A stretch of DNA of 52,486 nucleotides, taken from positions 1 to 52,486 of the forward strand of contig JAPHQU010000008.1 of NCBI GenBank assembly GCA_026195275.1. The letters run 5' to 3'. Positions 1 to 52,486 of the stretch are shown here, one piece after another (within the stretch, counting starts at the first letter, position 1; each line of letters opens with the position of its first letter). The notes below the pieces were generated by a model. That model had not been told where the DNA came from. It saw only the letters and a list, made by a program, of their open reading frames with translations, and did no database searches. This DNA is from Minisyncoccota bacterium. GTDB lineage: Bacteria; Patescibacteriota; Minisyncoccia; Phycocordibacterales; JABMNX01. Both the position numbers and the translations under genes were made by a program.

Positions 1-630
1 ATGGCGGCACTCTTCCTTATTGCCCTCACTTCCACCACATACGCTGGTGGTGTTGAGGAACCAATCCTCACGGCGCCGGTCTTCCCTCAGGTGGGTGATG
101 AGTTCGTCTACGCAAGATTCACGTCCCAAAACAACCTGGACGCTGACAAGAGAAAGTGGGAAAAACACTATTCGGTGACAGAAGTGTCACCGAACGGCTT
201 CACCATGGAAGCTGAGGGCAAATCCCGAAAGCGCTTCGATGGTAGCGGGAATCTTACCGAGTATCGAACAAAGAAAGGTAAGGTCACTTCCTACTCGCCA
301 CACACCTCAACTTTCCTTTACCCGATCCAAATCGGAGACACTCACAAAGTATCCTACACCAAGGATGACTCGGATGGAGAAGTACAGTTCAACCTTCTGG
401 TTTCCGTCATCGGATGGGAAGATGTCACTGTCGCCGGCAAGACCTGGCGTGCGCTACACATCAAACACGAGGGTTCCTACACGTGGCAGGGCTATGTTGG
501 CAAAACCAGTACTGATGAATGGCTTGCACCGGAAGCCCGGTGGCAATACATCCTCAAGGACTCCTTCTGGGAATGGACTGGTGGAAGTAAAGGAGTCATC
601 ATGGGGTTGGTTGGTATGAAACTGAAATAA
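1..630 (+). CDS. hypothetical secreted protein (5' end possibly truncated by the window edge)
   Basis: The ORF is open from base 1. The N-terminal hydrophobic stretch AALFLIALTSTTYA looks like a signal peptide. A hairpin terminator follows the gene. No family recognised. Confidence 0.6.
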   Translation: MAALFLIALTSTTYAGGVEEPILTAPVFPQVGDEFVYARFTSQNNLDADKRKWEKHYSVTEVSPNGFTMEAEGKSRKRFDGSGNLTEYRTKKGKVTSYSPHTSTFLYPIQIGDTHKVSYTKDDSDGEVQFNLLVSVIGWEDVTVAGKTWRALHIKHEGSYTWQGYVGKTSTDEWLAPEARWQYILKDSFWEWTGGSKGVIMGLVGMKLK

Positions 631-656
631 TTCAGACCTCCCAACTTCCGAAAACT

Positions 657-699
657 AATCGGTCTTCACTCGTAAAGTGAAGACCGATTATTCTTTATT
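657..699 (+). terminator. intrinsic terminator hairpin
   Basis: 13-bp perfect stem aatcggtcttcac / gtgaagaccgatt with a 7-nt loop, followed by a T-rich tract. Confidence 0.7.
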
Positions 700-914
700 A
701 TAAGCTTCAAAGAGCCTGCTTAATCCAAAAGCTCAAGGCCGGCTCTGGCAAACGAATCCCCACTAAAGATCTCAAGCGCTTTCTCATACTGCTCACGCGA
801 CTCCTCAAGACGCCCTAAAAGCCGGTATGTATCCCCAAGCACACGGTGAGGGATGCTCATTCTATCTCTGTACCCCAGGTTATTAACCGCAAAAAGATAT
901 GCAACGTAACCCGC

Positions 915-1745
915 CTACCGCCTTTCTGAGACCCTAAAAGAACTTACTGGTGGAAGTTCTCGGGGGATGTCCAACAACCCTACCCGAAAGAGATAGTCAT
1001 ACACACCCTCAACAGAGACCATTGAGAATACGTTGCGTATATAAATATCTCGATCTCCTGATACCGCAAACACGCTCTGAAGGGTTCCGTATATACAATT
1101 ATTCACAAGTACGTTATAGAAAGCGGGATTAAGACGTATGCGCTCCGCATCTTCTGCAAGGGTGAGAAACAGTAACGCACGCTCTGCTTGAGAAAGCTTG
1201 AGAGGGAGTGCGTATACCACAAGCCCCCTTTCAACCCTCTGAGAAATAGCGTCTTGCCCGTCAGCAAAGATGTACGCGAGTTCATAAGCACGAAACAATG
1301 ATCCGATGACATTGTACATTTCATCCTTCTCTCGGCGTGCCTCAACCGAAATTGTGGTGGTGCTCCCATCTTTAAAGTGAAAGAGTAGTAACGAGTGTAT
1401 GACATCAATACCAACGTCAGGGAATGAATATGTGACAAGATCCACTGATGTAATATCTCTAACATCAACAATCTTGTCATAATAATCCTTTACAACCACC
1501 AACTCCCCTTCATAACGAAAATTTCGCACGTTGTGCATATCAATCTTCGAACCAGAAATATCCAATGTAGTTAAAACATTATGGTAACTCTTCCAATCTC
1601 GATTGTTTGATGGAGTAAGAGTAGCCACATGGAGGGAAAAAGCGCAGAGGGTACCCAACCCTACAAAAAAGAATATGTGCAAGCTCAGCTTTTTCTTGAC
1701 CATTACGAGAACTATACCACGAGTATCTTTGTGCCATCTTTTCAT
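915..1745 (-). CDS. DUF4105 / Lnb N-terminal-domain-like membrane-anchored protein
   Basis: The long ORF 915..1886 overlaps a tRNA gene at its 5' end, so the start was moved to the internal ATG (MKRWHK...; the alternative is MVKKK at 1703). A hydrophobic anchor LSLHIFFFVGLGTLCAF follows. The pattern NVRNF.Y...SVEARREKDE.Y......R.YEL.Y...NPAFYNVLVNNC resembles the DUF4105 family. Confidence 0.6.
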   Translation of the reverse strand: MKRWHKDTRGIVLVMVKKKLSLHIFFFVGLGTLCAFSLHVATLTPSNNRDWKSYHNVLTTLDISGSKIDMHNVRNFRYEGELVVVKDYYDKIVDVRDITSVDLVTYSFPDVGIDVIHSLLLFHFKDGSTTTISVEARREKDEMYNVIGSLFRAYELAYIFADGQDAISQRVERGLVVYALPLKLSQAERALLFLTLAEDAERIRLNPAFYNVLVNNCIYGTLQSVFAVSGDRDIYIRNVFSMVSVEGVYDYLFRVGLLDIPRELPPVSSFRVSERR

Positions 1746-1792
1746 TATGTTTCTGGACGAAAAGCATTGTTGCTGGTAGAGTACTAGCCACT

Positions 1793-1864
1793 GCTCTCGT
1801 AGTTCAACGGATAGAATACAGGTTTGCGGAACCTGCGATCCAAGTTCGATTCTTGGCGAGAGCA
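1793..1864 (+). tRNA. tRNA-Arg (anticodon GCG), no encoded CCA
   Basis: Manual cloverleaf. Acceptor GCTCTCG/CGAGAGC, D arm GTTC-AACGGATA-GAAT, anticodon arm CAGGT-TTGCGGA-ACCTG, T arm CCAAG-TTCGATT-CTTGG, discriminator A. Confidence 0.85.
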
Positions 1865-1871
1865 CAAAGGC

Positions 1872-1915
1872 AAACGTAAAAAACACCTAGCCACTGCTAG
1901 GTGTTTTTTACGTTT
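1872..1915. terminator. bidirectional terminator (20-bp perfect palindrome)
   Basis: aaacgtaaaaaacacctagc-cact-gctaggtgttttttacgttt lies between the convergent tRNA-Arg and the 1922..2341 gene. A/T runs are present on both sides. Confidence 0.8.
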
Positions 1916-1921
1916 ATTAAA

Positions 1922-2341
1922 TCATATATGAGCAAGTGTTATGCTGTATTCACTAAGTTCATCTTCAGTAAATAATACACCGAGCATCTTTTCCTTTTCT
2001 TGAACCAACATCTTACTCATATCTACGCCCTCTAAATCAAATAACGAATGTTCCGAGATCAAGAAGTACGTATTATTTTTTGAAAGGTAGCCGAGAGTAT
2101 TATCGATATACTCACCGTTCACATTGTTGATGAAGTGTATATTTACTCCACTTTTGGGGACAAAAGATAAAGCTACAACGACAAGGGCTTTATTATCCTT
2201 TTCAAGAAGCTGGCGTGAAATATGTTGGCACCGCTGACTCCCTTCATACTCCCCTGCAGTAACCGAGATTTCACGCAAGTTATCTTTTGCGTACTCCCAC
2301 GCTCGCTCATATACAATTTGTCGCTCCGATTTCTTTTTCAT
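1922..2341 (-). CDS. hypothetical protein
   Basis: ORF 1922..2383 trimmed to MKKKSERQ. No recognisable family. Lower G+C than its neighbours by eye. Confidence 0.55.
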   Translation of the reverse strand: MKKKSERQIVYERAWEYAKDNLREISVTAGEYEGSQRCQHISRQLLEKDNKALVVVALSFVPKSGVNIHFINNVNGEYIDNTLGYLSKNNTYFLISEHSLFDLEGVDMSKMLVQEKEKMLGVLFTEDELSEYSITLAHI

Positions 2342-2368
2342 TATAGAGTGTATTGAAATACATCTTGG

Positions 2369-2404
2369 AAAAGAGGGGTGCATTAATGGGGCACCCCTCT
2401 TTTT
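2369..2404. terminator. hairpin terminator
   Basis: agaggggtgc / gcacccctct 10-bp stem flanked by A- and T-runs. It lies downstream of the small ORF 2432..2515 on the minus strand. Confidence 0.6.
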
Positions 2405-2431
2405 GGTTGGCGTATCGCGAACCTGCTGAGC

Positions 2432-2515
2432 CTATTGACCCGGAAGGTTCCCTTGTTCTTCGGCCGGGACATCATCCCAGTCGTCGTCTCCGCCAAAATG
2501 AAGCTCTGCGTACAT
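2432..2515 (-). CDS. 27-aa acidic small protein (MYAELHFGGDDDWDDVPAEEQGNLPGQ)
   Basis: The ATG is preceded by GAAAGGAGGTGATCTGAC, a near-perfect Shine-Dalgarno sequence with a 7-nt spacer. Hairpin terminators flank both sides. Too short to appear in the ORF track. Confidence 0.45.
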   Translation of the reverse strand: MYAELHFGGDDDWDDVPAEEQGNLPGQ

Positions 2516-2594
2516 GTCAGATCACCTCCTTTCTTCCAAGGCTAATATTTACATACTATTAAGGCAACAGTCAATACTCACAAAATGCTCATAC

Positions 2595-2624
2595 AAAAAG
2601 CCACGGTGGTATCCGTGGCTTTTT
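2595..2624 (-). terminator. rpsT terminator
   Basis: aaaaagccacgg-tggtat-ccgtggcttttt lies 15 nt downstream of the rpsT stop. Confidence 0.75.
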
Positions 2625-2638
2625 GTTGTGTTGAAATA

Positions 2639-2905
2639 TTACGCACTCAATTTCTTGATCGCTGCGACTATGCGAGACTTCTTGCGGCTAGCGGTGTTCT
2701 TCTTGATCACGCCTCGCTTCGCAGCTTTATCAATCGCCTTCTGAACTGCAGGGAGCATTTCCTGCGCCTCCTTCTGTTTCTTCTCTGTGATAAGGGATGT
2801 TACCTCCTTTATTGTCTCGCGCATCGCGCGAGTGCGGCGCAGGTTAAAGACTCGCTTGTTGAGTGAGCTCTTATGCGCTTTTTTTGCTGAACTGGTTATT
2901 GCCAT
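2639..2905 (-). CDS. rpsT: 30S ribosomal protein S20
   Basis: 88 aa, basic. MAITSSAKKAHKSSLNKR...AIDKAAKRGVIKKNTASRKKSR is typical of S20. Confidence 0.9.
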   Translation of the reverse strand: MAITSSAKKAHKSSLNKRVFNLRRTRAMRETIKEVTSLITEKKQKEAQEMLPAVQKAIDKAAKRGVIKKNTASRKKSRIVAAIKKLSA

Positions 2906-2986
2906 ATCTTTGTTGTGGAGACACTATACCAAAAAAAGCCTAAAACGCAACTAGTATGGGTGCCTGCGCTCGAACCGCACTTTTAG

Positions 2987-2995
2987 TGGTATTAT
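2987..2995 (+). promoter_or_regulatory. extended -10 box TGGTATTAT upstream of ruvA
   Basis: TGn-extended -10 element ending 8 nt before the ruvA ATG at 3004. Confidence 0.35.
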
Positions 2996-3003
2996 AGTCG
3001 GTA

Positions 3004-3576
3004 ATGATCGCACAACTACACGGAACTATCGTCGCAAGTGGCCTGGATTATGTCATTCTTGATGTTGCAGGTATTGGCTACCTCGTGCATACCTCTCGTG
3101 AGCTCGCGCAGGTGCTTTCCGGGAAGACCGAAGGGATCACACTTTTCACCCACCTCTCGGTACGCGAAACCTCACTTGAGCTTTATGGATTTTCTACCGA
3201 AGAAGAGATGCGTTTTTTTGAGTTACTCATCTCCGTCTCCGGTATCGGCCCCAAATCAGGGCTCGCTATTATGAATCTTGAGACGGTGCCAACACTCTCT
3301 TCGGCAATTCTTCAGAGCGACACCACGTACCTCACCAAGGTCTCCGGCATTGGGAAGAAGAGCGCCGAGAAGATCATTATCGAACTTCGCGACAAAATTG
3401 CATCATTTGGAGAAGACGGGGGGCACGCACACGCAGAAGACGCCGACACACTTGAGGCACTTCTCTCTCTCGGCTACTCGCGAAGAGAAGCGCGCGAGGC
3501 GCTTAAGGAGATCTCCGAGGAAGTGAGCGGCGCGAGCGAGCGACTCACTGAAGCGCTTAAACTTCTTGGAAAATAA
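3004..3576 (+). CDS. ruvA: Holliday junction branch migration complex subunit RuvA
   Basis: 190 aa. N-terminal OB-like domain, HhH motifs GIGPKSGLAI and VSGIGKKSAEKII, and a C-terminal domain III (ALLSLGYSRREA). Confidence 0.9.
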   Translation: MIAQLHGTIVASGLDYVILDVAGIGYLVHTSRELAQVLSGKTEGITLFTHLSVRETSLELYGFSTEEEMRFFELLISVSGIGPKSGLAIMNLETVPTLSSAILQSDTTYLTKVSGIGKKSAEKIIIELRDKIASFGEDGGHAHAEDADTLEALLSLGYSRREAREALKEISEEVSGASERLTEALKLLGK

Positions 3577-3586
3577 CACTGGTCTT

Positions 3587-4837
3587 ATGAAATCGTTTGT
3601 TAAACGCATACTCCCGAAACAAGTCTTTGCGCTCTACCATTTTTTACTCGCGCTTACCGGAGCGCTTCGCTACCGCTTTCCTTCTCAAAAACTTGTTGTA
3701 ATCGGTGTTACTGGCACCAAAGGCAAGTCGAGTGTTGCTGAGCTTGTGAATGCAATTCTGGAAGAAGCTGGGTACACAACAGCACTTCTCTCTACAATAC
3801 GCTTCAAAGTTGGCGATGAGTCGCGACCAAATCTTCTTAAAATGACCATGCCTGGGCGCTTTTTTGTCCAACGCTTCCTCTTCGACGCTACACATGCCGG
3901 TTGTACACATGCAGTGATTGAGATGACTTCCGAAGGTGTCACGCAATTTCGTCACCGATTTATCGATCTTGATGCACTTATCTTTACCAACATCGCCCCT
4001 GAGCATATTGAGTCGCATGGCTCGTTTGAGAATTATCTCGCCGCAAAACTCAAGCTCCGTGACGCGCTTGAAGCATCTTTAAAAGAAAACACCGCGATGA
4101 TTGCAAACACGGATGACGCGCACGGAAAGGATTTTCTCAATGTGTCGCACGCAACACCAATCCCCTTCTCGCTCAGCGACGTCACCTTTAGATCAAAAGA
4201 AAACGGGGTGTCTCTTTCGTATAAAGATATTGATATCAATTCAAAACTCAAAGGAGCCTTCAATGCATACAACATTCTCGCCGCAATCAAACTTGGTGAG
4301 TATCTCAACATTCCACTTGAGACCATTAGACGCGGTATTGAAAATGTCTCGGTTATCCCTGGACGTGTTGAGCATATACACAAAGGTCAAATGTTCGATG
4401 TGGTAATCGACTATGCACACACCCCTGATTCGCTGTGCGCACTTTACGACGCCTTTGATGGGAAGCGGAAGGTGTGTGTCCTCGGTAACACCGGTGGCGG
4501 CAGGGACACGTGGAAGCGACCTGAGATGGGAAAGATCGCTGATCGGGCGTGCGATGTTGTCATACTCACCAACGAAGACCCGTACGATGAGGATCCAGAA
4601 AAAATTGTTCGTGAAATGGCGGCCGGCATGGAGCGCGAACCTTCTATTATCATGGACCGCCGAGAAGCGATCCGAGAAGCAATCGAGAACGCCGCTCGTG
4701 ACCCAAGAAACACTGCGGTGCTTATCTCTGGCAAGGGTACTGACCCATTCATCATGGAAGCGAACGGCAAGAAGACCTCGTGGAGCGACAAGCGGGTCGC
4801 TGAGGAAGAACTTGCACGTATTCTCCCAAACGCTTAA
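3587..4837 (+). CDS. murE: Mur ligase, MurE-like (UDP-MurNAc-tripeptide synthetase)
   Basis: Motifs GVTGTKGKSS (P-loop), TMPG, TNIAPEHIESHGS, DYAHTPDSL, GNTGGGRDTWKRPEMG and LTNEDPYDEDP. The ATG at 3587 was chosen. A TTG at 3566 that overlaps ruvA is the alternative start. Confidence 0.75.
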   Translation: MKSFVKRILPKQVFALYHFLLALTGALRYRFPSQKLVVIGVTGTKGKSSVAELVNAILEEAGYTTALLSTIRFKVGDESRPNLLKMTMPGRFFVQRFLFDATHAGCTHAVIEMTSEGVTQFRHRFIDLDALIFTNIAPEHIESHGSFENYLAAKLKLRDALEASLKENTAMIANTDDAHGKDFLNVSHATPIPFSLSDVTFRSKENGVSLSYKDIDINSKLKGAFNAYNILAAIKLGEYLNIPLETIRRGIENVSVIPGRVEHIHKGQMFDVVIDYAHTPDSLCALYDAFDGKRKVCVLGNTGGGRDTWKRPEMGKIADRACDVVILTNEDPYDEDPEKIVREMAAGMEREPSIIMDRREAIREAIENAARDPRNTAVLISGKGTDPFIMEANGKKTSWSDKRVAEEELARILPNA

Positions 4838-4869
4838 CAAAAAAGCTCCCTCGACGTATCATTGAGAGC

Positions 4870-5835
4870 ATGAAACATACCCCCGAGATGACACAAAGAA
4901 CAGCCGGAAACGCAACTGGCGACCTTATCCTCGTGGTGAGCGTCGTCCTTATTCTTGGTGTAATATGGCTTCTCTCCGGCGGACCGACCCGAACCACTGA
5001 TGAAGAGTTGGTCAAGTTCGAGCGCGCAAGCGAAGAAGGGGTACTTTCTCCAAACTTCACCGGATTCTTCTTGCCTATACAGCGAGAAGAGAGTGAAAAT
5101 TATAAAAAATACCGAGACCTTGAAGAAGAGCTTGGTCGCACTCGTGATTACGGCGAGACCTCTCCTCACTGGGGACTCGTCACCATCGAACACTCAACGG
5201 GAGGTATGAAGAACACGAGTCCTGAAGAAGAGTACTTGGTCCTCAACACCTCTTATAAGCTCGGTGACCCAATCTCAATCACTGGCTGGGAACTCCAGAG
5301 CATGACCACCAACAAAGCTGCGGTAATCGGTCAAGCAACACAGGTGTCAACTTCGGGGAATATCAATATCGAAAGTTCAGTAGTTATCTCCGCTCACGAC
5401 CGACTGTATATCACCACCGGGCAACCGCCGACCGGCTATTCATTCCGCGTAAACAAGTGTTCAGGATACTTTGAGCAGTTTCAAGATTTTACTCCAACTC
5501 TCTCAAAACAGTGTCCATATGCAAAAGATGAGCTAATGTTCGCTGATGACGACCCTTACCTTTTTGGGAGTGAGTGTCTCAACTATATCGAGCGACTGCC
5601 GCGCTGTATTATGCCTCTTGAGGCACTCCCCATTGGATTTCCAAACTCCTGCGCACTTTTCATCACCGAGAAGATTAACTACAACACCTGCGTGAAGAAC
5701 CATCGCGATGACGCTGATTTCCTTGAGGATGAGTGGCGTATATTCCTTAAGCAAAGCGATGAACTTTGGGAAGACCGCGACATCATCCGCCTTCTCGATG
5801 AGAACGGGAAGGTTGTTGACGTATTTTCGTATTAG
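4870..5835 (+). CDS. membrane-anchored protein with a lamin-tail-domain-like segment and a Cys-rich C-terminal domain
   Basis: N-terminal TM segment LILVVSVVLILGVIWLL. The LTD-like pattern is EEEYLVLNTSYKLGDPISITGWELQS. The C-terminal 130 aa contains 7 Cys. Confidence 0.6.
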   Translation: MKHTPEMTQRTAGNATGDLILVVSVVLILGVIWLLSGGPTRTTDEELVKFERASEEGVLSPNFTGFFLPIQREESENYKKYRDLEEELGRTRDYGETSPHWGLVTIEHSTGGMKNTSPEEEYLVLNTSYKLGDPISITGWELQSMTTNKAAVIGQATQVSTSGNINIESSVVISAHDRLYITTGQPPTGYSFRVNKCSGYFEQFQDFTPTLSKQCPYAKDELMFADDDPYLFGSECLNYIERLPRCIMPLEALPIGFPNSCALFITEKINYNTCVKNHRDDADFLEDEWRIFLKQSDELWEDRDIIRLLDENGKVVDVFSY

Positions 5836-6290
5836 TTAAAGTGGAAAAGAATTATTCCTGCTGTAACCGCCACGTTCAGTGATTCTTTTTCCCCGCGCAC
5901 AGGAATCTCGACAACAGTGTCGCACAGCGCAAGCACATCCTCAGGAAGCCCGTCTACCTCATTACCGAAGATGAATATGGCTTTCTCGGGAGCGGTATAG
6001 TCCTTGTAGGGTACTGACTCTGGCGTTTGCTCAACGCCAACAATCACGTGGTTGCTTTGTTTAAGATTCTCGACAACCTTCACGATGTTCCCGGACTCCC
6101 ACGGAACTGACTTTTGTGCGCCAAGAGCCACCTTCGCAATTGCTTGCTGTTCTCTGCCAAAGCGATCAATCGGTGCGGGCGTGTAGCCGGTGAGGTAGAT
6201 CTTCTCCACCCCCGCACACTCAGCAGTGCGAAAGAGTGAGCCGACGTTGTGCGTGCTGCGCACATTGTGAAAAATAGCAATCATATTCAT
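5832..6290 (-). CDS. SpoU/TrmH-family RNA 2'-O-methyltransferase
   Basis: 152 aa. SPOUT motifs NVGSLFRTAECAG, IFGNEVDGLPEDV and SLNVAVTAGIILF. Confidence 0.8.
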   Translation of the reverse strand: MNMIAIFHNVRSTHNVGSLFRTAECAGVEKIYLTGYTPAPIDRFGREQQAIAKVALGAQKSVPWESGNIVKVVENLKQSNHVIVGVEQTPESVPYKDYTAPEKAIFIFGNEVDGLPEDVLALCDTVVEIPVRGEKESLNVAVTAGIILFHFN

Positions 6291-6330
6291 ATCACCTAGA
6301 GCCTAGCTGTGGCATGGAGCAAAGTCAACA

Positions 6331-6339
6331 TGGTATACT
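6331..6339 (+). promoter_or_regulatory. extended -10 box TGGTATACT, 6 nt before the start codon
   Basis: The -10 hexamer ends at 6339 and the ATG is at 6346. This implies a leaderless or near-leaderless mRNA. Confidence 0.4.
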
Positions 6340-6345
6340 GAGCAT

Positions 6346-6750
6346 ATGTTAAGTATATTCCCCTCATTGCTCACCTACGGCATCGTGGCGCCGTTCATTC
6401 TTCGTATGACCGTCGGACTCTTCTTCCTTGATCGCGGCTATCGCCACCTTAAAGAAGAAAAAGCTGGTGTGGTCGCGGATATGACCAAATGGCTTCATGC
6501 TTTTGCGAAACCTTTTGTGGTGCTTGTCGCTCTTGTTGAAGTAGCCATTGGACTTTCTCTCATTGCTGGGTTCCTTACGCAAATTGCCGCCATTTTTGGA
6601 ATTATCTACATGTTCAAGATGCTCTACTTCAAGGTTGAATGTCCGCACTTCGCAAAACACCAACGACTCGTGTACATTCTCTTTATTGTGATACTCTTCT
6701 CACTCCTCATCACCGGCCCGGGCATCATCGCAGTTGATTTGCCGCTCTAG
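6346..6750 (+). CDS. DoxX-like small integral membrane protein
   Basis: 134 aa with four predicted TM helices. General DoxX-family architecture. Confidence 0.5.
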   Translation: MLSIFPSLLTYGIVAPFILRMTVGLFFLDRGYRHLKEEKAGVVADMTKWLHAFAKPFVVLVALVEVAIGLSLIAGFLTQIAAIFGIIYMFKMLYFKVECPHFAKHQRLVYILFIVILFSLLITGPGIIAVDLPL

Positions 6751-6787
6751 AGCCCAGTAAAATAAAACTAGACCAGAAGCCGTTTTA

Positions 6788-6796
6788 TGGTATAGT
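6788..6796 (+). promoter_or_regulatory. extended -10 box TGGTATAGT upstream of tRNA-Lys
   Basis: Same TGGTATAnT motif as at other gene starts. It lies 24 nt upstream of the tRNA 5' end. Confidence 0.35.
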
Positions 6797-6820
6797 TTTA
6801 CGGTGTTTTAGAACACCTTA

Positions 6821-6893
6821 CCGCCTATAGCTCAGTTGGTAGAGCGGCTCCCTTTTAAGGAGAAGGTCCCAGGTTCGAGTCCTGGTGGGCGGA
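6821..6893 (+). tRNA. tRNA-Lys (anticodon UUU), no encoded CCA
   Basis: Manual cloverleaf. Acceptor CCGCCTA/TGGGCGG, D arm GCTC-AGTTGGTA-GAGC, anticodon loop CTTTTAA, T arm CCAGG-TTCGAGT-CCTGG. Confidence 0.9.
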
Positions 6894-6983
6894 CAATTAG
6901 TGTAGTGTGGACAAACTATTGTTCGTTTCTAAAGAATTAAAACTTAATCAGCCAACCCTTTAATACTGTTTACAATCAAAATA

Positions 6984-7008
6984 AACGCCAACCGCGTGGT
7001 TGGCGTTT
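6984..7008. terminator. bidirectional terminator, copy A of a repeated roughly 50-nt element
   Basis: aaacgccaacc-gcg-tggttggcgttt flanked by aaaat / tatttt. Very similar to the element at 42576..42606. Confidence 0.75.
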
Positions 7009-7031
7009 ATTTTGGCTCTACTGAGCATTTT

Positions 7032-7745
7032 CTAGACATTCAAAATAAACCGCTCAAGAGCTACATCAAAGTCGTGTATGCCGCGACGAGCGTCGTGGGA
7101 GAGTGCGACCAATTTGCTTGAGAGTGCACGAAGCTCCGGCTCAGTGTAGTTTTTTAAAAACCGCGTTGCTTTCTGGAACACGAACGGGTTGAGACCTGCT
7201 TCTTTTGCGCTCCCGCACTGCGAAGCTAAGAGCATACTCTTCACCTGCCAGAAAAGAAGCCCGTGCAACTCTTCATCAGCAATGTTCTCTCTTTTTGCGC
7301 GCTGGTAAAGTGTCCAAAGACCTTTTCGATCACGACCACCGAGCGCATCCGCGAGTGCAAACGTATTAAAGCGCTCTTTCTTTGTCTCTTTGGCAGTGAA
7401 TTCTTCTACTTTCTCTGCGTACTTTTCAAACCGGGTAAGTGTCTTCTTGTCGAGTTTTCCTTCAAGGAAGATAAACATATGCTCAGTCGTCTGCATTTCT
7501 TTGAATGCACCGGTAAGCTCTTCTTTTTTATCTTTATCCGCAAAGAGTTGGTCGAAAACAACAATGTACTTCTGCTCAAAGAGTCCCTGAGATCCGGTGA
7601 GCTCAGCGAGATGGTATGCATCACTATTCTCGAGAGTCACAAAGAAAAGTTCCGCCCCAGGACGTTTCTTTGCGAGCGCGTCGAGAAGCTTGTGGAGCTT
7701 TACTCGTGATCTCTGCGTATCGGTGCCATAAAATAAATAAATCAT
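7032..7745 (-). CDS. holA: DNA polymerase III delta subunit (HolA)-like, short form
   Basis: 237 aa. The N-terminus MIYLFYGTD and the C-terminal pattern (LNPFVFQKATRFLKNYTEPELRALSSKLVALSHDARRG) fit HolA. Its start overlaps the polA stop (ATGA). Confidence 0.55.
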   Translation of the reverse strand: MIYLFYGTDTQRSRVKLHKLLDALAKKRPGAELFFVTLENSDAYHLAELTGSQGLFEQKYIVVFDQLFADKDKKEELTGAFKEMQTTEHMFIFLEGKLDKKTLTRFEKYAEKVEEFTAKETKKERFNTFALADALGGRDRKGLWTLYQRAKRENIADEELHGLLFWQVKSMLLASQCGSAKEAGLNPFVFQKATRFLKNYTEPELRALSSKLVALSHDARRGIHDFDVALERFILNV

Positions 7746-10156
7746 ACTTGTGCATCGTATTTCTTAAGCTGCCCCCAATTCTTCCCTGCTGCCATATCAA
7801 CCGTAAACACAATGCCTCTGCTCTCCTCTTTCGGGACAATGGTCTCCATAAGTCGCTTGATCTCCGGTGCGATTGTATCAAGGACATCTTTGCGCACCTC
7901 ATACACCAGCTCGTCGTGAACATTCAGAATGAGTCGTACATCATCAAGCATATCGTGCTCGTTAAGATATTCATGAATGCGAATCGTCGCCAACTTCACA
8001 ATATCCGCTTCAGTACCCTGAATTGGTGCGTTGATCGCCATACGCTCAGCGGAAGCACGAACAAAGGGCACTGACGAGGTGATGCCCTCAAAGTACCGTT
8101 TGCGCCCGAAGTATGTCTCGGTATGTCCGGTGCGCGCCGCATGCGCTTTTACACGGTCGAGGTAATGTGCCAAAGTCGAGAAGCGTGTGAAGTAATCGTT
8201 GTAAAACTGTCGTGCTTCAGCAAGTGTTGTTGTATCCTTGCCGAGCGATTGGCGGAGCGCGTTCACACCCATACCGTAGATAATGCCGAAGTTGATTACC
8301 TTTGCCCGACGACGGAGCTCATAGTCGACTTGCTCAGGAGGGACACCAAAAACCTCAGCCGCGACCGCAGTATGGACATCGCCTCCTTCAGCAAAGATAC
8401 GCGTGAGCTTCTCGTCGCCCGAGAGGAACGCTGCAACACGAAGTTCGATCTGCGAGTAATCACACGCGAGTAACACAAAGTCTTTCTCAGCAACGAACGC
8501 GTTGCGAATACGGCGACCGAGCTCGGTTTTGATCGGAATGTTTTGAAGGTTCGGATTTTGCGACGCCATACGCCCGGTCGTGGTTCCTGTTTGCAGGAAC
8601 TCAGCGTGGAGCCGACCATCTTTACCGACCATCTTTGGAATATTGTCGATGTAGGTTGAGAGGAGTTTTTGGATCTCTCGGTAGGCAAGAATGTCTTCAA
8701 TGATCGGGTGAAGCTCGCGCATCTTCTCAAGCTCCGATTCACGAGTCGACTTCTGCCCACCGGAGGTTTTCTTGTGGTTCTTTATTGAAAGGCCGAGCGT
8801 CTCAAAAAGCACTTCACCAAGCTGCTTTGGTGAATTGATATTAAACTCGCCACCGGCGTGTGTGTAAATACGCTTCTCTATCTTGGTGAGCTCTTTATGG
8901 TACTCCTTTGAAAGCTCTTCAAGATATGCGACGTCAACTTTAATACCAACAACTTTCATCTCGTCAGTAATCGGAATAAGCGGCTTTTCGATTTTCTCGT
9001 AGACCTTATCGAGTCCTTCTTCCTTAAGCTGAGTAAAAATGCGCTTGTGCGCAACCTGAAAAGAGTCTGTCTTTGCGAATCGCAACACATCTTCGAGCTC
9101 AGGGTTGGTAATGTCTGATCGTAAGAGCCAAAGTGCAACTGCTGTTTCTTTAAGCTCTTTTGAATCAATCTTCTCATCGTCTGGTTTATCATCTCCTTCC
9201 TCCCCGACGCTCGCCTCTTCATTCCCGGTGTCGGCAAACATACTCCTGAAGCGATCGCGGAGTGTACGAAATGAGAGATCATCGAATAGTTTGAGTGCTT
9301 TATCCGGGTCGAGTCCGTCACGCCACGACTCTTTAGGAAGTGAGAAGGTGATCGGTGTGTCACGCCTAATCTCAGCGAGCATCTTTGAGAAAAGTGCATC
9401 CTCCTCATGCTCTTCAAGAAGCTTTATAATACGCGGCTTAACACCCGCCTTCTCAAATACTTCAGTGTCTTTCTTGAGTTTCTTGTATATGTCTTCAATG
9501 GTGCCAAACGTGGTGATTAGAGTTGTCGCGGTCTTCTCACCAATACCGGGAATACCGATAATATTATCTGACGGGTCACCACGGAGCCCTTTGAAGTCAG
9601 GGATGAGGTCTGAGCCGAAACCGAAACGATCAACTACCGCCTGCTCATCGTAGAGCACGGTGTCTTGGATTCCCTTGCGAAGTGTGTAGACGTACACTCG
9701 ATCCTCCTCAACAAGCTGAAGTGTATCCATATCACCGGAGGCAATGATAATCTCAAGGTCTTTGTTCTTCTTTGTTTGTTCGACAATAGTGCCAAGAATG
9801 TCGTCCGCCTCGTAGCCTGCTTTTTCATATATCGGAATATTGAACGCTTCAAACACATCACGTGAGCGATTGAGCTGATGAACAAGTGCGTCCTCAATCT
9901 CTGCTCGACCCGACTTATACTCTTCGTAGACTCCATGCCGAAATGTCGGCTCAGGAAGGTCGTAGCACGCGACAATGTAGTCAGGCTTCAGCTCCGGGAT
10001 AATCTTCATGAGCATTGCGACCACGCCGTAGAGCGCACCTGTCGGTTCACCGCTCTGAGAAGTAAAGTCGGGCAGTGCGTGGTACGCACGGTGCAAGATG
10101 GCGTGCGCATCGAGAAGCACGAGACGTTCCTTTTTTGATGTTTTCTTTGTCGGCAT
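7742..10156 (-). CDS. polA: DNA polymerase I
   Basis: 804 aa. N-terminal 5' nuclease domain. Polymerase motifs A (LLACDYSQIELRVAA), B (RRRAKVINFGIIYGM) and C (NVHDELVYEV). Confidence 0.95.
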   Translation of the reverse strand: MPTKKTSKKERLVLLDAHAILHRAYHALPDFTSQSGEPTGALYGVVAMLMKIIPELKPDYIVACYDLPEPTFRHGVYEEYKSGRAEIEDALVHQLNRSRDVFEAFNIPIYEKAGYEADDILGTIVEQTKKNKDLEIIIASGDMDTLQLVEEDRVYVYTLRKGIQDTVLYDEQAVVDRFGFGSDLIPDFKGLRGDPSDNIIGIPGIGEKTATTLITTFGTIEDIYKKLKKDTEVFEKAGVKPRIIKLLEEHEEDALFSKMLAEIRRDTPITFSLPKESWRDGLDPDKALKLFDDLSFRTLRDRFRSMFADTGNEEASVGEEGDDKPDDEKIDSKELKETAVALWLLRSDITNPELEDVLRFAKTDSFQVAHKRIFTQLKEEGLDKVYEKIEKPLIPITDEMKVVGIKVDVAYLEELSKEYHKELTKIEKRIYTHAGGEFNINSPKQLGEVLFETLGLSIKNHKKTSGGQKSTRESELEKMRELHPIIEDILAYREIQKLLSTYIDNIPKMVGKDGRLHAEFLQTGTTTGRMASQNPNLQNIPIKTELGRRIRNAFVAEKDFVLLACDYSQIELRVAAFLSGDEKLTRIFAEGGDVHTAVAAEVFGVPPEQVDYELRRRAKVINFGIIYGMGVNALRQSLGKDTTTLAEARQFYNDYFTRFSTLAHYLDRVKAHAARTGHTETYFGRKRYFEGITSSVPFVRASAERMAINAPIQGTEADIVKLATIRIHEYLNEHDMLDDVRLILNVHDELVYEVRKDVLDTIAPEIKRLMETIVPKEESRGIVFTVDMAAGKNWGQLKKYDAQV

Positions 10157-10158
10157 AG

Positions 10159-10599
10159 TTATTCTCTATACGCTATTGTGCGCACCTCTTCGGTCACCAC
10201 TTTAAGGTCAATCTTCTGCGCACTCTCAGGAAGAATGTCTTCAACTTTTCCTGCCCACTCGATGACAATAAGGTTCTCCGGATCACGAACGATATCCTCC
10301 CACCCAAGCTCCATGAGCTCGTGACTATTCTCAAGGCGGTACGCGTCAATATGAATAAGTCGGGCGAAGTGTTGCGTAGTTTTCTTTGGGTCGAGTCGAT
10401 AGATCTTTTCAATCACAAAAGTTGGACTCGTTACCGTCTCCTCAACACCAAGGGTGTGCGCAATAGCCTTGGTGAGTGTGGTCTTCCCCGCGCCAAGGTC
10501 TCCATAAAGCGCGATCACCGCGGCACACTTTTTTACCGTAAGTGAGTCTATAAGTGAACGGGCTTCTTTTTCAAGGTCTTTTTCGGTGAGTTCCGCCAT
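10159..10599 (-). CDS. tsaE: tRNA t6A37 biosynthesis ATPase TsaE
   Basis: 146 aa with the P-loop GDLGAGKTTLTK and SPTFVIE, typical of TsaE/YjeE. Confidence 0.85.
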   Translation of the reverse strand: MAELTEKDLEKEARSLIDSLTVKKCAAVIALYGDLGAGKTTLTKAIAHTLGVEETVTSPTFVIEKIYRLDPKKTTQHFARLIHIDAYRLENSHELMELGWEDIVRDPENLIVIEWAGKVEDILPESAQKIDLKVVTEEVRTIAYRE

Positions 10600-10620
10600 G
10601 ACTCTATTCTACCATTTTAC

Positions 10621-10661
10621 AAAAAAGAAAAACGGGCAGAATCAAACATGATTCTGCCCGT
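10621..10661 (-). terminator. intrinsic terminator downstream of the lipoprotein gene
   Basis: 12-bp stem acgggcagaatc / gattctgcccgt followed on the minus strand by TTTTTCTTTTTT. Confidence 0.75.
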
Positions 10662-10679
10662 CGTTATCTGAGCTGCTGC

Positions 10680-11060
10680 TCAGCGTGTCCCGATATGACC
10701 GCCGACGTGGTAGTGGTAACCACCGTTTCGCGGCATGTACTTCGGGTAGCCGTAGTGCTCACGTTGCCACTTACTTGTGGTCACATAACCGGGGTAGCTC
10801 CGCACCTGGACCACACCGCCAAAGAGGCTCTGAACGCCGTTTGCGCGGCGCGATTCTTCAACGGCCCGTCGCGCATCGACACCAGAAAGTGCCGCTTTGC
10901 CACGACAGTACACCCGCTCACCACCATACGTGGAATTTGAAAAGGTGCAGTCTTGCGAAACCGTATCCGCCACTCGTGGCTGTCCGGTTTGGTTTGTCAC
11001 ACACCCGCTCAGGATAAGCGTGAGTACGACAACAACCAGTGAAATGATCTTTGTCTTCAT
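10680..11060 (-). CDS. hypothetical lipoprotein
   Basis: 126 aa. Signal peptide with the lipobox LILSGC. No family recognised. Confidence 0.6.
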   Translation of the reverse strand: MKTKIISLVVVVLTLILSGCVTNQTGQPRVADTVSQDCTFSNSTYGGERVYCRGKAALSGVDARRAVEESRRANGVQSLFGGVVQVRSYPGYVTTSKWQREHYGYPKYMPRNGGYHYHVGGHIGTR

Positions 11061-11167
11061 GACACACCCTCCTCGGGTCTGTGGCGCACTTTGCGCCTGT
11101 GTTTCATCTAGATGAATTATATCACACAGAATACATGTTTGTCAATGACTCTATACACCCTTTTTGT

Positions 11168-11196
11168 TTGTCGCTGACCCATAAAAAGCTTACAAT
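11168..11196 (+). promoter_or_regulatory. candidate promoter TTGTCG-17-TACAAT
   Basis: 17-nt spacer. The -10 box ends 10 nt before the ATG at 11207. Confidence 0.3.
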
Positions 11197-11206
11197 TAAG
11201 CCATCT

Positions 11207-12901
11207 ATGGCGAGATTCGACGAAGAACAGCAAGAAGAAAAAATTGCAGAGCTCCGCACGCACGAAGAGGAGGAGCTCGCGCGTATTCTCTCAGGAAAAT
11301 ACGGTGTTGAGTACACCGACCTCTCGCAGGTCTCAATCAACACCGACGCACTCCGACTCATTAAAGAAGAGGACGCGCGCAACTTCGAGATTGCCGCATT
11401 TGCAAAAGTTGGCAAGAAAATCTCCGTTGCTGTACGCGCTCCTCAGAAAAAAGAAGTAGGAATCGCCGTGAAGGAACTTGAGCGCCTCGGCTATGAGGTA
11501 ACGCTCTTTATGGTCTCACGCGCGAGCCTTCTGCGCGCCTGGGAGCGATATAAAGAACTCTCGTACTCAGTCGAAACTCGGGCAGGAGTGCTCGATATCT
11601 CAGGTGAGCAGGTTGCAACCTTGATTGAATCACTCTCAAACATTGATGATGTAAAGACAGCAATCAATGAGGTGCTTGAGATGAAAAAAGCATACCGCAT
11701 CTCACGCATCCTTGAGACGATTCTCGCAGGTTCCCTCGCATTGAAAGCGTCAGATATCCATATTGAACCGGAAGAAGAAAACATACGCCTCCGCTACCGC
11801 CTCGACGGGGTGCTTACCGATATTCTCACTTTTGATGAAGCAACCTATCACCTCCTCGCGTCACGCATCAAGCTTCTCTCTGGGTTGAAACTTAATGTGA
11901 AGAATGCCGCTCAAGACGGGCGATTCAGTGTGGAGATCAGCGCTACAGATATTGAGATTCGTTCGTCGATACTTCCCGGTGCATATGGTGAATCAATCGT
12001 ACTTCGCGTGCTTGACCCGCGCACGATTGCGCTCTCTTTCGAAGAGCTTGGTATCCCCAAGAATCTTATGGAAGTCCTTGTGCACGAGATTGACCGCCCA
12101 AACGGTATGGTATTAAACACCGGTCCAACCGGGTCCGGTAAAACAACAACCCTCTACGCATTTCTCAAAGAAGTGCAACAGCCCGGCATTAAGGTAATCA
12201 CCATCGAAAACCCGATTGAGTACCATCTTCCCGGCATCACCCAAACACAGACCGCTGGCGAGAAGTACACATTTGCATCAGGTCTTCGTTCAGCACTCCG
12301 CCAAGACCCCGACATCATTATGGTTGGTGAGATCCGCGACAGTGAAGTGGCCAGTGTTGCAATAAACGCCGCGCTTACCGGACATCTCGTCTTTTCAACT
12401 CTCCACACCAATACCGCCGCTGGTACTTTCCCACGACTTATTGATCTTGGAGTTAATCCAAAGATTATGGGCTCCGCGATCAATGTCACGATGGCACAAC
12501 GTCTCGTGAGACGCCTTAAAGATGATTACAAAAAAGAAGTACCGCTTACCGGAGAGGATAAAAAACATATCGATCGAATTCTTGACTCAATTGTTGATAA
12601 GAGTCTCATACCTGAGAATACGACTACAGTCTATGAACCAACCACTGATTCACCAGAAGCGTATGGTGGGCGCGTCGGTATATTCGAGGCGATCGTTGTT
12701 GATGAAGAAATAGAGCGTCTCATCAAAGAGAGTCCGAGTGAGCGAGAAATCGCACAAGCCGCAACAAAACAAGGGCTCCTCACTATGGCACAAGACGGGG
12801 TTATTAAGGCTTTACAAGGAGTTACTTCTCTTTCAGAATTAAAACGAGTTATTGATTTAGAGGAAAATGGTGCTACTGTAGGAAGTAGGGAGGATGCATA
12901 A
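11207..12901 (+). CDS. pilB: GspE/PilB-family secretion ATPase (type IV pilus assembly ATPase-like)
   Basis: Walker A GPTGSGKTTT, Asp box and Walker B IIMVGEIRD, His box STLHTN, and an N-terminal GspII_E_N-like region. The start was moved to the ATG (MARFDEEQQ). The upstream extension in the ORF track has no support. Confidence 0.85.
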   Translation: MARFDEEQQEEKIAELRTHEEEELARILSGKYGVEYTDLSQVSINTDALRLIKEEDARNFEIAAFAKVGKKISVAVRAPQKKEVGIAVKELERLGYEVTLFMVSRASLLRAWERYKELSYSVETRAGVLDISGEQVATLIESLSNIDDVKTAINEVLEMKKAYRISRILETILAGSLALKASDIHIEPEEENIRLRYRLDGVLTDILTFDEATYHLLASRIKLLSGLKLNVKNAAQDGRFSVEISATDIEIRSSILPGAYGESIVLRVLDPRTIALSFEELGIPKNLMEVLVHEIDRPNGMVLNTGPTGSGKTTTLYAFLKEVQQPGIKVITIENPIEYHLPGITQTQTAGEKYTFASGLRSALRQDPDIIMVGEIRDSEVASVAINAALTGHLVFSTLHTNTAAGTFPRLIDLGVNPKIMGSAINVTMAQRLVRRLKDDYKKEVPLTGEDKKHIDRILDSIVDKSLIPENTTTVYEPTTDSPEAYGGRVGIFEAIVVDEEIERLIKESPSEREIAQAATKQGLLTMAQDGVIKALQGVTSLSELKRVIDLEENGATVGSREDA

Positions 12902-12922
12902 GCACCCTTTTGGGAAAACAAA

Positions 12923-13086
12923 AAATCCCAGTCATAAACCTCTAAACAATGCTTTAGTGGGAACCAAAGCCAGCTATTAGTTTAAGGATAGTAGCAGCGC
13001 TCTGCTCAAAAGAGCAGGACCATTACGTCCTCAACCATATCTCAAAGCGCGTGGCTTAATTGTTTAGAGGTTTATAACGAGGATTT
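12923..13086 (+). other. structured intergenic element (candidate small RNA or MITE-like palindromic unit)
   Basis: 17-bp perfect long-range inverted repeat ATAAACCTCTAAACAAT (12934-12950) / ATTGTTTAGAGGTTTAT (13059-13075), extended by AAATCC/GGATTT. Internal hairpins gcttt..aaagc, ctgctc-aaaa-gagcag and aggac..gtcct. Confidence 0.3.
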
Positions 13087-13135
13087 CTAAGGAACGACCA
13101 TTTGTATGGTTATGCACTCATGCTAACATAAAAGA

Positions 13136-14158
13136 ATGCCTATGTCAACCCCCCACACAGAACCCGCTGAGAATGGAGATCGTGCATTTCTAGACCAGAC
13201 ACTTCGCCCACATATATGGAGTGAGTACATCGGGCAAGAACCGATAAAGAAAAATTTGCATATTTTACTCACCGCAGCACGTGAACGTAAACATCCGCCT
13301 GAGCATATCCTCTTTTATGGGCCCCCGGGGCTCGGAAAAACGACGCTCGCACACCTTATCGCCCGCGAGATGGGTGCACAAATGAAGGTGACCTCAGGCC
13401 CCGCAATTGAGCGCGTGGGTGACCTTGCGTCTATTCTCACCAACCTATCCCCCGGCGATGTGCTCTTTATTGATGAAATCCACCGCCTCAACAAAACTAT
13501 CGAGGAAGTGCTCTACCCTGCTATGGAATCCGGTGCACTCGATATCATCATTGGCAAAGGACCCTCTGCGCGCACTATTCAACTCGAACTTCCGCCATTT
13601 ACACTTATTGCCGCAACAACACGTATTTCTCTCCTCTCTTCCCCGCTTCGCTCGCGCTTCTCTGGTGGGACATTCAGACTTAACTACTACACACAAGAGG
13701 AGGTCGAGAAAATCTTGAACCGCTCAGCTAGCCTACTTGAAGTACTGGTGGACAATAAAGGTATCAGCGAGATCGCAAAACGCAGCCGCTCAACACCGCG
13801 AACTGCAAACTTCCTTCTTAAGCGCTGTCGCGACCTCGCACAGATAAATAAAACAGAACTCAATAAAGAATTGGTTGACGAAGCACTCTCACTCTTAGAG
13901 ATAGACGAGCTTGGGCTCACTCAGGCAGACCGAGACCTGCTCTTAACCATTATCTCTAAGTTTAACGGTGGTCCTGTCGGACTCGGTACTATCGCCGCGG
14001 CGACATCTGAAGAACAAGGAACAATCGAAGAGGTGCACGAACCGTACCTTATCCAGCTCGGACTCCTTGAGCGCACCCCTCGTGGGCGTGTGGTGACCGA
14101 GCGCGCATATGAACACTTTGGTAAAACACCGCCGATACAGAACAATACTCTGTTGTAG
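13136..14158 (+). CDS. ruvB: Holliday junction branch migration DNA helicase RuvB
   Basis: 340 aa. Walker A GPPGLGKTTLA and Walker B LFIDEIHRL, with the typical RuvB C-terminal winged helix. Confidence 0.95.
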   Translation: MPMSTPHTEPAENGDRAFLDQTLRPHIWSEYIGQEPIKKNLHILLTAARERKHPPEHILFYGPPGLGKTTLAHLIAREMGAQMKVTSGPAIERVGDLASILTNLSPGDVLFIDEIHRLNKTIEEVLYPAMESGALDIIIGKGPSARTIQLELPPFTLIAATTRISLLSSPLRSRFSGGTFRLNYYTQEEVEKILNRSASLLEVLVDNKGISEIAKRSRSTPRTANFLLKRCRDLAQINKTELNKELVDEALSLLEIDELGLTQADRDLLLTIISKFNGGPVGLGTIAAATSEEQGTIEEVHEPYLIQLGLLERTPRGRVVTERAYEHFGKTPPIQNNTLL

Positions 14159-14228
14159 ACACACCGTCTTTGCTACAATAACGCCACAAAGGCTATTTCA
14201 CACTTTAAATCTTCTAACCTCTAATCAC

Positions 14229-14768
14229 ATGGCCGGACATAACAAATGGTCTAAGATCAAACATAAAAAAGCAGCAACTGACGCCCAGAAGAGCAAGATC
14301 TTTGGTAAGCACGCGAGTCTCATTGTAATGGAATCACGCAAAGCAGGAGGCGATATTACCTCCCCTGGACTCGTGGCTGCTATTGAACGCGCGAAGAAAG
14401 ACTCGATGCCAAAGGAAAATATTGAACGTGCGGTGGCTAAAGGAAGCGGGTCAGGAGGCGCCGCATTTGAAGAAGTGATTTTTGAAACATTTGGACCGGG
14501 TGGTACTGCTATTCTTATCACCGCGGTGACCGATAACAACAATCGCACTGCGCCGGAGATACGACACATTCTCTCAAAAGCCGGCTACCAGCTCGGCACC
14601 CCGGGTTCAGCAGCTTGGGCTTTTACCAAGACCACTGAAGGGTACACTCCAAGTAGCCCGGTAGAGCTCTCAGATGTAGACGGGGCAAAACTTGCTTCGC
14701 TTATTGAATCACTCGAGGAGCAAGACGATGTGCAGGACATTTACACGACAGCTGACGCTCTCGACTAG
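14229..14768 (+). CDS. yebC: YebC/PmpR-family protein, short form
   Basis: Starts MAGHNKWSKIKHKKAA, the hallmark YebC N-terminus. Only 179 aa, so the middle domain appears to be missing. The upstream extension in the track was rejected. Confidence 0.8.
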   Translation: MAGHNKWSKIKHKKAATDAQKSKIFGKHASLIVMESRKAGGDITSPGLVAAIERAKKDSMPKENIERAVAKGSGSGGAAFEEVIFETFGPGGTAILITAVTDNNNRTAPEIRHILSKAGYQLGTPGSAAWAFTKTTEGYTPSSPVELSDVDGAKLASLIESLEEQDDVQDIYTTADALD

Positions 14769-14777
14769 ATCTCACAT

Positions 14778-15257
14778 ATGCGCATCCTTGCAACAGACCC
14801 CGGGTATGAACGATTAGGTATTGCGATTATTGAAACAGCGACACAAAATAAAGATACTCTACTTTACTCGGACTGTTTCCGCACAAACTCGAAAGATTCT
14901 TTTGAGAAACGTCTTCATATGATTGGAGAAGAGATCGAGCGCTTGATACAAGAGTACACACCGGAGGTGTTTGCGACAGAAAAGCTCTACTTCAGCTCAA
15001 ACAAGACGACGGCTCTCTATGTTGCTGAGGTGCGCGGCGTATCGCGCTATCTTTCAGAAAAATACAAGCTTCGCCAATTTGAATACACACCACTCCAGAT
15101 AAAAAGCGCCGTCACCGGACACGGAAAAAGCGACAAGTCGCAGATTGCTAAGATGACCCATCACCTTATCGACATTAAGAAGGAGTATATGCTTGACGAT
15201 GAGTACGATGCGATTGCGATTGCTCTTACCTGTATCGCAACGGAGCGCATAAAATAA
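14778..15257 (+). CDS. ruvC: crossover junction endodeoxyribonuclease RuvC
   Basis: 159 aa. ILATDPGYERLGIA holds the catalytic Asp, and DEYDAIAIAL lies near the C-terminus. Confidence 0.9.
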   Translation: MRILATDPGYERLGIAIIETATQNKDTLLYSDCFRTNSKDSFEKRLHMIGEEIERLIQEYTPEVFATEKLYFSSNKTTALYVAEVRGVSRYLSEKYKLRQFEYTPLQIKSAVTGHGKSDKSQIAKMTHHLIDIKKEYMLDDEYDAIAIALTCIATERIK

Positions 15258-15279
15258 GTACATTTTGGATATTCACACT

Positions 15280-15288
15280 TTATCCACA
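15280..15288 (+). promoter_or_regulatory. perfect consensus DnaA box TTATCCACA
   Basis: Exact 9-mer in the ruvC / small-ORF intergenic region. Confidence 0.4.
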
Positions 15289-15408
15289 AAAGGATTTCTC
15301 AGCTCTTGAAAAAGAGGTTGTTTTTGGTAAAAATAGGGGGTCATATTTTTGCGTACGCGCGAGATATGAGTTATTGGTCGGTTAGAGGCAAGCAATAATC
15401 GATGCTAT

Positions 15409-15531
15409 ATGATCTATTTCGACGATGAGATGATGTCGGATGACATGGACATGGACGATGATGCGGACATGGACATGGACGATGAAGATATGGGCGTGTC
15501 AGATGACACGGACATGGACGACGAGATGTAA
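15409..15531 (+). CDS. 40-aa Asp/Met-rich small ORF (MIYFDDEMMSDDMDMDDDADMDMDDEDMGVSDDTDMDDEM)
   Basis: ATG..TAA ORF ending 5 nt before a 27-bp palindromic terminator. It contains a 24-nt-period tandem repeat. No obvious Shine-Dalgarno sequence. The antisense frame is a Pro/Cys/His-rich ORF in the track. Confidence 0.3.
   Translation: MIYFDDEMMSDDMDMDDDADMDMDDEDMGVSDDTDMDDEM
15442..15485. repeat. tandem repeat, 2 copies of GACATGGACATGGACGATGA with a 24-nt period
   Basis: Identical 20-mers at 15442-15461 and 15466-15485. Confidence 0.9.
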
Positions 15532-15535
15532 TCAT

Positions 15536-15591
15536 CTCTTCACATAAAAACAAAAACACCCCACGGGGTGTTTTTGTTTTTATGTGAAGAG
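15536..15591. terminator. bidirectional terminator, 27-bp perfect palindrome
   Basis: ctcttcacataaaaacaaaaacacccc / ggggtgtttttgtttttatgtgaagag lies between the small ORF (+) and the tyrS stop (-). Confidence 0.8.
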
Positions 15592-15593
15592 CC

Positions 15594-16808
15594 TTAGTTT
15601 TTTACATTAACAGCTACGAACCGGCGCTTCCCTATTTTGTATGTCCCGTCTTTTATTGGCGCATCCGGGTCGATCTTCTCTCCTGTGTCAGTACGCGTGA
15701 TTGCTCCATCTTTAATAAGTCGATTGAATTCATTTCCTGACTTCACCAATCCTATATCTATAAGTGCATCTTTGAGTACTTCTTTATTTACTCCAGGAGA
15801 TACTTTGACCACATCTATCTCCCCAACCTCTTTCTTTTGGAAGACATTTACAAAACTCTCCTCGGCACTTTTTGCTGCATCTTCTCCGTGGTAGAGTGCG
15901 ACGATTGCATGTGCAAGCTCCATCTTGAAATCACGTGGGTTCTCACCCTTTAACATCGCTTCCTTTATTTCCTCCACACGAGCCATGGGGACGCGTGTAC
16001 AATGGACGAGATATGATTCAATGAGCTCGTCAGGAATACTCATAATCTTGCCGTACATATCTTCAGGAACATCAAGAAGGTTGATGGTATTCCCCCAACT
16101 CGAGCTCATTTTGCGCCCGTCGGTTCCAAGGATAAGGTTGGTAGTAAGAATGTCTTGCGGCTCCTGCCCAAAGCGCTCTTGGAGCTTACGTCCAGCTAAA
16201 AGATTAAACCATTGATCATTGCCTCCAAGTTCAACATCAGCGCGCAGTGCCACTGAATCATACCCCTGCATCAGCGGGTAGAGCATTTCACGAAGTGAGA
16301 CACGCTTCCCTTCATCGAGGCGTTTTTTTATATTTTCACGTGCAATAAAATCAGCGAGTGAGAATTGGTCGGCGTGCTCCCCAATATCGTTATAGCCAAG
16401 CTTAAGCAACCACTCTGAGTTCCGGCGCTGCTCGGCATCTTTAAGGTTAACAACCTTACCAATCTGTGAAAAATAGGTCTGTGCATTCTTTTTTACTTCC
16501 TCTCTACTCAAGAGAGGACGTTCACTCGTCTTATCTGATGTGTCTCCAATCACACCTGTTGTGTCTCCAATAAGCAAAATCACCTTATGTCCAAGGTCTT
16601 GAAAATCTTTGAGTTTCAACAACAAGACCGCACGACCAAGGTGAATATTTGGGCTTGTTGGGTCAATACCAAGCTTAATGCGAAGCCTTTTGCCTGAGAG
16701 AAGCTGCGCTTGTAGATGCTCTTTATCTACAACGTTTGATACACCACGCGATAAAATCTCATTGATCTTTTTCGGGTCTGTATTGATCTTTTTTTGAAGC
16801 GGCCACAT
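15594..16808 (-). CDS. tyrS: tyrosine--tRNA ligase
   Basis: 404 aa. HIGH-like PTSPNIHLGR, KMSKS-like KMSSSWGN, and a C-terminal S4-like RNA-binding domain. Confidence 0.9.
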   Translation of the reverse strand: MWPLQKKINTDPKKINEILSRGVSNVVDKEHLQAQLLSGKRLRIKLGIDPTSPNIHLGRAVLLLKLKDFQDLGHKVILLIGDTTGVIGDTSDKTSERPLLSREEVKKNAQTYFSQIGKVVNLKDAEQRRNSEWLLKLGYNDIGEHADQFSLADFIARENIKKRLDEGKRVSLREMLYPLMQGYDSVALRADVELGGNDQWFNLLAGRKLQERFGQEPQDILTTNLILGTDGRKMSSSWGNTINLLDVPEDMYGKIMSIPDELIESYLVHCTRVPMARVEEIKEAMLKGENPRDFKMELAHAIVALYHGEDAAKSAEESFVNVFQKKEVGEIDVVKVSPGVNKEVLKDALIDIGLVKSGNEFNRLIKDGAITRTDTGEKIDPDAPIKDGTYKIGKRRFVAVNVKN

Positions 16809-16890
16809 AGTCGTATACCGCTAACTGTAGCACGAAACGACACTCTCATTCCAGAGCCTTTCTGTGCTACTATAGGTACTATCAAATCAT

Positions 16891-19383
16891 ATGAAGCGCA
16901 CGAAAAACCCTTATTCTCTCTATGAGGTCCTTGGACTGACGGTCGCAATAGGTTTCGTATGCTCGGGTATTTTTATCCTCTGGGCGGCAACACTTGAGAT
17001 TCCTGATCTTGAGTCTTTTGAGCAACGCAAAGTTGCCCAATCAACAAAGATCTACGACCGCACCGGTGAAGTCCTTTTATATGACCTTCATGAAGATGTG
17101 AGACGAACAATTATTCCTTTTGAAGATATTTCACGAAATATCAAAAACGCCACTGTTGCTATTGAGGACACTGAATTCTACGACCATAGCGGTATCCGCC
17201 CGCTTGCAACCCTCCGCGCTGTTTTCATCCAACCGCTTCGTGGTAAAGGTGTTCAAGGAGGATCAACCATTACACAACAAGTGGTCAAAAACTCCCTACT
17301 TACCAGCGAACGAAGGATTTCACGAAAACTTAAAGAATGGGTCCTTGCGGTTAAAATTGAAAAGACGCTCAACAAAGAAGAGATTCTTGGAATCTATTTG
17401 AATGAATCACCATATGGTGGAAACCTCTATGGTGTTGAAGAAGCGAGCCAAGCTTTCTTTGGAAAATCAGCAGCTGATGTCTCAATTGCCGAGGCGGCTT
17501 ATGTCGCCGCACTTCCTCAAGCGCCGACATACTACTCACCTTATGGAAACAATCGAGATAAACTTGAAGACAGAAAAAACCTTGTACTCGCGAAGATGCT
17601 TGAAAATAATTTTATATCTTCACTTGAATACGAATCAGCAAAAGAAGAGGTGGTTGATTTCAAACCACGCACAGACACCGGCATAAAAGCACCGCATTTT
17701 GTATTCTATATCCAAGAACGTCTTGAAGAGAAGTATGGGAAGCGTGCAGTTGATGAGCGCGGTTTTAAAGTTATCACCACGCTCAACTACGAACTCCAAG
17801 AGAAAGCTGAGGAAATTGTTGAGCGCTACGCACTTGAGAATGTTGAGAAATTCAATGCAGAAAATGCTTCACTTGTTGCCGTCGACCCGGGGACTGGGCA
17901 AATACTTACTATGGTTGGTTCACGTAATTATTTTGATGAGGAGATCGATGGGAACTTTAATGTTACGCTCGCAAAAAGACAACCAGGTTCAGCATTTAAA
18001 CCCTTCATATATGCAACCGCATTTAAAAAAGGATACACTCCTGAGACGGTTGTTTTTGACCTTAAGACACAGTTTGCGAGCTCATGCGAGCCTGACTTCC
18101 TTGAAACTGAAGGTGAGTGTTACTCACCCGGGAACTACGACAATGTGTTTCGTGGGCCGGTAACACTTAGAAACGCACTCGCACAATCAATCAACATCCC
18201 CGCAATCAAAGCATTGTATCTTGCGGGACTCACCGACTCGCTAAATACTGCGCGCGATCTTGGTATCACCACACTTACTGACGTGAATCGTTATGGTCTC
18301 ACACTCGTCCTTGGTGGTGGTGAAGTTACACTCCTTGAAATAACTGGAGCATATAGCGTCTTTGCAAATGACGGTATGAAAAACTCAATCACCGGGGTGC
18401 TGCGTATAGAAGATGGTGATGGGAATATTGTGGAGAGTTTCGTGTCACGTCCTGCGCAAGTACTTGAACCACAAGTTGCGCGAGAGGTATCCGACATTCT
18501 TTCAGATAACAATGCTCGCGCACCCGCTTTTGGAGAGCGCTCATACCTCTATTTCGAAAACCATACTGTTGCGTCAAAAACAGGAACCACCAACGATTAT
18601 CGCGACGCATGGATTGTTGGTTATACTCCAATGATTGCTGTTGGCGCGTGGGCAGGGAATAACAATAACAGCCCCATGGAGAAGAAAGTCGCCGGTTTCA
18701 TTATCGCACCGCTCTGGAACGAATTCATGCGTGAGGCACTTAAAACTCAACCCCAAAAAGATTTCAAAAAACCAATTCTTGAGTATGGTGAGGAGGTTAA
18801 ACCGGTGCTAAAGGGGGAGTGGCAAGGAAGTGAGCAGTATATCGTCGATACTGTATCAGGAAAACTCGCAACTGAGTTCACCCCGTCTGAAACACGAGCG
18901 GCTCGTGTCCTCACCAATGTTCACTCGATACTTTATTGGGTAGAGAAAAATAATCCAAACGGGCCTCTACCAACCACTCCTCAAAAAGACCCTCAATTTA
19001 ACCTTTGGGAATACCCTATCAGAAAGTGGGTTGAAGAAAAGAATATTATCGAGGGCGGAGAAAAACCAACAGAAGTTGACACTATACACACACCACAAAA
19101 CCAACCACACACAACCTTTACTTCGATCAATCCCACTGTGGCATACTCAGTCACTGATCAAATATTAGTGGAGGTGTCATATACCAGTGTATTCCCTATT
19201 CAAAAAGTTGACTACTTCCTTAATGGAGCGTTTATCGGATCTTCTTCACAATCGCCCTTCTCGTTAACATTCTCACCACACACTATTCAAAATATTCAAA
19301 GGGAAAATACTCTCAAAGCGGTTGTGTATGATTCTGTATTCAATAAGAACAGCGTTGAAACGGACCTGCTACTATCTTTTTAG
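16891..19383 (+). CDS. class A penicillin-binding protein (bifunctional glycosyltransferase/transpeptidase)
   Basis: N-terminal TM anchor. GT51 motifs EDTEFYDHSGIRP, GGSTITQQ and RKLKEW. Transpeptidase motifs SAFKPF (SxxK) and SKTGTT (KTG). Confidence 0.92.
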   Translation: MKRTKNPYSLYEVLGLTVAIGFVCSGIFILWAATLEIPDLESFEQRKVAQSTKIYDRTGEVLLYDLHEDVRRTIIPFEDISRNIKNATVAIEDTEFYDHSGIRPLATLRAVFIQPLRGKGVQGGSTITQQVVKNSLLTSERRISRKLKEWVLAVKIEKTLNKEEILGIYLNESPYGGNLYGVEEASQAFFGKSAADVSIAEAAYVAALPQAPTYYSPYGNNRDKLEDRKNLVLAKMLENNFISSLEYESAKEEVVDFKPRTDTGIKAPHFVFYIQERLEEKYGKRAVDERGFKVITTLNYELQEKAEEIVERYALENVEKFNAENASLVAVDPGTGQILTMVGSRNYFDEEIDGNFNVTLAKRQPGSAFKPFIYATAFKKGYTPETVVFDLKTQFASSCEPDFLETEGECYSPGNYDNVFRGPVTLRNALAQSINIPAIKALYLAGLTDSLNTARDLGITTLTDVNRYGLTLVLGGGEVTLLEITGAYSVFANDGMKNSITGVLRIEDGDGNIVESFVSRPAQVLEPQVAREVSDILSDNNARAPAFGERSYLYFENHTVASKTGTTNDYRDAWIVGYTPMIAVGAWAGNNNNSPMEKKVAGFIIAPLWNEFMREALKTQPQKDFKKPILEYGEEVKPVLKGEWQGSEQYIVDTVSGKLATEFTPSETRAARVLTNVHSILYWVEKNNPNGPLPTTPQKDPQFNLWEYPIRKWVEEKNIIEGGEKPTEVDTIHTPQNQPHTTFTSINPTVAYSVTDQILVEVSYTSVFPIQKVDYFLNGAFIGSSSQSPFSLTFSPHTIQNIQRENTLKAVVYDSVFNKNSVETDLLLSF

Positions 19384-19393
19384 ACTCGAAAAA

Positions 19394-19648
19394 TTATCGA
19401 ATATCTTTTACTTGATCTAACCCAAGACTCTTGTTTATCTTTGAACACACATTTTCTTTTGATAAAAATATCTCGTTCTTTATAGTTGTATTTGTTTTTA
19501 TATAAATCACATTATTGTGGTATACAATCTCTTCTTCTAAAACAGGTATATTCATCTCGGTGAGAACAGCGAAAGCTGTTTTCTTGATGATGCGTGATGT
19601 TGGTTTTAAACTTGAAAACTTTTCAAAAAAATCAGCGATACCTTTCAT
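19394..19648 (-). CDS. DUF721/DciA-like small protein
   Basis: 84 aa, immediately downstream of dnaN. The pattern ...NNVIYIKTNTTIKNEIFLSKENVCSKINKSLGLDQVKDIR resembles DUF721 (L.V.v.s..w..EL......il..in..lG...v..I.f). Confidence 0.4.
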   Translation of the reverse strand: MKGIADFFEKFSSLKPTSRIIKKTAFAVLTEMNIPVLEEEIVYHNNVIYIKTNTTIKNEIFLSKENVCSKINKSLGLDQVKDIR

Positions 19649-19669
19649 GTTTTGTGTTTTATATACGTT

Positions 19670-20773
19670 CTATTTGTTCATCGGCATAACAAGATAGAGG
19701 AATGACTCATCAGAAACACCTTTGATTATAAGCGGCTTCCCTATACCTGTAAAAAGTAACGTTATACTATCTGAATGAATAGAAGAAAGACAGTCATATA
19801 TATAACGATAATTAAACCGCATATCAATACTCTCCCCTTTTATTACAGCGTCAATACTATCGTTTGTCTCACCAACAGATGAGTTGTGTGCACTTACGGT
19901 AAACAGTTTCTTTTTTGGTTCTACTGCAATAGATACTTGTCCGAATCTATCTGAAAATATATTTATTTTTTTAAATGTATTTAATAGATCTTGTTTTAAT
20001 ACAACAACTTCAGTCACATAGTCTTTGGGAATTATTTGTTTGTAGTCTGGAAATACACCGTCAATCACCCGTGAGGTTATGTATATATTGTCCACCTCAA
20101 AAGAGATTTGGTTATCTGTTATTTTTAAAACAACATCAGTATCACCAATCTGATTTAAAATACGAACTATCTCAACCGCATTACGTAATGGTAATAAAAA
20201 AGATTGTGAAAGAGAGTTTTTTTGTTTTATTTGTATAACCTTTTCAGCAAGTCGAAACGAGTCAGTCGCGACAAAATTTATTTTCTTGTCGTTTTCATAG
20301 ATGTATACACTTGATAATTCCGGTTTAATTGTTGAGTGTGATGCACTGTATACAACTGATTGGATGCCACGTATTAACTCATCTGTTTTTATTGTACACC
20401 CAACACTACTGTCAATGACTGGTAGTGATGGAAAATCTTCATTTGGTTGTGTGTTTAATGTGGTGGTACTGTGTTTTGTTGAAATAACAACCGTGTCACC
20501 TTTTGTTTGGAGTGTTATTTTTGAGTCAAATGTATTTTGTATTGTGTTGTAAAAAACCGCACTTGGTACCGCAATAACACCATCTTCTTCAGAATTCACT
20601 GGCAAAACCGATTCAACACCTAATTCAAGATTTGTTGATCGAACAGTGAGTGTATTTTCTTTAACAACAAGGAGGACACATCCGAGCACTGGAAGTGTTG
20701 GATTTGTTCCCGCAATCTTCTCAGTAACAGAGAGTGCGTTCAGTAAATCTTTTTTTTCACATTCGATCTTCAT
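19670..20773 (-). CDS. dnaN: DNA polymerase III beta sliding clamp
   Basis: 367 aa, directly downstream of dnaA. Three-domain clamp pattern with a C-terminal ...LYLVMPMN. Confidence 0.9.
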   Translation of the reverse strand: MKIECEKKDLLNALSVTEKIAGTNPTLPVLGCVLLVVKENTLTVRSTNLELGVESVLPVNSEEDGVIAVPSAVFYNTIQNTFDSKITLQTKGDTVVISTKHSTTTLNTQPNEDFPSLPVIDSSVGCTIKTDELIRGIQSVVYSASHSTIKPELSSVYIYENDKKINFVATDSFRLAEKVIQIKQKNSLSQSFLLPLRNAVEIVRILNQIGDTDVVLKITDNQISFEVDNIYITSRVIDGVFPDYKQIIPKDYVTEVVVLKQDLLNTFKKINIFSDRFGQVSIAVEPKKKLFTVSAHNSSVGETNDSIDAVIKGESIDMRFNYRYIYDCLSSIHSDSITLLFTGIGKPLIIKGVSDESFLYLVMPMNK

Positions 20774-20990
20774 GTTTTTATATATTATGTATTATTACTA
20801 TTAGTGGTGTGTATATGTTGAAAAGTCATATATAAGGCTTTTTTTGTATATATTATTCTCTAAATAATATATACAATTTGTGTATAACTTGAGTATGTTA
20901 TCTGTTTTTAAAAATAATATTTTCGTTTTCATGTTAGTTACTCTAGTTTTATACACAAAAGATAAACACTATACACAGACACTATCCACA
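20774..20990. promoter_or_regulatory. oriC-type region: DnaA-box cluster plus AT-rich tracts between dnaA and dnaN
   Basis: Boxes TGTGTATAA (20879-20887), TTATACACA (20949-20957), CTATACACA (20969-20977) and CTATCCACA (20982-20990), with long A/T runs at 20776-20805 and 20905-20925. Confidence 0.7.
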
Positions 20991-22355
20991 TTATAAAAGT
21001 GCGCGTATCTGATCTATCTCTTGGCTCAAGACTGAATCAGTCTTGATTGAGTTTTTAATTTTTTCACAAGAATGAATAACAGTAGTGTGGTCTCGACCAC
21101 CAAGTTTCTCACCAATACTTGGATATGAAACACCAAAATCCTCACGTAAAATGTACATAATCAACTGTCGTGGTTTTACGATTTCTTTTTTACGTGTTTT
21201 TTCATAAATACTCCCTTCTTCTATTTCATAAAAATCAGCTATTTTTTTAATTACATCTTTTGTTGATACTGATTTTTTTGGTTTAGAGTTGTTTTTTATA
21301 ATTGATCGTATTTCATTTTGGTTTGGTACCCTACCTTTTACTTGAGATTGGAAAATAATTGAATTAAGGAGACCTTCGAGTTCTCGAATGTTTCCCCGTA
21401 CTTCATTTGAGATGTATTCAACAAGATCATCCGGAAGAATAAAGTTGTTGAGTGCGGATTTTGCTTTCAATATAGCGATACGAGACTCGTGGTCAGGCTC
21501 TGGTATATCAACAATCATACCGGCGTTAAACCTTGATTTTAGACGGTCTTCAAGACCAGGAATGTAATTCGGATGTTTGTCCGAAGAGAAGATTATTTGC
21601 TTATTGTTGTCATAGAGTGCGTTGAACAGATGGAAGAGTTCTTCTTGGGTCTTTTCTTTATCTGAAAGAAATTGAATGTCGTCCATAATAAGGACATCAT
21701 ATTGGCGGTACTTCTCTTTAAATGAATTTGCTTTCCCTTCCTGGACTGAGTTGAGATAATCAACCGCAAAACGCTCAGAGGTGACATAAAATACTTTTTT
21801 ATTGGAATTTATCTTCTTTAGTTGGTTCCCCACAGACTGAATAAGGTGTGTTTTTCCATGCCCGGTTGATCCATAGATAAAAAGTGGGTTATACACTATT
21901 CCCGGTTTTTGGGTGATCACCTGTGCTGCTGCGTGCGCGAGTTGATTGAATGGTCCGACAATAAAGGTCTCAAACGTGTAGCGTGGGTTAAGGTTGTCGT
22001 TTTTGTTTATATAGAAGTTATCAAGCGGAAGTTCATTTACTCCAAACATATCGTTTTGTTTTTTTGCTCCCACTGCTTTTTTGTTGTTGTTTTTTTGATC
22101 TTTGGAGATGATGTACTCGAGACCACGAACACCTGGTTCAAGTGTGCGTAAGATCTTTAATATAAATGTATGGTATTTGTTTGTGAGCCAGTCTTTGACA
22201 AACTGGTTCGGGACTCCAAGATAGACCACCCCCCCATCAATTTTCTGAATCCCTGTGTTTTTGAACCAAGTGCTAAAATTTGCCTTAGAGATTGATAACT
22301 CAATATCAACAAGAGTGTTTTCCCAGAGTTGCTTTGTGTCGGTATTCTTAATCAT
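20991..22355 (-). CDS. dnaA: chromosomal replication initiator protein DnaA
   Basis: 454 aa. Walker A GSTGHGKTHL and Walker B LIMDDIQFL. C-terminal DNA-binding domain (KPRQLIMYILRE...GGRDHTTVIHSCEKI). Confidence 0.95.
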   Translation of the reverse strand: MIKNTDTKQLWENTLVDIELSISKANFSTWFKNTGIQKIDGGVVYLGVPNQFVKDWLTNKYHTFILKILRTLEPGVRGLEYIISKDQKNNNKKAVGAKKQNDMFGVNELPLDNFYINKNDNLNPRYTFETFIVGPFNQLAHAAAQVITQKPGIVYNPLFIYGSTGHGKTHLIQSVGNQLKKINSNKKVFYVTSERFAVDYLNSVQEGKANSFKEKYRQYDVLIMDDIQFLSDKEKTQEELFHLFNALYDNNKQIIFSSDKHPNYIPGLEDRLKSRFNAGMIVDIPEPDHESRIAILKAKSALNNFILPDDLVEYISNEVRGNIRELEGLLNSIIFQSQVKGRVPNQNEIRSIIKNNSKPKKSVSTKDVIKKIADFYEIEEGSIYEKTRKKEIVKPRQLIMYILREDFGVSYPSIGEKLGGRDHTTVIHSCEKIKNSIKTDSVLSQEIDQIRALL

Positions 22356-22449
22356 GCTTAATAATAGTTTCTTGTGAAAGTGCTATTCATTATATAGATA
22401 TACCAACGATGGTAAAACTTGCGGAGTGTGATCAACTATGTTAATAAAC

Positions 22450-22458
22450 TGTGTATAA
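22450..22458. promoter_or_regulatory. DnaA box TGTGTATAA upstream of dnaA
   Basis: Same TTATACACA variant as in the dnaA-dnaN spacer. Confidence 0.45.
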
Positions 22459-22539
22459 AGGTGCCCAGTACACTCTATGTGGTTGAAGACTGGAGAATCA
22501 CTTGAAATCAGAAGGTTTTTAGCGTATATTTACACAACT

Positions 22540-22674
22540 ATGTCACAGACATACAATCCTAAAAAACGAAAGCGCCAGCGAGCACATGGCTTTTTGTCGC
22601 GCACCAAGACAGCGGGAGGGCGTAACGTGCTCAAACGTCGTCGTCAAAAGGGGCGCAAACAACTCGCTGTTTAG
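22540..22674 (+). CDS. rpmH: 50S ribosomal protein L34
   Basis: 44 aa, [44 protein letters not shown]. The start was set at the internal ATG of the track ORF. Confidence 0.92.
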
Positions 22675-22712
22675 ACCGCCAATCAGGTAAAACCGCTCTA
22701 ATAAGCCAAAAT

Positions 22713-22734
22713 CGACCTTCTCAGGTCGTTTTTT
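22713..22734 (+). terminator. short hairpin plus T-run between rpmH and rnpA
   Basis: cgacct-tctc-aggtcg followed by TTTTTT. It overlaps the putative rnpA -10 element. Confidence 0.4.
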
Positions 22735-22742
22735 GGTATACT
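22734..22742 (+). promoter_or_regulatory. extended -10 box TGGTATACT, 7 nt before the rnpA ATG
   Basis: Same motif as at 6331 and 46992. Confidence 0.4.
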
Positions 22743-22749
22743 TTGTCTT

Positions 22750-23052
22750 ATGAAAGAAGAAACAAAAGAATTTTTCACTTCAGTAATGAGGGGTGGAAGC
22801 CTGCACCACTCTCCACACCTCTCCCTCAAGTTTCTTTTAGGAGGAGAAGCGCCGGTTCGTGTTGTTGTCTCAAAGAAGGTCGTATCCTCAGCGGTGTCAA
22901 GAAATCGATTAAAACGACGCATCCGCGCGATTTTTAAAGAAATACACCCCCCAATTCAAGCTATTGTCTTCGCAAAGAAGGGTGTTGGCGAGGTGTCATT
23001 CGATGACCTGAGAGCTGAGTTGCAAGAGCTTACAAAGAAGGCATTGAAATAG
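22750..23052 (+). CDS. rnpA: ribonuclease P protein component
   Basis: 100 aa, basic. The RNR-like motif SRNRLKRRIRAIFKE. Canonical rpmH-rnpA-yidC order. Confidence 0.85.
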   Translation: MKEETKEFFTSVMRGGSLHHSPHLSLKFLLGGEAPVRVVVSKKVVSSAVSRNRLKRRIRAIFKEIHPPIQAIVFAKKGVGEVSFDDLRAELQELTKKALK

Positions 23053-23081
23053 TTGTTGTCGGCACTCTTGTGGGGTAGAAT
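23053..23081 (+). promoter_or_regulatory. candidate promoter TTGTTG-17-TAGAAT, 6 nt before the yidC ATG
   Basis: 17-nt spacing. The -10 box ends at 23081 and the ATG is at 23088. Confidence 0.35.
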
Positions 23082-23087
23082 AAGCCC

Positions 23088-23825
23088 ATGTTTTCAGCTT
23101 TTTTTCACAATTTTGTGTATGCGCCGCTTTACAACGGTCTTGTTTTTTTCATTGATATTGTTCCCTATGCTGATGTTGGAATTGCGGTGATTCTCCTCAC
23201 TATTACAGTAAAACTCATACTGCTCCCTGTAGCGCAAAGTGGGATACGTTCGCAGATCCTTATGAATTCAATCAAGCCAGATCTTGAGGATATTCGTGAG
23301 AAATATAAAGAAGACAAACAAGAACAGGCGCGCAAAACAATGGATCTCTATAAAGAAAAAAAAATCAACCCATTTTCAATAATTCTTCCACTAATCGTCC
23401 AAATACCAGTTATATTCGGTCTCTATTGGGTTTTCTTCCGTGGTGGTTTGCCAAATATAAAGACAGAGCTCCTCTACTCTTTTGTTGATATACCAATCGT
23501 TGTTAATATGCACTTCCTGGGCTTTATTGATGTTGCGGGTAAGAGTATTTTGTTTGCGCTTCTTGCGGGGGTGACACAATATATATACACAAAACTCTCG
23601 TTCCCTAAGCCGCAGGAAAATAATGGAGAACCATCATTTAAAAACGATCTCGCAAAGAGTATGCATCTTCAAATGCGGTATGTTATGCCAATTGTTGTTG
23701 GGGTTATCGCCTACAGTATTTCTGCCGCAGTAGCGATCTATTGGAGCACAAGCAACCTCTTTATGATAGGACAGGAGATATTCGTTCGTCGTCGTATGAT
23801 GGAAAAAAACGAGATAAAGAGCTAG
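23088..23825 (+). CDS. yidC: membrane protein insertase YidC (short, Oxa1-like form)
   Basis: 245 aa with about 5 TM helices. KTMDLYKEKKINPF motif. Position after rnpA. Confidence 0.88.
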   Translation: MFSAFFHNFVYAPLYNGLVFFIDIVPYADVGIAVILLTITVKLILLPVAQSGIRSQILMNSIKPDLEDIREKYKEDKQEQARKTMDLYKEKKINPFSIILPLIVQIPVIFGLYWVFFRGGLPNIKTELLYSFVDIPIVVNMHFLGFIDVAGKSILFALLAGVTQYIYTKLSFPKPQENNGEPSFKNDLAKSMHLQMRYVMPIVVGVIAYSISAAVAIYWSTSNLFMIGQEIFVRRRMMEKNEIKS

Positions 23826-23852
23826 ACTCTAGAAACAACAACGAGTAAAAAC

Positions 23853-23880
23853 AAAAAACAGCCCATGCAGGCTGTTTTTT
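23853..23880. terminator. bidirectional terminator
   Basis: aaaaaacagcc-catgca-ggctgtttttt lies between the convergent yidC and the last gene of the T4SS-like cluster. Confidence 0.75.
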
Positions 23881-23893
23881 GTTTCCATAAAGA

Positions 23894-25084
23894 CTATTTC
23901 AAAGAGAGCGCCCAGAGTGTGGAATCTTTTTTGTTTGTAAAGATGAGTAGCTGTTCTTCCGGATCAACAGATATGTTGATGACATCAAGATCATACCCTG
24001 CTTCCTCGGCGTCATAGATCAATTGTGCTCGAGATGTTTCGGTGTCAAAGACCCAAATATCATCAGAGAATGACACAATGCCTTTATACCAATCGTCAGG
24101 ATAAGAAGCGCTCCGATCGAGTGAATATGGGGATCCGCAGTAAAGTTTCGTGTCATTCGCCCACGCACATTTTTCGGCAAGAGTTCTGAAAGGAAGTATG
24201 GAAAGATCCTCAGTGCGTGTATTGTAGATGGCGAGCTCTGTCCCGGCGTCCCCACTTTTGGATATAAGGAGTGTTGTGCCCTTTTGGTTTGGGGTAGCAA
24301 CCAACCCTTCACCAGAAATAATTTCAGTGAGACTTCCTGATCTGAGTCGATAGGTATGACCAACCACACTGCGAGAAGCCTTTGAGGTTAGTGTTATGTC
24401 GTCACCGAACCAATGTGGCGTCCAGTCGTATACTGTGGAAGAGAAGAGCAACCTACTGTTGGTTCCATCAAAATTTGATAAGAATCCATCGACTTGTTGA
24501 CTTGTCTGTTGTAGGTAGAACAGGTCACCGTCTGGATGTACTGAAAGGCCGATAATATTATTTGTTAAAAACCATCCATCGAGTTCATTATCCTCTTTGA
24601 TTATTTCCCCGTAAAAACTCCGCAAAGTTTCATTTTCATCGAGGTAGCGGAGGATTACCGCATCTCCCTCTGGACTCCAAACTACTTCTTGAATACGAGG
24701 GATGGTTGTGTTTGAAAGGCGTTCTTCTTGGAGTGAGTTCGCCCCCACCTCATAGATATGCCCGGTAGCACGCTCAATGTAGCGTATCCGGGTCTCTGTC
24801 TCCTCGGTAAGTATGATACCCCGTACACTCGGAACTCTTGAGATCTGTCGCAATGTTGGTATATAGACATCCTCATCAGCTGGTGCATCTAGAGTGTCTC
24901 GAGCATCTCCACTTGATGTGCCTGATGTGGGGAAAAGTCCACCACCACCTTTCCCATCAACACCCATACCCATTGGAAAATCAAAAGTATCTTTCAGATA
25001 GTGCTGATACGCGAAGAAAAGCACTCCAAGAGAAAGTGAGAAGACTATAATGATGATGAGTAGAATCTTGGTTCGTTTTTTCAT
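23894..25084 (-). CDS. membrane-anchored protein with a TolB-like beta-propeller region
   Basis: N-terminal TM segment ILLIIIIVFSLSLGVLFFA and a Gly-rich linker. Repeated segments such as VWSPEGDAVILRY and SVHPDGDLFYLQ resemble PD40/TolB blades. Last gene of the cluster. Confidence 0.55.
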   Translation of the reverse strand: MKKRTKILLIIIIVFSLSLGVLFFAYQHYLKDTFDFPMGMGVDGKGGGGLFPTSGTSSGDARDTLDAPADEDVYIPTLRQISRVPSVRGIILTEETETRIRYIERATGHIYEVGANSLQEERLSNTTIPRIQEVVWSPEGDAVILRYLDENETLRSFYGEIIKEDNELDGWFLTNNIIGLSVHPDGDLFYLQQTSQQVDGFLSNFDGTNSRLLFSSTVYDWTPHWFGDDITLTSKASRSVVGHTYRLRSGSLTEIISGEGLVATPNQKGTTLLISKSGDAGTELAIYNTRTEDLSILPFRTLAEKCAWANDTKLYCGSPYSLDRSASYPDDWYKGIVSFSDDIWVFDTETSRAQLIYDAEEAGYDLDVINISVDPEEQLLIFTNKKDSTLWALSLK

Positions 25085-25090
25085 ACCATA

Positions 25091-25624
25091 TTATTGATTA
25101 CCAACACCGGAACCAGTTCCAAACTCACTTGCCGGCTCTTGATCTACACTAGTACCACTTGAGGTGACGCCTTCAAATTCCCACAGACCAACACCACCCT
25201 TACTTGTCTTTGATTCAAGGTTTTGTGAAGAAGTGCTTCCCGATGGGGTAACATTGATATCAAAATTGATCAAATTTGGATTGATAGTGTAGAGGATTAC
25301 CCAGATAAGGAGTGCGAGAAGTAGTCCAAGAACTGCGTTAGTGATACGCTCCTTCCCCTCTGTTTTTCCATAGACGGCCTCAGAGGTCATGTACTCAATA
25401 CCACCAATGGTTATCATGACAACAGCGAGTGTTGCGGCGATTGCCAAACCAATACGGAATACAGTGTTGAGAAAATCACCAAATGACATACTGCTTGTAA
25501 CCCCCGGAAGTGGTGTCAGTGGGATAAAGGTTTCTTGCTGTGCGTAGGCGAGAACAGGAAGGAGTATGAGTAGCCCCAGACTAGCTCCATAAACATATAT
25601 TTTTTTGTTTTGTAAGTGTTTCAT
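25091..25624 (-). CDS. T4SS pilin-like protein (VirB2/TrbC analogue, CPR type)
   Basis: Signal peptide ending AYA followed by two hydrophobic helices (IGLAIAATLAVVMITIGGIEYM and AVLGLLLALLIWVILYTINPNL). Ser/Thr/Gly-rich C-terminal tail. Confidence 0.55.
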   Translation of the reverse strand: MKHLQNKKIYVYGASLGLLILLPVLAYAQQETFIPLTPLPGVTSSMSFGDFLNTVFRIGLAIAATLAVVMITIGGIEYMTSEAVYGKTEGKERITNAVLGLLLALLIWVILYTINPNLINFDINVTPSGSTSSQNLESKTSKGGVGLWEFEGVTSSGTSVDQEPASEFGTGSGVGNQ

Positions 25625-25626
25625 AT

Positions 25627-26679
25627 CTAAAAACTAGATCCTGATGAAGCGACACCAAAGAGTAAAGAGAATGACGCGGCTGCTTTTTGGAAAATATCGC
25701 GTGTGTTTTCTACAGAAACGGTGATGTTTGCTCTCCCCGCTTCTTCACCAGATTGTCGCACAGTAATGCTCCCACGGTCATCCCCAAGTGAGACGGGTTT
25801 TTTATCGAGTTGCCAGGCGTAGGTGATATGTGAAGCATTTCGATCACTTAATGACATAAAGAACGGAGAGGCAACAAATTTTGTTTCTGTTGTGGCCAGG
25901 TTGTAAGTTCCCGATACAGCTTGGTTGTAGAGTTGTCCGAGGAGTGGGTTGTTTTCATACACAATGATTTCCGGAGAGACGATAGGTATGTTGATGCTCG
26001 TATTTCTCACCAAAAGCCCATCAAGAGTCTCTGCTTGCACTTCAACGTTAATACTTTTACGAGGCCTTGCTTGAGAAACGCGTGCGGCACGCTTCCCTTT
26101 CCCTGAGATACGCTCAACAATACTCCCATCAACATACCAAGTGTAGACAAGTTCGTCGTCAGGAATACGAGCGCCAATATCATTTATAAAAAGTGGCACT
26201 GCTTCAATCGCGATCAAGCTGCCGATTGAGGGGAGCTTCCGTCCTTGATAGAACGCTGGGGTGTGCGTTTGCGCCTGCCACAAGAGGTCGAGTTTTGCTG
26301 GTCTTATAATGAGTTCCTGTGTGTAGACACGTGATGTGTCCTCAGCCACAATGGTTATTGTTGAGATGCTGCCGAGTCCACCAGTGGTGAATGTAAAAGA
26401 GGTTTGTCCAACACCTTGAAGTGCGAGTGTGTCATTTATAAACCATGACAAGGTCGCCACATTAAGGTCGATCGAGTAGCTTTTCACTAATATGGAAACA
26501 TCTTGGTTCGCTCCAGGGTTTCGCGGCATCACCGAGGGCACAAGCACATTATTGAGCTCAGGAACGATCTGCGCGCTTGTTGGGTGTGGAAACACAAACA
26601 TAGACAAAAAAATACCGAGCGTAAGAAGGAGTTTTTTTTCAAAAAGAGTAGTAAGCATACGTTTAGAGGGTATTTTCAT
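25627..26679 (-). CDS. secreted protein with three Ig-like internal repeats
   Basis: Signal peptide ...HPTSAQ. Three segments share the xW-[FYQ]-[IVL]-[ND] pattern (LSWFINDT, YTWYVDGS, YAWQLDKK), each followed by beta-rich sequence. Confidence 0.55.
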   Translation of the reverse strand: MKIPSKRMLTTLFEKKLLLTLGIFLSMFVFPHPTSAQIVPELNNVLVPSVMPRNPGANQDVSILVKSYSIDLNVATLSWFINDTLALQGVGQTSFTFTTGGLGSISTITIVAEDTSRVYTQELIIRPAKLDLLWQAQTHTPAFYQGRKLPSIGSLIAIEAVPLFINDIGARIPDDELVYTWYVDGSIVERISGKGKRAARVSQARPRKSINVEVQAETLDGLLVRNTSINIPIVSPEIIVYENNPLLGQLYNQAVSGTYNLATTETKFVASPFFMSLSDRNASHITYAWQLDKKPVSLGDDRGSITVRQSGEEAGRANITVSVENTRDIFQKAAASFSLLFGVASSGSSF

Positions 26680-27070
26680 TACGATTTGATCGTGCAGGTT
26701 TGTTTTTTACAGACCTTTGAGAGATATTGAACTGTTCTTGATCCTCCTTTCGCACCATAACAACAAGAGCAATCATAGAAAGTGTCCACGAAGGAATATT
26801 GTTTAGAATTGGGAGCACCTCTGTCACAATCGTCACACCTGCGAGCGCAATCTTTCGTGTCGATAAGAATGAAACACCATTCACTGCTAATACTATACCA
26901 AAAAAACACATCGCGAAGAACGACACTAGTGTATTAAGTATTGCGCCTAAAACCACAAACCCTATGAGTGTGAGAGCCCCTTGTATTAGGTCGGTAATAA
27001 TCGCCGATAAGACCAAGACCAAAGCAAGAGTGTTAGATATCCGCGGTTTAAACTCAGCGTTTGTATCCAT
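26663..27070 (-). CDS. small polytopic membrane protein
   Basis: 135 aa with 3-4 TM helices. Its stop overlaps the next gene's start by 17 nt, consistent with translational coupling. Confidence 0.6.
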   Translation of the reverse strand: MDTNAEFKPRISNTLALVLVLSAIITDLIQGALTLIGFVVLGAILNTLVSFFAMCFFGIVLAVNGVSFLSTRKIALAGVTIVTEVLPILNNIPSWTLSMIALVVMVRKEDQEQFNISQRSVKNKPARSNRNENTL

Positions 27071-27073
27071 AGC

Positions 27074-28909
27074 CTAGGTGCTGGTTGTTGAATCCTCCCC
27101 TATCCCTCGGATTCGCGCCTTGTTCTTCTTCATAGCAAGGATTTGCGACGGATCCGAGGTGATGATCTGGTCTTCAGTGTAGCTCGCGACAACTTTGATT
27201 GCCACATGTTTTAACCCGGCGAAGAAGATCCCCTCTCCCACATCAGACTCAAGAAGCAAATACTTCTCTTCGTCGCTGAGCTTAAACACCTCCTGCACCT
27301 TATCGACCGAAGTTGGCGATTGTTTCATAAGCAGCTGAATGGATGAGTTGCTGATCATAGGTGCGCCATAGGGCGAATCGAGGAAGTCAGACACGTCTTG
27401 GGTGATAGTAGCAAGTCCAAGGAAGTATTTTCGACCACGCTTCGCGATACCAAAGAGGAATGATGCGGTGTCTTCCGACTTCATCATCCACCACGCCTCA
27501 TCAATAACCAGAAGGCGTTTTTTAAGTTGTTTACGGACCATGTTCCAGATAAAGTGCGTGATGATATACATGGCAACCGGCTTCAAGTCGTCTTCCATAT
27601 CACGAACTGAAAAGACTACAAACTTCTTATTGATATCAACATTGGTTGGTCGATTAATAAATCCTGACCACGTGCCGCGCGTGTATTTATGAAGGCGCTG
27701 TACAAGAGACTCACTTCCCTCCATGCCGGCAAGTACGAGTTCAAAGTCGGAGAGAAGCGGTGGCTCGATGTGCGAGAAGTCTGATTGCGGGGTAATGTCT
27801 TTAAGCGCGTACGTTTCCGTAATTGCGTGATCAATAATCGCATCCTCCTCAGGAGTGAGACCACCGAGCATGATGCGGAAGAGCCCAACAAGATTGATGA
27901 TCTGGGAACGAATGATGTCAGCGGGATTCTCATCCTCGCGCGGTATTGGCAAGTCAAATGGGTTGATGTGGTGCTCTGAAGAAAGCGATATATTGAAGTA
28001 GCGCCCACCAGTCGCCTCTGCCATGTATTCGTACTCACGCTCAGGGTCAATCACGATTACCTCAGTATCAAACATAAGTGTGCGTAGTATCTCAAGTTTT
28101 ATGGCGTAGGATTTTCCTGCACCAGACTTCGCGAACATCACTGAGTTGTAGTTCTCAAGTGAGAACCGATCAAAGAGCACTAAGCTTGAGTTGTGGCGGT
28201 TGATGCCGTGGAGTATGCCACGATCAGAGGTGAGATCAAAAGAGATGAACGGGAAAATACTGGAGAGCGGTGACGAGTTGAGCTTTGAATGAACATTAAG
28301 CTCATCGGTTGCGTCGGGGAAGACGCTTCGAAAGCCTTGTTCTTGCTGAAAAAGAGCCGGCTTGAGGTAGACGAGCTTCGACTCAAGCATCGACTTGATC
28401 TCCGACTCTACTTTATCGAGCTCATCTGTTGAGTCGCCGTAGATGGTGATGTAGAGACCAACATCAAAGATCTTCTCCTGCGCTTGTTGGAGTTGGTCAC
28501 GGAGTGCTTCAAGGTCACCATACGCGGTATCGAGCTTTGGGTCGCGGACCAGCCCCTTCTCTTCACGTATTGAGATCTGACTCTGAATTTCAGCGACTTT
28601 CTTCTGAAATTTCCGGAGCACCGCAGCTGTGTCGGTTGGGTGAATCTGGATCGAAACATCAAAGACTTTGTCGAGGTTGATGATTGGTGAGAACCAGCTT
28701 TCATTGAGGAATCGTGGGTATGAGATAACAAAGAACGTGCGGGCGATCTTGTCTCCTAAATGAAGTTCTTTTGGGGTAACCTTGAGTGCTGATGGCGCGA
28801 TCACATCCTTGAGTTCAAGTGCACCTGCGCGAAAAATCTCCTCAGGAAGGATTGGGATGAATGTCTCATCTTTTTTTTGTTCTTTTCTGAAGAAATCAAG
28901 AAATGCCAT
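27074..28909 (-). CDS. virB4: VirB4/TrbE-family type IV secretion ATPase (Gram-positive PrgJ/TraE-like)
   Basis: 611 aa. Walker A FAKSGAGKSYAIK and Walker B RLLVIDEAWWMM, plus ATITQDVSDF. The N-terminal domain pattern ARTFFVISYPRFLNESWFSPIINLDKVFDVSIQIHP is typical of this family. Confidence 0.85.
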   Translation of the reverse strand: MAFLDFFRKEQKKDETFIPILPEEIFRAGALELKDVIAPSALKVTPKELHLGDKIARTFFVISYPRFLNESWFSPIINLDKVFDVSIQIHPTDTAAVLRKFQKKVAEIQSQISIREEKGLVRDPKLDTAYGDLEALRDQLQQAQEKIFDVGLYITIYGDSTDELDKVESEIKSMLESKLVYLKPALFQQEQGFRSVFPDATDELNVHSKLNSSPLSSIFPFISFDLTSDRGILHGINRHNSSLVLFDRFSLENYNSVMFAKSGAGKSYAIKLEILRTLMFDTEVIVIDPEREYEYMAEATGGRYFNISLSSEHHINPFDLPIPREDENPADIIRSQIINLVGLFRIMLGGLTPEEDAIIDHAITETYALKDITPQSDFSHIEPPLLSDFELVLAGMEGSESLVQRLHKYTRGTWSGFINRPTNVDINKKFVVFSVRDMEDDLKPVAMYIITHFIWNMVRKQLKKRLLVIDEAWWMMKSEDTASFLFGIAKRGRKYFLGLATITQDVSDFLDSPYGAPMISNSSIQLLMKQSPTSVDKVQEVFKLSDEEKYLLLESDVGEGIFFAGLKHVAIKVVASYTEDQIITSDPSQILAMKKNKARIRGIGEDSTTST

Positions 28910-28919
28910 GTAGATATTC

Positions 28920-29207
28920 TTAATGAATGTTAGTGAATTTAGAAGCTCTCGACCCTGTTAAATACGACTTGAGGCGATTTTGTAAGAACATTTTACCATG
29001 GTGTGTTTTTAAATACTCCTCACGATGTCGCGCATCAGCTTTATCAAGACAAGCTTCAGCGTAGATGAGTTCACATGGTTGCCTGTCTTTCGTCGATGCT
29101 ACACGACCGCTCTGGTGAGCCTCAAGTCGTCCTTTCAAATCGGTACTATAACCCGTATAGAACATGCCGTCTTTTTTCGATAGCAGTACATATATATAGT
29201 AGAACAT
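28920..29207 (-). CDS. GIY-YIG nuclease family protein
   Basis: 95 aa. FYYIYVLLSKKDGMFYTGYSTDLKGRLEAHQSG matches the GIY-YIG/UPF0213 signature. Confidence 0.85.
   Translation of the reverse strand: MFYYIYVLLSKKDGMFYTGYSTDLKGRLEAHQSGRVASTKDRQPCELIYAEACLDKADARHREEYLKTHHGKMFLQNRLKSYLTGSRASKFTNIH
28952..28963. repeat. left arm of the 12-bp perfect inverted repeat (ACCCTGTTAAAT)
   Basis: Its reverse complement ATTTAACAGGGT occurs at 29226-29237. The pair brackets almost the whole GIY-YIG gene. Confidence 0.8.
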
Positions 29208-29225
29208 AGAAATTGATTTGAAAGG

Positions 29226-29237
29226 ATTTAACAGGGT
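29226..29237. repeat. right arm of the 12-bp inverted repeat (ATTTAACAGGGT)
   Basis: See 28952-28963. Confidence 0.8.
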
Positions 29238-29244
29238 GCGTGCA

Positions 29245-29898
29245 TCATGGTCGCTGCACTCCCTGATTTAACGCAATAGGCTTCTCCTGTTCACCAGGAT
29301 TGAACATTTTATAATAAAGTTCAATAAGCTCTTCGGTATCAAGCTTGATTACACGCACTCCAGAGCGAACTAATCCCTGCTCGACTACCGCCATGCGTTG
29401 TTCAAGTTGTGAGCGACTTTCTTCAAAACTTACATTGCGCGCGTCTTCTTTTTTGTCCTTTTTCCCGAATACTCTAGAGAACGCACCGCCATCCCGACTC
29501 ACAATAGGCGCGGCATATGGGACAATGACAAAGAAGTTCTTGGTCATGATGTTTGAGAGATCCACAAAACTCTTCACAAAGTCTATGTATTCACGGATCT
29601 GTATCTGCATAAGATCGTCAACTGTGTTCTCGAGCTGTTCTTCAAGTAGCGCAACATATGGCCGGATATCAAGCTCACGAGATTGCACGAATATCTGAAC
29701 TGAGAATTCGAGGGAGTTGAGAAAATTCTGAAATTGCGAGAGGATCGCATTCTGTTCATCGGCAGACTTGAGCGCAAAGTTAAGAGAAGACGCGATAAAC
29801 ACACTACGCAATGACCCGTCTTTAAGAACCACAATCCCATCGCGGATCTCTTCTACCGGTACAAAGTCTTGTGAGGCTTTTGTTTTTTGTTCCGCCAT
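29245..29898 (-). CDS. hypothetical protein resembling a stand-alone VirB4 N-terminal (non-ATPase) domain
   Basis: 217 aa with no P-loop. The pattern FVPVEEIRDGIVVLKDGSLRSVFIASSLNFALKSADEQNAILSQFQNFLNSLEFSVQIFVQSRELDIRPY parallels VirB4/TraC N-domains. It sits between the prgI-like gene and virB4. Confidence 0.4.
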   Translation of the reverse strand: MAEQKTKASQDFVPVEEIRDGIVVLKDGSLRSVFIASSLNFALKSADEQNAILSQFQNFLNSLEFSVQIFVQSRELDIRPYVALLEEQLENTVDDLMQIQIREYIDFVKSFVDLSNIMTKNFFVIVPYAAPIVSRDGGAFSRVFGKKDKKEDARNVSFEESRSQLEQRMAVVEQGLVRSGVRVIKLDTEELIELYYKMFNPGEQEKPIALNQGVQRP

Positions 29899-29900
29899 AG

Positions 29901-30341
29901 TTATACGTTCGTCTGGTTATGTGATCCGGTTGCTGGATTAATCGTCTCTTTGATATCAAGACTCCAAGCAAGGTCTTTTAATTTGCTTTCGGAGAGATTA
30001 GGGACCGAGAGTGTCTGTGCTCCTCCCGCCTCCTTTGCTACCGCCTCCTTTTTTGGTGTCGCTTTCTTGCTTTCCCAAAGATAGAGCTTGTTGCCAAGTG
30101 TATAGTTTATCGCGTACTCGAGGATGTTAAGGAGTGGTCGGTTGTTTACCTTATAGAAAGCGAGACCAACAGAGAGTGCAACAACAGGGCCGACCAATAC
30201 GAGCGCAATGTATGTTGGGAGCAAACTCCAAATAACGAACGAAAGCCCGGCTCCCCCCGCCAGATAAATGAATTGTTTAAGTGTTAAAGGGCCGAATATC
30301 TTATCTTCGACCTCAATAAACTGCGGTACTTGGTAGCGCAT
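29901..30341 (-). CDS. PrgI-family (VirB3-like) T4SS membrane protein
   Basis: 146 aa. The N-terminus MRYQVPQFIEVEDKIFGPLTLKQFIYLAGG followed by two TM helices matches the PrgI family signature. Confidence 0.7.
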   Translation of the reverse strand: MRYQVPQFIEVEDKIFGPLTLKQFIYLAGGAGLSFVIWSLLPTYIALVLVGPVVALSVGLAFYKVNNRPLLNILEYAINYTLGNKLYLWESKKATPKKEAVAKEAGGAQTLSVPNLSESKLKDLAWSLDIKETINPATGSHNQTNV

Positions 30342-30347
30342 GTCCTC

Positions 30348-30353
30348 ATTATA
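30348..30353 (-). promoter_or_regulatory. perfect -10 hexamer TATAAT, 6 nt upstream of the prgI-like ATG
   Basis: The minus strand reads GAACGTATAATGAGGACATG. This looks like an internal promoter of the cluster giving a leaderless transcript. Confidence 0.4.
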
Positions 30354-30501
30354 CGTTCTTTAGCGTACAAATTAAACGAGTTTATACACGAGTGATGTTT
30401 GCCAGCTGTTATCAATCATCAGTCACAAGGTGTTACTAACGAACGCCGCGAGCAAGGCTCGCGGCGTATTCACTGATTACCCAACAACTTCTAACCGACG
30501 G

Positions 30502-31080
30502 CTATTCCACTGGTTCTCGATAGGGGTCTACCGCATAACTCCCTTTTGGTGGCTCAAGCTTGATCTCTTTATGTCCTCGCGTGACCACGTCAGCGAATTC
30601 TTCCTTTTGTTCGGTCGGTTGTGGTTGTTGTGTTTGAGGCCGCTTTGGTGAAATAGTGGGTGCAATAGGAGTTTTTGCGGGTTCTTTCGGCGGCATTGAA
30701 GCTGTTTGCTCGAGCTTTTGGGTTGGCGACATTGACCCCTCCTCCGAGACGACAACCTCTGTTGTGCGCGCTTTTAATTCATTGCGAACAGAGAGGAAGA
30801 TATCTTGAGCGACTTCAGTCGCAATCTTTTCTGCCTGATCTTTTGGTATGTTGAGCTCGTGTCGAATATTCTCCTCGTATTTTCCCGCCTCTTCAATGCC
30901 TAAGAGCACCATATAGGTCTCATTCTCGAGGATCTGTCCTTGGTCGAGGTGAAGACGGTATTTTGTTGCAATCTCACGGAGCTTCTCTGCAACCTCAGTT
31001 GAGGTGATCGCCTGCTGGAGCTTTTCCGGAAGCTCGGCGAAACGATCGCGTATGAGTTGGTGTATATTAATATCGTTCAT
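30502..31080 (-). CDS. hypothetical protein, paralogue B of a tandem pair
   Basis: 192 aa. The N-terminal 100 aa is collinear with the neighbouring 175-aa protein (LP..., ST, ET..V..G, IP.D.A..I.TE). Pro/Gln-rich C-terminus. Confidence 0.6.
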   Translation of the reverse strand: MNDINIHQLIRDRFAELPEKLQQAITSTEVAEKLREIATKYRLHLDQGQILENETYMVLLGIEEAGKYEENIRHELNIPKDQAEKIATEVAQDIFLSVRNELKARTTEVVVSEEGSMSPTQKLEQTASMPPKEPAKTPIAPTISPKRPQTQQPQPTEQKEEFADVVTRGHKEIKLEPPKGSYAVDPYREPVE

Positions 31081-31099
31081 GGAATTCTAGAGTTAGTGC

Positions 31100-31627
31100 T
31101 TACTTAAGGTTGGCAAGGAAATCTTTAATATCGACCGTTTTACTGTTCTCTCTGAGCATCTGTCGCACTGTTGCTACTTCGCTTTCCTTCGTCACTTTTG
31201 ATCTCTCTTCAGTGTGCTCAATGGGGGGCTTAATCGCAACCTTCTCTCTCCCTGCAATCCTAGTCGTCGGTGGTGAGCTTAGTTCTTCACGAAGTTCCTC
31301 CTTCTCCTCTTTTTCCAAAAAGTCTGCAAGATCATCGGCAATAGGAACGATTAGGTCTGCAGTGATCTCGGTTGAAATAGTATAGGCTGTATCCTCTGGA
31401 ATCTCCGCCTCTTTTGCGATGTTCGCGCTGAGTTCGGCGAATGGTGATAGCCCCATAATGACAAGTAGTGTCTCGTCGCTGACTGTTTGTGCGACCTCTG
31501 ACGAAAGGGCATATGCGTTTGTCAGCGCGTCTATCTTATCTTCGAGTTTAGTGCTTCGCACGAACTCTCGGATTGAGGGCGGGAGCTTCACATACTGGTC
31601 TTTGATTATGTTACGTACTTGGTTCAT
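31100..31627 (-). CDS. hypothetical protein, paralogue A of a tandem pair
   Basis: 175 aa. See 30502..31080. Acidic C-terminal half. Confidence 0.6.
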   Translation of the reverse strand: MNQVRNIIKDQYVKLPPSIREFVRSTKLEDKIDALTNAYALSSEVAQTVSDETLLVIMGLSPFAELSANIAKEAEIPEDTAYTISTEITADLIVPIADDLADFLEKEEKEELREELSSPPTTRIAGREKVAIKPPIEHTEERSKVTKESEVATVRQMLRENSKTVDIKDFLANLK

Positions 31628-31641
31628 GGTCGTTTCTTACC

Positions 31642-33666
31642 TTATTCTTTTGGTTTCTCATCGCTTTGGCTCGCCTCTTTTTCTTCGTTCTCGTCCTCTT
31701 CCTTTGCGACTTCTTTTGCAAGGTCGGCAAGCTTCTCTTTTTTACTCTTTTCCTTTCGGATTGCGATGGTGGCTTCCTGGTTCTTGCGCGGAACCTTTAT
31801 GCCAAGTCGCTCGATAGTTGAGGTTCCAAGGACGTTTGCGTAACTTTCGGCTCGTTCTTTTCCTATCTTCCCGACTTTTTCTAGCTCACTCTTTGCTTGT
31901 TTCTCTCGCTCTTCCGCCGCGCGAACTTTCGTTTCTATGTTCTCTAGTTCAATGCTTGCGGTATTTATCTGCGTATCGATATCTTGAACTTCCGGGGCAT
32001 ACTCTCCAACGTCCCTTGCGCGTCGCTCTCGCTCTCTGCCGAGGGCGCCGATCCTTTCTTGTGTCGCTCTCTTCTCCTTTAGGACAACCTCCTTTTCCTT
32101 CTCGGCTTTATTTTGGGCAGCTTCGCGAGACTCTCTTAGTTTTGATTCCGTAACAACATCGGGTCCGAGGGTCTTTGCAAAACTCTTGCGGTCTTCAATC
32201 TGTTTTTTGATGACGGCTTCGTACCCACCCTTCTGCGGTTTACCAAGATCTGCCCCTGCACTCTTTGCTACCTCAGTTGCGGCTCTGGTTGCGCGAATAT
32301 CATAGCTCGCTCCTGCTCCCACACGTGTTGCCTTTAGTGCTTGGCGAGCCGCGAAGCCACGCGCGCCACCTTGAGATGCAGCTTCTTTAAGCCCCTCACT
32401 CTGGGAAATATAGCGGAAGCCGCGACCTAAGGTGTGGCGTCCAATGGTGCCAATGGTGCCGAAGGTTGCTTTGCTTGCTAATTGCGAGGCACCTTTCCCT
32501 CCAGCGATTGATAGATTCTTTGCAACCATAATTGCGCCAAGCATCAGTGATGTGAGAATGGAGAAGTTGAGGACCATCTTGATGGCGGCTGTTCTGCCAC
32601 CCGGATCTGCAGCGAGTATTCCCGCGAGTGCTGCGCCGTCTGGAGTGAAGGCGGCGGTAACACCCGGCATGACCTTTGCCACTGCCCAAAAGAGGATAAA
32701 GAGTGCCGGCGCGAAGATCGCGTACTCCCAGAGTTTTTTCCACCACGTCCACGTCCACTTCTGTGTTTGTGGAAGTACGAAGGCAGCAAAGGCAATTGGT
32801 GAGAGGATCATGAGTCCTATAAACCCAACTGCGCGCATAATGAGCATGCCGGCAGCGAAAAAGAATACGAACGCGGCCACCAGGAAGAATATACCAGTGA
32901 AAATTGAGTAAATGAACATAACTCCAATACCGCCATTTTGATAGTTTATCTTGTTGAGTGTTTTTAATATGGTTGTGTTGTCCCAGAGTGACCCAATGCC
33001 GGAGTGATTCATGAACTTGGCAGTGATTCCGGTAAGGGAATCGCCCTCTTGGGAGGTATATATGTCTTGTGACCCAACAATCCCTTGGTAGAACTGAAGT
33101 GCAAAAATATTTGACGCATCGATAACAAACTTCGTGAAGAAGAGACTGAAGTTAATAACAAGTGCGACTAGTATAAGTGTCGCAAGGAGCTTCTTTGCGC
33201 CGTAGTTAGCAACTCCAAGGATCGTCGAGATAGCGATGATCAGAAGTCCGAATATGAAGAATATATTTGCAAGATCGCGCAAAACCCCCCATGTTTCGGT
33301 GATGGCGGTAATATCTGAGAGGTATGTCCCTAATTTAACGACGGTTTCAACCATTACAACGTCGAGCAGTCCGCCGGCAACATACAAGAAGAAGCTCGTG
33401 AGGTAGATCGGCAAGAACGCAATGGTCTCCATGAACGAGTTGAGTGCATCCCTAATCCAACATGCAGGAGAGCTGCAACTGCTTTCAATGAAACCATCAT
33501 TATTATATTGGGTGCCAGGCGGCAGCTCCTCCTCTGTAGGGGGAGCGCTCGTATTTTGTGCGTACGCCGTGTTTAATTGCACGGGGGTGTCGACTACGTC
33601 ACTGCTAAAGGAAACCGGCGTAAGGAGTGCAAGAAGTATAAGGTTGATAAATATGAATTTCTTCAT
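31642..33666 (-). CDS. VirB6/TrbL-like polytopic membrane protein with a long charged C-terminal tail
   Basis: 674 aa. Signal peptide, about 8 TM helices in residues 80-400, then about 200 aa of K/E/R-rich coiled-coil-like sequence. Confidence 0.55.
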   Translation of the reverse strand: MKKFIFINLILLALLTPVSFSSDVVDTPVQLNTAYAQNTSAPPTEEELPPGTQYNNDGFIESSCSSPACWIRDALNSFMETIAFLPIYLTSFFLYVAGGLLDVVMVETVVKLGTYLSDITAITETWGVLRDLANIFFIFGLLIIAISTILGVANYGAKKLLATLILVALVINFSLFFTKFVIDASNIFALQFYQGIVGSQDIYTSQEGDSLTGITAKFMNHSGIGSLWDNTTILKTLNKINYQNGGIGVMFIYSIFTGIFFLVAAFVFFFAAGMLIMRAVGFIGLMILSPIAFAAFVLPQTQKWTWTWWKKLWEYAIFAPALFILFWAVAKVMPGVTAAFTPDGAALAGILAADPGGRTAAIKMVLNFSILTSLMLGAIMVAKNLSIAGGKGASQLASKATFGTIGTIGRHTLGRGFRYISQSEGLKEAASQGGARGFAARQALKATRVGAGASYDIRATRAATEVAKSAGADLGKPQKGGYEAVIKKQIEDRKSFAKTLGPDVVTESKLRESREAAQNKAEKEKEVVLKEKRATQERIGALGRERERRARDVGEYAPEVQDIDTQINTASIELENIETKVRAAEEREKQAKSELEKVGKIGKERAESYANVLGTSTIERLGIKVPRKNQEATIAIRKEKSKKEKLADLAKEVAKEEDENEEKEASQSDEKPKE

Positions 33667-33671
33667 GGTGT

Positions 33672-35324
33672 TTATATATCACTTCCGCGTTGAGGGAATG
33701 ACTCACATGCGCCAAGTTTTGTATTGGTGCTTTGGTTGATTGAGTCGGTGATTTCCTTCAGGTCTTCTTTTTGCTGTTGTGCGATTAGGAAGTCTTGGTT
33801 GTCGCGAATCTCTCCAGCCCTCACTAGAGGATCAAGTTCATCAGCGATAATACGCTCAACGCCCGTACGAGAACTTGCAGCAAGTAAGTTCTCTTTAATA
33901 ATAAGAAGTTTTGAGATTGTGGTTTCTGCCTGATGTATTTCACTCTCAATAAGGTTTTGTAGCGGGGTGATACTTCCAGTAATGGTTGAAGATGCGCTCG
34001 CGATGGCGTTCAATGCAGTCTGCCGCTCCTCAGTGGTGAGCGTTGGTGAGAATGTGGTGCTTAGTTTACCGGTATAACAGGCCTGAAGCGATTCAAGAAG
34101 TGATTCAGAGTTGTTTAAGCGCTCAAGAGACACTCGTTTCTCTGAGATATATGACTGTTCAGTCGCGATTGCCCCTTCAACAGTGCTTACTGCATAGCTT
34201 TTAAAATCTGCTCTAGCCCCGGTATCTGATTGCGAGACGAGTTGATCCACATATGACGGGCGGCTATAACTACTTGAGCTGAGACCGCGGAGCCCTCCTT
34301 GAAGACCACCGAGTGTTTGTTGTGCGAGTTGTCCGAGGAGCGCGCCAATGATCTCATTGATCTCATCGGCAAGTTCAAGTTGGCGGAATCCTGATCCGAG
34401 TGTATTACTCAACTGCTCATTAATAACTACGCCCGGGGTGGCAATGCGGCAGTTGATTCGTGTGTTGCCAATCCCGCCCGATATAACCGGCGCACCACTC
34501 CCCTGCGCGTCTGTTGGTTGGTCACAGATCTCATATGACTTAAAACCGTTTCCCCAATTAAGAATACTGATCTGCCGGTTTTGCTCTTCTGCAATCGCAA
34601 GACGGAGCGACTGCCGTGCACCAAGAAATGAGCCGAGCGCGTTGTTGTTTGGGTTAATCGTGAGATCGAACCACGCATCCCACGCACTTTGGTTGGAGAA
34701 GTCATCAAACGCATCTTGAACATTTTCAATTGCGCCGGTGAGCGTACACGCTGCTTTATCACGTGCCGAAGAGTAGTAGTCAAGTGCGAGTGCAATCTTC
34801 ACATCAATCTTGAATGGGCTACAGAGGAATGCGAGTTCCGACCCTTCGATATATCGCCCAACAACCTGGTCAGCAACATCAAGCATGAACCCTTCAAGAT
34901 CTGAGACGAATGCTGGTTCACCATCAAAGCCGTTATTGATCCAATTTACAATACTTCGGGTTATGCTCGAGATAAGCACCTCACGAATGACCGTGGTGAG
35001 ACCGTCGAGGATACAGTCTTTGTTTTTTATCGTACCGGTGTTTGCGGTGACTGCAGCGTCGTTTGTTGGAACCACAAGTCCGATGAGGCTCGCACCAGCA
35101 CCGATAGCGGCATCAATATACCCACCACCCACACAGGAGAGAATGCCACCTGCCGCAGACCCGTATGACCCGGTACCTGTCTGTGGGTTGTACTCTCCTG
35201 TTCCAAATTCACCAGCATCTTGTGCATATGCAGTCTCAGGCACAAACCCAAAACCAAATGGAGCGACAAGTGCCAAGACAAGAAGGAAAGAAATGGATTT
35301 TTTAATGTGAGTGAATGTGTGCAT
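33672..35324 (-). CDS. large secreted protein of unknown family
   Basis: The ATG at 35324 (MHTFTHIKK) was chosen over the TTG at 35339. Signal peptide ...ETAYAQ. 550 aa with no recognisable domain. Confidence 0.6.
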   Translation of the reverse strand: MHTFTHIKKSISFLLVLALVAPFGFGFVPETAYAQDAGEFGTGEYNPQTGTGSYGSAAGGILSCVGGGYIDAAIGAGASLIGLVVPTNDAAVTANTGTIKNKDCILDGLTTVIREVLISSITRSIVNWINNGFDGEPAFVSDLEGFMLDVADQVVGRYIEGSELAFLCSPFKIDVKIALALDYYSSARDKAACTLTGAIENVQDAFDDFSNQSAWDAWFDLTINPNNNALGSFLGARQSLRLAIAEEQNRQISILNWGNGFKSYEICDQPTDAQGSGAPVISGGIGNTRINCRIATPGVVINEQLSNTLGSGFRQLELADEINEIIGALLGQLAQQTLGGLQGGLRGLSSSSYSRPSYVDQLVSQSDTGARADFKSYAVSTVEGAIATEQSYISEKRVSLERLNNSESLLESLQACYTGKLSTTFSPTLTTEERQTALNAIASASSTITGSITPLQNLIESEIHQAETTISKLLIIKENLLAASSRTGVERIIADELDPLVRAGEIRDNQDFLIAQQQKEDLKEITDSINQSTNTKLGACESFPQRGSDI

Positions 35325-35328
35325 ACGC

Positions 35329-36258
35329 CTATGAATCAACGCTATTAATGATTAAATATGTGTTCAATCGCCCCAATGCCGCCTTGATCTTTGCTTCCCC
35401 TTCAGTGTAACCACTAATCGCGGTAAGTGCCGCAAGCGGATCGCTGTTTGTGTTCGCCATAGCATCGAGCACTGATACAAAGAAACTGAATGCGTTTAGC
35501 ATATCAACATGAATCGACACAGCGTCAGTCGGCACCGCGACTCCTTTGAGAAGCGTGATTGTTGCTTCATACTGGGCTTTTGCATACTGGAGCTTTGTAA
35601 AACCAGACTCATCGCCACTATCAATAATGCGCGTGAATGTAATAAGCTCATCTTCTTTTACATTGAAAAGTGGCGACCAAGCACTCTGAAGCGAAGCGCG
35701 ATACGCTTCAGGGGTTACTTCAGGAGAGATAAGCACATCATCCGCTGTGTTTATTGGTGCAGTTATTGGCACAACATTGCTTCCAACAAGACTCGAGACA
35801 AAATTTTCCTCAATAGAAGTACCGAGATAACCACGCTGCTTTAGGTCGATATATCCTTCGAATAGTTTAAAAGCAAGTTTTTCTGTATCGGGGAGTGATT
35901 CAACCATTTCCCGACTTATTCCTTGTGACGATCCGGTGCTTGTGTCGTTTGGTCCGGATATGAGCGGGTCGCGATCTTGTGCTATTTCGTCGCCATCTGA
36001 GGTGCCATCTCCATCGGTGTCTGCTAGGTTCGGATCAGTCTTCAAGAGAACTTCTTCCCAATCCCTCAAACCATCATTATCAGAGTCAATAGAGGCAAGT
36101 GTGTTTGTGTTAACGCTCGTATAATCATCACCAACAGTGATGGTTGTCGTTCCAACACGTTCCTTTAATTGATGTTTTATAAATGTTGCACCAACGAGAA
36201 GCAACCCGCATATAACGGCAATAGCCACAACGTTTTTCTTTCCGAAACGCCCTTCCAC
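35329..36258 (-). CDS. membrane-anchored protein with thrombospondin-type-3-like Ca-binding repeats
   Basis: N-terminal TM segment VVAIAVICGLLLVGATFI. The acidic repeats are DSDNDGLRDWEE and DTDGDGTSDGDE. Confidence 0.6.
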   Translation of the reverse strand: MEGRFGKKNVVAIAVICGLLLVGATFIKHQLKERVGTTTITVGDDYTSVNTNTLASIDSDNDGLRDWEEVLLKTDPNLADTDGDGTSDGDEIAQDRDPLISGPNDTSTGSSQGISREMVESLPDTEKLAFKLFEGYIDLKQRGYLGTSIEENFVSSLVGSNVVPITAPINTADDVLISPEVTPEAYRASLQSAWSPLFNVKEDELITFTRIIDSGDESGFTKLQYAKAQYEATITLLKGVAVPTDAVSIHVDMLNAFSFFVSVLDAMANTNSDPLAALTAISGYTEGEAKIKAALGRLNTYLIINSVDS

Positions 36259-36333
36259 TCCTTTAGTATAGCAGTGTTTCTAACTCTTTTTCACTGGTGA
36301 GTGTGAACAAATTGTCTAACGCTAATAGGTGCG

Positions 36334-37074
36334 CTAAAAAGGGAGGTTGAATATCAATCCTGGTTCGCTTTCATTAAAAACAATACCGTAGACGCGGAAT
36401 GTCTGCGCGAGGTTCATATACGCGTCGATAAACGGAGTGAGCGTGTTGTTGTAGGCAAGAAGATCATCAACTGATACCGCACTTAAGAGAAGTGCATTCA
36501 TGCCGCCGGCGATGCTGAGATATGCTTGTATCAGGTTTTTGTGCATGTCGGCAACGGTTTCAGGTGGAGTAATACTGAGAAGTGAATCGGCAGTCGCAGC
36601 ATAATCATCAGCAAGTAGTTTCATCGCCTGGCGCGAAGTCGTGTCTTTCGGGTTGGTGATAAATGAATTAAGCACCGCAGATTCATCGCGCCCAGAGTCG
36701 AGGCGGTCTTGTATTGTTGTGCCGACACTATTGCCGTAGCGTTTTAAGGCAACCGCTGCTTCATCTAGAAAAAAGCTCGAAGAGGATTTGGTATCATACT
36801 CATCTTGAGTCATGGTGCTGCTGGTGCGTGACTCAAGAAAGTCAGAAAGGGTTGTGTGGCTAAGTTCGTATGAAGTACGCTCTGCGTTCATCTGAAGTTG
36901 GCCGATCGATTCATATCCAGATGGTTTCCCTGTCGATCCGGAAACAGTGAGCCCATCTTCAAGTTGTCCTCCAACAGGTCCCTCTTGAGTGTTTTCTGCA
37001 AGCAAAAATATACTACTCAAAACAAGTGCAAGCAGGGCAATAAGCAGAGAAACCCCTTTAAGATGTGCATACAT
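36334..37074 (-). CDS. membrane-anchored hypothetical protein, first gene of the cluster
   Basis: Start moved to the ATG (MYAHLKGVSLLIALLALVLSSIF). The upstream extension in the track runs into the divergent gene. Confidence 0.55.
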   Translation of the reverse strand: MYAHLKGVSLLIALLALVLSSIFLLAENTQEGPVGGQLEDGLTVSGSTGKPSGYESIGQLQMNAERTSYELSHTTLSDFLESRTSSTMTQDEYDTKSSSSFFLDEAAVALKRYGNSVGTTIQDRLDSGRDESAVLNSFITNPKDTTSRQAMKLLADDYAATADSLLSITPPETVADMHKNLIQAYLSIAGGMNALLLSAVSVDDLLAYNNTLTPFIDAYMNLAQTFRVYGIVFNESEPGLIFNLPF

Positions 37075-37111
37075 AGTAGTGAGTATATCACGCAGAGTGT
37101 ATACTTTTTGT

Positions 37112-37465
37112 ATGTATACGCACACACTAAATACGCGATCAATAATTATTCTCGCTTCCCTCTTTGTGCTCTCACTCACCCTTCTTTTTGTGCCAACTCG
37201 CGCACACGCGCTCAAACCATTTGGTGGTCAGGTTGGTGCAATCATCCCGTGTATGGGTGGTTCTATTCACGCGACCGTCGGACCACCGGTTGGAGGCGCT
37301 TATATATGGACACCGGGAACACGGACATATCTCTTTGGGCCACCTTCTCCCGGTAGATGGGTATTGGGGAATGCTGCAGGTCCGGGTATTTGTGTTGTCT
37401 CTATAAACCCGCCGATCTTCTTTACTGGACTGGTTATGGTAATGGTCGGTTCAAGTGGTATCTAA
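37112..37465 (+). CDS. small secreted Gly/Pro-rich protein with a hydrophobic C-terminus
   Basis: 117 aa. Signal peptide ...VPTRAHA. The mature part is LKPFGGQVGAIIPCMGG...GPGICVV...IFFTGLVMVMVGSSGI. Divergent from the cluster. Confidence 0.55.
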   Translation: MYTHTLNTRSIIILASLFVLSLTLLFVPTRAHALKPFGGQVGAIIPCMGGSIHATVGPPVGGAYIWTPGTRTYLFGPPSPGRWVLGNAAGPGICVVSINPPIFFTGLVMVMVGSSGI

Positions 37466-38244
37466 GAGATCTCTTCAGTAAGCTCTCTCCACATCTCTAG
37501 CGGCACGTCTTCTGCGCGCACGTTCTCATCAAGGTCAATCTTTTTAAATATGTTGATGAGTGCTTCCTTCTCGGTCAGTGTTTGTAAATTATTTAAAAGG
37601 TACTTTCGTTTGCTCGCAAAACCCGCTTTCACTATTTCAAAAAAGCGCCTTTCGGTACTGTTTCCAAAAAAGTCGCGTGAAATATTTTCAATCGCAAGAA
37701 TCGCCGAGTCTACTCTTGGTACGGGGCGGAATGCGCCGGCTTTTATAGTGCCGACATAACGTGGTGTGCCATACGCTTTCACGCTCAGCGAGAGAATGCT
37801 TTCTTTTTTCTCGCGAGCGATACGCTCCGCAATTTCCTTTTGCACAATAAACACAATACTTTTCGGCTGGACTGTGTTTTCAAGAAGTGATCGTAAAATA
37901 AGACCGGTGATATAGTATGGAATATTCGCGACCACGATGAACGCATGGTCATGAAGTCCGAGCGAAGCGAGGTTTATCTCGAGTATGTCGCCAGGGACAA
38001 TAACAAGCTTCCCGCTCGTGACTTCTTCGGTAAATGTTTCCTCGAGCCGGCGCGCGAGCTCAAGGTCTTTCTCGACCGCGATCACCTTCCCCGACCGTTT
38101 CACGAGCTCTTTGGTGAGCGCACCTTCGCCCGGCCCGATCTCAAGTATAGTGTCCGTTGGTGAAACACCCGCCGCCTCGACCGTTTTTATAATGGATTGT
38201 GGTGCGACGAGAAAATGCTGTCCAAGTGATTTCTTTGCTCTCAT
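37462..38244 (-). CDS. rsmA: 16S rRNA (adenine1518/1519-N6)-dimethyltransferase
   Basis: 260 aa. SLGQHFL, SAM motif LEIGPGEGALT and NIPYYIT. Confidence 0.92.
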   Translation of the reverse strand: MRAKKSLGQHFLVAPQSIIKTVEAAGVSPTDTILEIGPGEGALTKELVKRSGKVIAVEKDLELARRLEETFTEEVTSGKLVIVPGDILEINLASLGLHDHAFIVVANIPYYITGLILRSLLENTVQPKSIVFIVQKEIAERIAREKKESILSLSVKAYGTPRYVGTIKAGAFRPVPRVDSAILAIENISRDFFGNSTERRFFEIVKAGFASKRKYLLNNLQTLTEKEALINIFKKIDLDENVRAEDVPLEMWRELTEEIS

Positions 38245-38249
38245 AGTCT

Positions 38250-40235
38250 CTATTCAATCACGAGGAATTCCGTCGTGCCAGACTTCTCGTACGTATCACT
38301 TTCAGCGCCCTCGACCTCGCAGTACTCTTCAGGGATATCACTTATGAACTCAGATGGTAGGTGTGCTTCTTTTGACCCGAAGATCATGCGCATATGAGCG
38401 AACGTGAGAAACACTTTTGTGCGTGCGCGAGTGAGGGCGACGTAAAACAAACGACGCTCTTCTTCGGAGTCGCGGTCGTCTTCCCGCTCTTGCGGGAAGA
38501 GTCCCTCTTCGAGCCCGGAGACGAACACGTAGTCAAACTCCAATCCCTTCGACGCATGCACGGTCATCAGTTTGACTGCGTCGTGATCCTTCGCGAGCGA
38601 GTCTTGGTCGGTCGCGAGCGCGGCGTCCTCGAGCAGTTTCTCGATACCTTCTTGCGGCGCGAGTGAGTCGTACTTACTGGCAAGCGAGACCAGTTCGTGT
38701 ACGTTTGCGAGCCGCTCAATGTCTTCTTCTTTCTTGCCGACTTTAAGATGCGTCTCGAGTCCGCTTGCGGTGAGTATGAAACGGATCGTCTCTGATGGTT
38801 TCTTCTTGAGTGCGTGCTCGCCGATCTCTCTGAGGAGTGTGCGGAACTTCTCGACACGAGCGCGCGTCGCAGGTGTAAGGAGATGATCTTCGTTCTGCAC
38901 CATCCGAAGGAGTGTCACCTTGCCGATGCCGCGCGGTGGCACGTCGACGATGCGTTTGATGTCAGCGGTACTCTCTTCGTTAAGTGCTGCGCGGAGGAAC
39001 GCGAGTATGTCCTTCACCTCTTTGCGGTCGAAGAATTTGGTGCCGAGCACTTGATACGGTATGTCCTCGTAGAGGAATACTTCTTCAAGTACACGTGACT
39101 GGAAGTTGGTCCGATACAATACCGCCATCTCGCGATACGGCACACCCTGTCGATGAAGCGCATCAACTTTTTGTGTGATGTACGCAGCTTCTGCCGCTTC
39201 GTCGTACGCTCCCGCAATTGTGATCCTCTCTCCCGAGGTGGCGTTTGTAAAGAGCGTCTTCGGGACGCGGTTCTTGTTCTTCTCAATGATCGCGTTTGAT
39301 GCGTTAATAATATTCTTCGTTGAGCGATAGTTCTCCTCAAGGAGTATTGTCGTTGTGCCGGGGTAGGTCTTTTCAAAATCGAGAAGGTTTTGTATGTCGG
39401 CCCCGCGCCAGCTGTAAATGTTTTGGTCGATATCACCAACGACACAAATATTCTTCGCATCACCAGCGAGCAACTCACTCATACGATATTGTACTTTGTT
39501 TGTGTCTTGGTACTCGTCAATAAGAATGTGCTTCCATGTGTCGGTGTACCCTTTGCGGATTGTGCTGTTATTCTCAAGAAGTTTCATACTCTTGAGAAGA
39601 AGGTCGTCAAAATCAAGCGCGTGTTCGCCGTTAAGTATCTTTTCATACTGTTCCCAGACCATAAGCGTCACCCGCTTCAGGTAGTCGTTGCCGGCAGACT
39701 CACGAAACTCACTGAGCGATACGCCATCTCCTTTCTCGCGCGAGATAATCCCGAGTACCTTGCGTGGCTCAAACTGCTTCGGGTCGATATCACTGCGTTT
39801 CATCGCCTCTTTGATTGCACGAATAGAATCACTCCGATCATAAATAGAAAAGTGTCGCTTGAGACCGATCTCCCGCGCGTGTTCTTTGAGGATGTGTACA
39901 CCGAGCGCATGAAAGGTCGAGATGAACGGCTTTGGATCGCGCGCGCTTTGTGCGAGAGGAAGGTTGAGTTCTCGATCGTTCTGAATAAGCTCCATCACCC
40001 GCTCGCGCATCTCTTTTGCTGCCTTATTAGTGAAAGTGATTGCGAGGATTGCGCTCGGGTCGACCCTGTTTTTGATGAGATGAAGGATGCGATGAGTCAA
40101 AACACGCGTTTTGCCGGCACCAGCACCAGCAATAATAAGAAGCGGTCCCTCGATTGTCTCAACAGCATCTCTTTGTGCGGGGTTGAGGCCGTTGAGGTGG
40201 TGGTTCCTCGGTTTTTTTTGCTCGATATCTAACAC
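38250..40235 (-). CDS. pcrA: ATP-dependent DNA helicase PcrA/UvrD
   Basis: 661 aa. SF1 motifs GAGAGKTRVL, ILIDEYQDTN, VHASKGLEFD and RRLFYVALTRAR. Confidence 0.92.
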   Translation of the reverse strand: MLDIEQKKPRNHHLNGLNPAQRDAVETIEGPLLIIAGAGAGKTRVLTHRILHLIKNRVDPSAILAITFTNKAAKEMRERVMELIQNDRELNLPLAQSARDPKPFISTFHALGVHILKEHAREIGLKRHFSIYDRSDSIRAIKEAMKRSDIDPKQFEPRKVLGIISREKGDGVSLSEFRESAGNDYLKRVTLMVWEQYEKILNGEHALDFDDLLLKSMKLLENNSTIRKGYTDTWKHILIDEYQDTNKVQYRMSELLAGDAKNICVVGDIDQNIYSWRGADIQNLLDFEKTYPGTTTILLEENYRSTKNIINASNAIIEKNKNRVPKTLFTNATSGERITIAGAYDEAAEAAYITQKVDALHRQGVPYREMAVLYRTNFQSRVLEEVFLYEDIPYQVLGTKFFDRKEVKDILAFLRAALNEESTADIKRIVDVPPRGIGKVTLLRMVQNEDHLLTPATRARVEKFRTLLREIGEHALKKKPSETIRFILTASGLETHLKVGKKEEDIERLANVHELVSLASKYDSLAPQEGIEKLLEDAALATDQDSLAKDHDAVKLMTVHASKGLEFDYVFVSGLEEGLFPQEREDDRDSEEERRLFYVALTRARTKVFLTFAHMRMIFGSKEAHLPSEFISDIPEEYCEVEGAESDTYEKSGTTEFLVIE

Positions 40236-40272
40236 AAAAAAACTATAGCACGAAGCGGGGTGAAGTCGTCAG

Positions 40273-40296
40273 AATATGGCTTAAAATATGGCTTAA
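40273..40296. repeat. perfect tandem duplication of AATATGGCTTAA
   Basis: Two adjacent identical 12-mers in the pcrA/M23 divergent intergenic region. Confidence 0.85.
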
Positions 40297-40327
40297 AAAG
40301 CGAGTGTGGCATGCTGTGTACAACCTG

Positions 40328-40355
40328 TTGACTTTAAATGTGTGGAGGATATAGT
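40328..40355 (+). promoter_or_regulatory. candidate promoter TTGACT-16-TATAGT
   Basis: Good -35 and -10 hexamers. This would give a 5' leader of about 180 nt for the LysM-M23 gene. Confidence 0.35.
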
Positions 40356-40544
40356 GGGTGCATAGCTGTATGGGCGCTATTTTCTGTGGCTTAACAGAGC
40401 CATTCTTCAGATAGAACGACAGAATTTCCCAGTAACCTTTAGCTTATCGAATCAAACCAACAAGATTCCGACCCCTCACATAATACATTTGGTCGGAGGA
40501 CAAAAGAGGTACGCACGCGGCTCAAGACCGCTCTTTTCTCGGTG

Positions 40545-41540
40545 ATGCCGTCAGTATTGCTGGTATTCTCTTTGTTTGCTTCTTCTCCTCTCCCTGCGCA
40601 CGCCGGAATTTTTTCTTTCTTGTCAGGTCTTTTTGCGGGTAGTAAAAGTGAAGCAGTATCCACCGCTACTGGGTTACAGATAGCCTCAGCACTTCGTGGT
40701 GCGCTTAATGTCGACCCAAACCCAGCAAAGGGAGGTGGTGATATCACTATCGTTGATGGCTCCGCGCTTCTTGCAGAGACCGGACCTGCCGGCACCTTAG
40801 CGGATATTGAAGAACATCCGAACAACGGGCAGATCAGCATCTACGTCGTGCGCTCAGGCGACTCACTCTCACAGATCGCGAATATGTTCGGTGTTTCAAC
40901 GGGTACGATCATTTGGGCGAACGATATTAAGCGCGGCTCACTCATCCGTGAGGGTCAAACATTGGTTATCCTTCCTATCTCCGGTGTGCAGCACACAGTT
41001 AAGAAGGGAGACACGCTTAAGGGAATCGTTAAGGAGTACAAGGGTGATTTTAATGAAGTGGTCCAATACAATAACCTCCCAGAAGATGCAATACTTGCCG
41101 TCGGTGATGTGATCACGATTCCTGGAGGCGAAGGTGAGACCAAGACCTACTCAAGCGCAGGTACGGTGGTGCGTGGTACGAATGTGCCGTCGTACTCTGG
41201 CTACTATATCCGCCCGGTCGTCGGCGCGGTTAAGTCACAAGGACTTCATGGTTATAACGCGGTTGATCTCGCGGCACCATCAGGAACTCCGATTCTTGCA
41301 GCGGCTTCAGGTACCGTTATCGTCGCACGTGGTTCAGGTTGGAACGGCGGATACGGCGTATATGTTGCGATTCGTCACGACAACGGTACGCAGACACTCT
41401 ACTCACACCTCTCAAACATGATCGTCTACTCAGGACAGTACGTGGTCCAAGGTCAGGTTATCGGATATTTGGGTAATACGGGACGAAGCACCGGACCTCA
41501 CCTGCACTTTGAGGTTCGCGGCGCCAAAAACCCATTCTAA
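40545..41540 (+). CDS. LysM-domain M23 family peptidoglycan endopeptidase
   Basis: Signal peptide, two LysM repeats (YVVRSGDSLSQIA..., HTVKKGDTLKGIV...) and M23 motifs HGYNAVDL and GNTGRSTGPHLHFEV. A GTG at 40542 is an alternative start. Confidence 0.9.
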   Translation: MPSVLLVFSLFASSPLPAHAGIFSFLSGLFAGSKSEAVSTATGLQIASALRGALNVDPNPAKGGGDITIVDGSALLAETGPAGTLADIEEHPNNGQISIYVVRSGDSLSQIANMFGVSTGTIIWANDIKRGSLIREGQTLVILPISGVQHTVKKGDTLKGIVKEYKGDFNEVVQYNNLPEDAILAVGDVITIPGGEGETKTYSSAGTVVRGTNVPSYSGYYIRPVVGAVKSQGLHGYNAVDLAAPSGTPILAAASGTVIVARGSGWNGGYGVYVAIRHDNGTQTLYSHLSNMIVYSGQYVVQGQVIGYLGNTGRSTGPHLHFEVRGAKNPF

Positions 41541-41543
41541 GAA

Positions 41544-41666
41544 CAAAAGCTCAGTTTAAGCGAATTGCTTTGTTGCGTTCGCGAAAAGTTTGTTCACAAT
41601 ACCGGTAAGTATTGCTCACAAACTTTTCGCTCCGCGCCGCGCACTTCATCTTAAACTGAGTTTTTG
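41544..41666 (+). terminator. compound nested inverted repeat followed by a T-run
   Basis: Outer arms ctcagtttaag (41550-41560) and cttaaactgag (41650-41660), extendable by the flanking A and T runs if one residue is bulged. Inner 13-bp arms gcgaaaagtttgt (41581-41593) and acaaacttttcgc (41618-41630). Followed by TTTTTGTTTT. Confidence 0.5.
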
Positions 41667-41697
41667 TTTTATATATGCCATAGGGTATTGTTGGTAT

Positions 41698-42579
41698 ATG
41701 AATACTGAACCTGAGGGGTATCTACAAGATGTTCTGGATTGTATTAAAGATATTCGTGTGGATATAGGGAGCGGTAGCGATTTCACTCACCAACGAGAAA
41801 TCGATTTCCGCCAAGGCTTTTTTCGTAAGAAAGGGGTTTTGGTACCTATCGAGACGGTAATCCACCGTATCCATCTTGAGGAGCATGAATTACTGGTGTT
41901 AGACAGCTATGTCCTGCTGGCAGAACAAATTTTGAGCGAGCCAGGAAACCGAATGAATTACTTTGCTCTCAGGACGCTCCATGAAATCGGTTTTAGTAGA
42001 ATCGACACCCTATTTGCTGACCCTGTTTCTGAAGAGGATAGGATGGAGTTTAAAAGGATAGAATCATTGTCTGATTTAGTACAGGTGCCGACACACACAA
42101 GAGATTTCCTCAGACTTCTAAATGACGAAAGAGAGAAATTAGACCAGGAATCCAGGAAACTTTTTGAAAGTGTTGAAAGTATTCTTAAAGAAGGAGGACA
42201 AACACCTCCCTCTAAAATTAAAAAGATCCGTCACTTAACAAACAATCGACTTCCCAAGTATATTAAAGATGTTGATATGCCAGAGATACTTCGAGAGAAA
42301 ACAGACTTTAATTATTTGCGTATATCTCTTTCGCATATATTGCACGGGAATCCAATTGGGATACGTGTTGCCGTACACCCCGATTTTGCTGAGAGCAATA
42401 AGAATCATGCTTTAGTTGTTTTATGGAATACTGGATTAAACATTCTCATCAGAACGAAACCTTTTGTTACTGATGAGAAGACGCTTAAAAATATAGATAG
42501 GCTAGTAACAAGGGCTGAGGATATCTGGGATGAGTTTCAACGCAGGAGGCTAGCTTATAGATCAAATAAGAAAAAATAA
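41698..42579 (+). CDS. hypothetical cytoplasmic protein (orphan)
   Basis: Start moved to the ATG (MNTEPEGYLQ). 293 aa, no TM segment, no recognisable motif. Lower G+C than its flanks by eye. Confidence 0.55.
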   Translation: MNTEPEGYLQDVLDCIKDIRVDIGSGSDFTHQREIDFRQGFFRKKGVLVPIETVIHRIHLEEHELLVLDSYVLLAEQILSEPGNRMNYFALRTLHEIGFSRIDTLFADPVSEEDRMEFKRIESLSDLVQVPTHTRDFLRLLNDEREKLDQESRKLFESVESILKEGGQTPPSKIKKIRHLTNNRLPKYIKDVDMPEILREKTDFNYLRISLSHILHGNPIGIRVAVHPDFAESNKNHALVVLWNTGLNILIRTKPFVTDEKTLKNIDRLVTRAEDIWDEFQRRRLAYRSNKKK

Positions 42580-42606
42580 ACGCCAACCTGAGGTTAGCGT
42601 TTATTG
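42576..42606 (+). terminator. terminator, copy B of the repeated roughly 50-nt element
   Basis: aaataaacgccaacc-tgag-ggttagcgtttatt. The first 16 nt are identical to the element at 6979-6994. Confidence 0.7.
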
Positions 42607-42633
42607 TGGCTTGCTGAAGCTGTGGTTTAGGAA

Positions 42634-42660
42634 ACACCAGGCACACCCTGGCGTTTTTTT
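42634..42660 (+). terminator. second hairpin plus T7 run
   Basis: acaccagg-cacac-cctggcgt followed by TTTTTTT. Confidence 0.5.
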
Positions 42661-42702
42661 AATGAAGAATATCGAATGTCCCTCATGTATCCAGCTTGTA
42701 TT

Positions 42703-44211
42703 TTATCGAAAACTGCGCGGACGATATTGGAGCGCTTCTAAGATGTGGGTATCTTTGACATCTTCGCTTTCATCGATGTCGGCGATGGTGCGGGCGAGCT
42801 TGACGACGCGATGATATGCGCGCGGCGAGAGGTCGAGTTTGCCGGCGGCGGTATTAAGCAGATTGCGTACATTCTCTTCAAGTGGGACATGCGTGCCGAG
42901 GTCGCGCACCGTCATCTCATTGTTGGTCTTCTCTTCCCCCAAGAATCGCTCGCGTTGAATACTTCGCGCGCACGCAACTTTCTCTCGAAGCGTACCCGAT
43001 TCGCGTGCTCGCTCCTCATTGTCTCCGAGCATCTTGTGGTCGATGTGCCCAACCTCGATCCACATGTCGACACGATCGACGATTGGTCCCGAGATCTTCT
43101 TCTCGAACCGTGCTTGCTCAATACCGTCGCGCTCAGGCGGGTTCATTGCGGCAACAAGGATAAAGTTCGCCGGGAAACGCGCGGAACCCTTGGCGCGAGT
43201 CACGGTGATGGTGCGCTCTTCAAGTGGCTGGCGAAGCGCATCGATGGTGCGCCGTTCGAACTCAGGAAATTCATCGAGGAAGAGTACTCCGCGGTGTGCG
43301 AGGGTAATCTCACCCGGCTTCGGGGTGGTACCGCCGCCGACAAGTGAAACATATGACGCAGTATGGTGTGGTGAGCGGAATGGCGGTGTGGTGAGGAGTG
43401 TCTCGTCGAGTGTCCCGGCAATCGAGTGAATTGAGGTGACTTCAAGTATTTCATCAAACGAAAGCCGAGGCAGAATGTCTGCAAACGCTCTGGCGAGCAT
43501 GGTTTTTCCTGTGCCTGGTGGACCGTAGAGCACAATGTTGTGCCTACCGGCAGCCGCAATGAGCAGGCCGCGCTTTGCAGACTCTTGTCCACGAATGTCG
43601 CCGAAGTCGATCACCCCTTCGTGCGAGCTCTCAGGGATCTTGGTTTCCGGTTGTTTCTTTAGTCGCGGCAACTCAGACGCCTCTTCTTCCGCTTCAGCAA
43701 TAAGGTGGTTGATGATCTCGCTGAGTGTACGCGCACCAAAGACCGCGATTCCTTCGATGAGCGCGGCTTCTTCCGCGTTTCCCGCTGGGAGAAAAACTTC
43801 CTTAAAGCCCATTTGCCGCGCTTTGCGCACTAAAGGGAGTGTGCCGTTGATCTCGCGGAGCTCGCCATCAAGCGAGAGTTCACCCAAGAAGAGCTTCCCT
43901 GTCGGGTCAAATGAGATATCCTCGTTTGCGAGGAGGTATGCGAGTGCAATACCCAAATCAAACGCCGGCCCCTCTTTCTTGAGGTCGGCCGGCGCGAGTG
44001 AGATGATAACTTTTTGGTTTTTGTTTTTGGGTGAGGTGAACCCTGAGTTTTTGATTGCGGCTGAGACGCGATCGCGCGATTCCTCAACTGCCTTTCCGGG
44101 GAGTCCGACAATCGAGAATGCATGGAGTCCGTTTGAGAGGTCTACCTCAACATCGATGATGTGAGCTTCGAGGAGCGAGGTTTGTGCACTGTAGACCTTG
44201 GCGAAACTCAT
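42703..44211 (-). CDS. comM: YifB/ComM-family Mg-chelatase-like AAA+ ATPase
   Basis: 502 aa. N-terminal Lon-protease-like domain, Walker A GPPGTGKTMLA and Walker B GVLFLDEFPEF. Confidence 0.9.
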   Translation of the reverse strand: MSFAKVYSAQTSLLEAHIIDVEVDLSNGLHAFSIVGLPGKAVEESRDRVSAAIKNSGFTSPKNKNQKVIISLAPADLKKEGPAFDLGIALAYLLANEDISFDPTGKLFLGELSLDGELREINGTLPLVRKARQMGFKEVFLPAGNAEEAALIEGIAVFGARTLSEIINHLIAEAEEEASELPRLKKQPETKIPESSHEGVIDFGDIRGQESAKRGLLIAAAGRHNIVLYGPPGTGKTMLARAFADILPRLSFDEILEVTSIHSIAGTLDETLLTTPPFRSPHHTASYVSLVGGGTTPKPGEITLAHRGVLFLDEFPEFERRTIDALRQPLEERTITVTRAKGSARFPANFILVAAMNPPERDGIEQARFEKKISGPIVDRVDMWIEVGHIDHKMLGDNEERARESGTLREKVACARSIQRERFLGEEKTNNEMTVRDLGTHVPLEENVRNLLNTAAGKLDLSPRAYHRVVKLARTIADIDESEDVKDTHILEALQYRPRSFR

Positions 44212-44223
44212 AGAGAGTGAGAG

Positions 44224-44580
44224 CTACTCGTTCATATGTGCGCTACAGGTTGATGCGGCCGGGTTTGCAAGAAGTCGCTCTTCGCTAATTGTTTCACCAC
44301 ACACCGAGCAGGTGCCGTACGTCGCTGTGTTGATGCGCTCGAGAGCATCTTTCACCTCTCGATAACGCAACTCAAGATCTTTAAGTGTTGCGATATTGGT
44401 CTCGTACTCTTCGACTGCGTCTGCACGCTCATTTTGATCAGCTGCATCGACATCGAGTCCCGCACCTTTCGCCTCCCAGTCTCCGGGAGTTTCTTCACTT
44501 GGCTGCGCAATACTCTGAAGTTGCGCTTCGAGTGTCTGTTTCTCGGTTTCTAATTTTTCTTTATAGTGTTCTGTATTCAT
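44224..44580 (-). CDS. TraR/DksA-family C4 zinc-finger protein
   Basis: 118 aa. Coiled-coil N-terminal half and the C-terminal motif CSVCGETISEERLLANPAASTCSAH. Confidence 0.8.
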   Translation of the reverse strand: MNTEHYKEKLETEKQTLEAQLQSIAQPSEETPGDWEAKGAGLDVDAADQNERADAVEEYETNIATLKDLELRYREVKDALERINTATYGTCSVCGETISEERLLANPAASTCSAHMNE

Positions 44581-44665
44581 ACGCGGTATTTGTTAATACA
44601 CAAATAATAGCATAAAAGGGCAATCGGTCAGTAGCCACCAGTCATCGGCGCGTTAAATCAGTCCA

Positions 44666-45679
44666 TTAAAACACACGAACGTTTCTGAGGCGGGTAATGA
44701 CCTCGATGAGTGTATTTTCGTTTGTCGTGATGATGAGCGTGCGCTGGTCAGGGAATGCGTAGAGAAGTTGAGTTATCTCTGTGTCTGAGCGGAGTACACG
44801 TGCATCAATATTTTGTATAATCACATCCTCGAAACTCTTTTTGTATACAATCTCTTCTTTGGTCTGGGGGTCGATCGCGCGTTTGCTTGCATTGTCGACG
44901 TTTCGCAGAACAAGCGGCGAGAGTTCTCGTATCATCGATGGCTCCCAATCGAGCATGCCGGAAAAAGCGTGCTGGTAGGAGTCTGTGGTAAAGATAAGGA
45001 ATGTTTGGTTGCGGTCAAACGAATGTATACCAAGCATAAAATCAGGATCAAGGGACCTGAGAAACGCACTACTTACGCGCGCATCGATCGCGCGGAGGAA
45101 ATCTTGTGCGGTGAGAAGAGTCAACTCCCCGGTAGTGGCGTCTGTCGTGGTGAGGTAGAGGTGCGCAATCTGTCCAAGGGAGAGTTGTGTAGATTGTCTT
45201 TTCTCTTCAAGGCGCCCGAGAATACTTCGTGCACTCAGGTCAGTGATATCAACACGCGTCTGCTTCTCGGCAAAAATCAAAGATGAAACCGCTTCTTCTA
45301 TGGTCGGGCGCTCAGGTTCGTAGAAAAAGAGCCCGTAACTAACCGCGGCAATACCAATGGCAACAAACACAATGCCGCCGAGCACCATTGCAATCTTTTG
45401 TACGGGGGACTCTGTTTGTTCAGCAGAATCTTGCGAGGTCATTCGTGCGCGCCATCGCGCCTCGGCAGCCGCAATGCTGGTGAGCGATGCTTTCTGTCCT
45501 TTGACCGCTTCTGCGACATCTTCTTTAAAGGTTCGAACACGCGGAAGCCCGCCCTCATTCACTTGAGTGCGTGCCGGCTCACTTTTGGGCGATCTTGTCG
45601 GCTGGTCCGAAGTAGGTGAGTTTATTTGTGGTGGTGTGTCTGGTGCAGGCTTGTTCTCTTTGGGGTCCATAGAATACAT
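44666..45679 (-). CDS. membrane-anchored hypothetical protein
   Basis: ATG at 45679 with GGAG 10 nt upstream. Pro/Ser-rich N-terminus, a single TM segment IAMVLGGIVFVAIGIAAVSYGLFF and a 220-aa C-terminal domain. Confidence 0.6.
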   Translation of the reverse strand: MYSMDPKENKPAPDTPPQINSPTSDQPTRSPKSEPARTQVNEGGLPRVRTFKEDVAEAVKGQKASLTSIAAAEARWRARMTSQDSAEQTESPVQKIAMVLGGIVFVAIGIAAVSYGLFFYEPERPTIEEAVSSLIFAEKQTRVDITDLSARSILGRLEEKRQSTQLSLGQIAHLYLTTTDATTGELTLLTAQDFLRAIDARVSSAFLRSLDPDFMLGIHSFDRNQTFLIFTTDSYQHAFSGMLDWEPSMIRELSPLVLRNVDNASKRAIDPQTKEEIVYKKSFEDVIIQNIDARVLRSDTEITQLLYAFPDQRTLIITTNENTLIEVITRLRNVRVF

Positions 45680-45706
45680 AGCTAAGCGCTCCAATCTTCA
45701 TTCTGG

Positions 45707-46240
45707 TTACTCGCGAGTGAATTTCCAGTTGCGGTTTCCAATGAGATACTTCTTTGGATCGTCACACATGTCGATGAAGTCGTCGCATGCTTCACGGAGC
45801 CGTGAAGACGACGATTTTCCAAATGAGATAACCTCAACTTGGCATCCCTCTTTGTTCTTAAGGTACTCAACCATCGGGACAAAGTCTCCGTCGCCGGACG
45901 CGAGGATAACCGCATCGAGTTTTGACGCTGCTGCGATTGCGTCGATAGCGATTCCAACATCCCAATCAGCTTTCTTTGCACCGCCATAGAATACCTGGAG
46001 GTCTTTTGTCTTGATCTCGATCCCTAATTTTTCGAGTGCTTCAAAGAAGCTCGCCTCTTCCCCGCTTTCGGTAGTGACGACATATGCGCGTGCGCGGATG
46101 AGTTCTCGTCCGGCGACTGCGCTCTTGAGGATCGCGCCGAAGTTTACTTTTGCTTTGTAAAGATTCTTTGCACTGTGGTAGAGGTTTTGCGTGTCGATGA
46201 ATACACCAACTCGCTGACCCTTGTGTTTAATAACTGCCAT
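45707..46240 (-). CDS. NYN-domain (LabA/DUF88) protein
   Basis: 177 aa. VGVFIDTQNLYHSAK and ILASGDGDFVPMVEYLK are typical NYN/LabA motifs. Confidence 0.85.
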   Translation of the reverse strand: MAVIKHKGQRVGVFIDTQNLYHSAKNLYKAKVNFGAILKSAVAGRELIRARAYVVTTESGEEASFFEALEKLGIEIKTKDLQVFYGGAKKADWDVGIAIDAIAAASKLDAVILASGDGDFVPMVEYLKNKEGCQVEVISFGKSSSSRLREACDDFIDMCDDPKKYLIGNRNWKFTRE

Positions 46241-46361
46241 ATTGATAGAATTACTTATTGTATGTAAATGCGACCGTCGAAGTACTCGACTGCCTTTATT
46301 CTACTACAAAGGGGAGCTTACCGCTCCCCTTTTGTGTGTTTCTTGTGGTGAATTGGTGTGA

Positions 46362-46628
46362 TTACTTCTTCAGACCAAGTTTCTTGATAAGCGCGTTGTA
46401 TGAGCGCTTGTTGTTTAGTTCAAGATATTTAAGGTGTTTACGTCGGTCTGCAACCATTTGGAGAAGTCCACGGCGCGAATGCTTGTCTTTGGTGTTCTTC
46501 TTGAGGTGTGCCGCAAGCGCGTCAATTTTCTTCGAAAGAAGCGCGACTTGTACCTCGGCTGAGCCGGTGTCTGTCTCGTGTTTCTGCGCGGTCTTGATTG
46601 CGCGCGCCTTTTTCTGTTTTGTTAACAT
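46362..46628 (-). CDS. rpsO: 30S ribosomal protein S15
   Basis: 88 aa. TGSAEVQVALLSKKI..L..HLK.N.KD.HSRRGLL.MV..R...L.YL matches S15. Confidence 0.92.
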   Translation of the reverse strand: MLTKQKKARAIKTAQKHETDTGSAEVQVALLSKKIDALAAHLKKNTKDKHSRRGLLQMVADRRKHLKYLELNNKRSYNALIKKLGLKK

Positions 46629-46687
46629 GGGGAAAGCATAGCATAAATACAGGCCCGCCGCAAGATGCGCCTCGTCGTGTCAAAAAA

Positions 46688-46722
46688 GAGACCGCATCAC
46701 AGGGTATTGGTTGATGCGGTCT
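46688..46722 (-). terminator. hairpin terminator downstream of the 30-aa ORF
   Basis: 11-bp stem agaccgcatca / tgatgcggtct followed on the minus strand by CTTTTTTG. Confidence 0.65.
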
Positions 46723-46740
46723 ATTTTATTGGCTCTGAGC

Positions 46741-46833
46741 TCAGTCTTCGTCGCTCTCCTTGGGTAGTAATGTTTGTTGCAGGCGCCTGCGTGCCGCCAT
46801 AACCTGTTGCGCAATAATCCTGCGTGCCACCAT
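46741..46833 (-). CDS. 30-aa basic small protein (MVARRIIAQQVMAARRRLQQTLLPKESDED)
   Basis: The ATG is preceded by TGGGAGGAGTATC, a strong Shine-Dalgarno sequence with a 5-nt spacer. A terminator lies 18 nt after the stop. Below the ORF track size cutoff. Confidence 0.45.
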   Translation of the reverse strand: MVARRIIAQQVMAARRRLQQTLLPKESDED

Positions 46834-46919
46834 GATACTCCTCCCAGCCAACTTATATCTAAATATATGTATACCATACAAGGAGAGCGCTCGTCAGCAC
46901 TGTTTATGGGGGAAAGTAT

Positions 46920-46979
46920 GGTGCGACCAATTTTCCTTACGACCGGAGGGAGTTAGAAAAATGGAAGTACCCTCTGTGG
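46920..46979 (+). repeat. left copy of a roughly 60-nt imperfect direct repeat
   Basis: The core TTACGACCGGAGGGAGTTAGAAAAAT (46937-46962) differs from 52188-52212 by one substitution and one indel. The flanks GGTGCGACC... and ...CCCTCTGTGG are also similar. Confidence 0.8.
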
Positions 46980-46991
46980 CACGACACCTGA

Positions 46992-47000
46992 TGGTATACT
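46992..47000 (+). promoter_or_regulatory. extended -10 box TGGTATACT upstream of the xerC/D-like gene
   Basis: 21 nt upstream of the ATG at 47022. Confidence 0.35.
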
Positions 47001-47021
47001 GATAGAAAACACCTATAGACA

Positions 47022-47933
47022 ATGAATAGAGATCTTAAGGCACGCAAACAAGAGTTTCTCGAATACATCGAGATCGAGCGCGGTCGCGCACTGAAGACGG
47101 TCGAGAATTATGACCGGTACCTCCGTCGTTTCTTTGAGTTCGCTAAAGTAAAGACGGCGCAGGATATAACAGAGGATAAGATTCGGCGCTACCGACTCGA
47201 ATTGAATCGCGCTGGGCTCAATCGCCGAACACAAAACTACTACCTCATCGCACTGCGGCAGTTTCTTAAATACTTGGTAAAGCGCGGCGAAGAAGTATTG
47301 CCGCCTGATACCATTGAGCTTGCGAAAGAAACAGGGCGCGATCTCAATCTTATCTCCTCGGTCGAGCTAGAGCGGCTTCTTAAGGCTCCCAAAGGCTCAG
47401 ATCTCAAGGCGCTCCGCGACAAAGCCATGCTCGAACTTCTCTTCTCGACCGGACTTCGCGTCTCGGAGCTCTGCAACCTTTCGCGTTACCTCGATTGGAC
47501 TCGTGACGAGATCTCGGTCAGAGGCAAGGGTGGCAAGGTGCGACCAGTCTTCATCTCGCCGGATGCAAAGGTGGCAGTGGAGAAATATCTGAAGGAGCGT
47601 ACCGACACTGACGAAGCCCTTTTCATCTACCTTGGGAGAGGTGCGTCACGTGCTGAGGCTCACTCCGGCTCACTCCAGCTCTCAACGCGGAGTGTTGAGC
47701 GTATTGTGAAGCATTATGCTGTTAAAGCAGGTATCGACAAACGTGTGACACCGCATACACTCCGGCATTCATTTGCAACCGATCTTCTCCAGAACGGTGC
47801 CGACCTTCGCTCGGTTCAGGCGCTCCTTGGTCACGCGAATATCGCGACAACACAGGTGTACACACACGTGACAGATGTGCATTTGCACAACATTCACAAG
47901 AAATTTCACGGGAAGAAACGGAGTAATGAATAA
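47022..47933 (+). CDS. xerC: tyrosine recombinase, XerC/XerD-like
   Basis: 303 aa. N-terminal SAM-like core-binding domain. Catalytic residues lie in LFSTGLRVSELCNL and HTLRHSFATDLLQNGADLRSVQALLGHANIATTQVYTHV. Confidence 0.85.
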   Translation: MNRDLKARKQEFLEYIEIERGRALKTVENYDRYLRRFFEFAKVKTAQDITEDKIRRYRLELNRAGLNRRTQNYYLIALRQFLKYLVKRGEEVLPPDTIELAKETGRDLNLISSVELERLLKAPKGSDLKALRDKAMLELLFSTGLRVSELCNLSRYLDWTRDEISVRGKGGKVRPVFISPDAKVAVEKYLKERTDTDEALFIYLGRGASRAEAHSGSLQLSTRSVERIVKHYAVKAGIDKRVTPHTLRHSFATDLLQNGADLRSVQALLGHANIATTQVYTHVTDVHLHNIHKKFHGKKRSNE

Positions 47934-48010
47934 GTGATACCCGTCCCGCATCTCTGCTTCTGGTTGGCGGTGCGGTACCCAGAGTCTTCACGACAAATGA
48001 CGAAACAGAG

Positions 48011-48038
48011 AAAACGACCTGCGCTAACAGGTCGTTTT
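48011..48038. terminator. bidirectional terminator
   Basis: aaaacgacctg-cgctaa-caggtcgtttt lies between the convergent xerC-like gene and the 100-aa gene, overlapping the latter's stop. Confidence 0.65.
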
Positions 48039-48326
48039 GAGAGAAAGAGCATCCTTAAGCTGTGTTGCAAAGCGGTGCAAGTTCTCTGCCTCTGTGGTGG
48101 TGAGTGCCCCTGCTTGCGCACGCAAGACATGTTCTCTGAGGATCTCTGGTCCGCTCAGACATACACCGCCAAGCCAGCCGGAAAAGAGTGTCTGGTAAAG
48201 TTCGGGTTCTCTTGCGAGTGCGGCAACTGCACGCCTATCGCCAATATCGCGCAGTCGCACGAGTGCTGAGGCGAGATTGGGAGCAGTACTGAGAGCGGGT
48301 AAGGTTGGTATTTCTGTCGTGTTCAT
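48024..48326 (-). CDS. hypothetical protein (Ala/Leu-rich, higher G+C than neighbours)
   Basis: ATG at 48326 preceded by AAAGGGGAGACTTCC. 100 aa, no family recognised. Confidence 0.5.
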   Translation of the reverse strand: MNTTEIPTLPALSTAPNLASALVRLRDIGDRRAVAALAREPELYQTLFSGWLGGVCLSGPEILREHVLRAQAGALTTTEAENLHRFATQLKDALSLKTTC

Positions 48327-48413
48327 GGAAGTCTCCCCTTTCTGGTGCTTTCTAAGAAGTAAAACTAGCACATTTTTTGTTTAGTTACTTTTGGTACTAT
48401 CACCATTCGCCGA

Positions 48414-48419
48414 TATAAT
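48414..48419 (+). promoter_or_regulatory. perfect -10 hexamer TATAAT, 8 nt before the xth ATG
   Basis: cgaTATAATcactttatATG with no Shine-Dalgarno sequence. Confidence 0.4.
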
Positions 48420-48427
48420 CACTTTAT

Positions 48428-49228
48428 ATGAAACTCATGTCATGGAATGTGAACGGCATCCGTGCGGTGGACCGTAAGGGCGTATTCGTGCCGTTCATTA
48501 AGAAGCATCAGCCGGATATTCTCTGCCTTCAGGAGACCAAAGCACAGCAAGAACAGTCCCCTATCGATCTTCCCGATTATATCGAGTACTGGAACAGTGC
48601 CGAGAAAAAAGGCTACTCCGGTACCGCTATTTTTACGAAAGAAAAGCCGATCGCGGTTATGAATGACCTTCCCGAGCATATTGCGAAGAAATACAAGGTG
48701 GGAGACGATGGCTACGGCAATCCAAACACCGAAGGACGCATCATTGCAGCCGAGTTTAAGAAGTTCTTCGTGGTAACGGTCTATACCCCGAATTCAAAAG
48801 GTGACCTCTCTCGCCTCTCGCTCCGCTATAAGCAGTGGGATCCCGCCTTTCTCGAATACTGCAAAGAGTTGGAGGAGAAAAAACCAGTCATCTTCTGCGG
48901 CGACCTTAATGTGGCGCACAAAGAGCAGGATCTCGCACACCCAAAGCCAAATGAAGGCAAGCATGGTTTCACCAGAGAAGAGCGTGAGGGCGTGGATAAC
49001 ATGATAAACGCCGGGTTTATCGATACATTCCGTCACCTCACCCCCGAGGGCAATGGCTACTACACGTGGTGGAGCCACTGGCATAAGGCACGCGAGCGTA
49101 ACGTTGGCTGGCGTATCGACTACATTTTTGCAAGCAGAAAGTTTGAAAAGAAGCTTACAAGTGCTGAAATCCACCCTGAGGTCATGGGCTCAGACCACTG
49201 CCCGGTTGAGGTTGAGTTTGAGATGTAG
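48428..49228 (+). CDS. xth: exodeoxyribonuclease III
   Basis: 266 aa. MSWNVNGIRA, LCLQETK, GDLNVAH and SDHCPV. Confidence 0.92.
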   Translation: MKLMSWNVNGIRAVDRKGVFVPFIKKHQPDILCLQETKAQQEQSPIDLPDYIEYWNSAEKKGYSGTAIFTKEKPIAVMNDLPEHIAKKYKVGDDGYGNPNTEGRIIAAEFKKFFVVTVYTPNSKGDLSRLSLRYKQWDPAFLEYCKELEEKKPVIFCGDLNVAHKEQDLAHPKPNEGKHGFTREEREGVDNMINAGFIDTFRHLTPEGNGYYTWWSHWHKARERNVGWRIDYIFASRKFEKKLTSAEIHPEVMGSDHCPVEVEFEM

Positions 49229-49289
49229 TTTGACAGACGCTTCTCTAGGGTCTAGTCTTGCCCCAGAGATAACAAGGGAGGATTTTGAC

Positions 49290-49736
49290 ATGTCTGAAGA
49301 AAACCCTTCAGTCTTGCACCCGATTCAAGACGTGTGCATGCGCAGTCTCCTTGCGCTGACTTTCATTAGCATACCTGAAGCTCTGCCTCGGTATGCCGAT
49401 GTTGACCTGAGCCTGCTCAAACACCATGAGCTGCAGGAGTTCGCTGCTCGCGTTGTCTCGGACGATAATCTCTGGCAAGGTATGCCGAGTATCATATCCG
49501 TTCCGGAAGAACATTTCAGCGAGCTCCTGAGTGAGCTTGAGAAAGTGGGCTGCGAGATCAAGGGAGTGTCCGTTCGGTATACATCGTATACAAAAGAGGC
49601 ACTTCGTGAAGAACTTGAGCGGCTTACCAACCGCTTTGAAGAAACTGTTCAGGTGCTGAGTTCACAGGCGGAGCTTCTCGAAGACCCGCCAGGCGGAGCC
49701 GGTCTTGGTTTCTTGAGCCCGGGAACCCTTTGGTAG
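49290..49736 (+). CDS. hypothetical protein
   Basis: The ATG is preceded by AAGGGAGGATTTTGAC. 148 aa. The upstream part of the track ORF overlaps xth and was rejected. Confidence 0.55.
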   Translation: MSEENPSVLHPIQDVCMRSLLALTFISIPEALPRYADVDLSLLKHHELQEFAARVVSDDNLWQGMPSIISVPEEHFSELLSELEKVGCEIKGVSVRYTSYTKEALREELERLTNRFEETVQVLSSQAELLEDPPGGAGLGFLSPGTLW

Positions 49737-49751
49737 TTCCCTTTAACAACT

Positions 49752-49777
49752 AATCCCTGCCCGAAACGGCAGGGATT
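49752..49777 (+). terminator. intrinsic terminator
   Basis: aatccctgcc-cgaaac-ggcagggatt followed by TCTTTGT. Confidence 0.7.
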
Positions 49778-49793
49778 TCTTTGTAAAGGACAT

Positions 49794-49802
49794 TTATCCA
49801 CA
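49794..49802 (+). promoter_or_regulatory. perfect consensus DnaA box TTATCCACA in the loop of a 10-bp inverted repeat
   Basis: aaaggacatt (49785-49794) and aatgtccttt (49805-49814) flank the box. A second box GTATCCACA lies at 49922-49930. Confidence 0.4.
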
Positions 49803-50095
49803 TGAATGTCCTTTACATGTCCTTTAGAGAGAGTATTCTTAAAGACAGAAGATCTTTTTAGTTCCTTGAGAAGAGATCTCTTGCAAGTTTATTTGGTCAC
49901 AAGTGTTTCATGGTTGTACGTGTATCCACAACCAAGCATCAAACAATTTGTGATTTTGAGGTACTTACGTACCACGAAACATCTTGCCGCTGAGTGAATT
50001 TGCACATGTTTAAAGTCGCATATGCGCGCGTATCTGGGATTTGCCCAACTCCACCCCGGTTCGCAGCAATGCGGCTTTATTTTACCTAGGAGGAC

Positions 50096-50124
50096 TTGAC
50101 ATATTTATATTTTTCATTCATAAT
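50096..50124 (+). promoter_or_regulatory. candidate promoter TTGACA-17-CATAAT
   Basis: Consensus -35 hexamer and 17-nt spacer, 26 nt upstream of the NUDIX gene. Confidence 0.45.
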
Positions 50125-50150
50125 CTACGCTAGAAAGGGTAACATAGCAA

Positions 50151-50582
50151 ATGAAAGGAATCGCTATGGAAGCCGCAGTTACCATAGCTTTGCTCGACGC
50201 TGCTGGAGACGTTCTCCTTGTTAGGGACTTGGGACATACGGATCCTCAATGGAAGTTCCCCGGCGGACATGTAAAACCCGAGGAGACCCCTGCGGTCGCC
50301 GTGATACGGGAAACTAAAGAAGAATCCGGTGTTAGTGTATCAGAAAACCTCCTTCAGGTTCTTGATACTGAACTTCGACCCTCTCGGGAAGGCGGAACAC
50401 ATAAGCATATCTTCTTCGGCGCAACACTTCCCGGTACATTCAAAGAGCGCGGTCTTAAAGACTACGGCGCAAGTGGTGAAGAGACTCGTATTGTTTCACT
50501 TCACAAGCTTGATTCGCTGCTTGAGTTTGAACCACACCGCGCTCTATTGAAAAAACTGCACAATCAGGCCTTTTATGCCTAA
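50151..50582 (+). CDS. NUDIX hydrolase
   Basis: 143 aa. Nudix box GGHVKPEETPAVAVIRETKEESGV. Confidence 0.88.
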   Translation: MKGIAMEAAVTIALLDAAGDVLLVRDLGHTDPQWKFPGGHVKPEETPAVAVIRETKEESGVSVSENLLQVLDTELRPSREGGTHKHIFFGATLPGTFKERGLKDYGASGEETRIVSLHKLDSLLEFEPHRALLKKLHNQAFYA

Positions 50583-50606
50583 ACACCACCTCTCTGAGGT
50601 GGTGTT
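50582..50606. terminator. bidirectional terminator
   Basis: aacaccacctc-tct-gaggtggtgtt lies between the convergent NUDIX and cca genes. Confidence 0.7.
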
Positions 50607-50619
50607 TTTCTTTTGGTAA

Positions 50620-52095
50620 CTACTGTACGTGATGTTTTTTACGGATCTCGGCGACTGCCTCTTCTTCGAATTTCTCTCGTCGGCGCTTACCATCTTCTCC
50701 ATGTGTCCTGAGTGTCTCCTCGGGTAGCTCGGTGAGCTCCCTCGCACGCTTCCCGAGGTATTCTTCTGTATTTCGCGATGGATCATCGAGCACTTCCTCG
50801 AGAAGTGCGTGAAGAATGTAGCCGATGCGCGGACCCGGCCTCTCACTGAGCTCTTGCATAATGTACGCTCCATCAATCTTGAGCATACCAACCGAGGTTG
50901 GGTCGCGGAGTGCCTCATCAACCATTGATTTATACTTACGAAAACGAAAGGGTTGTGCCTTCGGACGCCCTGAACCGATACGGTCGCAGATACGGAGGTT
51001 TAAGAGATCCCAAATATTCTCCTCACCCACGTTGCGGATCATACGACGCACTGCCGAGAGCGTGATCTTCTCCGGATCGGAGAAGAACATGTGCCAGCGC
51101 ACGAGTTTTACCAGCTTCTCGACCTGTTTCTTTGGGAGTTTAAGATCGTTGAACGCTTTTTTTGCGATACGCGCGCCGACCACCTCGTGTCCGTGAAAGG
51201 TCCAATCCCCTTTTTCCTCTGACCACCGGCGTGTTTCCGGTTTTGAGATGTCGTGATAGAGGCCGGCAAGACGAATGTCGACACTCCACTTCATATCAGC
51301 GCCGTGCTGCATGGTGCGGAGCAGGTGCTCAAAAACGTCGTATTTATGCGCCTGATTTTGCTCAACACCGATTCCTCGCTCGAGGTCAGGTGCGATATAT
51401 GGCAAGAGACCGAGCTTCTGCGCAAAAACAATTGCGTGCATTGGTGTGTCTGAAGCAAGGATGCGCAGAAACTCATCACGAATGCGTTCTTTAGAGATCT
51501 TCCCGAGCTGTGTCGCGTTCTTTACGATAGCATTTGCGGTTTCTGGATCAATGGTGAAGTTGAGTTCTGCCGAGAGGCGTATCGCACGGAGCATGCGGAG
51601 TGCATCTTCTTCAAAACGCTCGTTCGGGTCGCCAACCGCGACGATACTCTTTCTCTTAATATCCTCAGACCCATTGAAAAGGTCGACCAACTCACCTGTC
51701 TTTGGCCGGAATGCGATCGCATTTATGGTAAAGTCGCGGCGCTTCAGGTCATCTTTAAGGTTTTTTGAAAAGTGTACTTCATCCGGTCGGCGCGCATCCG
51801 AGTATGACCCCTCAAGTCGGTATGGTGTCAGCTCAAGCACTTTGAGTGTAGGGTGCTGTGTCTCAAGCACAACACCCACAGTGCCAAAATCGTTCTCGTA
51901 GAACGTTTCCTCAAAAAGCCCTTGGATATCTTCGGGGGTGGCGTCGGTTGCGAAGTCCCAGTCTTTTGGGGCTTTTCCAAGAAGAAGATCGCGCACACAT
52001 CCGCCGACCAAGTACGCTTCAAAACCGGCCCCTTCTAACACCTCAGCAGTGTCATTAATCTCTTTTGGAATTTTCGATGCGGGAATTGTTTTCAT
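50620..52095 (-). CDS. cca: CCA-adding enzyme / poly(A) polymerase family with an HD domain
   Basis: 491 aa. GGCVRDLLLG...DWDFAT nucleotidyltransferase head, RRDFTINA, and an HD segment LYHDISKP. Confidence 0.85.
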   Translation of the reverse strand: MKTIPASKIPKEINDTAEVLEGAGFEAYLVGGCVRDLLLGKAPKDWDFATDATPEDIQGLFEETFYENDFGTVGVVLETQHPTLKVLELTPYRLEGSYSDARRPDEVHFSKNLKDDLKRRDFTINAIAFRPKTGELVDLFNGSEDIKRKSIVAVGDPNERFEEDALRMLRAIRLSAELNFTIDPETANAIVKNATQLGKISKERIRDEFLRILASDTPMHAIVFAQKLGLLPYIAPDLERGIGVEQNQAHKYDVFEHLLRTMQHGADMKWSVDIRLAGLYHDISKPETRRWSEEKGDWTFHGHEVVGARIAKKAFNDLKLPKKQVEKLVKLVRWHMFFSDPEKITLSAVRRMIRNVGEENIWDLLNLRICDRIGSGRPKAQPFRFRKYKSMVDEALRDPTSVGMLKIDGAYIMQELSERPGPRIGYILHALLEEVLDDPSRNTEEYLGKRARELTELPEETLRTHGEDGKRRREKFEEEAVAEIRKKHHVQ

Positions 52096-52116
52096 TAGGT
52101 CAATAATACTCCAAGT

Positions 52117-52145
52117 TTGGCTGTTTTACGAATATGTCGTATAAT
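52117..52145 (+). promoter_or_regulatory. candidate promoter TTGGCT-17-TATAAT upstream of the tRNA pair
   Basis: Perfect -10 hexamer and 17-nt spacer, 75 nt upstream of tRNA-Arg. Confidence 0.4.
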
Positions 52146-52170
52146 TGCGAAGCAGTTTTATTGTACCTGT

Positions 52171-52229
52171 GGTGTGACTTTATTTTGTTACGACCAGAGG
52201 GAGTTAAAAAATAAGAAATGCCCTTGTGG
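52171..52229 (+). repeat. right copy of the roughly 60-nt imperfect direct repeat, overlapping the first 10 nt of tRNA-Arg
   Basis: See 46920-46979. Confidence 0.8.
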
Positions 52230-52291
52230 TGAAATGGATATCACAACGGTCTTCGGAACCGTTATTCTGGGTTCGAATCCTGGCGGGGGCA
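52220..52291 (+). tRNA. tRNA-Arg (anticodon UCG), no encoded CCA
   Basis: Manual cloverleaf. Acceptor GCCCTTG/CGGGGGC (two G-U pairs), D arm GTGA-AATGGATA-TCAC, anticodon arm ACGGT-CTTCGGA-ACCGT, T arm CTGGG-TTCGAAT-CCTGG. Confidence 0.8.
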
Positions 52292-52331
52292 CACGGCGTC
52301 ACTGATTGAATATATTAGATTGACGCATGGA

Positions 52332-52402
52332 GCGGCCATGGTTAAGTGGTATAACAGGTCCTTGCCAAGGATCAGTCGGGAGTTCGATTCTCCCTGGCCG
52401 CA
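52332..52402 (+). tRNA. tRNA-Gly (anticodon GCC), no encoded CCA
   Basis: Acceptor GCGGCCA/TGGCCGC, anticodon arm GGTCC-TTGCCAA-GGATC, T arm GGGAG-TTCGATT-CTCCC. Confidence 0.9.
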
Positions 52403-52414
52403 CATGAAGCACAC

Positions 52415-52440
52415 AAAACCCCTGCGGATGCAGGGGTTTT
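52415..52440 (+). terminator. intrinsic terminator after the tRNA pair
   Basis: aaaacccctgc-ggat-gcaggggtttt. Confidence 0.75.
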
Positions 52441-52486
52441 GTTGTGATTCACTGCGGGAGGAGAATCGAACCGAGGCGACGCGAAG

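Follow-up and report, generated by a model that had tools for sequence, protein, structure and literature searches.

Organization of the gene cluster

The window analyzed here, i.e., the whole 52,486-nucleotide stretch to which all positions refer, contains 14 tightly packed minus-strand open reading frames (ORFs) running from 37074 down to 23894. A single-strand, fourteen-gene cluster had been described in an earlier sequence-only reading, and both the ORF calls and the junction lengths confirmed this layout; the count holds for the minus strand, and a 15th conserved gene, on the plus strand, adjoins the cluster. The genes and associated features are as follows.

37112..37465, plus strand: 15th gene, small secreted protein of 117 aa, divergent from the operon (translation; tblastn)
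36334..37074, minus strand: g14, 246 aa, N-terminal transmembrane (TM) segment, without TSP3 repeats (hydropathy; HMM)
35329..36258, minus strand: g13, N-terminal TM segment, TSP3 repeats, helical exposed domain (Pfam TSP3_bac, 2.6e-8)
33672..35324, minus strand: g12, 550 aa, secreted or N-anchored, mostly helical (homologue alignment; AF2)
31642..33666, minus strand: g11, extended VirB6-like polytopic membrane protein (TM segments; subthreshold TrbL match)
31100..31627, minus strand: g10, cytosolic g09 paralogue without the DPYRE tail (BLASTP)
30502..31080, minus strand: g09, cytosolic, C-terminal DPYRE-x(2-3) tail (topology; cluster HMM)
29901..30341, minus strand: g08, PrgI/VirB3-like, two TM segments (Pfam PrgI, 7.7e-11)
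29245..29898, minus strand: g07, 217 aa, cytosolic TrsD-like protein, homologous to the N-terminal domain of VirB4 but free-standing (NCBIfam)
28920..29207, minus strand: g06, 95-aa GIY-YIG nuclease domain protein (Pfam GIY-YIG, 1.7e-15)
27074..28909, minus strand: g05, VirB4 ATPase (middle and C-terminal ATPase domains), MPF_FATA/CD1110-type (NCBIfam conju_CD1110)
26663..27070, minus strand: g04, small membrane protein, three to four TM segments (hydropathy)
25627..26679, minus strand: g03, N-anchored or secreted, three Ig-like repeats (HMM; consensus repeat pattern)
25091..25624, minus strand: g02, VirB2-like T4SS pilin (Pfam T4SS_pilin, 1.7e-8)
23894..25084, minus strand: g01, N-anchored, disordered Gly-rich linker, TolB-like beta-propeller (last operon gene)
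23846..23887, minus strand: hairpin resembling a terminator (19-bp stem), immediately 3' of the g01 stop codon, facing the 3' end of yidC

The 13 intergenic junctions measure -17 to +37 nt, except for g14/g13 (75 nt) and g09/g08 (160 nt), and the co-oriented genes form an apparent operon that closes with the strong terminator-like hairpin. The cluster is flanked by rsmA and pcrA on one side and by yidC, rnpA, rpmH, dnaA, and dnaN on the other. The minimum of the GC skew lies at about 19 to 21 kb of the window, and 9-mers resembling the DnaA box occur at 20879-20990 and 22450. These observations confirmed the reported position between yidC and rsmA/pcrA, near dnaA/oriC.

The 14 genes represent 11 conserved families, plus two additional paralogues and one sporadic GIY-YIG insert. 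Neither a signal peptide nor a TM segment was detected by hydropathy in g05, g06, g07, g09, or g10; these five products are cytosolic, and the earlier description of the remaining products as signal-peptide or single-TM proteins was wrong for several. For 7 of the 11 conserved families, no above-threshold match was obtained in Pfam, NCBIfam, PHROG, or PDB, with the exception of the TSP3 repeats in g13, in line with the claim that most structural parts are undescribed.

The core is probably related to type IV secretion machinery of monoderms

Four T4SS anchors had been proposed, and three of them (VirB4, PrgI, and the pilin) gave above-threshold profile matches. The g05 product matched NCBIfam conju_CD1110 over profile positions 183 to 733 of 752 (8.3e-109; 364.9 bits; cutoff, 325), was also matched by Pfam P-loop_TraG/AAA_10/DUF87, and retains intact Walker A (AKSGAGKS) and Walker B (LLVIDE) motifs. 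It aligned with PrgJ (hhalign, 99.6%), and CedB was matched weakly and in part (3e-9). From its sequence, this VirB4 protein is the predicted motor of the system. The product of g07, which had been placed among the proteins of no recognizable family, was instead matched by VirB4_plasma in its N-terminal part (5.7e-11), by TrsD (3.3e-6), and by conju_CD1110 positions 2 to 115 (1e-5). Since g07 and g05 cover complementary parts of the conju_CD1110 profile, and since a trsD-like gene is a separate ORF immediately upstream of virB4 in 78/78 relatives, the VirB4 motor is split in two, a TrsD-like N-domain protein and a CD1110-type ATPase.

The g08 product scored 42.8 bits against Pfam PrgI (gathering score, 27) and is the predicted membrane anchor of VirB4. 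The fourth anchor, the VirB6-like g11, remained below threshold in the window protein (Pfam TrbL/VirB6, 2.2e-4; 21.5 bits against a gathering score of 25.9), although 11 of 45 orthologues matched TrbL (best, 9.1e-7). This protein has a signal peptide, at least six TM segments, and a hydrophilic tail, rich in Lys and Glu, of about 270 aa; it matched CD3337/EF1877 weakly, and its best partner among the pCF10 proteins was PrgH, with an hhalign probability of 17%. The g02 product combines a signal peptide and two hydrophobic helices with a tail of about 55 aa that is rich in Ser, Thr, and Gly. It scored 34.9 bits against Pfam T4SS_pilin (gathering score, 26.6), with a weak TrbC match and a match to the NCBIfam Mbov_0395 pilin-like family (5.2e-5). 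Lengths of 112 to 580 aa among its orthologues show that the pilin tails vary.

A DPYRE-tailed cytosolic family and a sporadic insert

The tandem paralogue pair noted previously was verified as g09 and g10 (BLASTP, 27% identity over 97 aa; E, 2e-16). In the g09 protein, a variable Pro-rich linker joins the conserved, helical N-domain (about 105 aa) to a near-invariant DPYRE-x(2-3) tail; the g09 gene is always flanked by the VirB6-like gene and prgI. The g09/g10 family has one member in each of 46 full clusters, and the extra copy, g10, is missing from most relatives. In six-frame translations of the window and 80 related loci, DPYRE occurred 65 times, 63 of them within 2 to 4 residues of a stop; the 64 occurrences in the loci were all on the cluster strand and, wherever checkable, at the g09 position. 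The family comprises 7132 representatives at E values of 1e-3 or lower, and the tail is kept in 101 of the 142 top representatives. The DPYRE ending of this cytosolic family is a new detail.

The GIY-YIG domain of g06 was confirmed by Pfam, but its standing as a cluster component was not. Such a gene was found in only 3 of the 80 related loci, at positions differing from that of g06, and in three loci (L005, L034, and L051) the spacer between trsD and virB4 is occupied by 23S_rRNA_IVP genes. The g06 gene is a sporadic selfish insert of this spacer and no part of the T4SS.

Exposed and other accessory proteins

A second paralogue pair, g13 and g14, had been overlooked; iterated HMM searches seeded with either protein converged on the same 58 proteins. 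One or two copies of this family occur in every full cluster (46/46), and g14, which had no Pfam match, is the extra copy. The Pfam match in g13 bore out the TSP3-like repeats, which are bacterial thrombospondin-type-3 (Ca-binding) repeats. Residues 124 to 304 of g13 were modeled as an all-helical, four-helix-bundle-like exposed domain (AF2; pLDDT, 85.8), for which Foldseek returned only generic four-helix-bundle sensor domains at E values of 0.1 or higher; Y186, P243, H250, and D273 are near invariant.

Cys residues are conserved in the g12 protein, which also has a WINxGFxGxP motif; its 214 homologues are all annotated as hypothetical proteins. Its AF2 model had a pLDDT of 72.7, exceeding 90 in a C-terminal helical bundle (about residues 370 to 550), and no match was found by Foldseek or in PDB. 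Among 65 homologues, 5 to 6 carry C-terminal F5/8-type-C (discoidin) and Ig-like adhesin modules, and 7 have an N-terminal DUF4141 match.

The Ig-like, beta-propeller, and small 4-TM proteins of the sequence-only reading were recovered, the first two with weak profile signals and the last with three to four TM segments. The consensus of g03 shows the repeat pattern 'xTWxVNG…G.GK', and its profile matched Hoc Ig-like domains in PDB (6.6e-5); the gene is present in 43/46 clusters by HMM search and in 78/80 loci by tblastn. The g01 protein, found in 46/46 clusters and having invariant C306 and C316, matched TolB propellers in PDB at about 1e-3 and NCBIfam TolB at 0.037. The g04 gene was found in 19/46 clusters (about 40%) by iterated HMM search, and its product had no Pfam or other family match. 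The divergent plus-strand gene encodes a signal peptide (…VPTRAHA|LKPFGG…) and a Gly/Pro-rich mature part with two Cys residues, for which Pfam gave no match; tblastn recovered a conserved counterpart in 20 of the 80 related loci (27 to 52% identity), and in the loci checked the gene is located between rsmA and the leading g13/14 gene, in most cases on the other strand. The roles suggested for g01, g03, g04, g09/10, g12, g13/14, and this small protein draw only on linkage and topology.

Conservation and chromosomal setting

The closest relatives are metagenome-assembled genomes of Kaiserbacteria, Paceibacterota, and Parcubacteria, and the source is a Kaiserbacteria-like member of the Parcubacteria/Paceibacteria. 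In all 46 related species with loci reaching from rsmA to yidC, the cluster occupies the same site with the same gene order (pcrA-rsmA/cluster/yidC-dnaA-dnaN), which supports the earlier assignment to the core chromosome rather than to an integrative conjugative element (ICE). Median identities to the window were 61% for TrsD, 52% for PrgI, 60% for DnaA, 42% for DnaN, and 28 to 39% for the pilin and exposed proteins; that of VirB4, taken over 80 species, was 80%, a value somewhat inflated because similarity of VirB4 was the ranking criterion for the 80 loci. With that reservation, a second new detail is that VirB4 (about 80%) appears better conserved than DnaA (about 60%), with the exposed parts at about 30%.

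Proposed function and alternatives

We consider it very probable, by analogy with described systems, that the cluster is a chromosomal T4SS derived from monoderm (MPF_FATA) conjugation machinery and repurposed for a host-dependent lifestyle rather than for conjugation. The anchors, the synteny, and the lack of conjugation genes in the window all support the non-conjugative VirB4-powered pilus or channel proposed earlier. Hexamers of TrsD/VirB4 would dock onto PrgI and VirB6 in a single membrane, pull pilin out of it, and polymerize a pilus or conduit of the VirB2 type that crosses the wall. The fast-evolving g12, g13/14, g03, and g01 proteins may build the wall-spanning and host-contact part, and the DPYRE-tailed g09 family could act as an adaptor or substrate at the cytoplasmic face. 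As cargo, effectors could go out to the host, or macromolecules could be drawn from it. Inside the cluster, no VirB8-like or VirB1-like protein was detected. An M23/LysM hydrolase is encoded at 40542-41540, 3 kb beyond it.

An integrated conjugative element, whether whole or a remnant, with the relaxase, coupling protein, and integrase lying outside the cluster or window, is highly improbable and largely refuted by the synteny. The VirB4 families matched (conju_CD1110 and VirB4_plasma) are characteristic of plasmids and ICEs in Firmicutes and Tenericutes, the pilin shows a weak resemblance to proteins of Mycoplasma ICEs, and a GIY-YIG gene lies within the cluster. However, the neighbors and their order are constant in all 46 spanning species, VirB4 diverges more slowly than DnaA, and the GC content of the cluster is the same as that of its flanks. 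There are no flanking direct (att-like) repeats and no tRNA within 15 kb of either cluster end. The window does contain a tyrosine recombinase, but this sole example (47022-47933; 244 to 246 bits) is of the XerC/D type and is surrounded by core genes at a distance of 10 kb, consistent with the earlier statement that the cluster and its flanks hold no integrase. As previously claimed, relaxase, VirD4/TcpA, VirB9/10, and VirB11 were not found by a Pfam scan of all ORFs of at least 120 aa in the 52-kb window, in which the only T2SSE-type ATPase is PilB/GspE (11081-12901). VirD4 homologues distant from virB4 are common in Patescibacteria, and relaxases were reported in only 103 of 3,035 genomes (PMC12102498).

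The same lack of relaxase and coupling protein in the window is compatible with a competence machine for DNA uptake, comparable to the ComB T4SS of Helicobacter or the archaeal Ced system, that would import DNA of the host or the environment for its nucleotides, and the CedB match of VirB4 points the same way. Patescibacteria lack nucleotide synthesis, and import by the T4SS has been proposed (PMC12102498; PMC11665869). We nevertheless regard this reading as unlikely, given that the ComB-type VirB7/9/10 core was not found and that no cluster product besides the sporadic GIY-YIG insert binds or processes DNA. Moreover, competence of S. epibionticum needs ComEC and type IV pili; since its comEC deletion is viable and its T4SS is essential, the T4SS role there is not classical transformation (PMC12857230). 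Only slightly less doubtful is an organelle chiefly for adhesion, in which VirB4 would polymerize the VirB2-like pilin, with g12, g03, and g01 at the tip or as decoration, for host attachment without translocating a substrate. The highly variable pilin tails, the fast evolution of the exposed proteins, the discoidin and Ig-like modules on some g12 homologues, and again the lack of a coupling protein in the window would suit such an organelle. On the other hand, PilB, the ATPase of a type IV pilus, is encoded in the genome as well, and in Saccharibacteria such pili already serve for adhesion and motility (PMC12857230). The large VirB6 channel protein, together with the conserved DPYRE-tailed protein, suggests membrane traffic.

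Comparison with published systems

Nearly all Patescibacteria (CPR), which are ultra-small, have a chromosomal non-conjugative T4SS cluster beside the replication origin (PMC10633639; PMC12102498), as described by Wang et al. (2023, Cell) and Quinonero-Coronel et al. (2025, Microb Genom) and reviewed since (PMC12857230). Most accessory proteins of this already-described T4SS are still functionally uncharacterized. The Paceibacteria set comprises VirB4, TrsD, PrgI/VirB3, VirB6, and a VirB2-like protein, without relaxase, near dnaA/dnaN/rnpA/ksgA/rpmH (PMC12102498), and by gene content and setting the window cluster is this published T4SS. Since the same conclusion is in print for Patescibacteria, the repurposed-T4SS interpretation is right but not novel. 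The Saccharibacteria cluster SEML1_0006-0019 contains pilins, lacks a recognizable coupling protein or relaxase, and is essential for epibiotic growth (PMC10633639; PMC12857230); by analogy with Saccharibacteria (Saccharimonadia), growth on a host cell probably depends on the machine encoded here.

Position of the cluster beside the replication origin

Fourteen ORFs on the minus strand fill positions 23894-37074 and are numbered here from g14, at the 37074 end, down to g01. The 13 junctions between them mostly measure -17 to +37 nt, the exceptions being 75 nt between g14 and g13 and 160 nt between g09 and g08, which bears out the tight packing described in an earlier sequence-only reading of this DNA. 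Just past the g01 stop codon, a 19-bp stem forms a terminator-like hairpin (23887-23846). A scan for sigma-70 promoters returned fewer sites than expected by chance, and an Rfam scan recovered 4 tRNAs and nothing else. The features with individual coordinates were as follows.

25091-25624, minus strand, pilin (g02)
27074-28909, minus strand, VirB4 motor ATPase (g05)
28910-29244, spacer holding the minus-strand GIY-YIG nuclease gene (g06)
29245-29898, minus strand, TrsD-like protein (g07)
29901-30341, minus strand, PrgI/VirB3-like protein (g08)
30502-31080, minus strand, first member of the 9/10 paralogue family (g09)
31642-33666, minus strand, VirB6-like protein (g11)
37112-37465, plus strand, divergent gene at the cluster edge

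Pfam and NCBIfam scans, which took in all window ORFs of at least 120 aa, identified the flanks as core genes, including ruvA, ruvB, ruvC, polA, tsaE, pilB, tyrS and a gene for a class A PBP. On one side of the cluster lie dnaN, dnaA, rpmH, rnpA and yidC, and on the other lie rsmA, pcrA, a gene for an M23/LysM hydrolase, comM, a gene for an XerC/D-type recombinase, xth and cca. The hydrolase gene (40542-41540, plus strand; LysM and M23 peptidoglycan hydrolase) is three genes past the cluster, and the related loci stop at pcrA; a 2025 survey classes such hydrolases as VirB1-like and associated with virB4 in Paceibacteria (PMC12102498). At the far end of the window, a tRNA-Arg gene (1793-1865, plus strand) overlaps the 5' part of a 323-aa ORF with an Lnb_N domain (915-1886, minus strand), so that the true start of the latter gene is probably further downstream.

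The cumulative GC skew reached its minimum at about 19-21 kb, and DnaA-box-like 9-mers were found between dnaA and dnaN as well as upstream of dnaA; the earlier placement of the cluster 1.5 kb from dnaA/oriC therefore holds. The T4SS operon, together with rsmA-pcrA (23894-40235), is transcribed toward dnaA/oriC (about 20.8-22.5 kb) and would be head-on to the rightward replication fork if GC skew and DnaA boxes mark the origin correctly. The orientation is kept in the related loci and is odd for a cluster proposed to gain from origin-proximal gene dosage.

Neither a relaxase nor a VirD4/TcpA coupling protein was found by Pfam and NCBIfam among the ORFs of at least 120 aa in the 52-kb window, and the VirB7/VirB9/VirB10 core and VirB11 had no Pfam or NCBIfam match there, in agreement with the absences first read from the sequence. 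A T2SSE-type ATPase (11081-12901, plus strand) scored about 415 bits as PilB/GspE versus 46 bits as VirB11; this ATPase for type IV pilus assembly is encoded 11 kb away from the cluster, and its presence indicates that the organism has a type IV pilus as well as the T4SS pilin system. The sole recombinase in the window is the XerC/D-type enzyme, 10 kb from the cluster, no direct repeats of the att kind bracket the cluster, and the cluster location is identical in 46 species. Since its position is fixed in dozens of species, the cluster is not an ICE, and that it is the remnant of one is essentially refuted by synteny and, in our judgment, barely credible. The lack of repeats and the 46-species synteny likewise uphold the earlier view that the cluster belongs to the core chromosome.

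A split VirB4 motor and its membrane partners

The g05 product (611 aa) scored 364.9 bits against the NCBIfam equivalog conju_CD1110 (cutoff, 325), matched Pfam P-loop_TraG at 1.4e-25, and carries Walker A (AKSGAGKS) and Walker B (LLVIDE) motifs. Alignment with PrgJ by hhalign gave a probability of 99.6%. Bit scores ranked CD1110 (365) and the Mycoplasma VirB4 (268) ahead of TraC-F (176), VirB4_CagE (124) and the Bacteroidetes TraG (56), and the predicted VirB4 is nearer the monoderm (FATA) VirB4s than those of MPF_T/F/I/G/B/C. An identity of about 80% with VirB4s of Paceibacteria, rather than a tree, leads us to infer that it falls within the published Patescibacteria VirB4 clade.

The neighboring gene, g07, had been counted among the unknowns, and in this respect the sequence-only reading, right about the ATPase itself, did not stand: the g07 product is a TrsD-like VirB4 N-domain. 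It matched the N-terminal part of VirB4_plasma (5.7e-11), TrsD (3.3e-6) and positions 2-115 of CD1110 in NCBIfam, all under the full-length cutoffs, as expected of one domain, and g05 aligns to CD1110 from position 183 onward. As judged from these alignments, g07 and g05 together encode a VirB4 that is split as in pGO1 TrsD/TrsE. In 78/78 relatives the two ORFs are separate and abutting, and the split is on this evidence taken to be ancestral. A splitting of virB4 in two by the GIY-YIG gene was ruled out, the ORFs being separate in the 78 relatives without the nuclease.

The GIY-YIG gene sits in the spacer that separates the TrsD-like gene from virB4; only 3 of the 80 related loci contain such a gene, at other positions. 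In three other species the same spacer is filled by 23S_rRNA_IVP genes, which encode four-helix-bundle proteins (PF05635; L005:2974-3420, L034:4314-4715 and L051:9487-9941). With a GIY-YIG gene in one species and 23S_rRNA_IVP genes in three more, this junction collects small, apparently selfish genes.

When the four anchor proteins were tested against T4SS profile HMMs, VirB4, PrgI and the pilin passed and the VirB6-like protein remained below threshold. The g08 product, with two TM segments, scored 42.8 bits against Pfam PrgI (gathering score, 27), and the g02 product, with a signal peptide and two hydrophobic helices, scored 34.9 bits against Pfam T4SS_pilin (gathering score, 26.6), so the PrgI/VirB3-like and two-helix pilin-like assignments were both sustained. 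For g11 the assignment to VirB6/TrbL was sustained in part. The protein has at least 6 TM segments, and 11/45 of its orthologues matched TrbL (best, 9.1e-7); its own TrbL match, 21.5 bits, was under the gathering score of 25.9. Comparison with PrgH by hhalign gave a probability of 17%, and the g11 profile had no VirB6 match among PDB sequences. Both position and topology fit a VirB6-like protein.

Conserved order and uneven divergence across related loci

VirB4 relatives with 77-84% identity occur in at least 588 species-representative genomes. Those with names belong to Kaiserbacteria, Campbellbacteria, Taylorbacteria, Nomurabacteria, Zambryskibacteria, Adlerbacteria, Paceibacterota and Parcubacteria, that is, the Parcubacteria group of Patescibacteria. 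Some MAGs named "uncultured Candidatus Saccharibacteria" share the synteny and about 80% VirB4 identity, and these labels were treated cautiously.

The synteny comparison proposed in the sequence-only reading was carried out by tblastn of the window proteins against 80 loci, followed by iterated HMM searches on the 46 loci spanning rsmA to yidC. A single arrangement emerged: pcrA, rsmA, the 13/14 family in one or two copies, g12 (a secreted helical protein), VirB6, the 9/10 family, PrgI, TrsD, VirB4, g04 (a small TM protein) in some loci, g03 (an Ig-repeat protein), the pilin and g01 (a propeller protein) in variable order, and then yidC on the opposite strand, dnaA and dnaN. On this shared arrangement, the 14 genes resolve into 11 conserved families, two extra paralogues (g10 and g14) and the GIY-YIG gene.

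Median identity of related loci to the window proteins; because the loci were chosen on VirB4 similarity, the VirB4 value is biased upward
VirB4 (27074-28909), motor/anchor group: 80%
TrsD, motor/anchor group: 61%
PrgI, motor/anchor group: 52%
DnaA (20991-22355), housekeeping comparison: 60%
PcrA, housekeeping comparison: 53%
RsmA, housekeeping comparison: 47%
YidC, housekeeping comparison: 46%
DnaN, housekeeping comparison: 42%
Pilin, exposed/membrane group: 39%
g09, placed in the exposed/membrane group of this table: 33%
g03, exposed/membrane group: 30%
g01, VirB6 and g12, exposed/membrane group: 29% each
g13, exposed/membrane group: 28%

A hyper-conserved cytoplasmic motor contrasts with fast-diverging exposed parts, and the contrast is clear despite the bias in the VirB4 value. 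Such a pattern would fit a host-contact surface. VirB4 also diverges more slowly than DnaA, PcrA and DnaN in the same genomes, a gap somewhat overstated by the ranking of loci on VirB4.

Accessory proteins

The sequence-only reading had described GIY-YIG, TSP3, propeller, Ig-like, small multi-TM and paralogue-pair proteins, and all were recovered, at varying strength. It had also held that, apart from the GIY-YIG nuclease, the products outside the four anchors were signal-peptide or single-TM proteins; this failed for g07, g09 and g10. These three, like g05 and g06, lack a hydrophobic segment and hence are cytosolic, not secreted. PHROGs and NCBIfam scans of the undescribed cluster proteins gave nothing above threshold. 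Profiles of g01, g03, the 9/10 family, g12, the 13/14 family and VirB6 were searched against PDB sequences and returned only a weak TolB-propeller match for g01 and a weak Ig-like (Hoc) match for g03. Ten cluster families were also compared all-versus-all by hhalign, with VirB4 omitted. Two strong matches, g03 with g04 and g01 with g12, were discarded as presumed artefacts; they coincide with families that share member ORFs, and for g03 and g04 these look like fused ORF calls.

Structure prediction, likewise proposed in the earlier reading, was run with AF2 on g12 and g13. The g12 protein has 214 homologues, every one a hypothetical protein, with conserved Cys residues and a WINxGFxGxP motif. 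Its model was mostly helical with a confident C-terminal bundle, and it found no match by Foldseek or by profile search of PDB sequences. Discoidin and Ig-like modules on a few homologues suggest surface binding. The 53-residue DUF4141 model was matched at the extreme N terminus by 7/65 g12 homologues and not by g12 of the window. A VirB5/TraI-like identity for g12 is a weak lead only: the DUF4141 stretch is short and present in those few homologues, no VirB5-like structure turned up with Foldseek, and the profile search of PDB sequences was empty.

The model of g13 (pLDDT, 85.8), which with g14 forms a second paralogue pair, shows a TM segment, Ca-binding TSP3 repeats and a helical-bundle domain that by Foldseek resembles only generic four-helix-bundle sensor domains. 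That g13 is the missing VirB8 was ruled out, as its predicted structure is all-helical. With hhalign, none of the cluster families exceeded a probability of 1.0% against PrgL and PrgD, and PDB profile searches of g01, g03, g12 and the 13/14 family recovered no VirB8-like proteins.

The divergent gene at the cluster edge codes for a protein of 117 aa in which a clear signal peptide precedes a Gly/Pro-rich mature part with two Cys residues. Its product carries the motif PFGGQ..PC…GPP.GG.Y.WTP…FGPP..G.W.LG and is without family assignment. The gene is kept in 20/80 loci, adjoining rsmA in the loci checked, and its 3' end overlaps the rsmA stop.

The DPYRE-tailed family

The 9/10 family (g09 and g10) is cytosolic. 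Its N-domain, roughly 105 aa long, is followed by a Pro-rich linker that varies and, at the extreme C terminus, by a near-invariant DPYRE-x(2-3) tail, which g10 lacks. When the window and the 80 loci were translated in six frames, DPYRE was seen 65 times, 63 of them within 2-4 residues of a stop; the 64 occurrences in the loci were all on the cluster strand and, wherever this could be checked, at the position of the g09-family gene. An exhaustive profile search returned 7132 cluster representatives at E <= 1e-3 and 4035 at E <= 1e-10; clustered at 50% identity, the family numbers over 4,000 clusters. The N-domains are tandem in many representatives, often in 2-3 copies, and the DPYRE tail is retained in 101/142 of the top representatives. 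A literature search for the motif gave no description and nothing relevant.

Proposed function and alternatives

We regard it as highly probable that the cluster is a Patescibacteria-type T4SS, and details of its mechanism are held less firmly. TrsD and VirB4 would dock on PrgI and VirB6 in a single membrane and power the assembly of a VirB2-type pilus or conduit, with the exposed accessory proteins forming the wall-spanning and host-contact part.

As to function, a ComB/Ced-like DNA importer has a parallel in ComB of Helicobacter pylori, which is also a chromosomal T4SS put to non-conjugative use without a relaxase or coupling protein. ComB, however, is a diderm system of the MPF_T type built on a VirB7/9/10 core, of which the window has no component, and we consider an importer unlikely. 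A pure adhesion pilus appears to us doubtful. The two are alternative functions of one machine, and the sequence data do not separate them. Among the T4SS components tested, g12, g13/14, g03, g01, g04 and the g09 family have no detectable counterpart. It is conceivable, if speculative, that this fixed accessory set represents a new wall-spanning, host-contact T4SS architecture in which the g09 family serves as a cytoplasmic adaptor replacing the coupling protein, or as a secreted substrate.

Patescibacteria account for much of the diversity of bacteria, and to our knowledge all those in culture need a host cell. Few machines are known to be essential to the host-dependent lifestyle in Saccharibacteria, and the chromosomal T4SS is one of them. 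The Patescibacteria-type T4SS in the window is a clean, complete Paceibacteria example, and the per-gene map sorts universal parts (the 11 families) from duplicates and selfish inserts. The contrast between conserved motor and fast-diverging exposed parts indicates where the host-contact surface probably lies, and the cytosolic protein with the DPYRE tail offers a concrete starting point for work on interactions or substrates.

Comparison with known systems

The monoderm MPF_FATA systems compared were pCF10 Prg/Pcf, pGO1 Trs, the C. difficile CTn (CD1110) and the Mycoplasma ICE. Shared with them are a VirB4 above the CD1110 cutoff, the PrgJ alignment, PrgI, and, as in pGO1, separate TrsD and VirB4 proteins; the order of the VirB6-like, PrgI and VirB4 genes equals prgH-prgI-prgJ of pCF10. 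In hhalign comparisons of the cluster families with pCF10 PrgC-PcfA, VirB4 with PrgJ was the only match, apart from faint PrgH and PrgI signals. Unlike these systems, the window has no PcfC/VirD4, relaxase, PrgK-type hydrolase, PrgL/PrgD VirB8-like protein or LPXTG adhesin, and its cluster is fixed in the chromosome beside oriC and includes a VirB2-like pilin. We know of no VirB2-like pilin in Gram-positive T4SSs.

A closer likeness is found within Patescibacteria. In "Ca. Southlakia epibionticum" ML1, SEML1_0006-0019 form a T4SS cluster shown to be essential by Tn-seq (Wang et al. 2023, Cell; PMC10633639), with pilins present and no recognizable coupling protein or relaxase. Like the window cluster, it is chromosomal, has about 14 genes, lies at the genome start and resembles Gram-positive conjugative T4SSs (PMC10633639). 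S. epibionticum belongs to another class, Saccharimonadia; its cluster holds an array of six divergent pilins, and downstream of virB4 come genes for a peptidase and a lysozyme, whereas the window has one pilin and no in-cluster hydrolase. The requirement for host-dependent (epibiotic) growth has been shown, by Tn-seq, for S. epibionticum only (PMC10633639). A 2024 perspective called the role of the T4SS "completely unknown" (PMC11665869), and a 2025 review counts these systems as a new and distinct arrival in the superfamily (PMC12857230).

The survey of 3,035 Patescibacteria genomes by Quinonero-Coronel et al. (2025, Microb Genom 11:001409; PMC12102498) reports VirB4 in 2,417 of them, in a clade nested in MPF_FATA, with TrsD, PrgI/VirB3, VirB6 and VirB2-like pilins as virB4 neighbors and relaxases nearly absent. 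It places the Paceibacteria cluster close to dnaA, dnaN, rnpA, rpmH and ksgA. The component set, with VirB6 represented by the VirB6-like protein below the TrbL threshold and without a relaxase or nearby T4CP, and the neighborhood (ksgA being rsmA) were all recovered here; relative to that account, the window adds the GIY-YIG insert and paralogues g10 and g14 and otherwise shows no essential difference. The conclusion of the sequence-only reading, a non-conjugative T4SS-like machine, was correct and already published, its annotation errors being minor. The window cluster is thus a standard member of the published Patescibacteria T4SS, of a kind already known and introducing no new concept. Families g01, g03, g04, g09/10, g12 and g13/14 and the 37112-37465 protein are not named in the available part of the survey (PMC12102498), and the residual novelty lies in these undescribed accessory families, above all in the DPYRE-tailed cytosolic protein.
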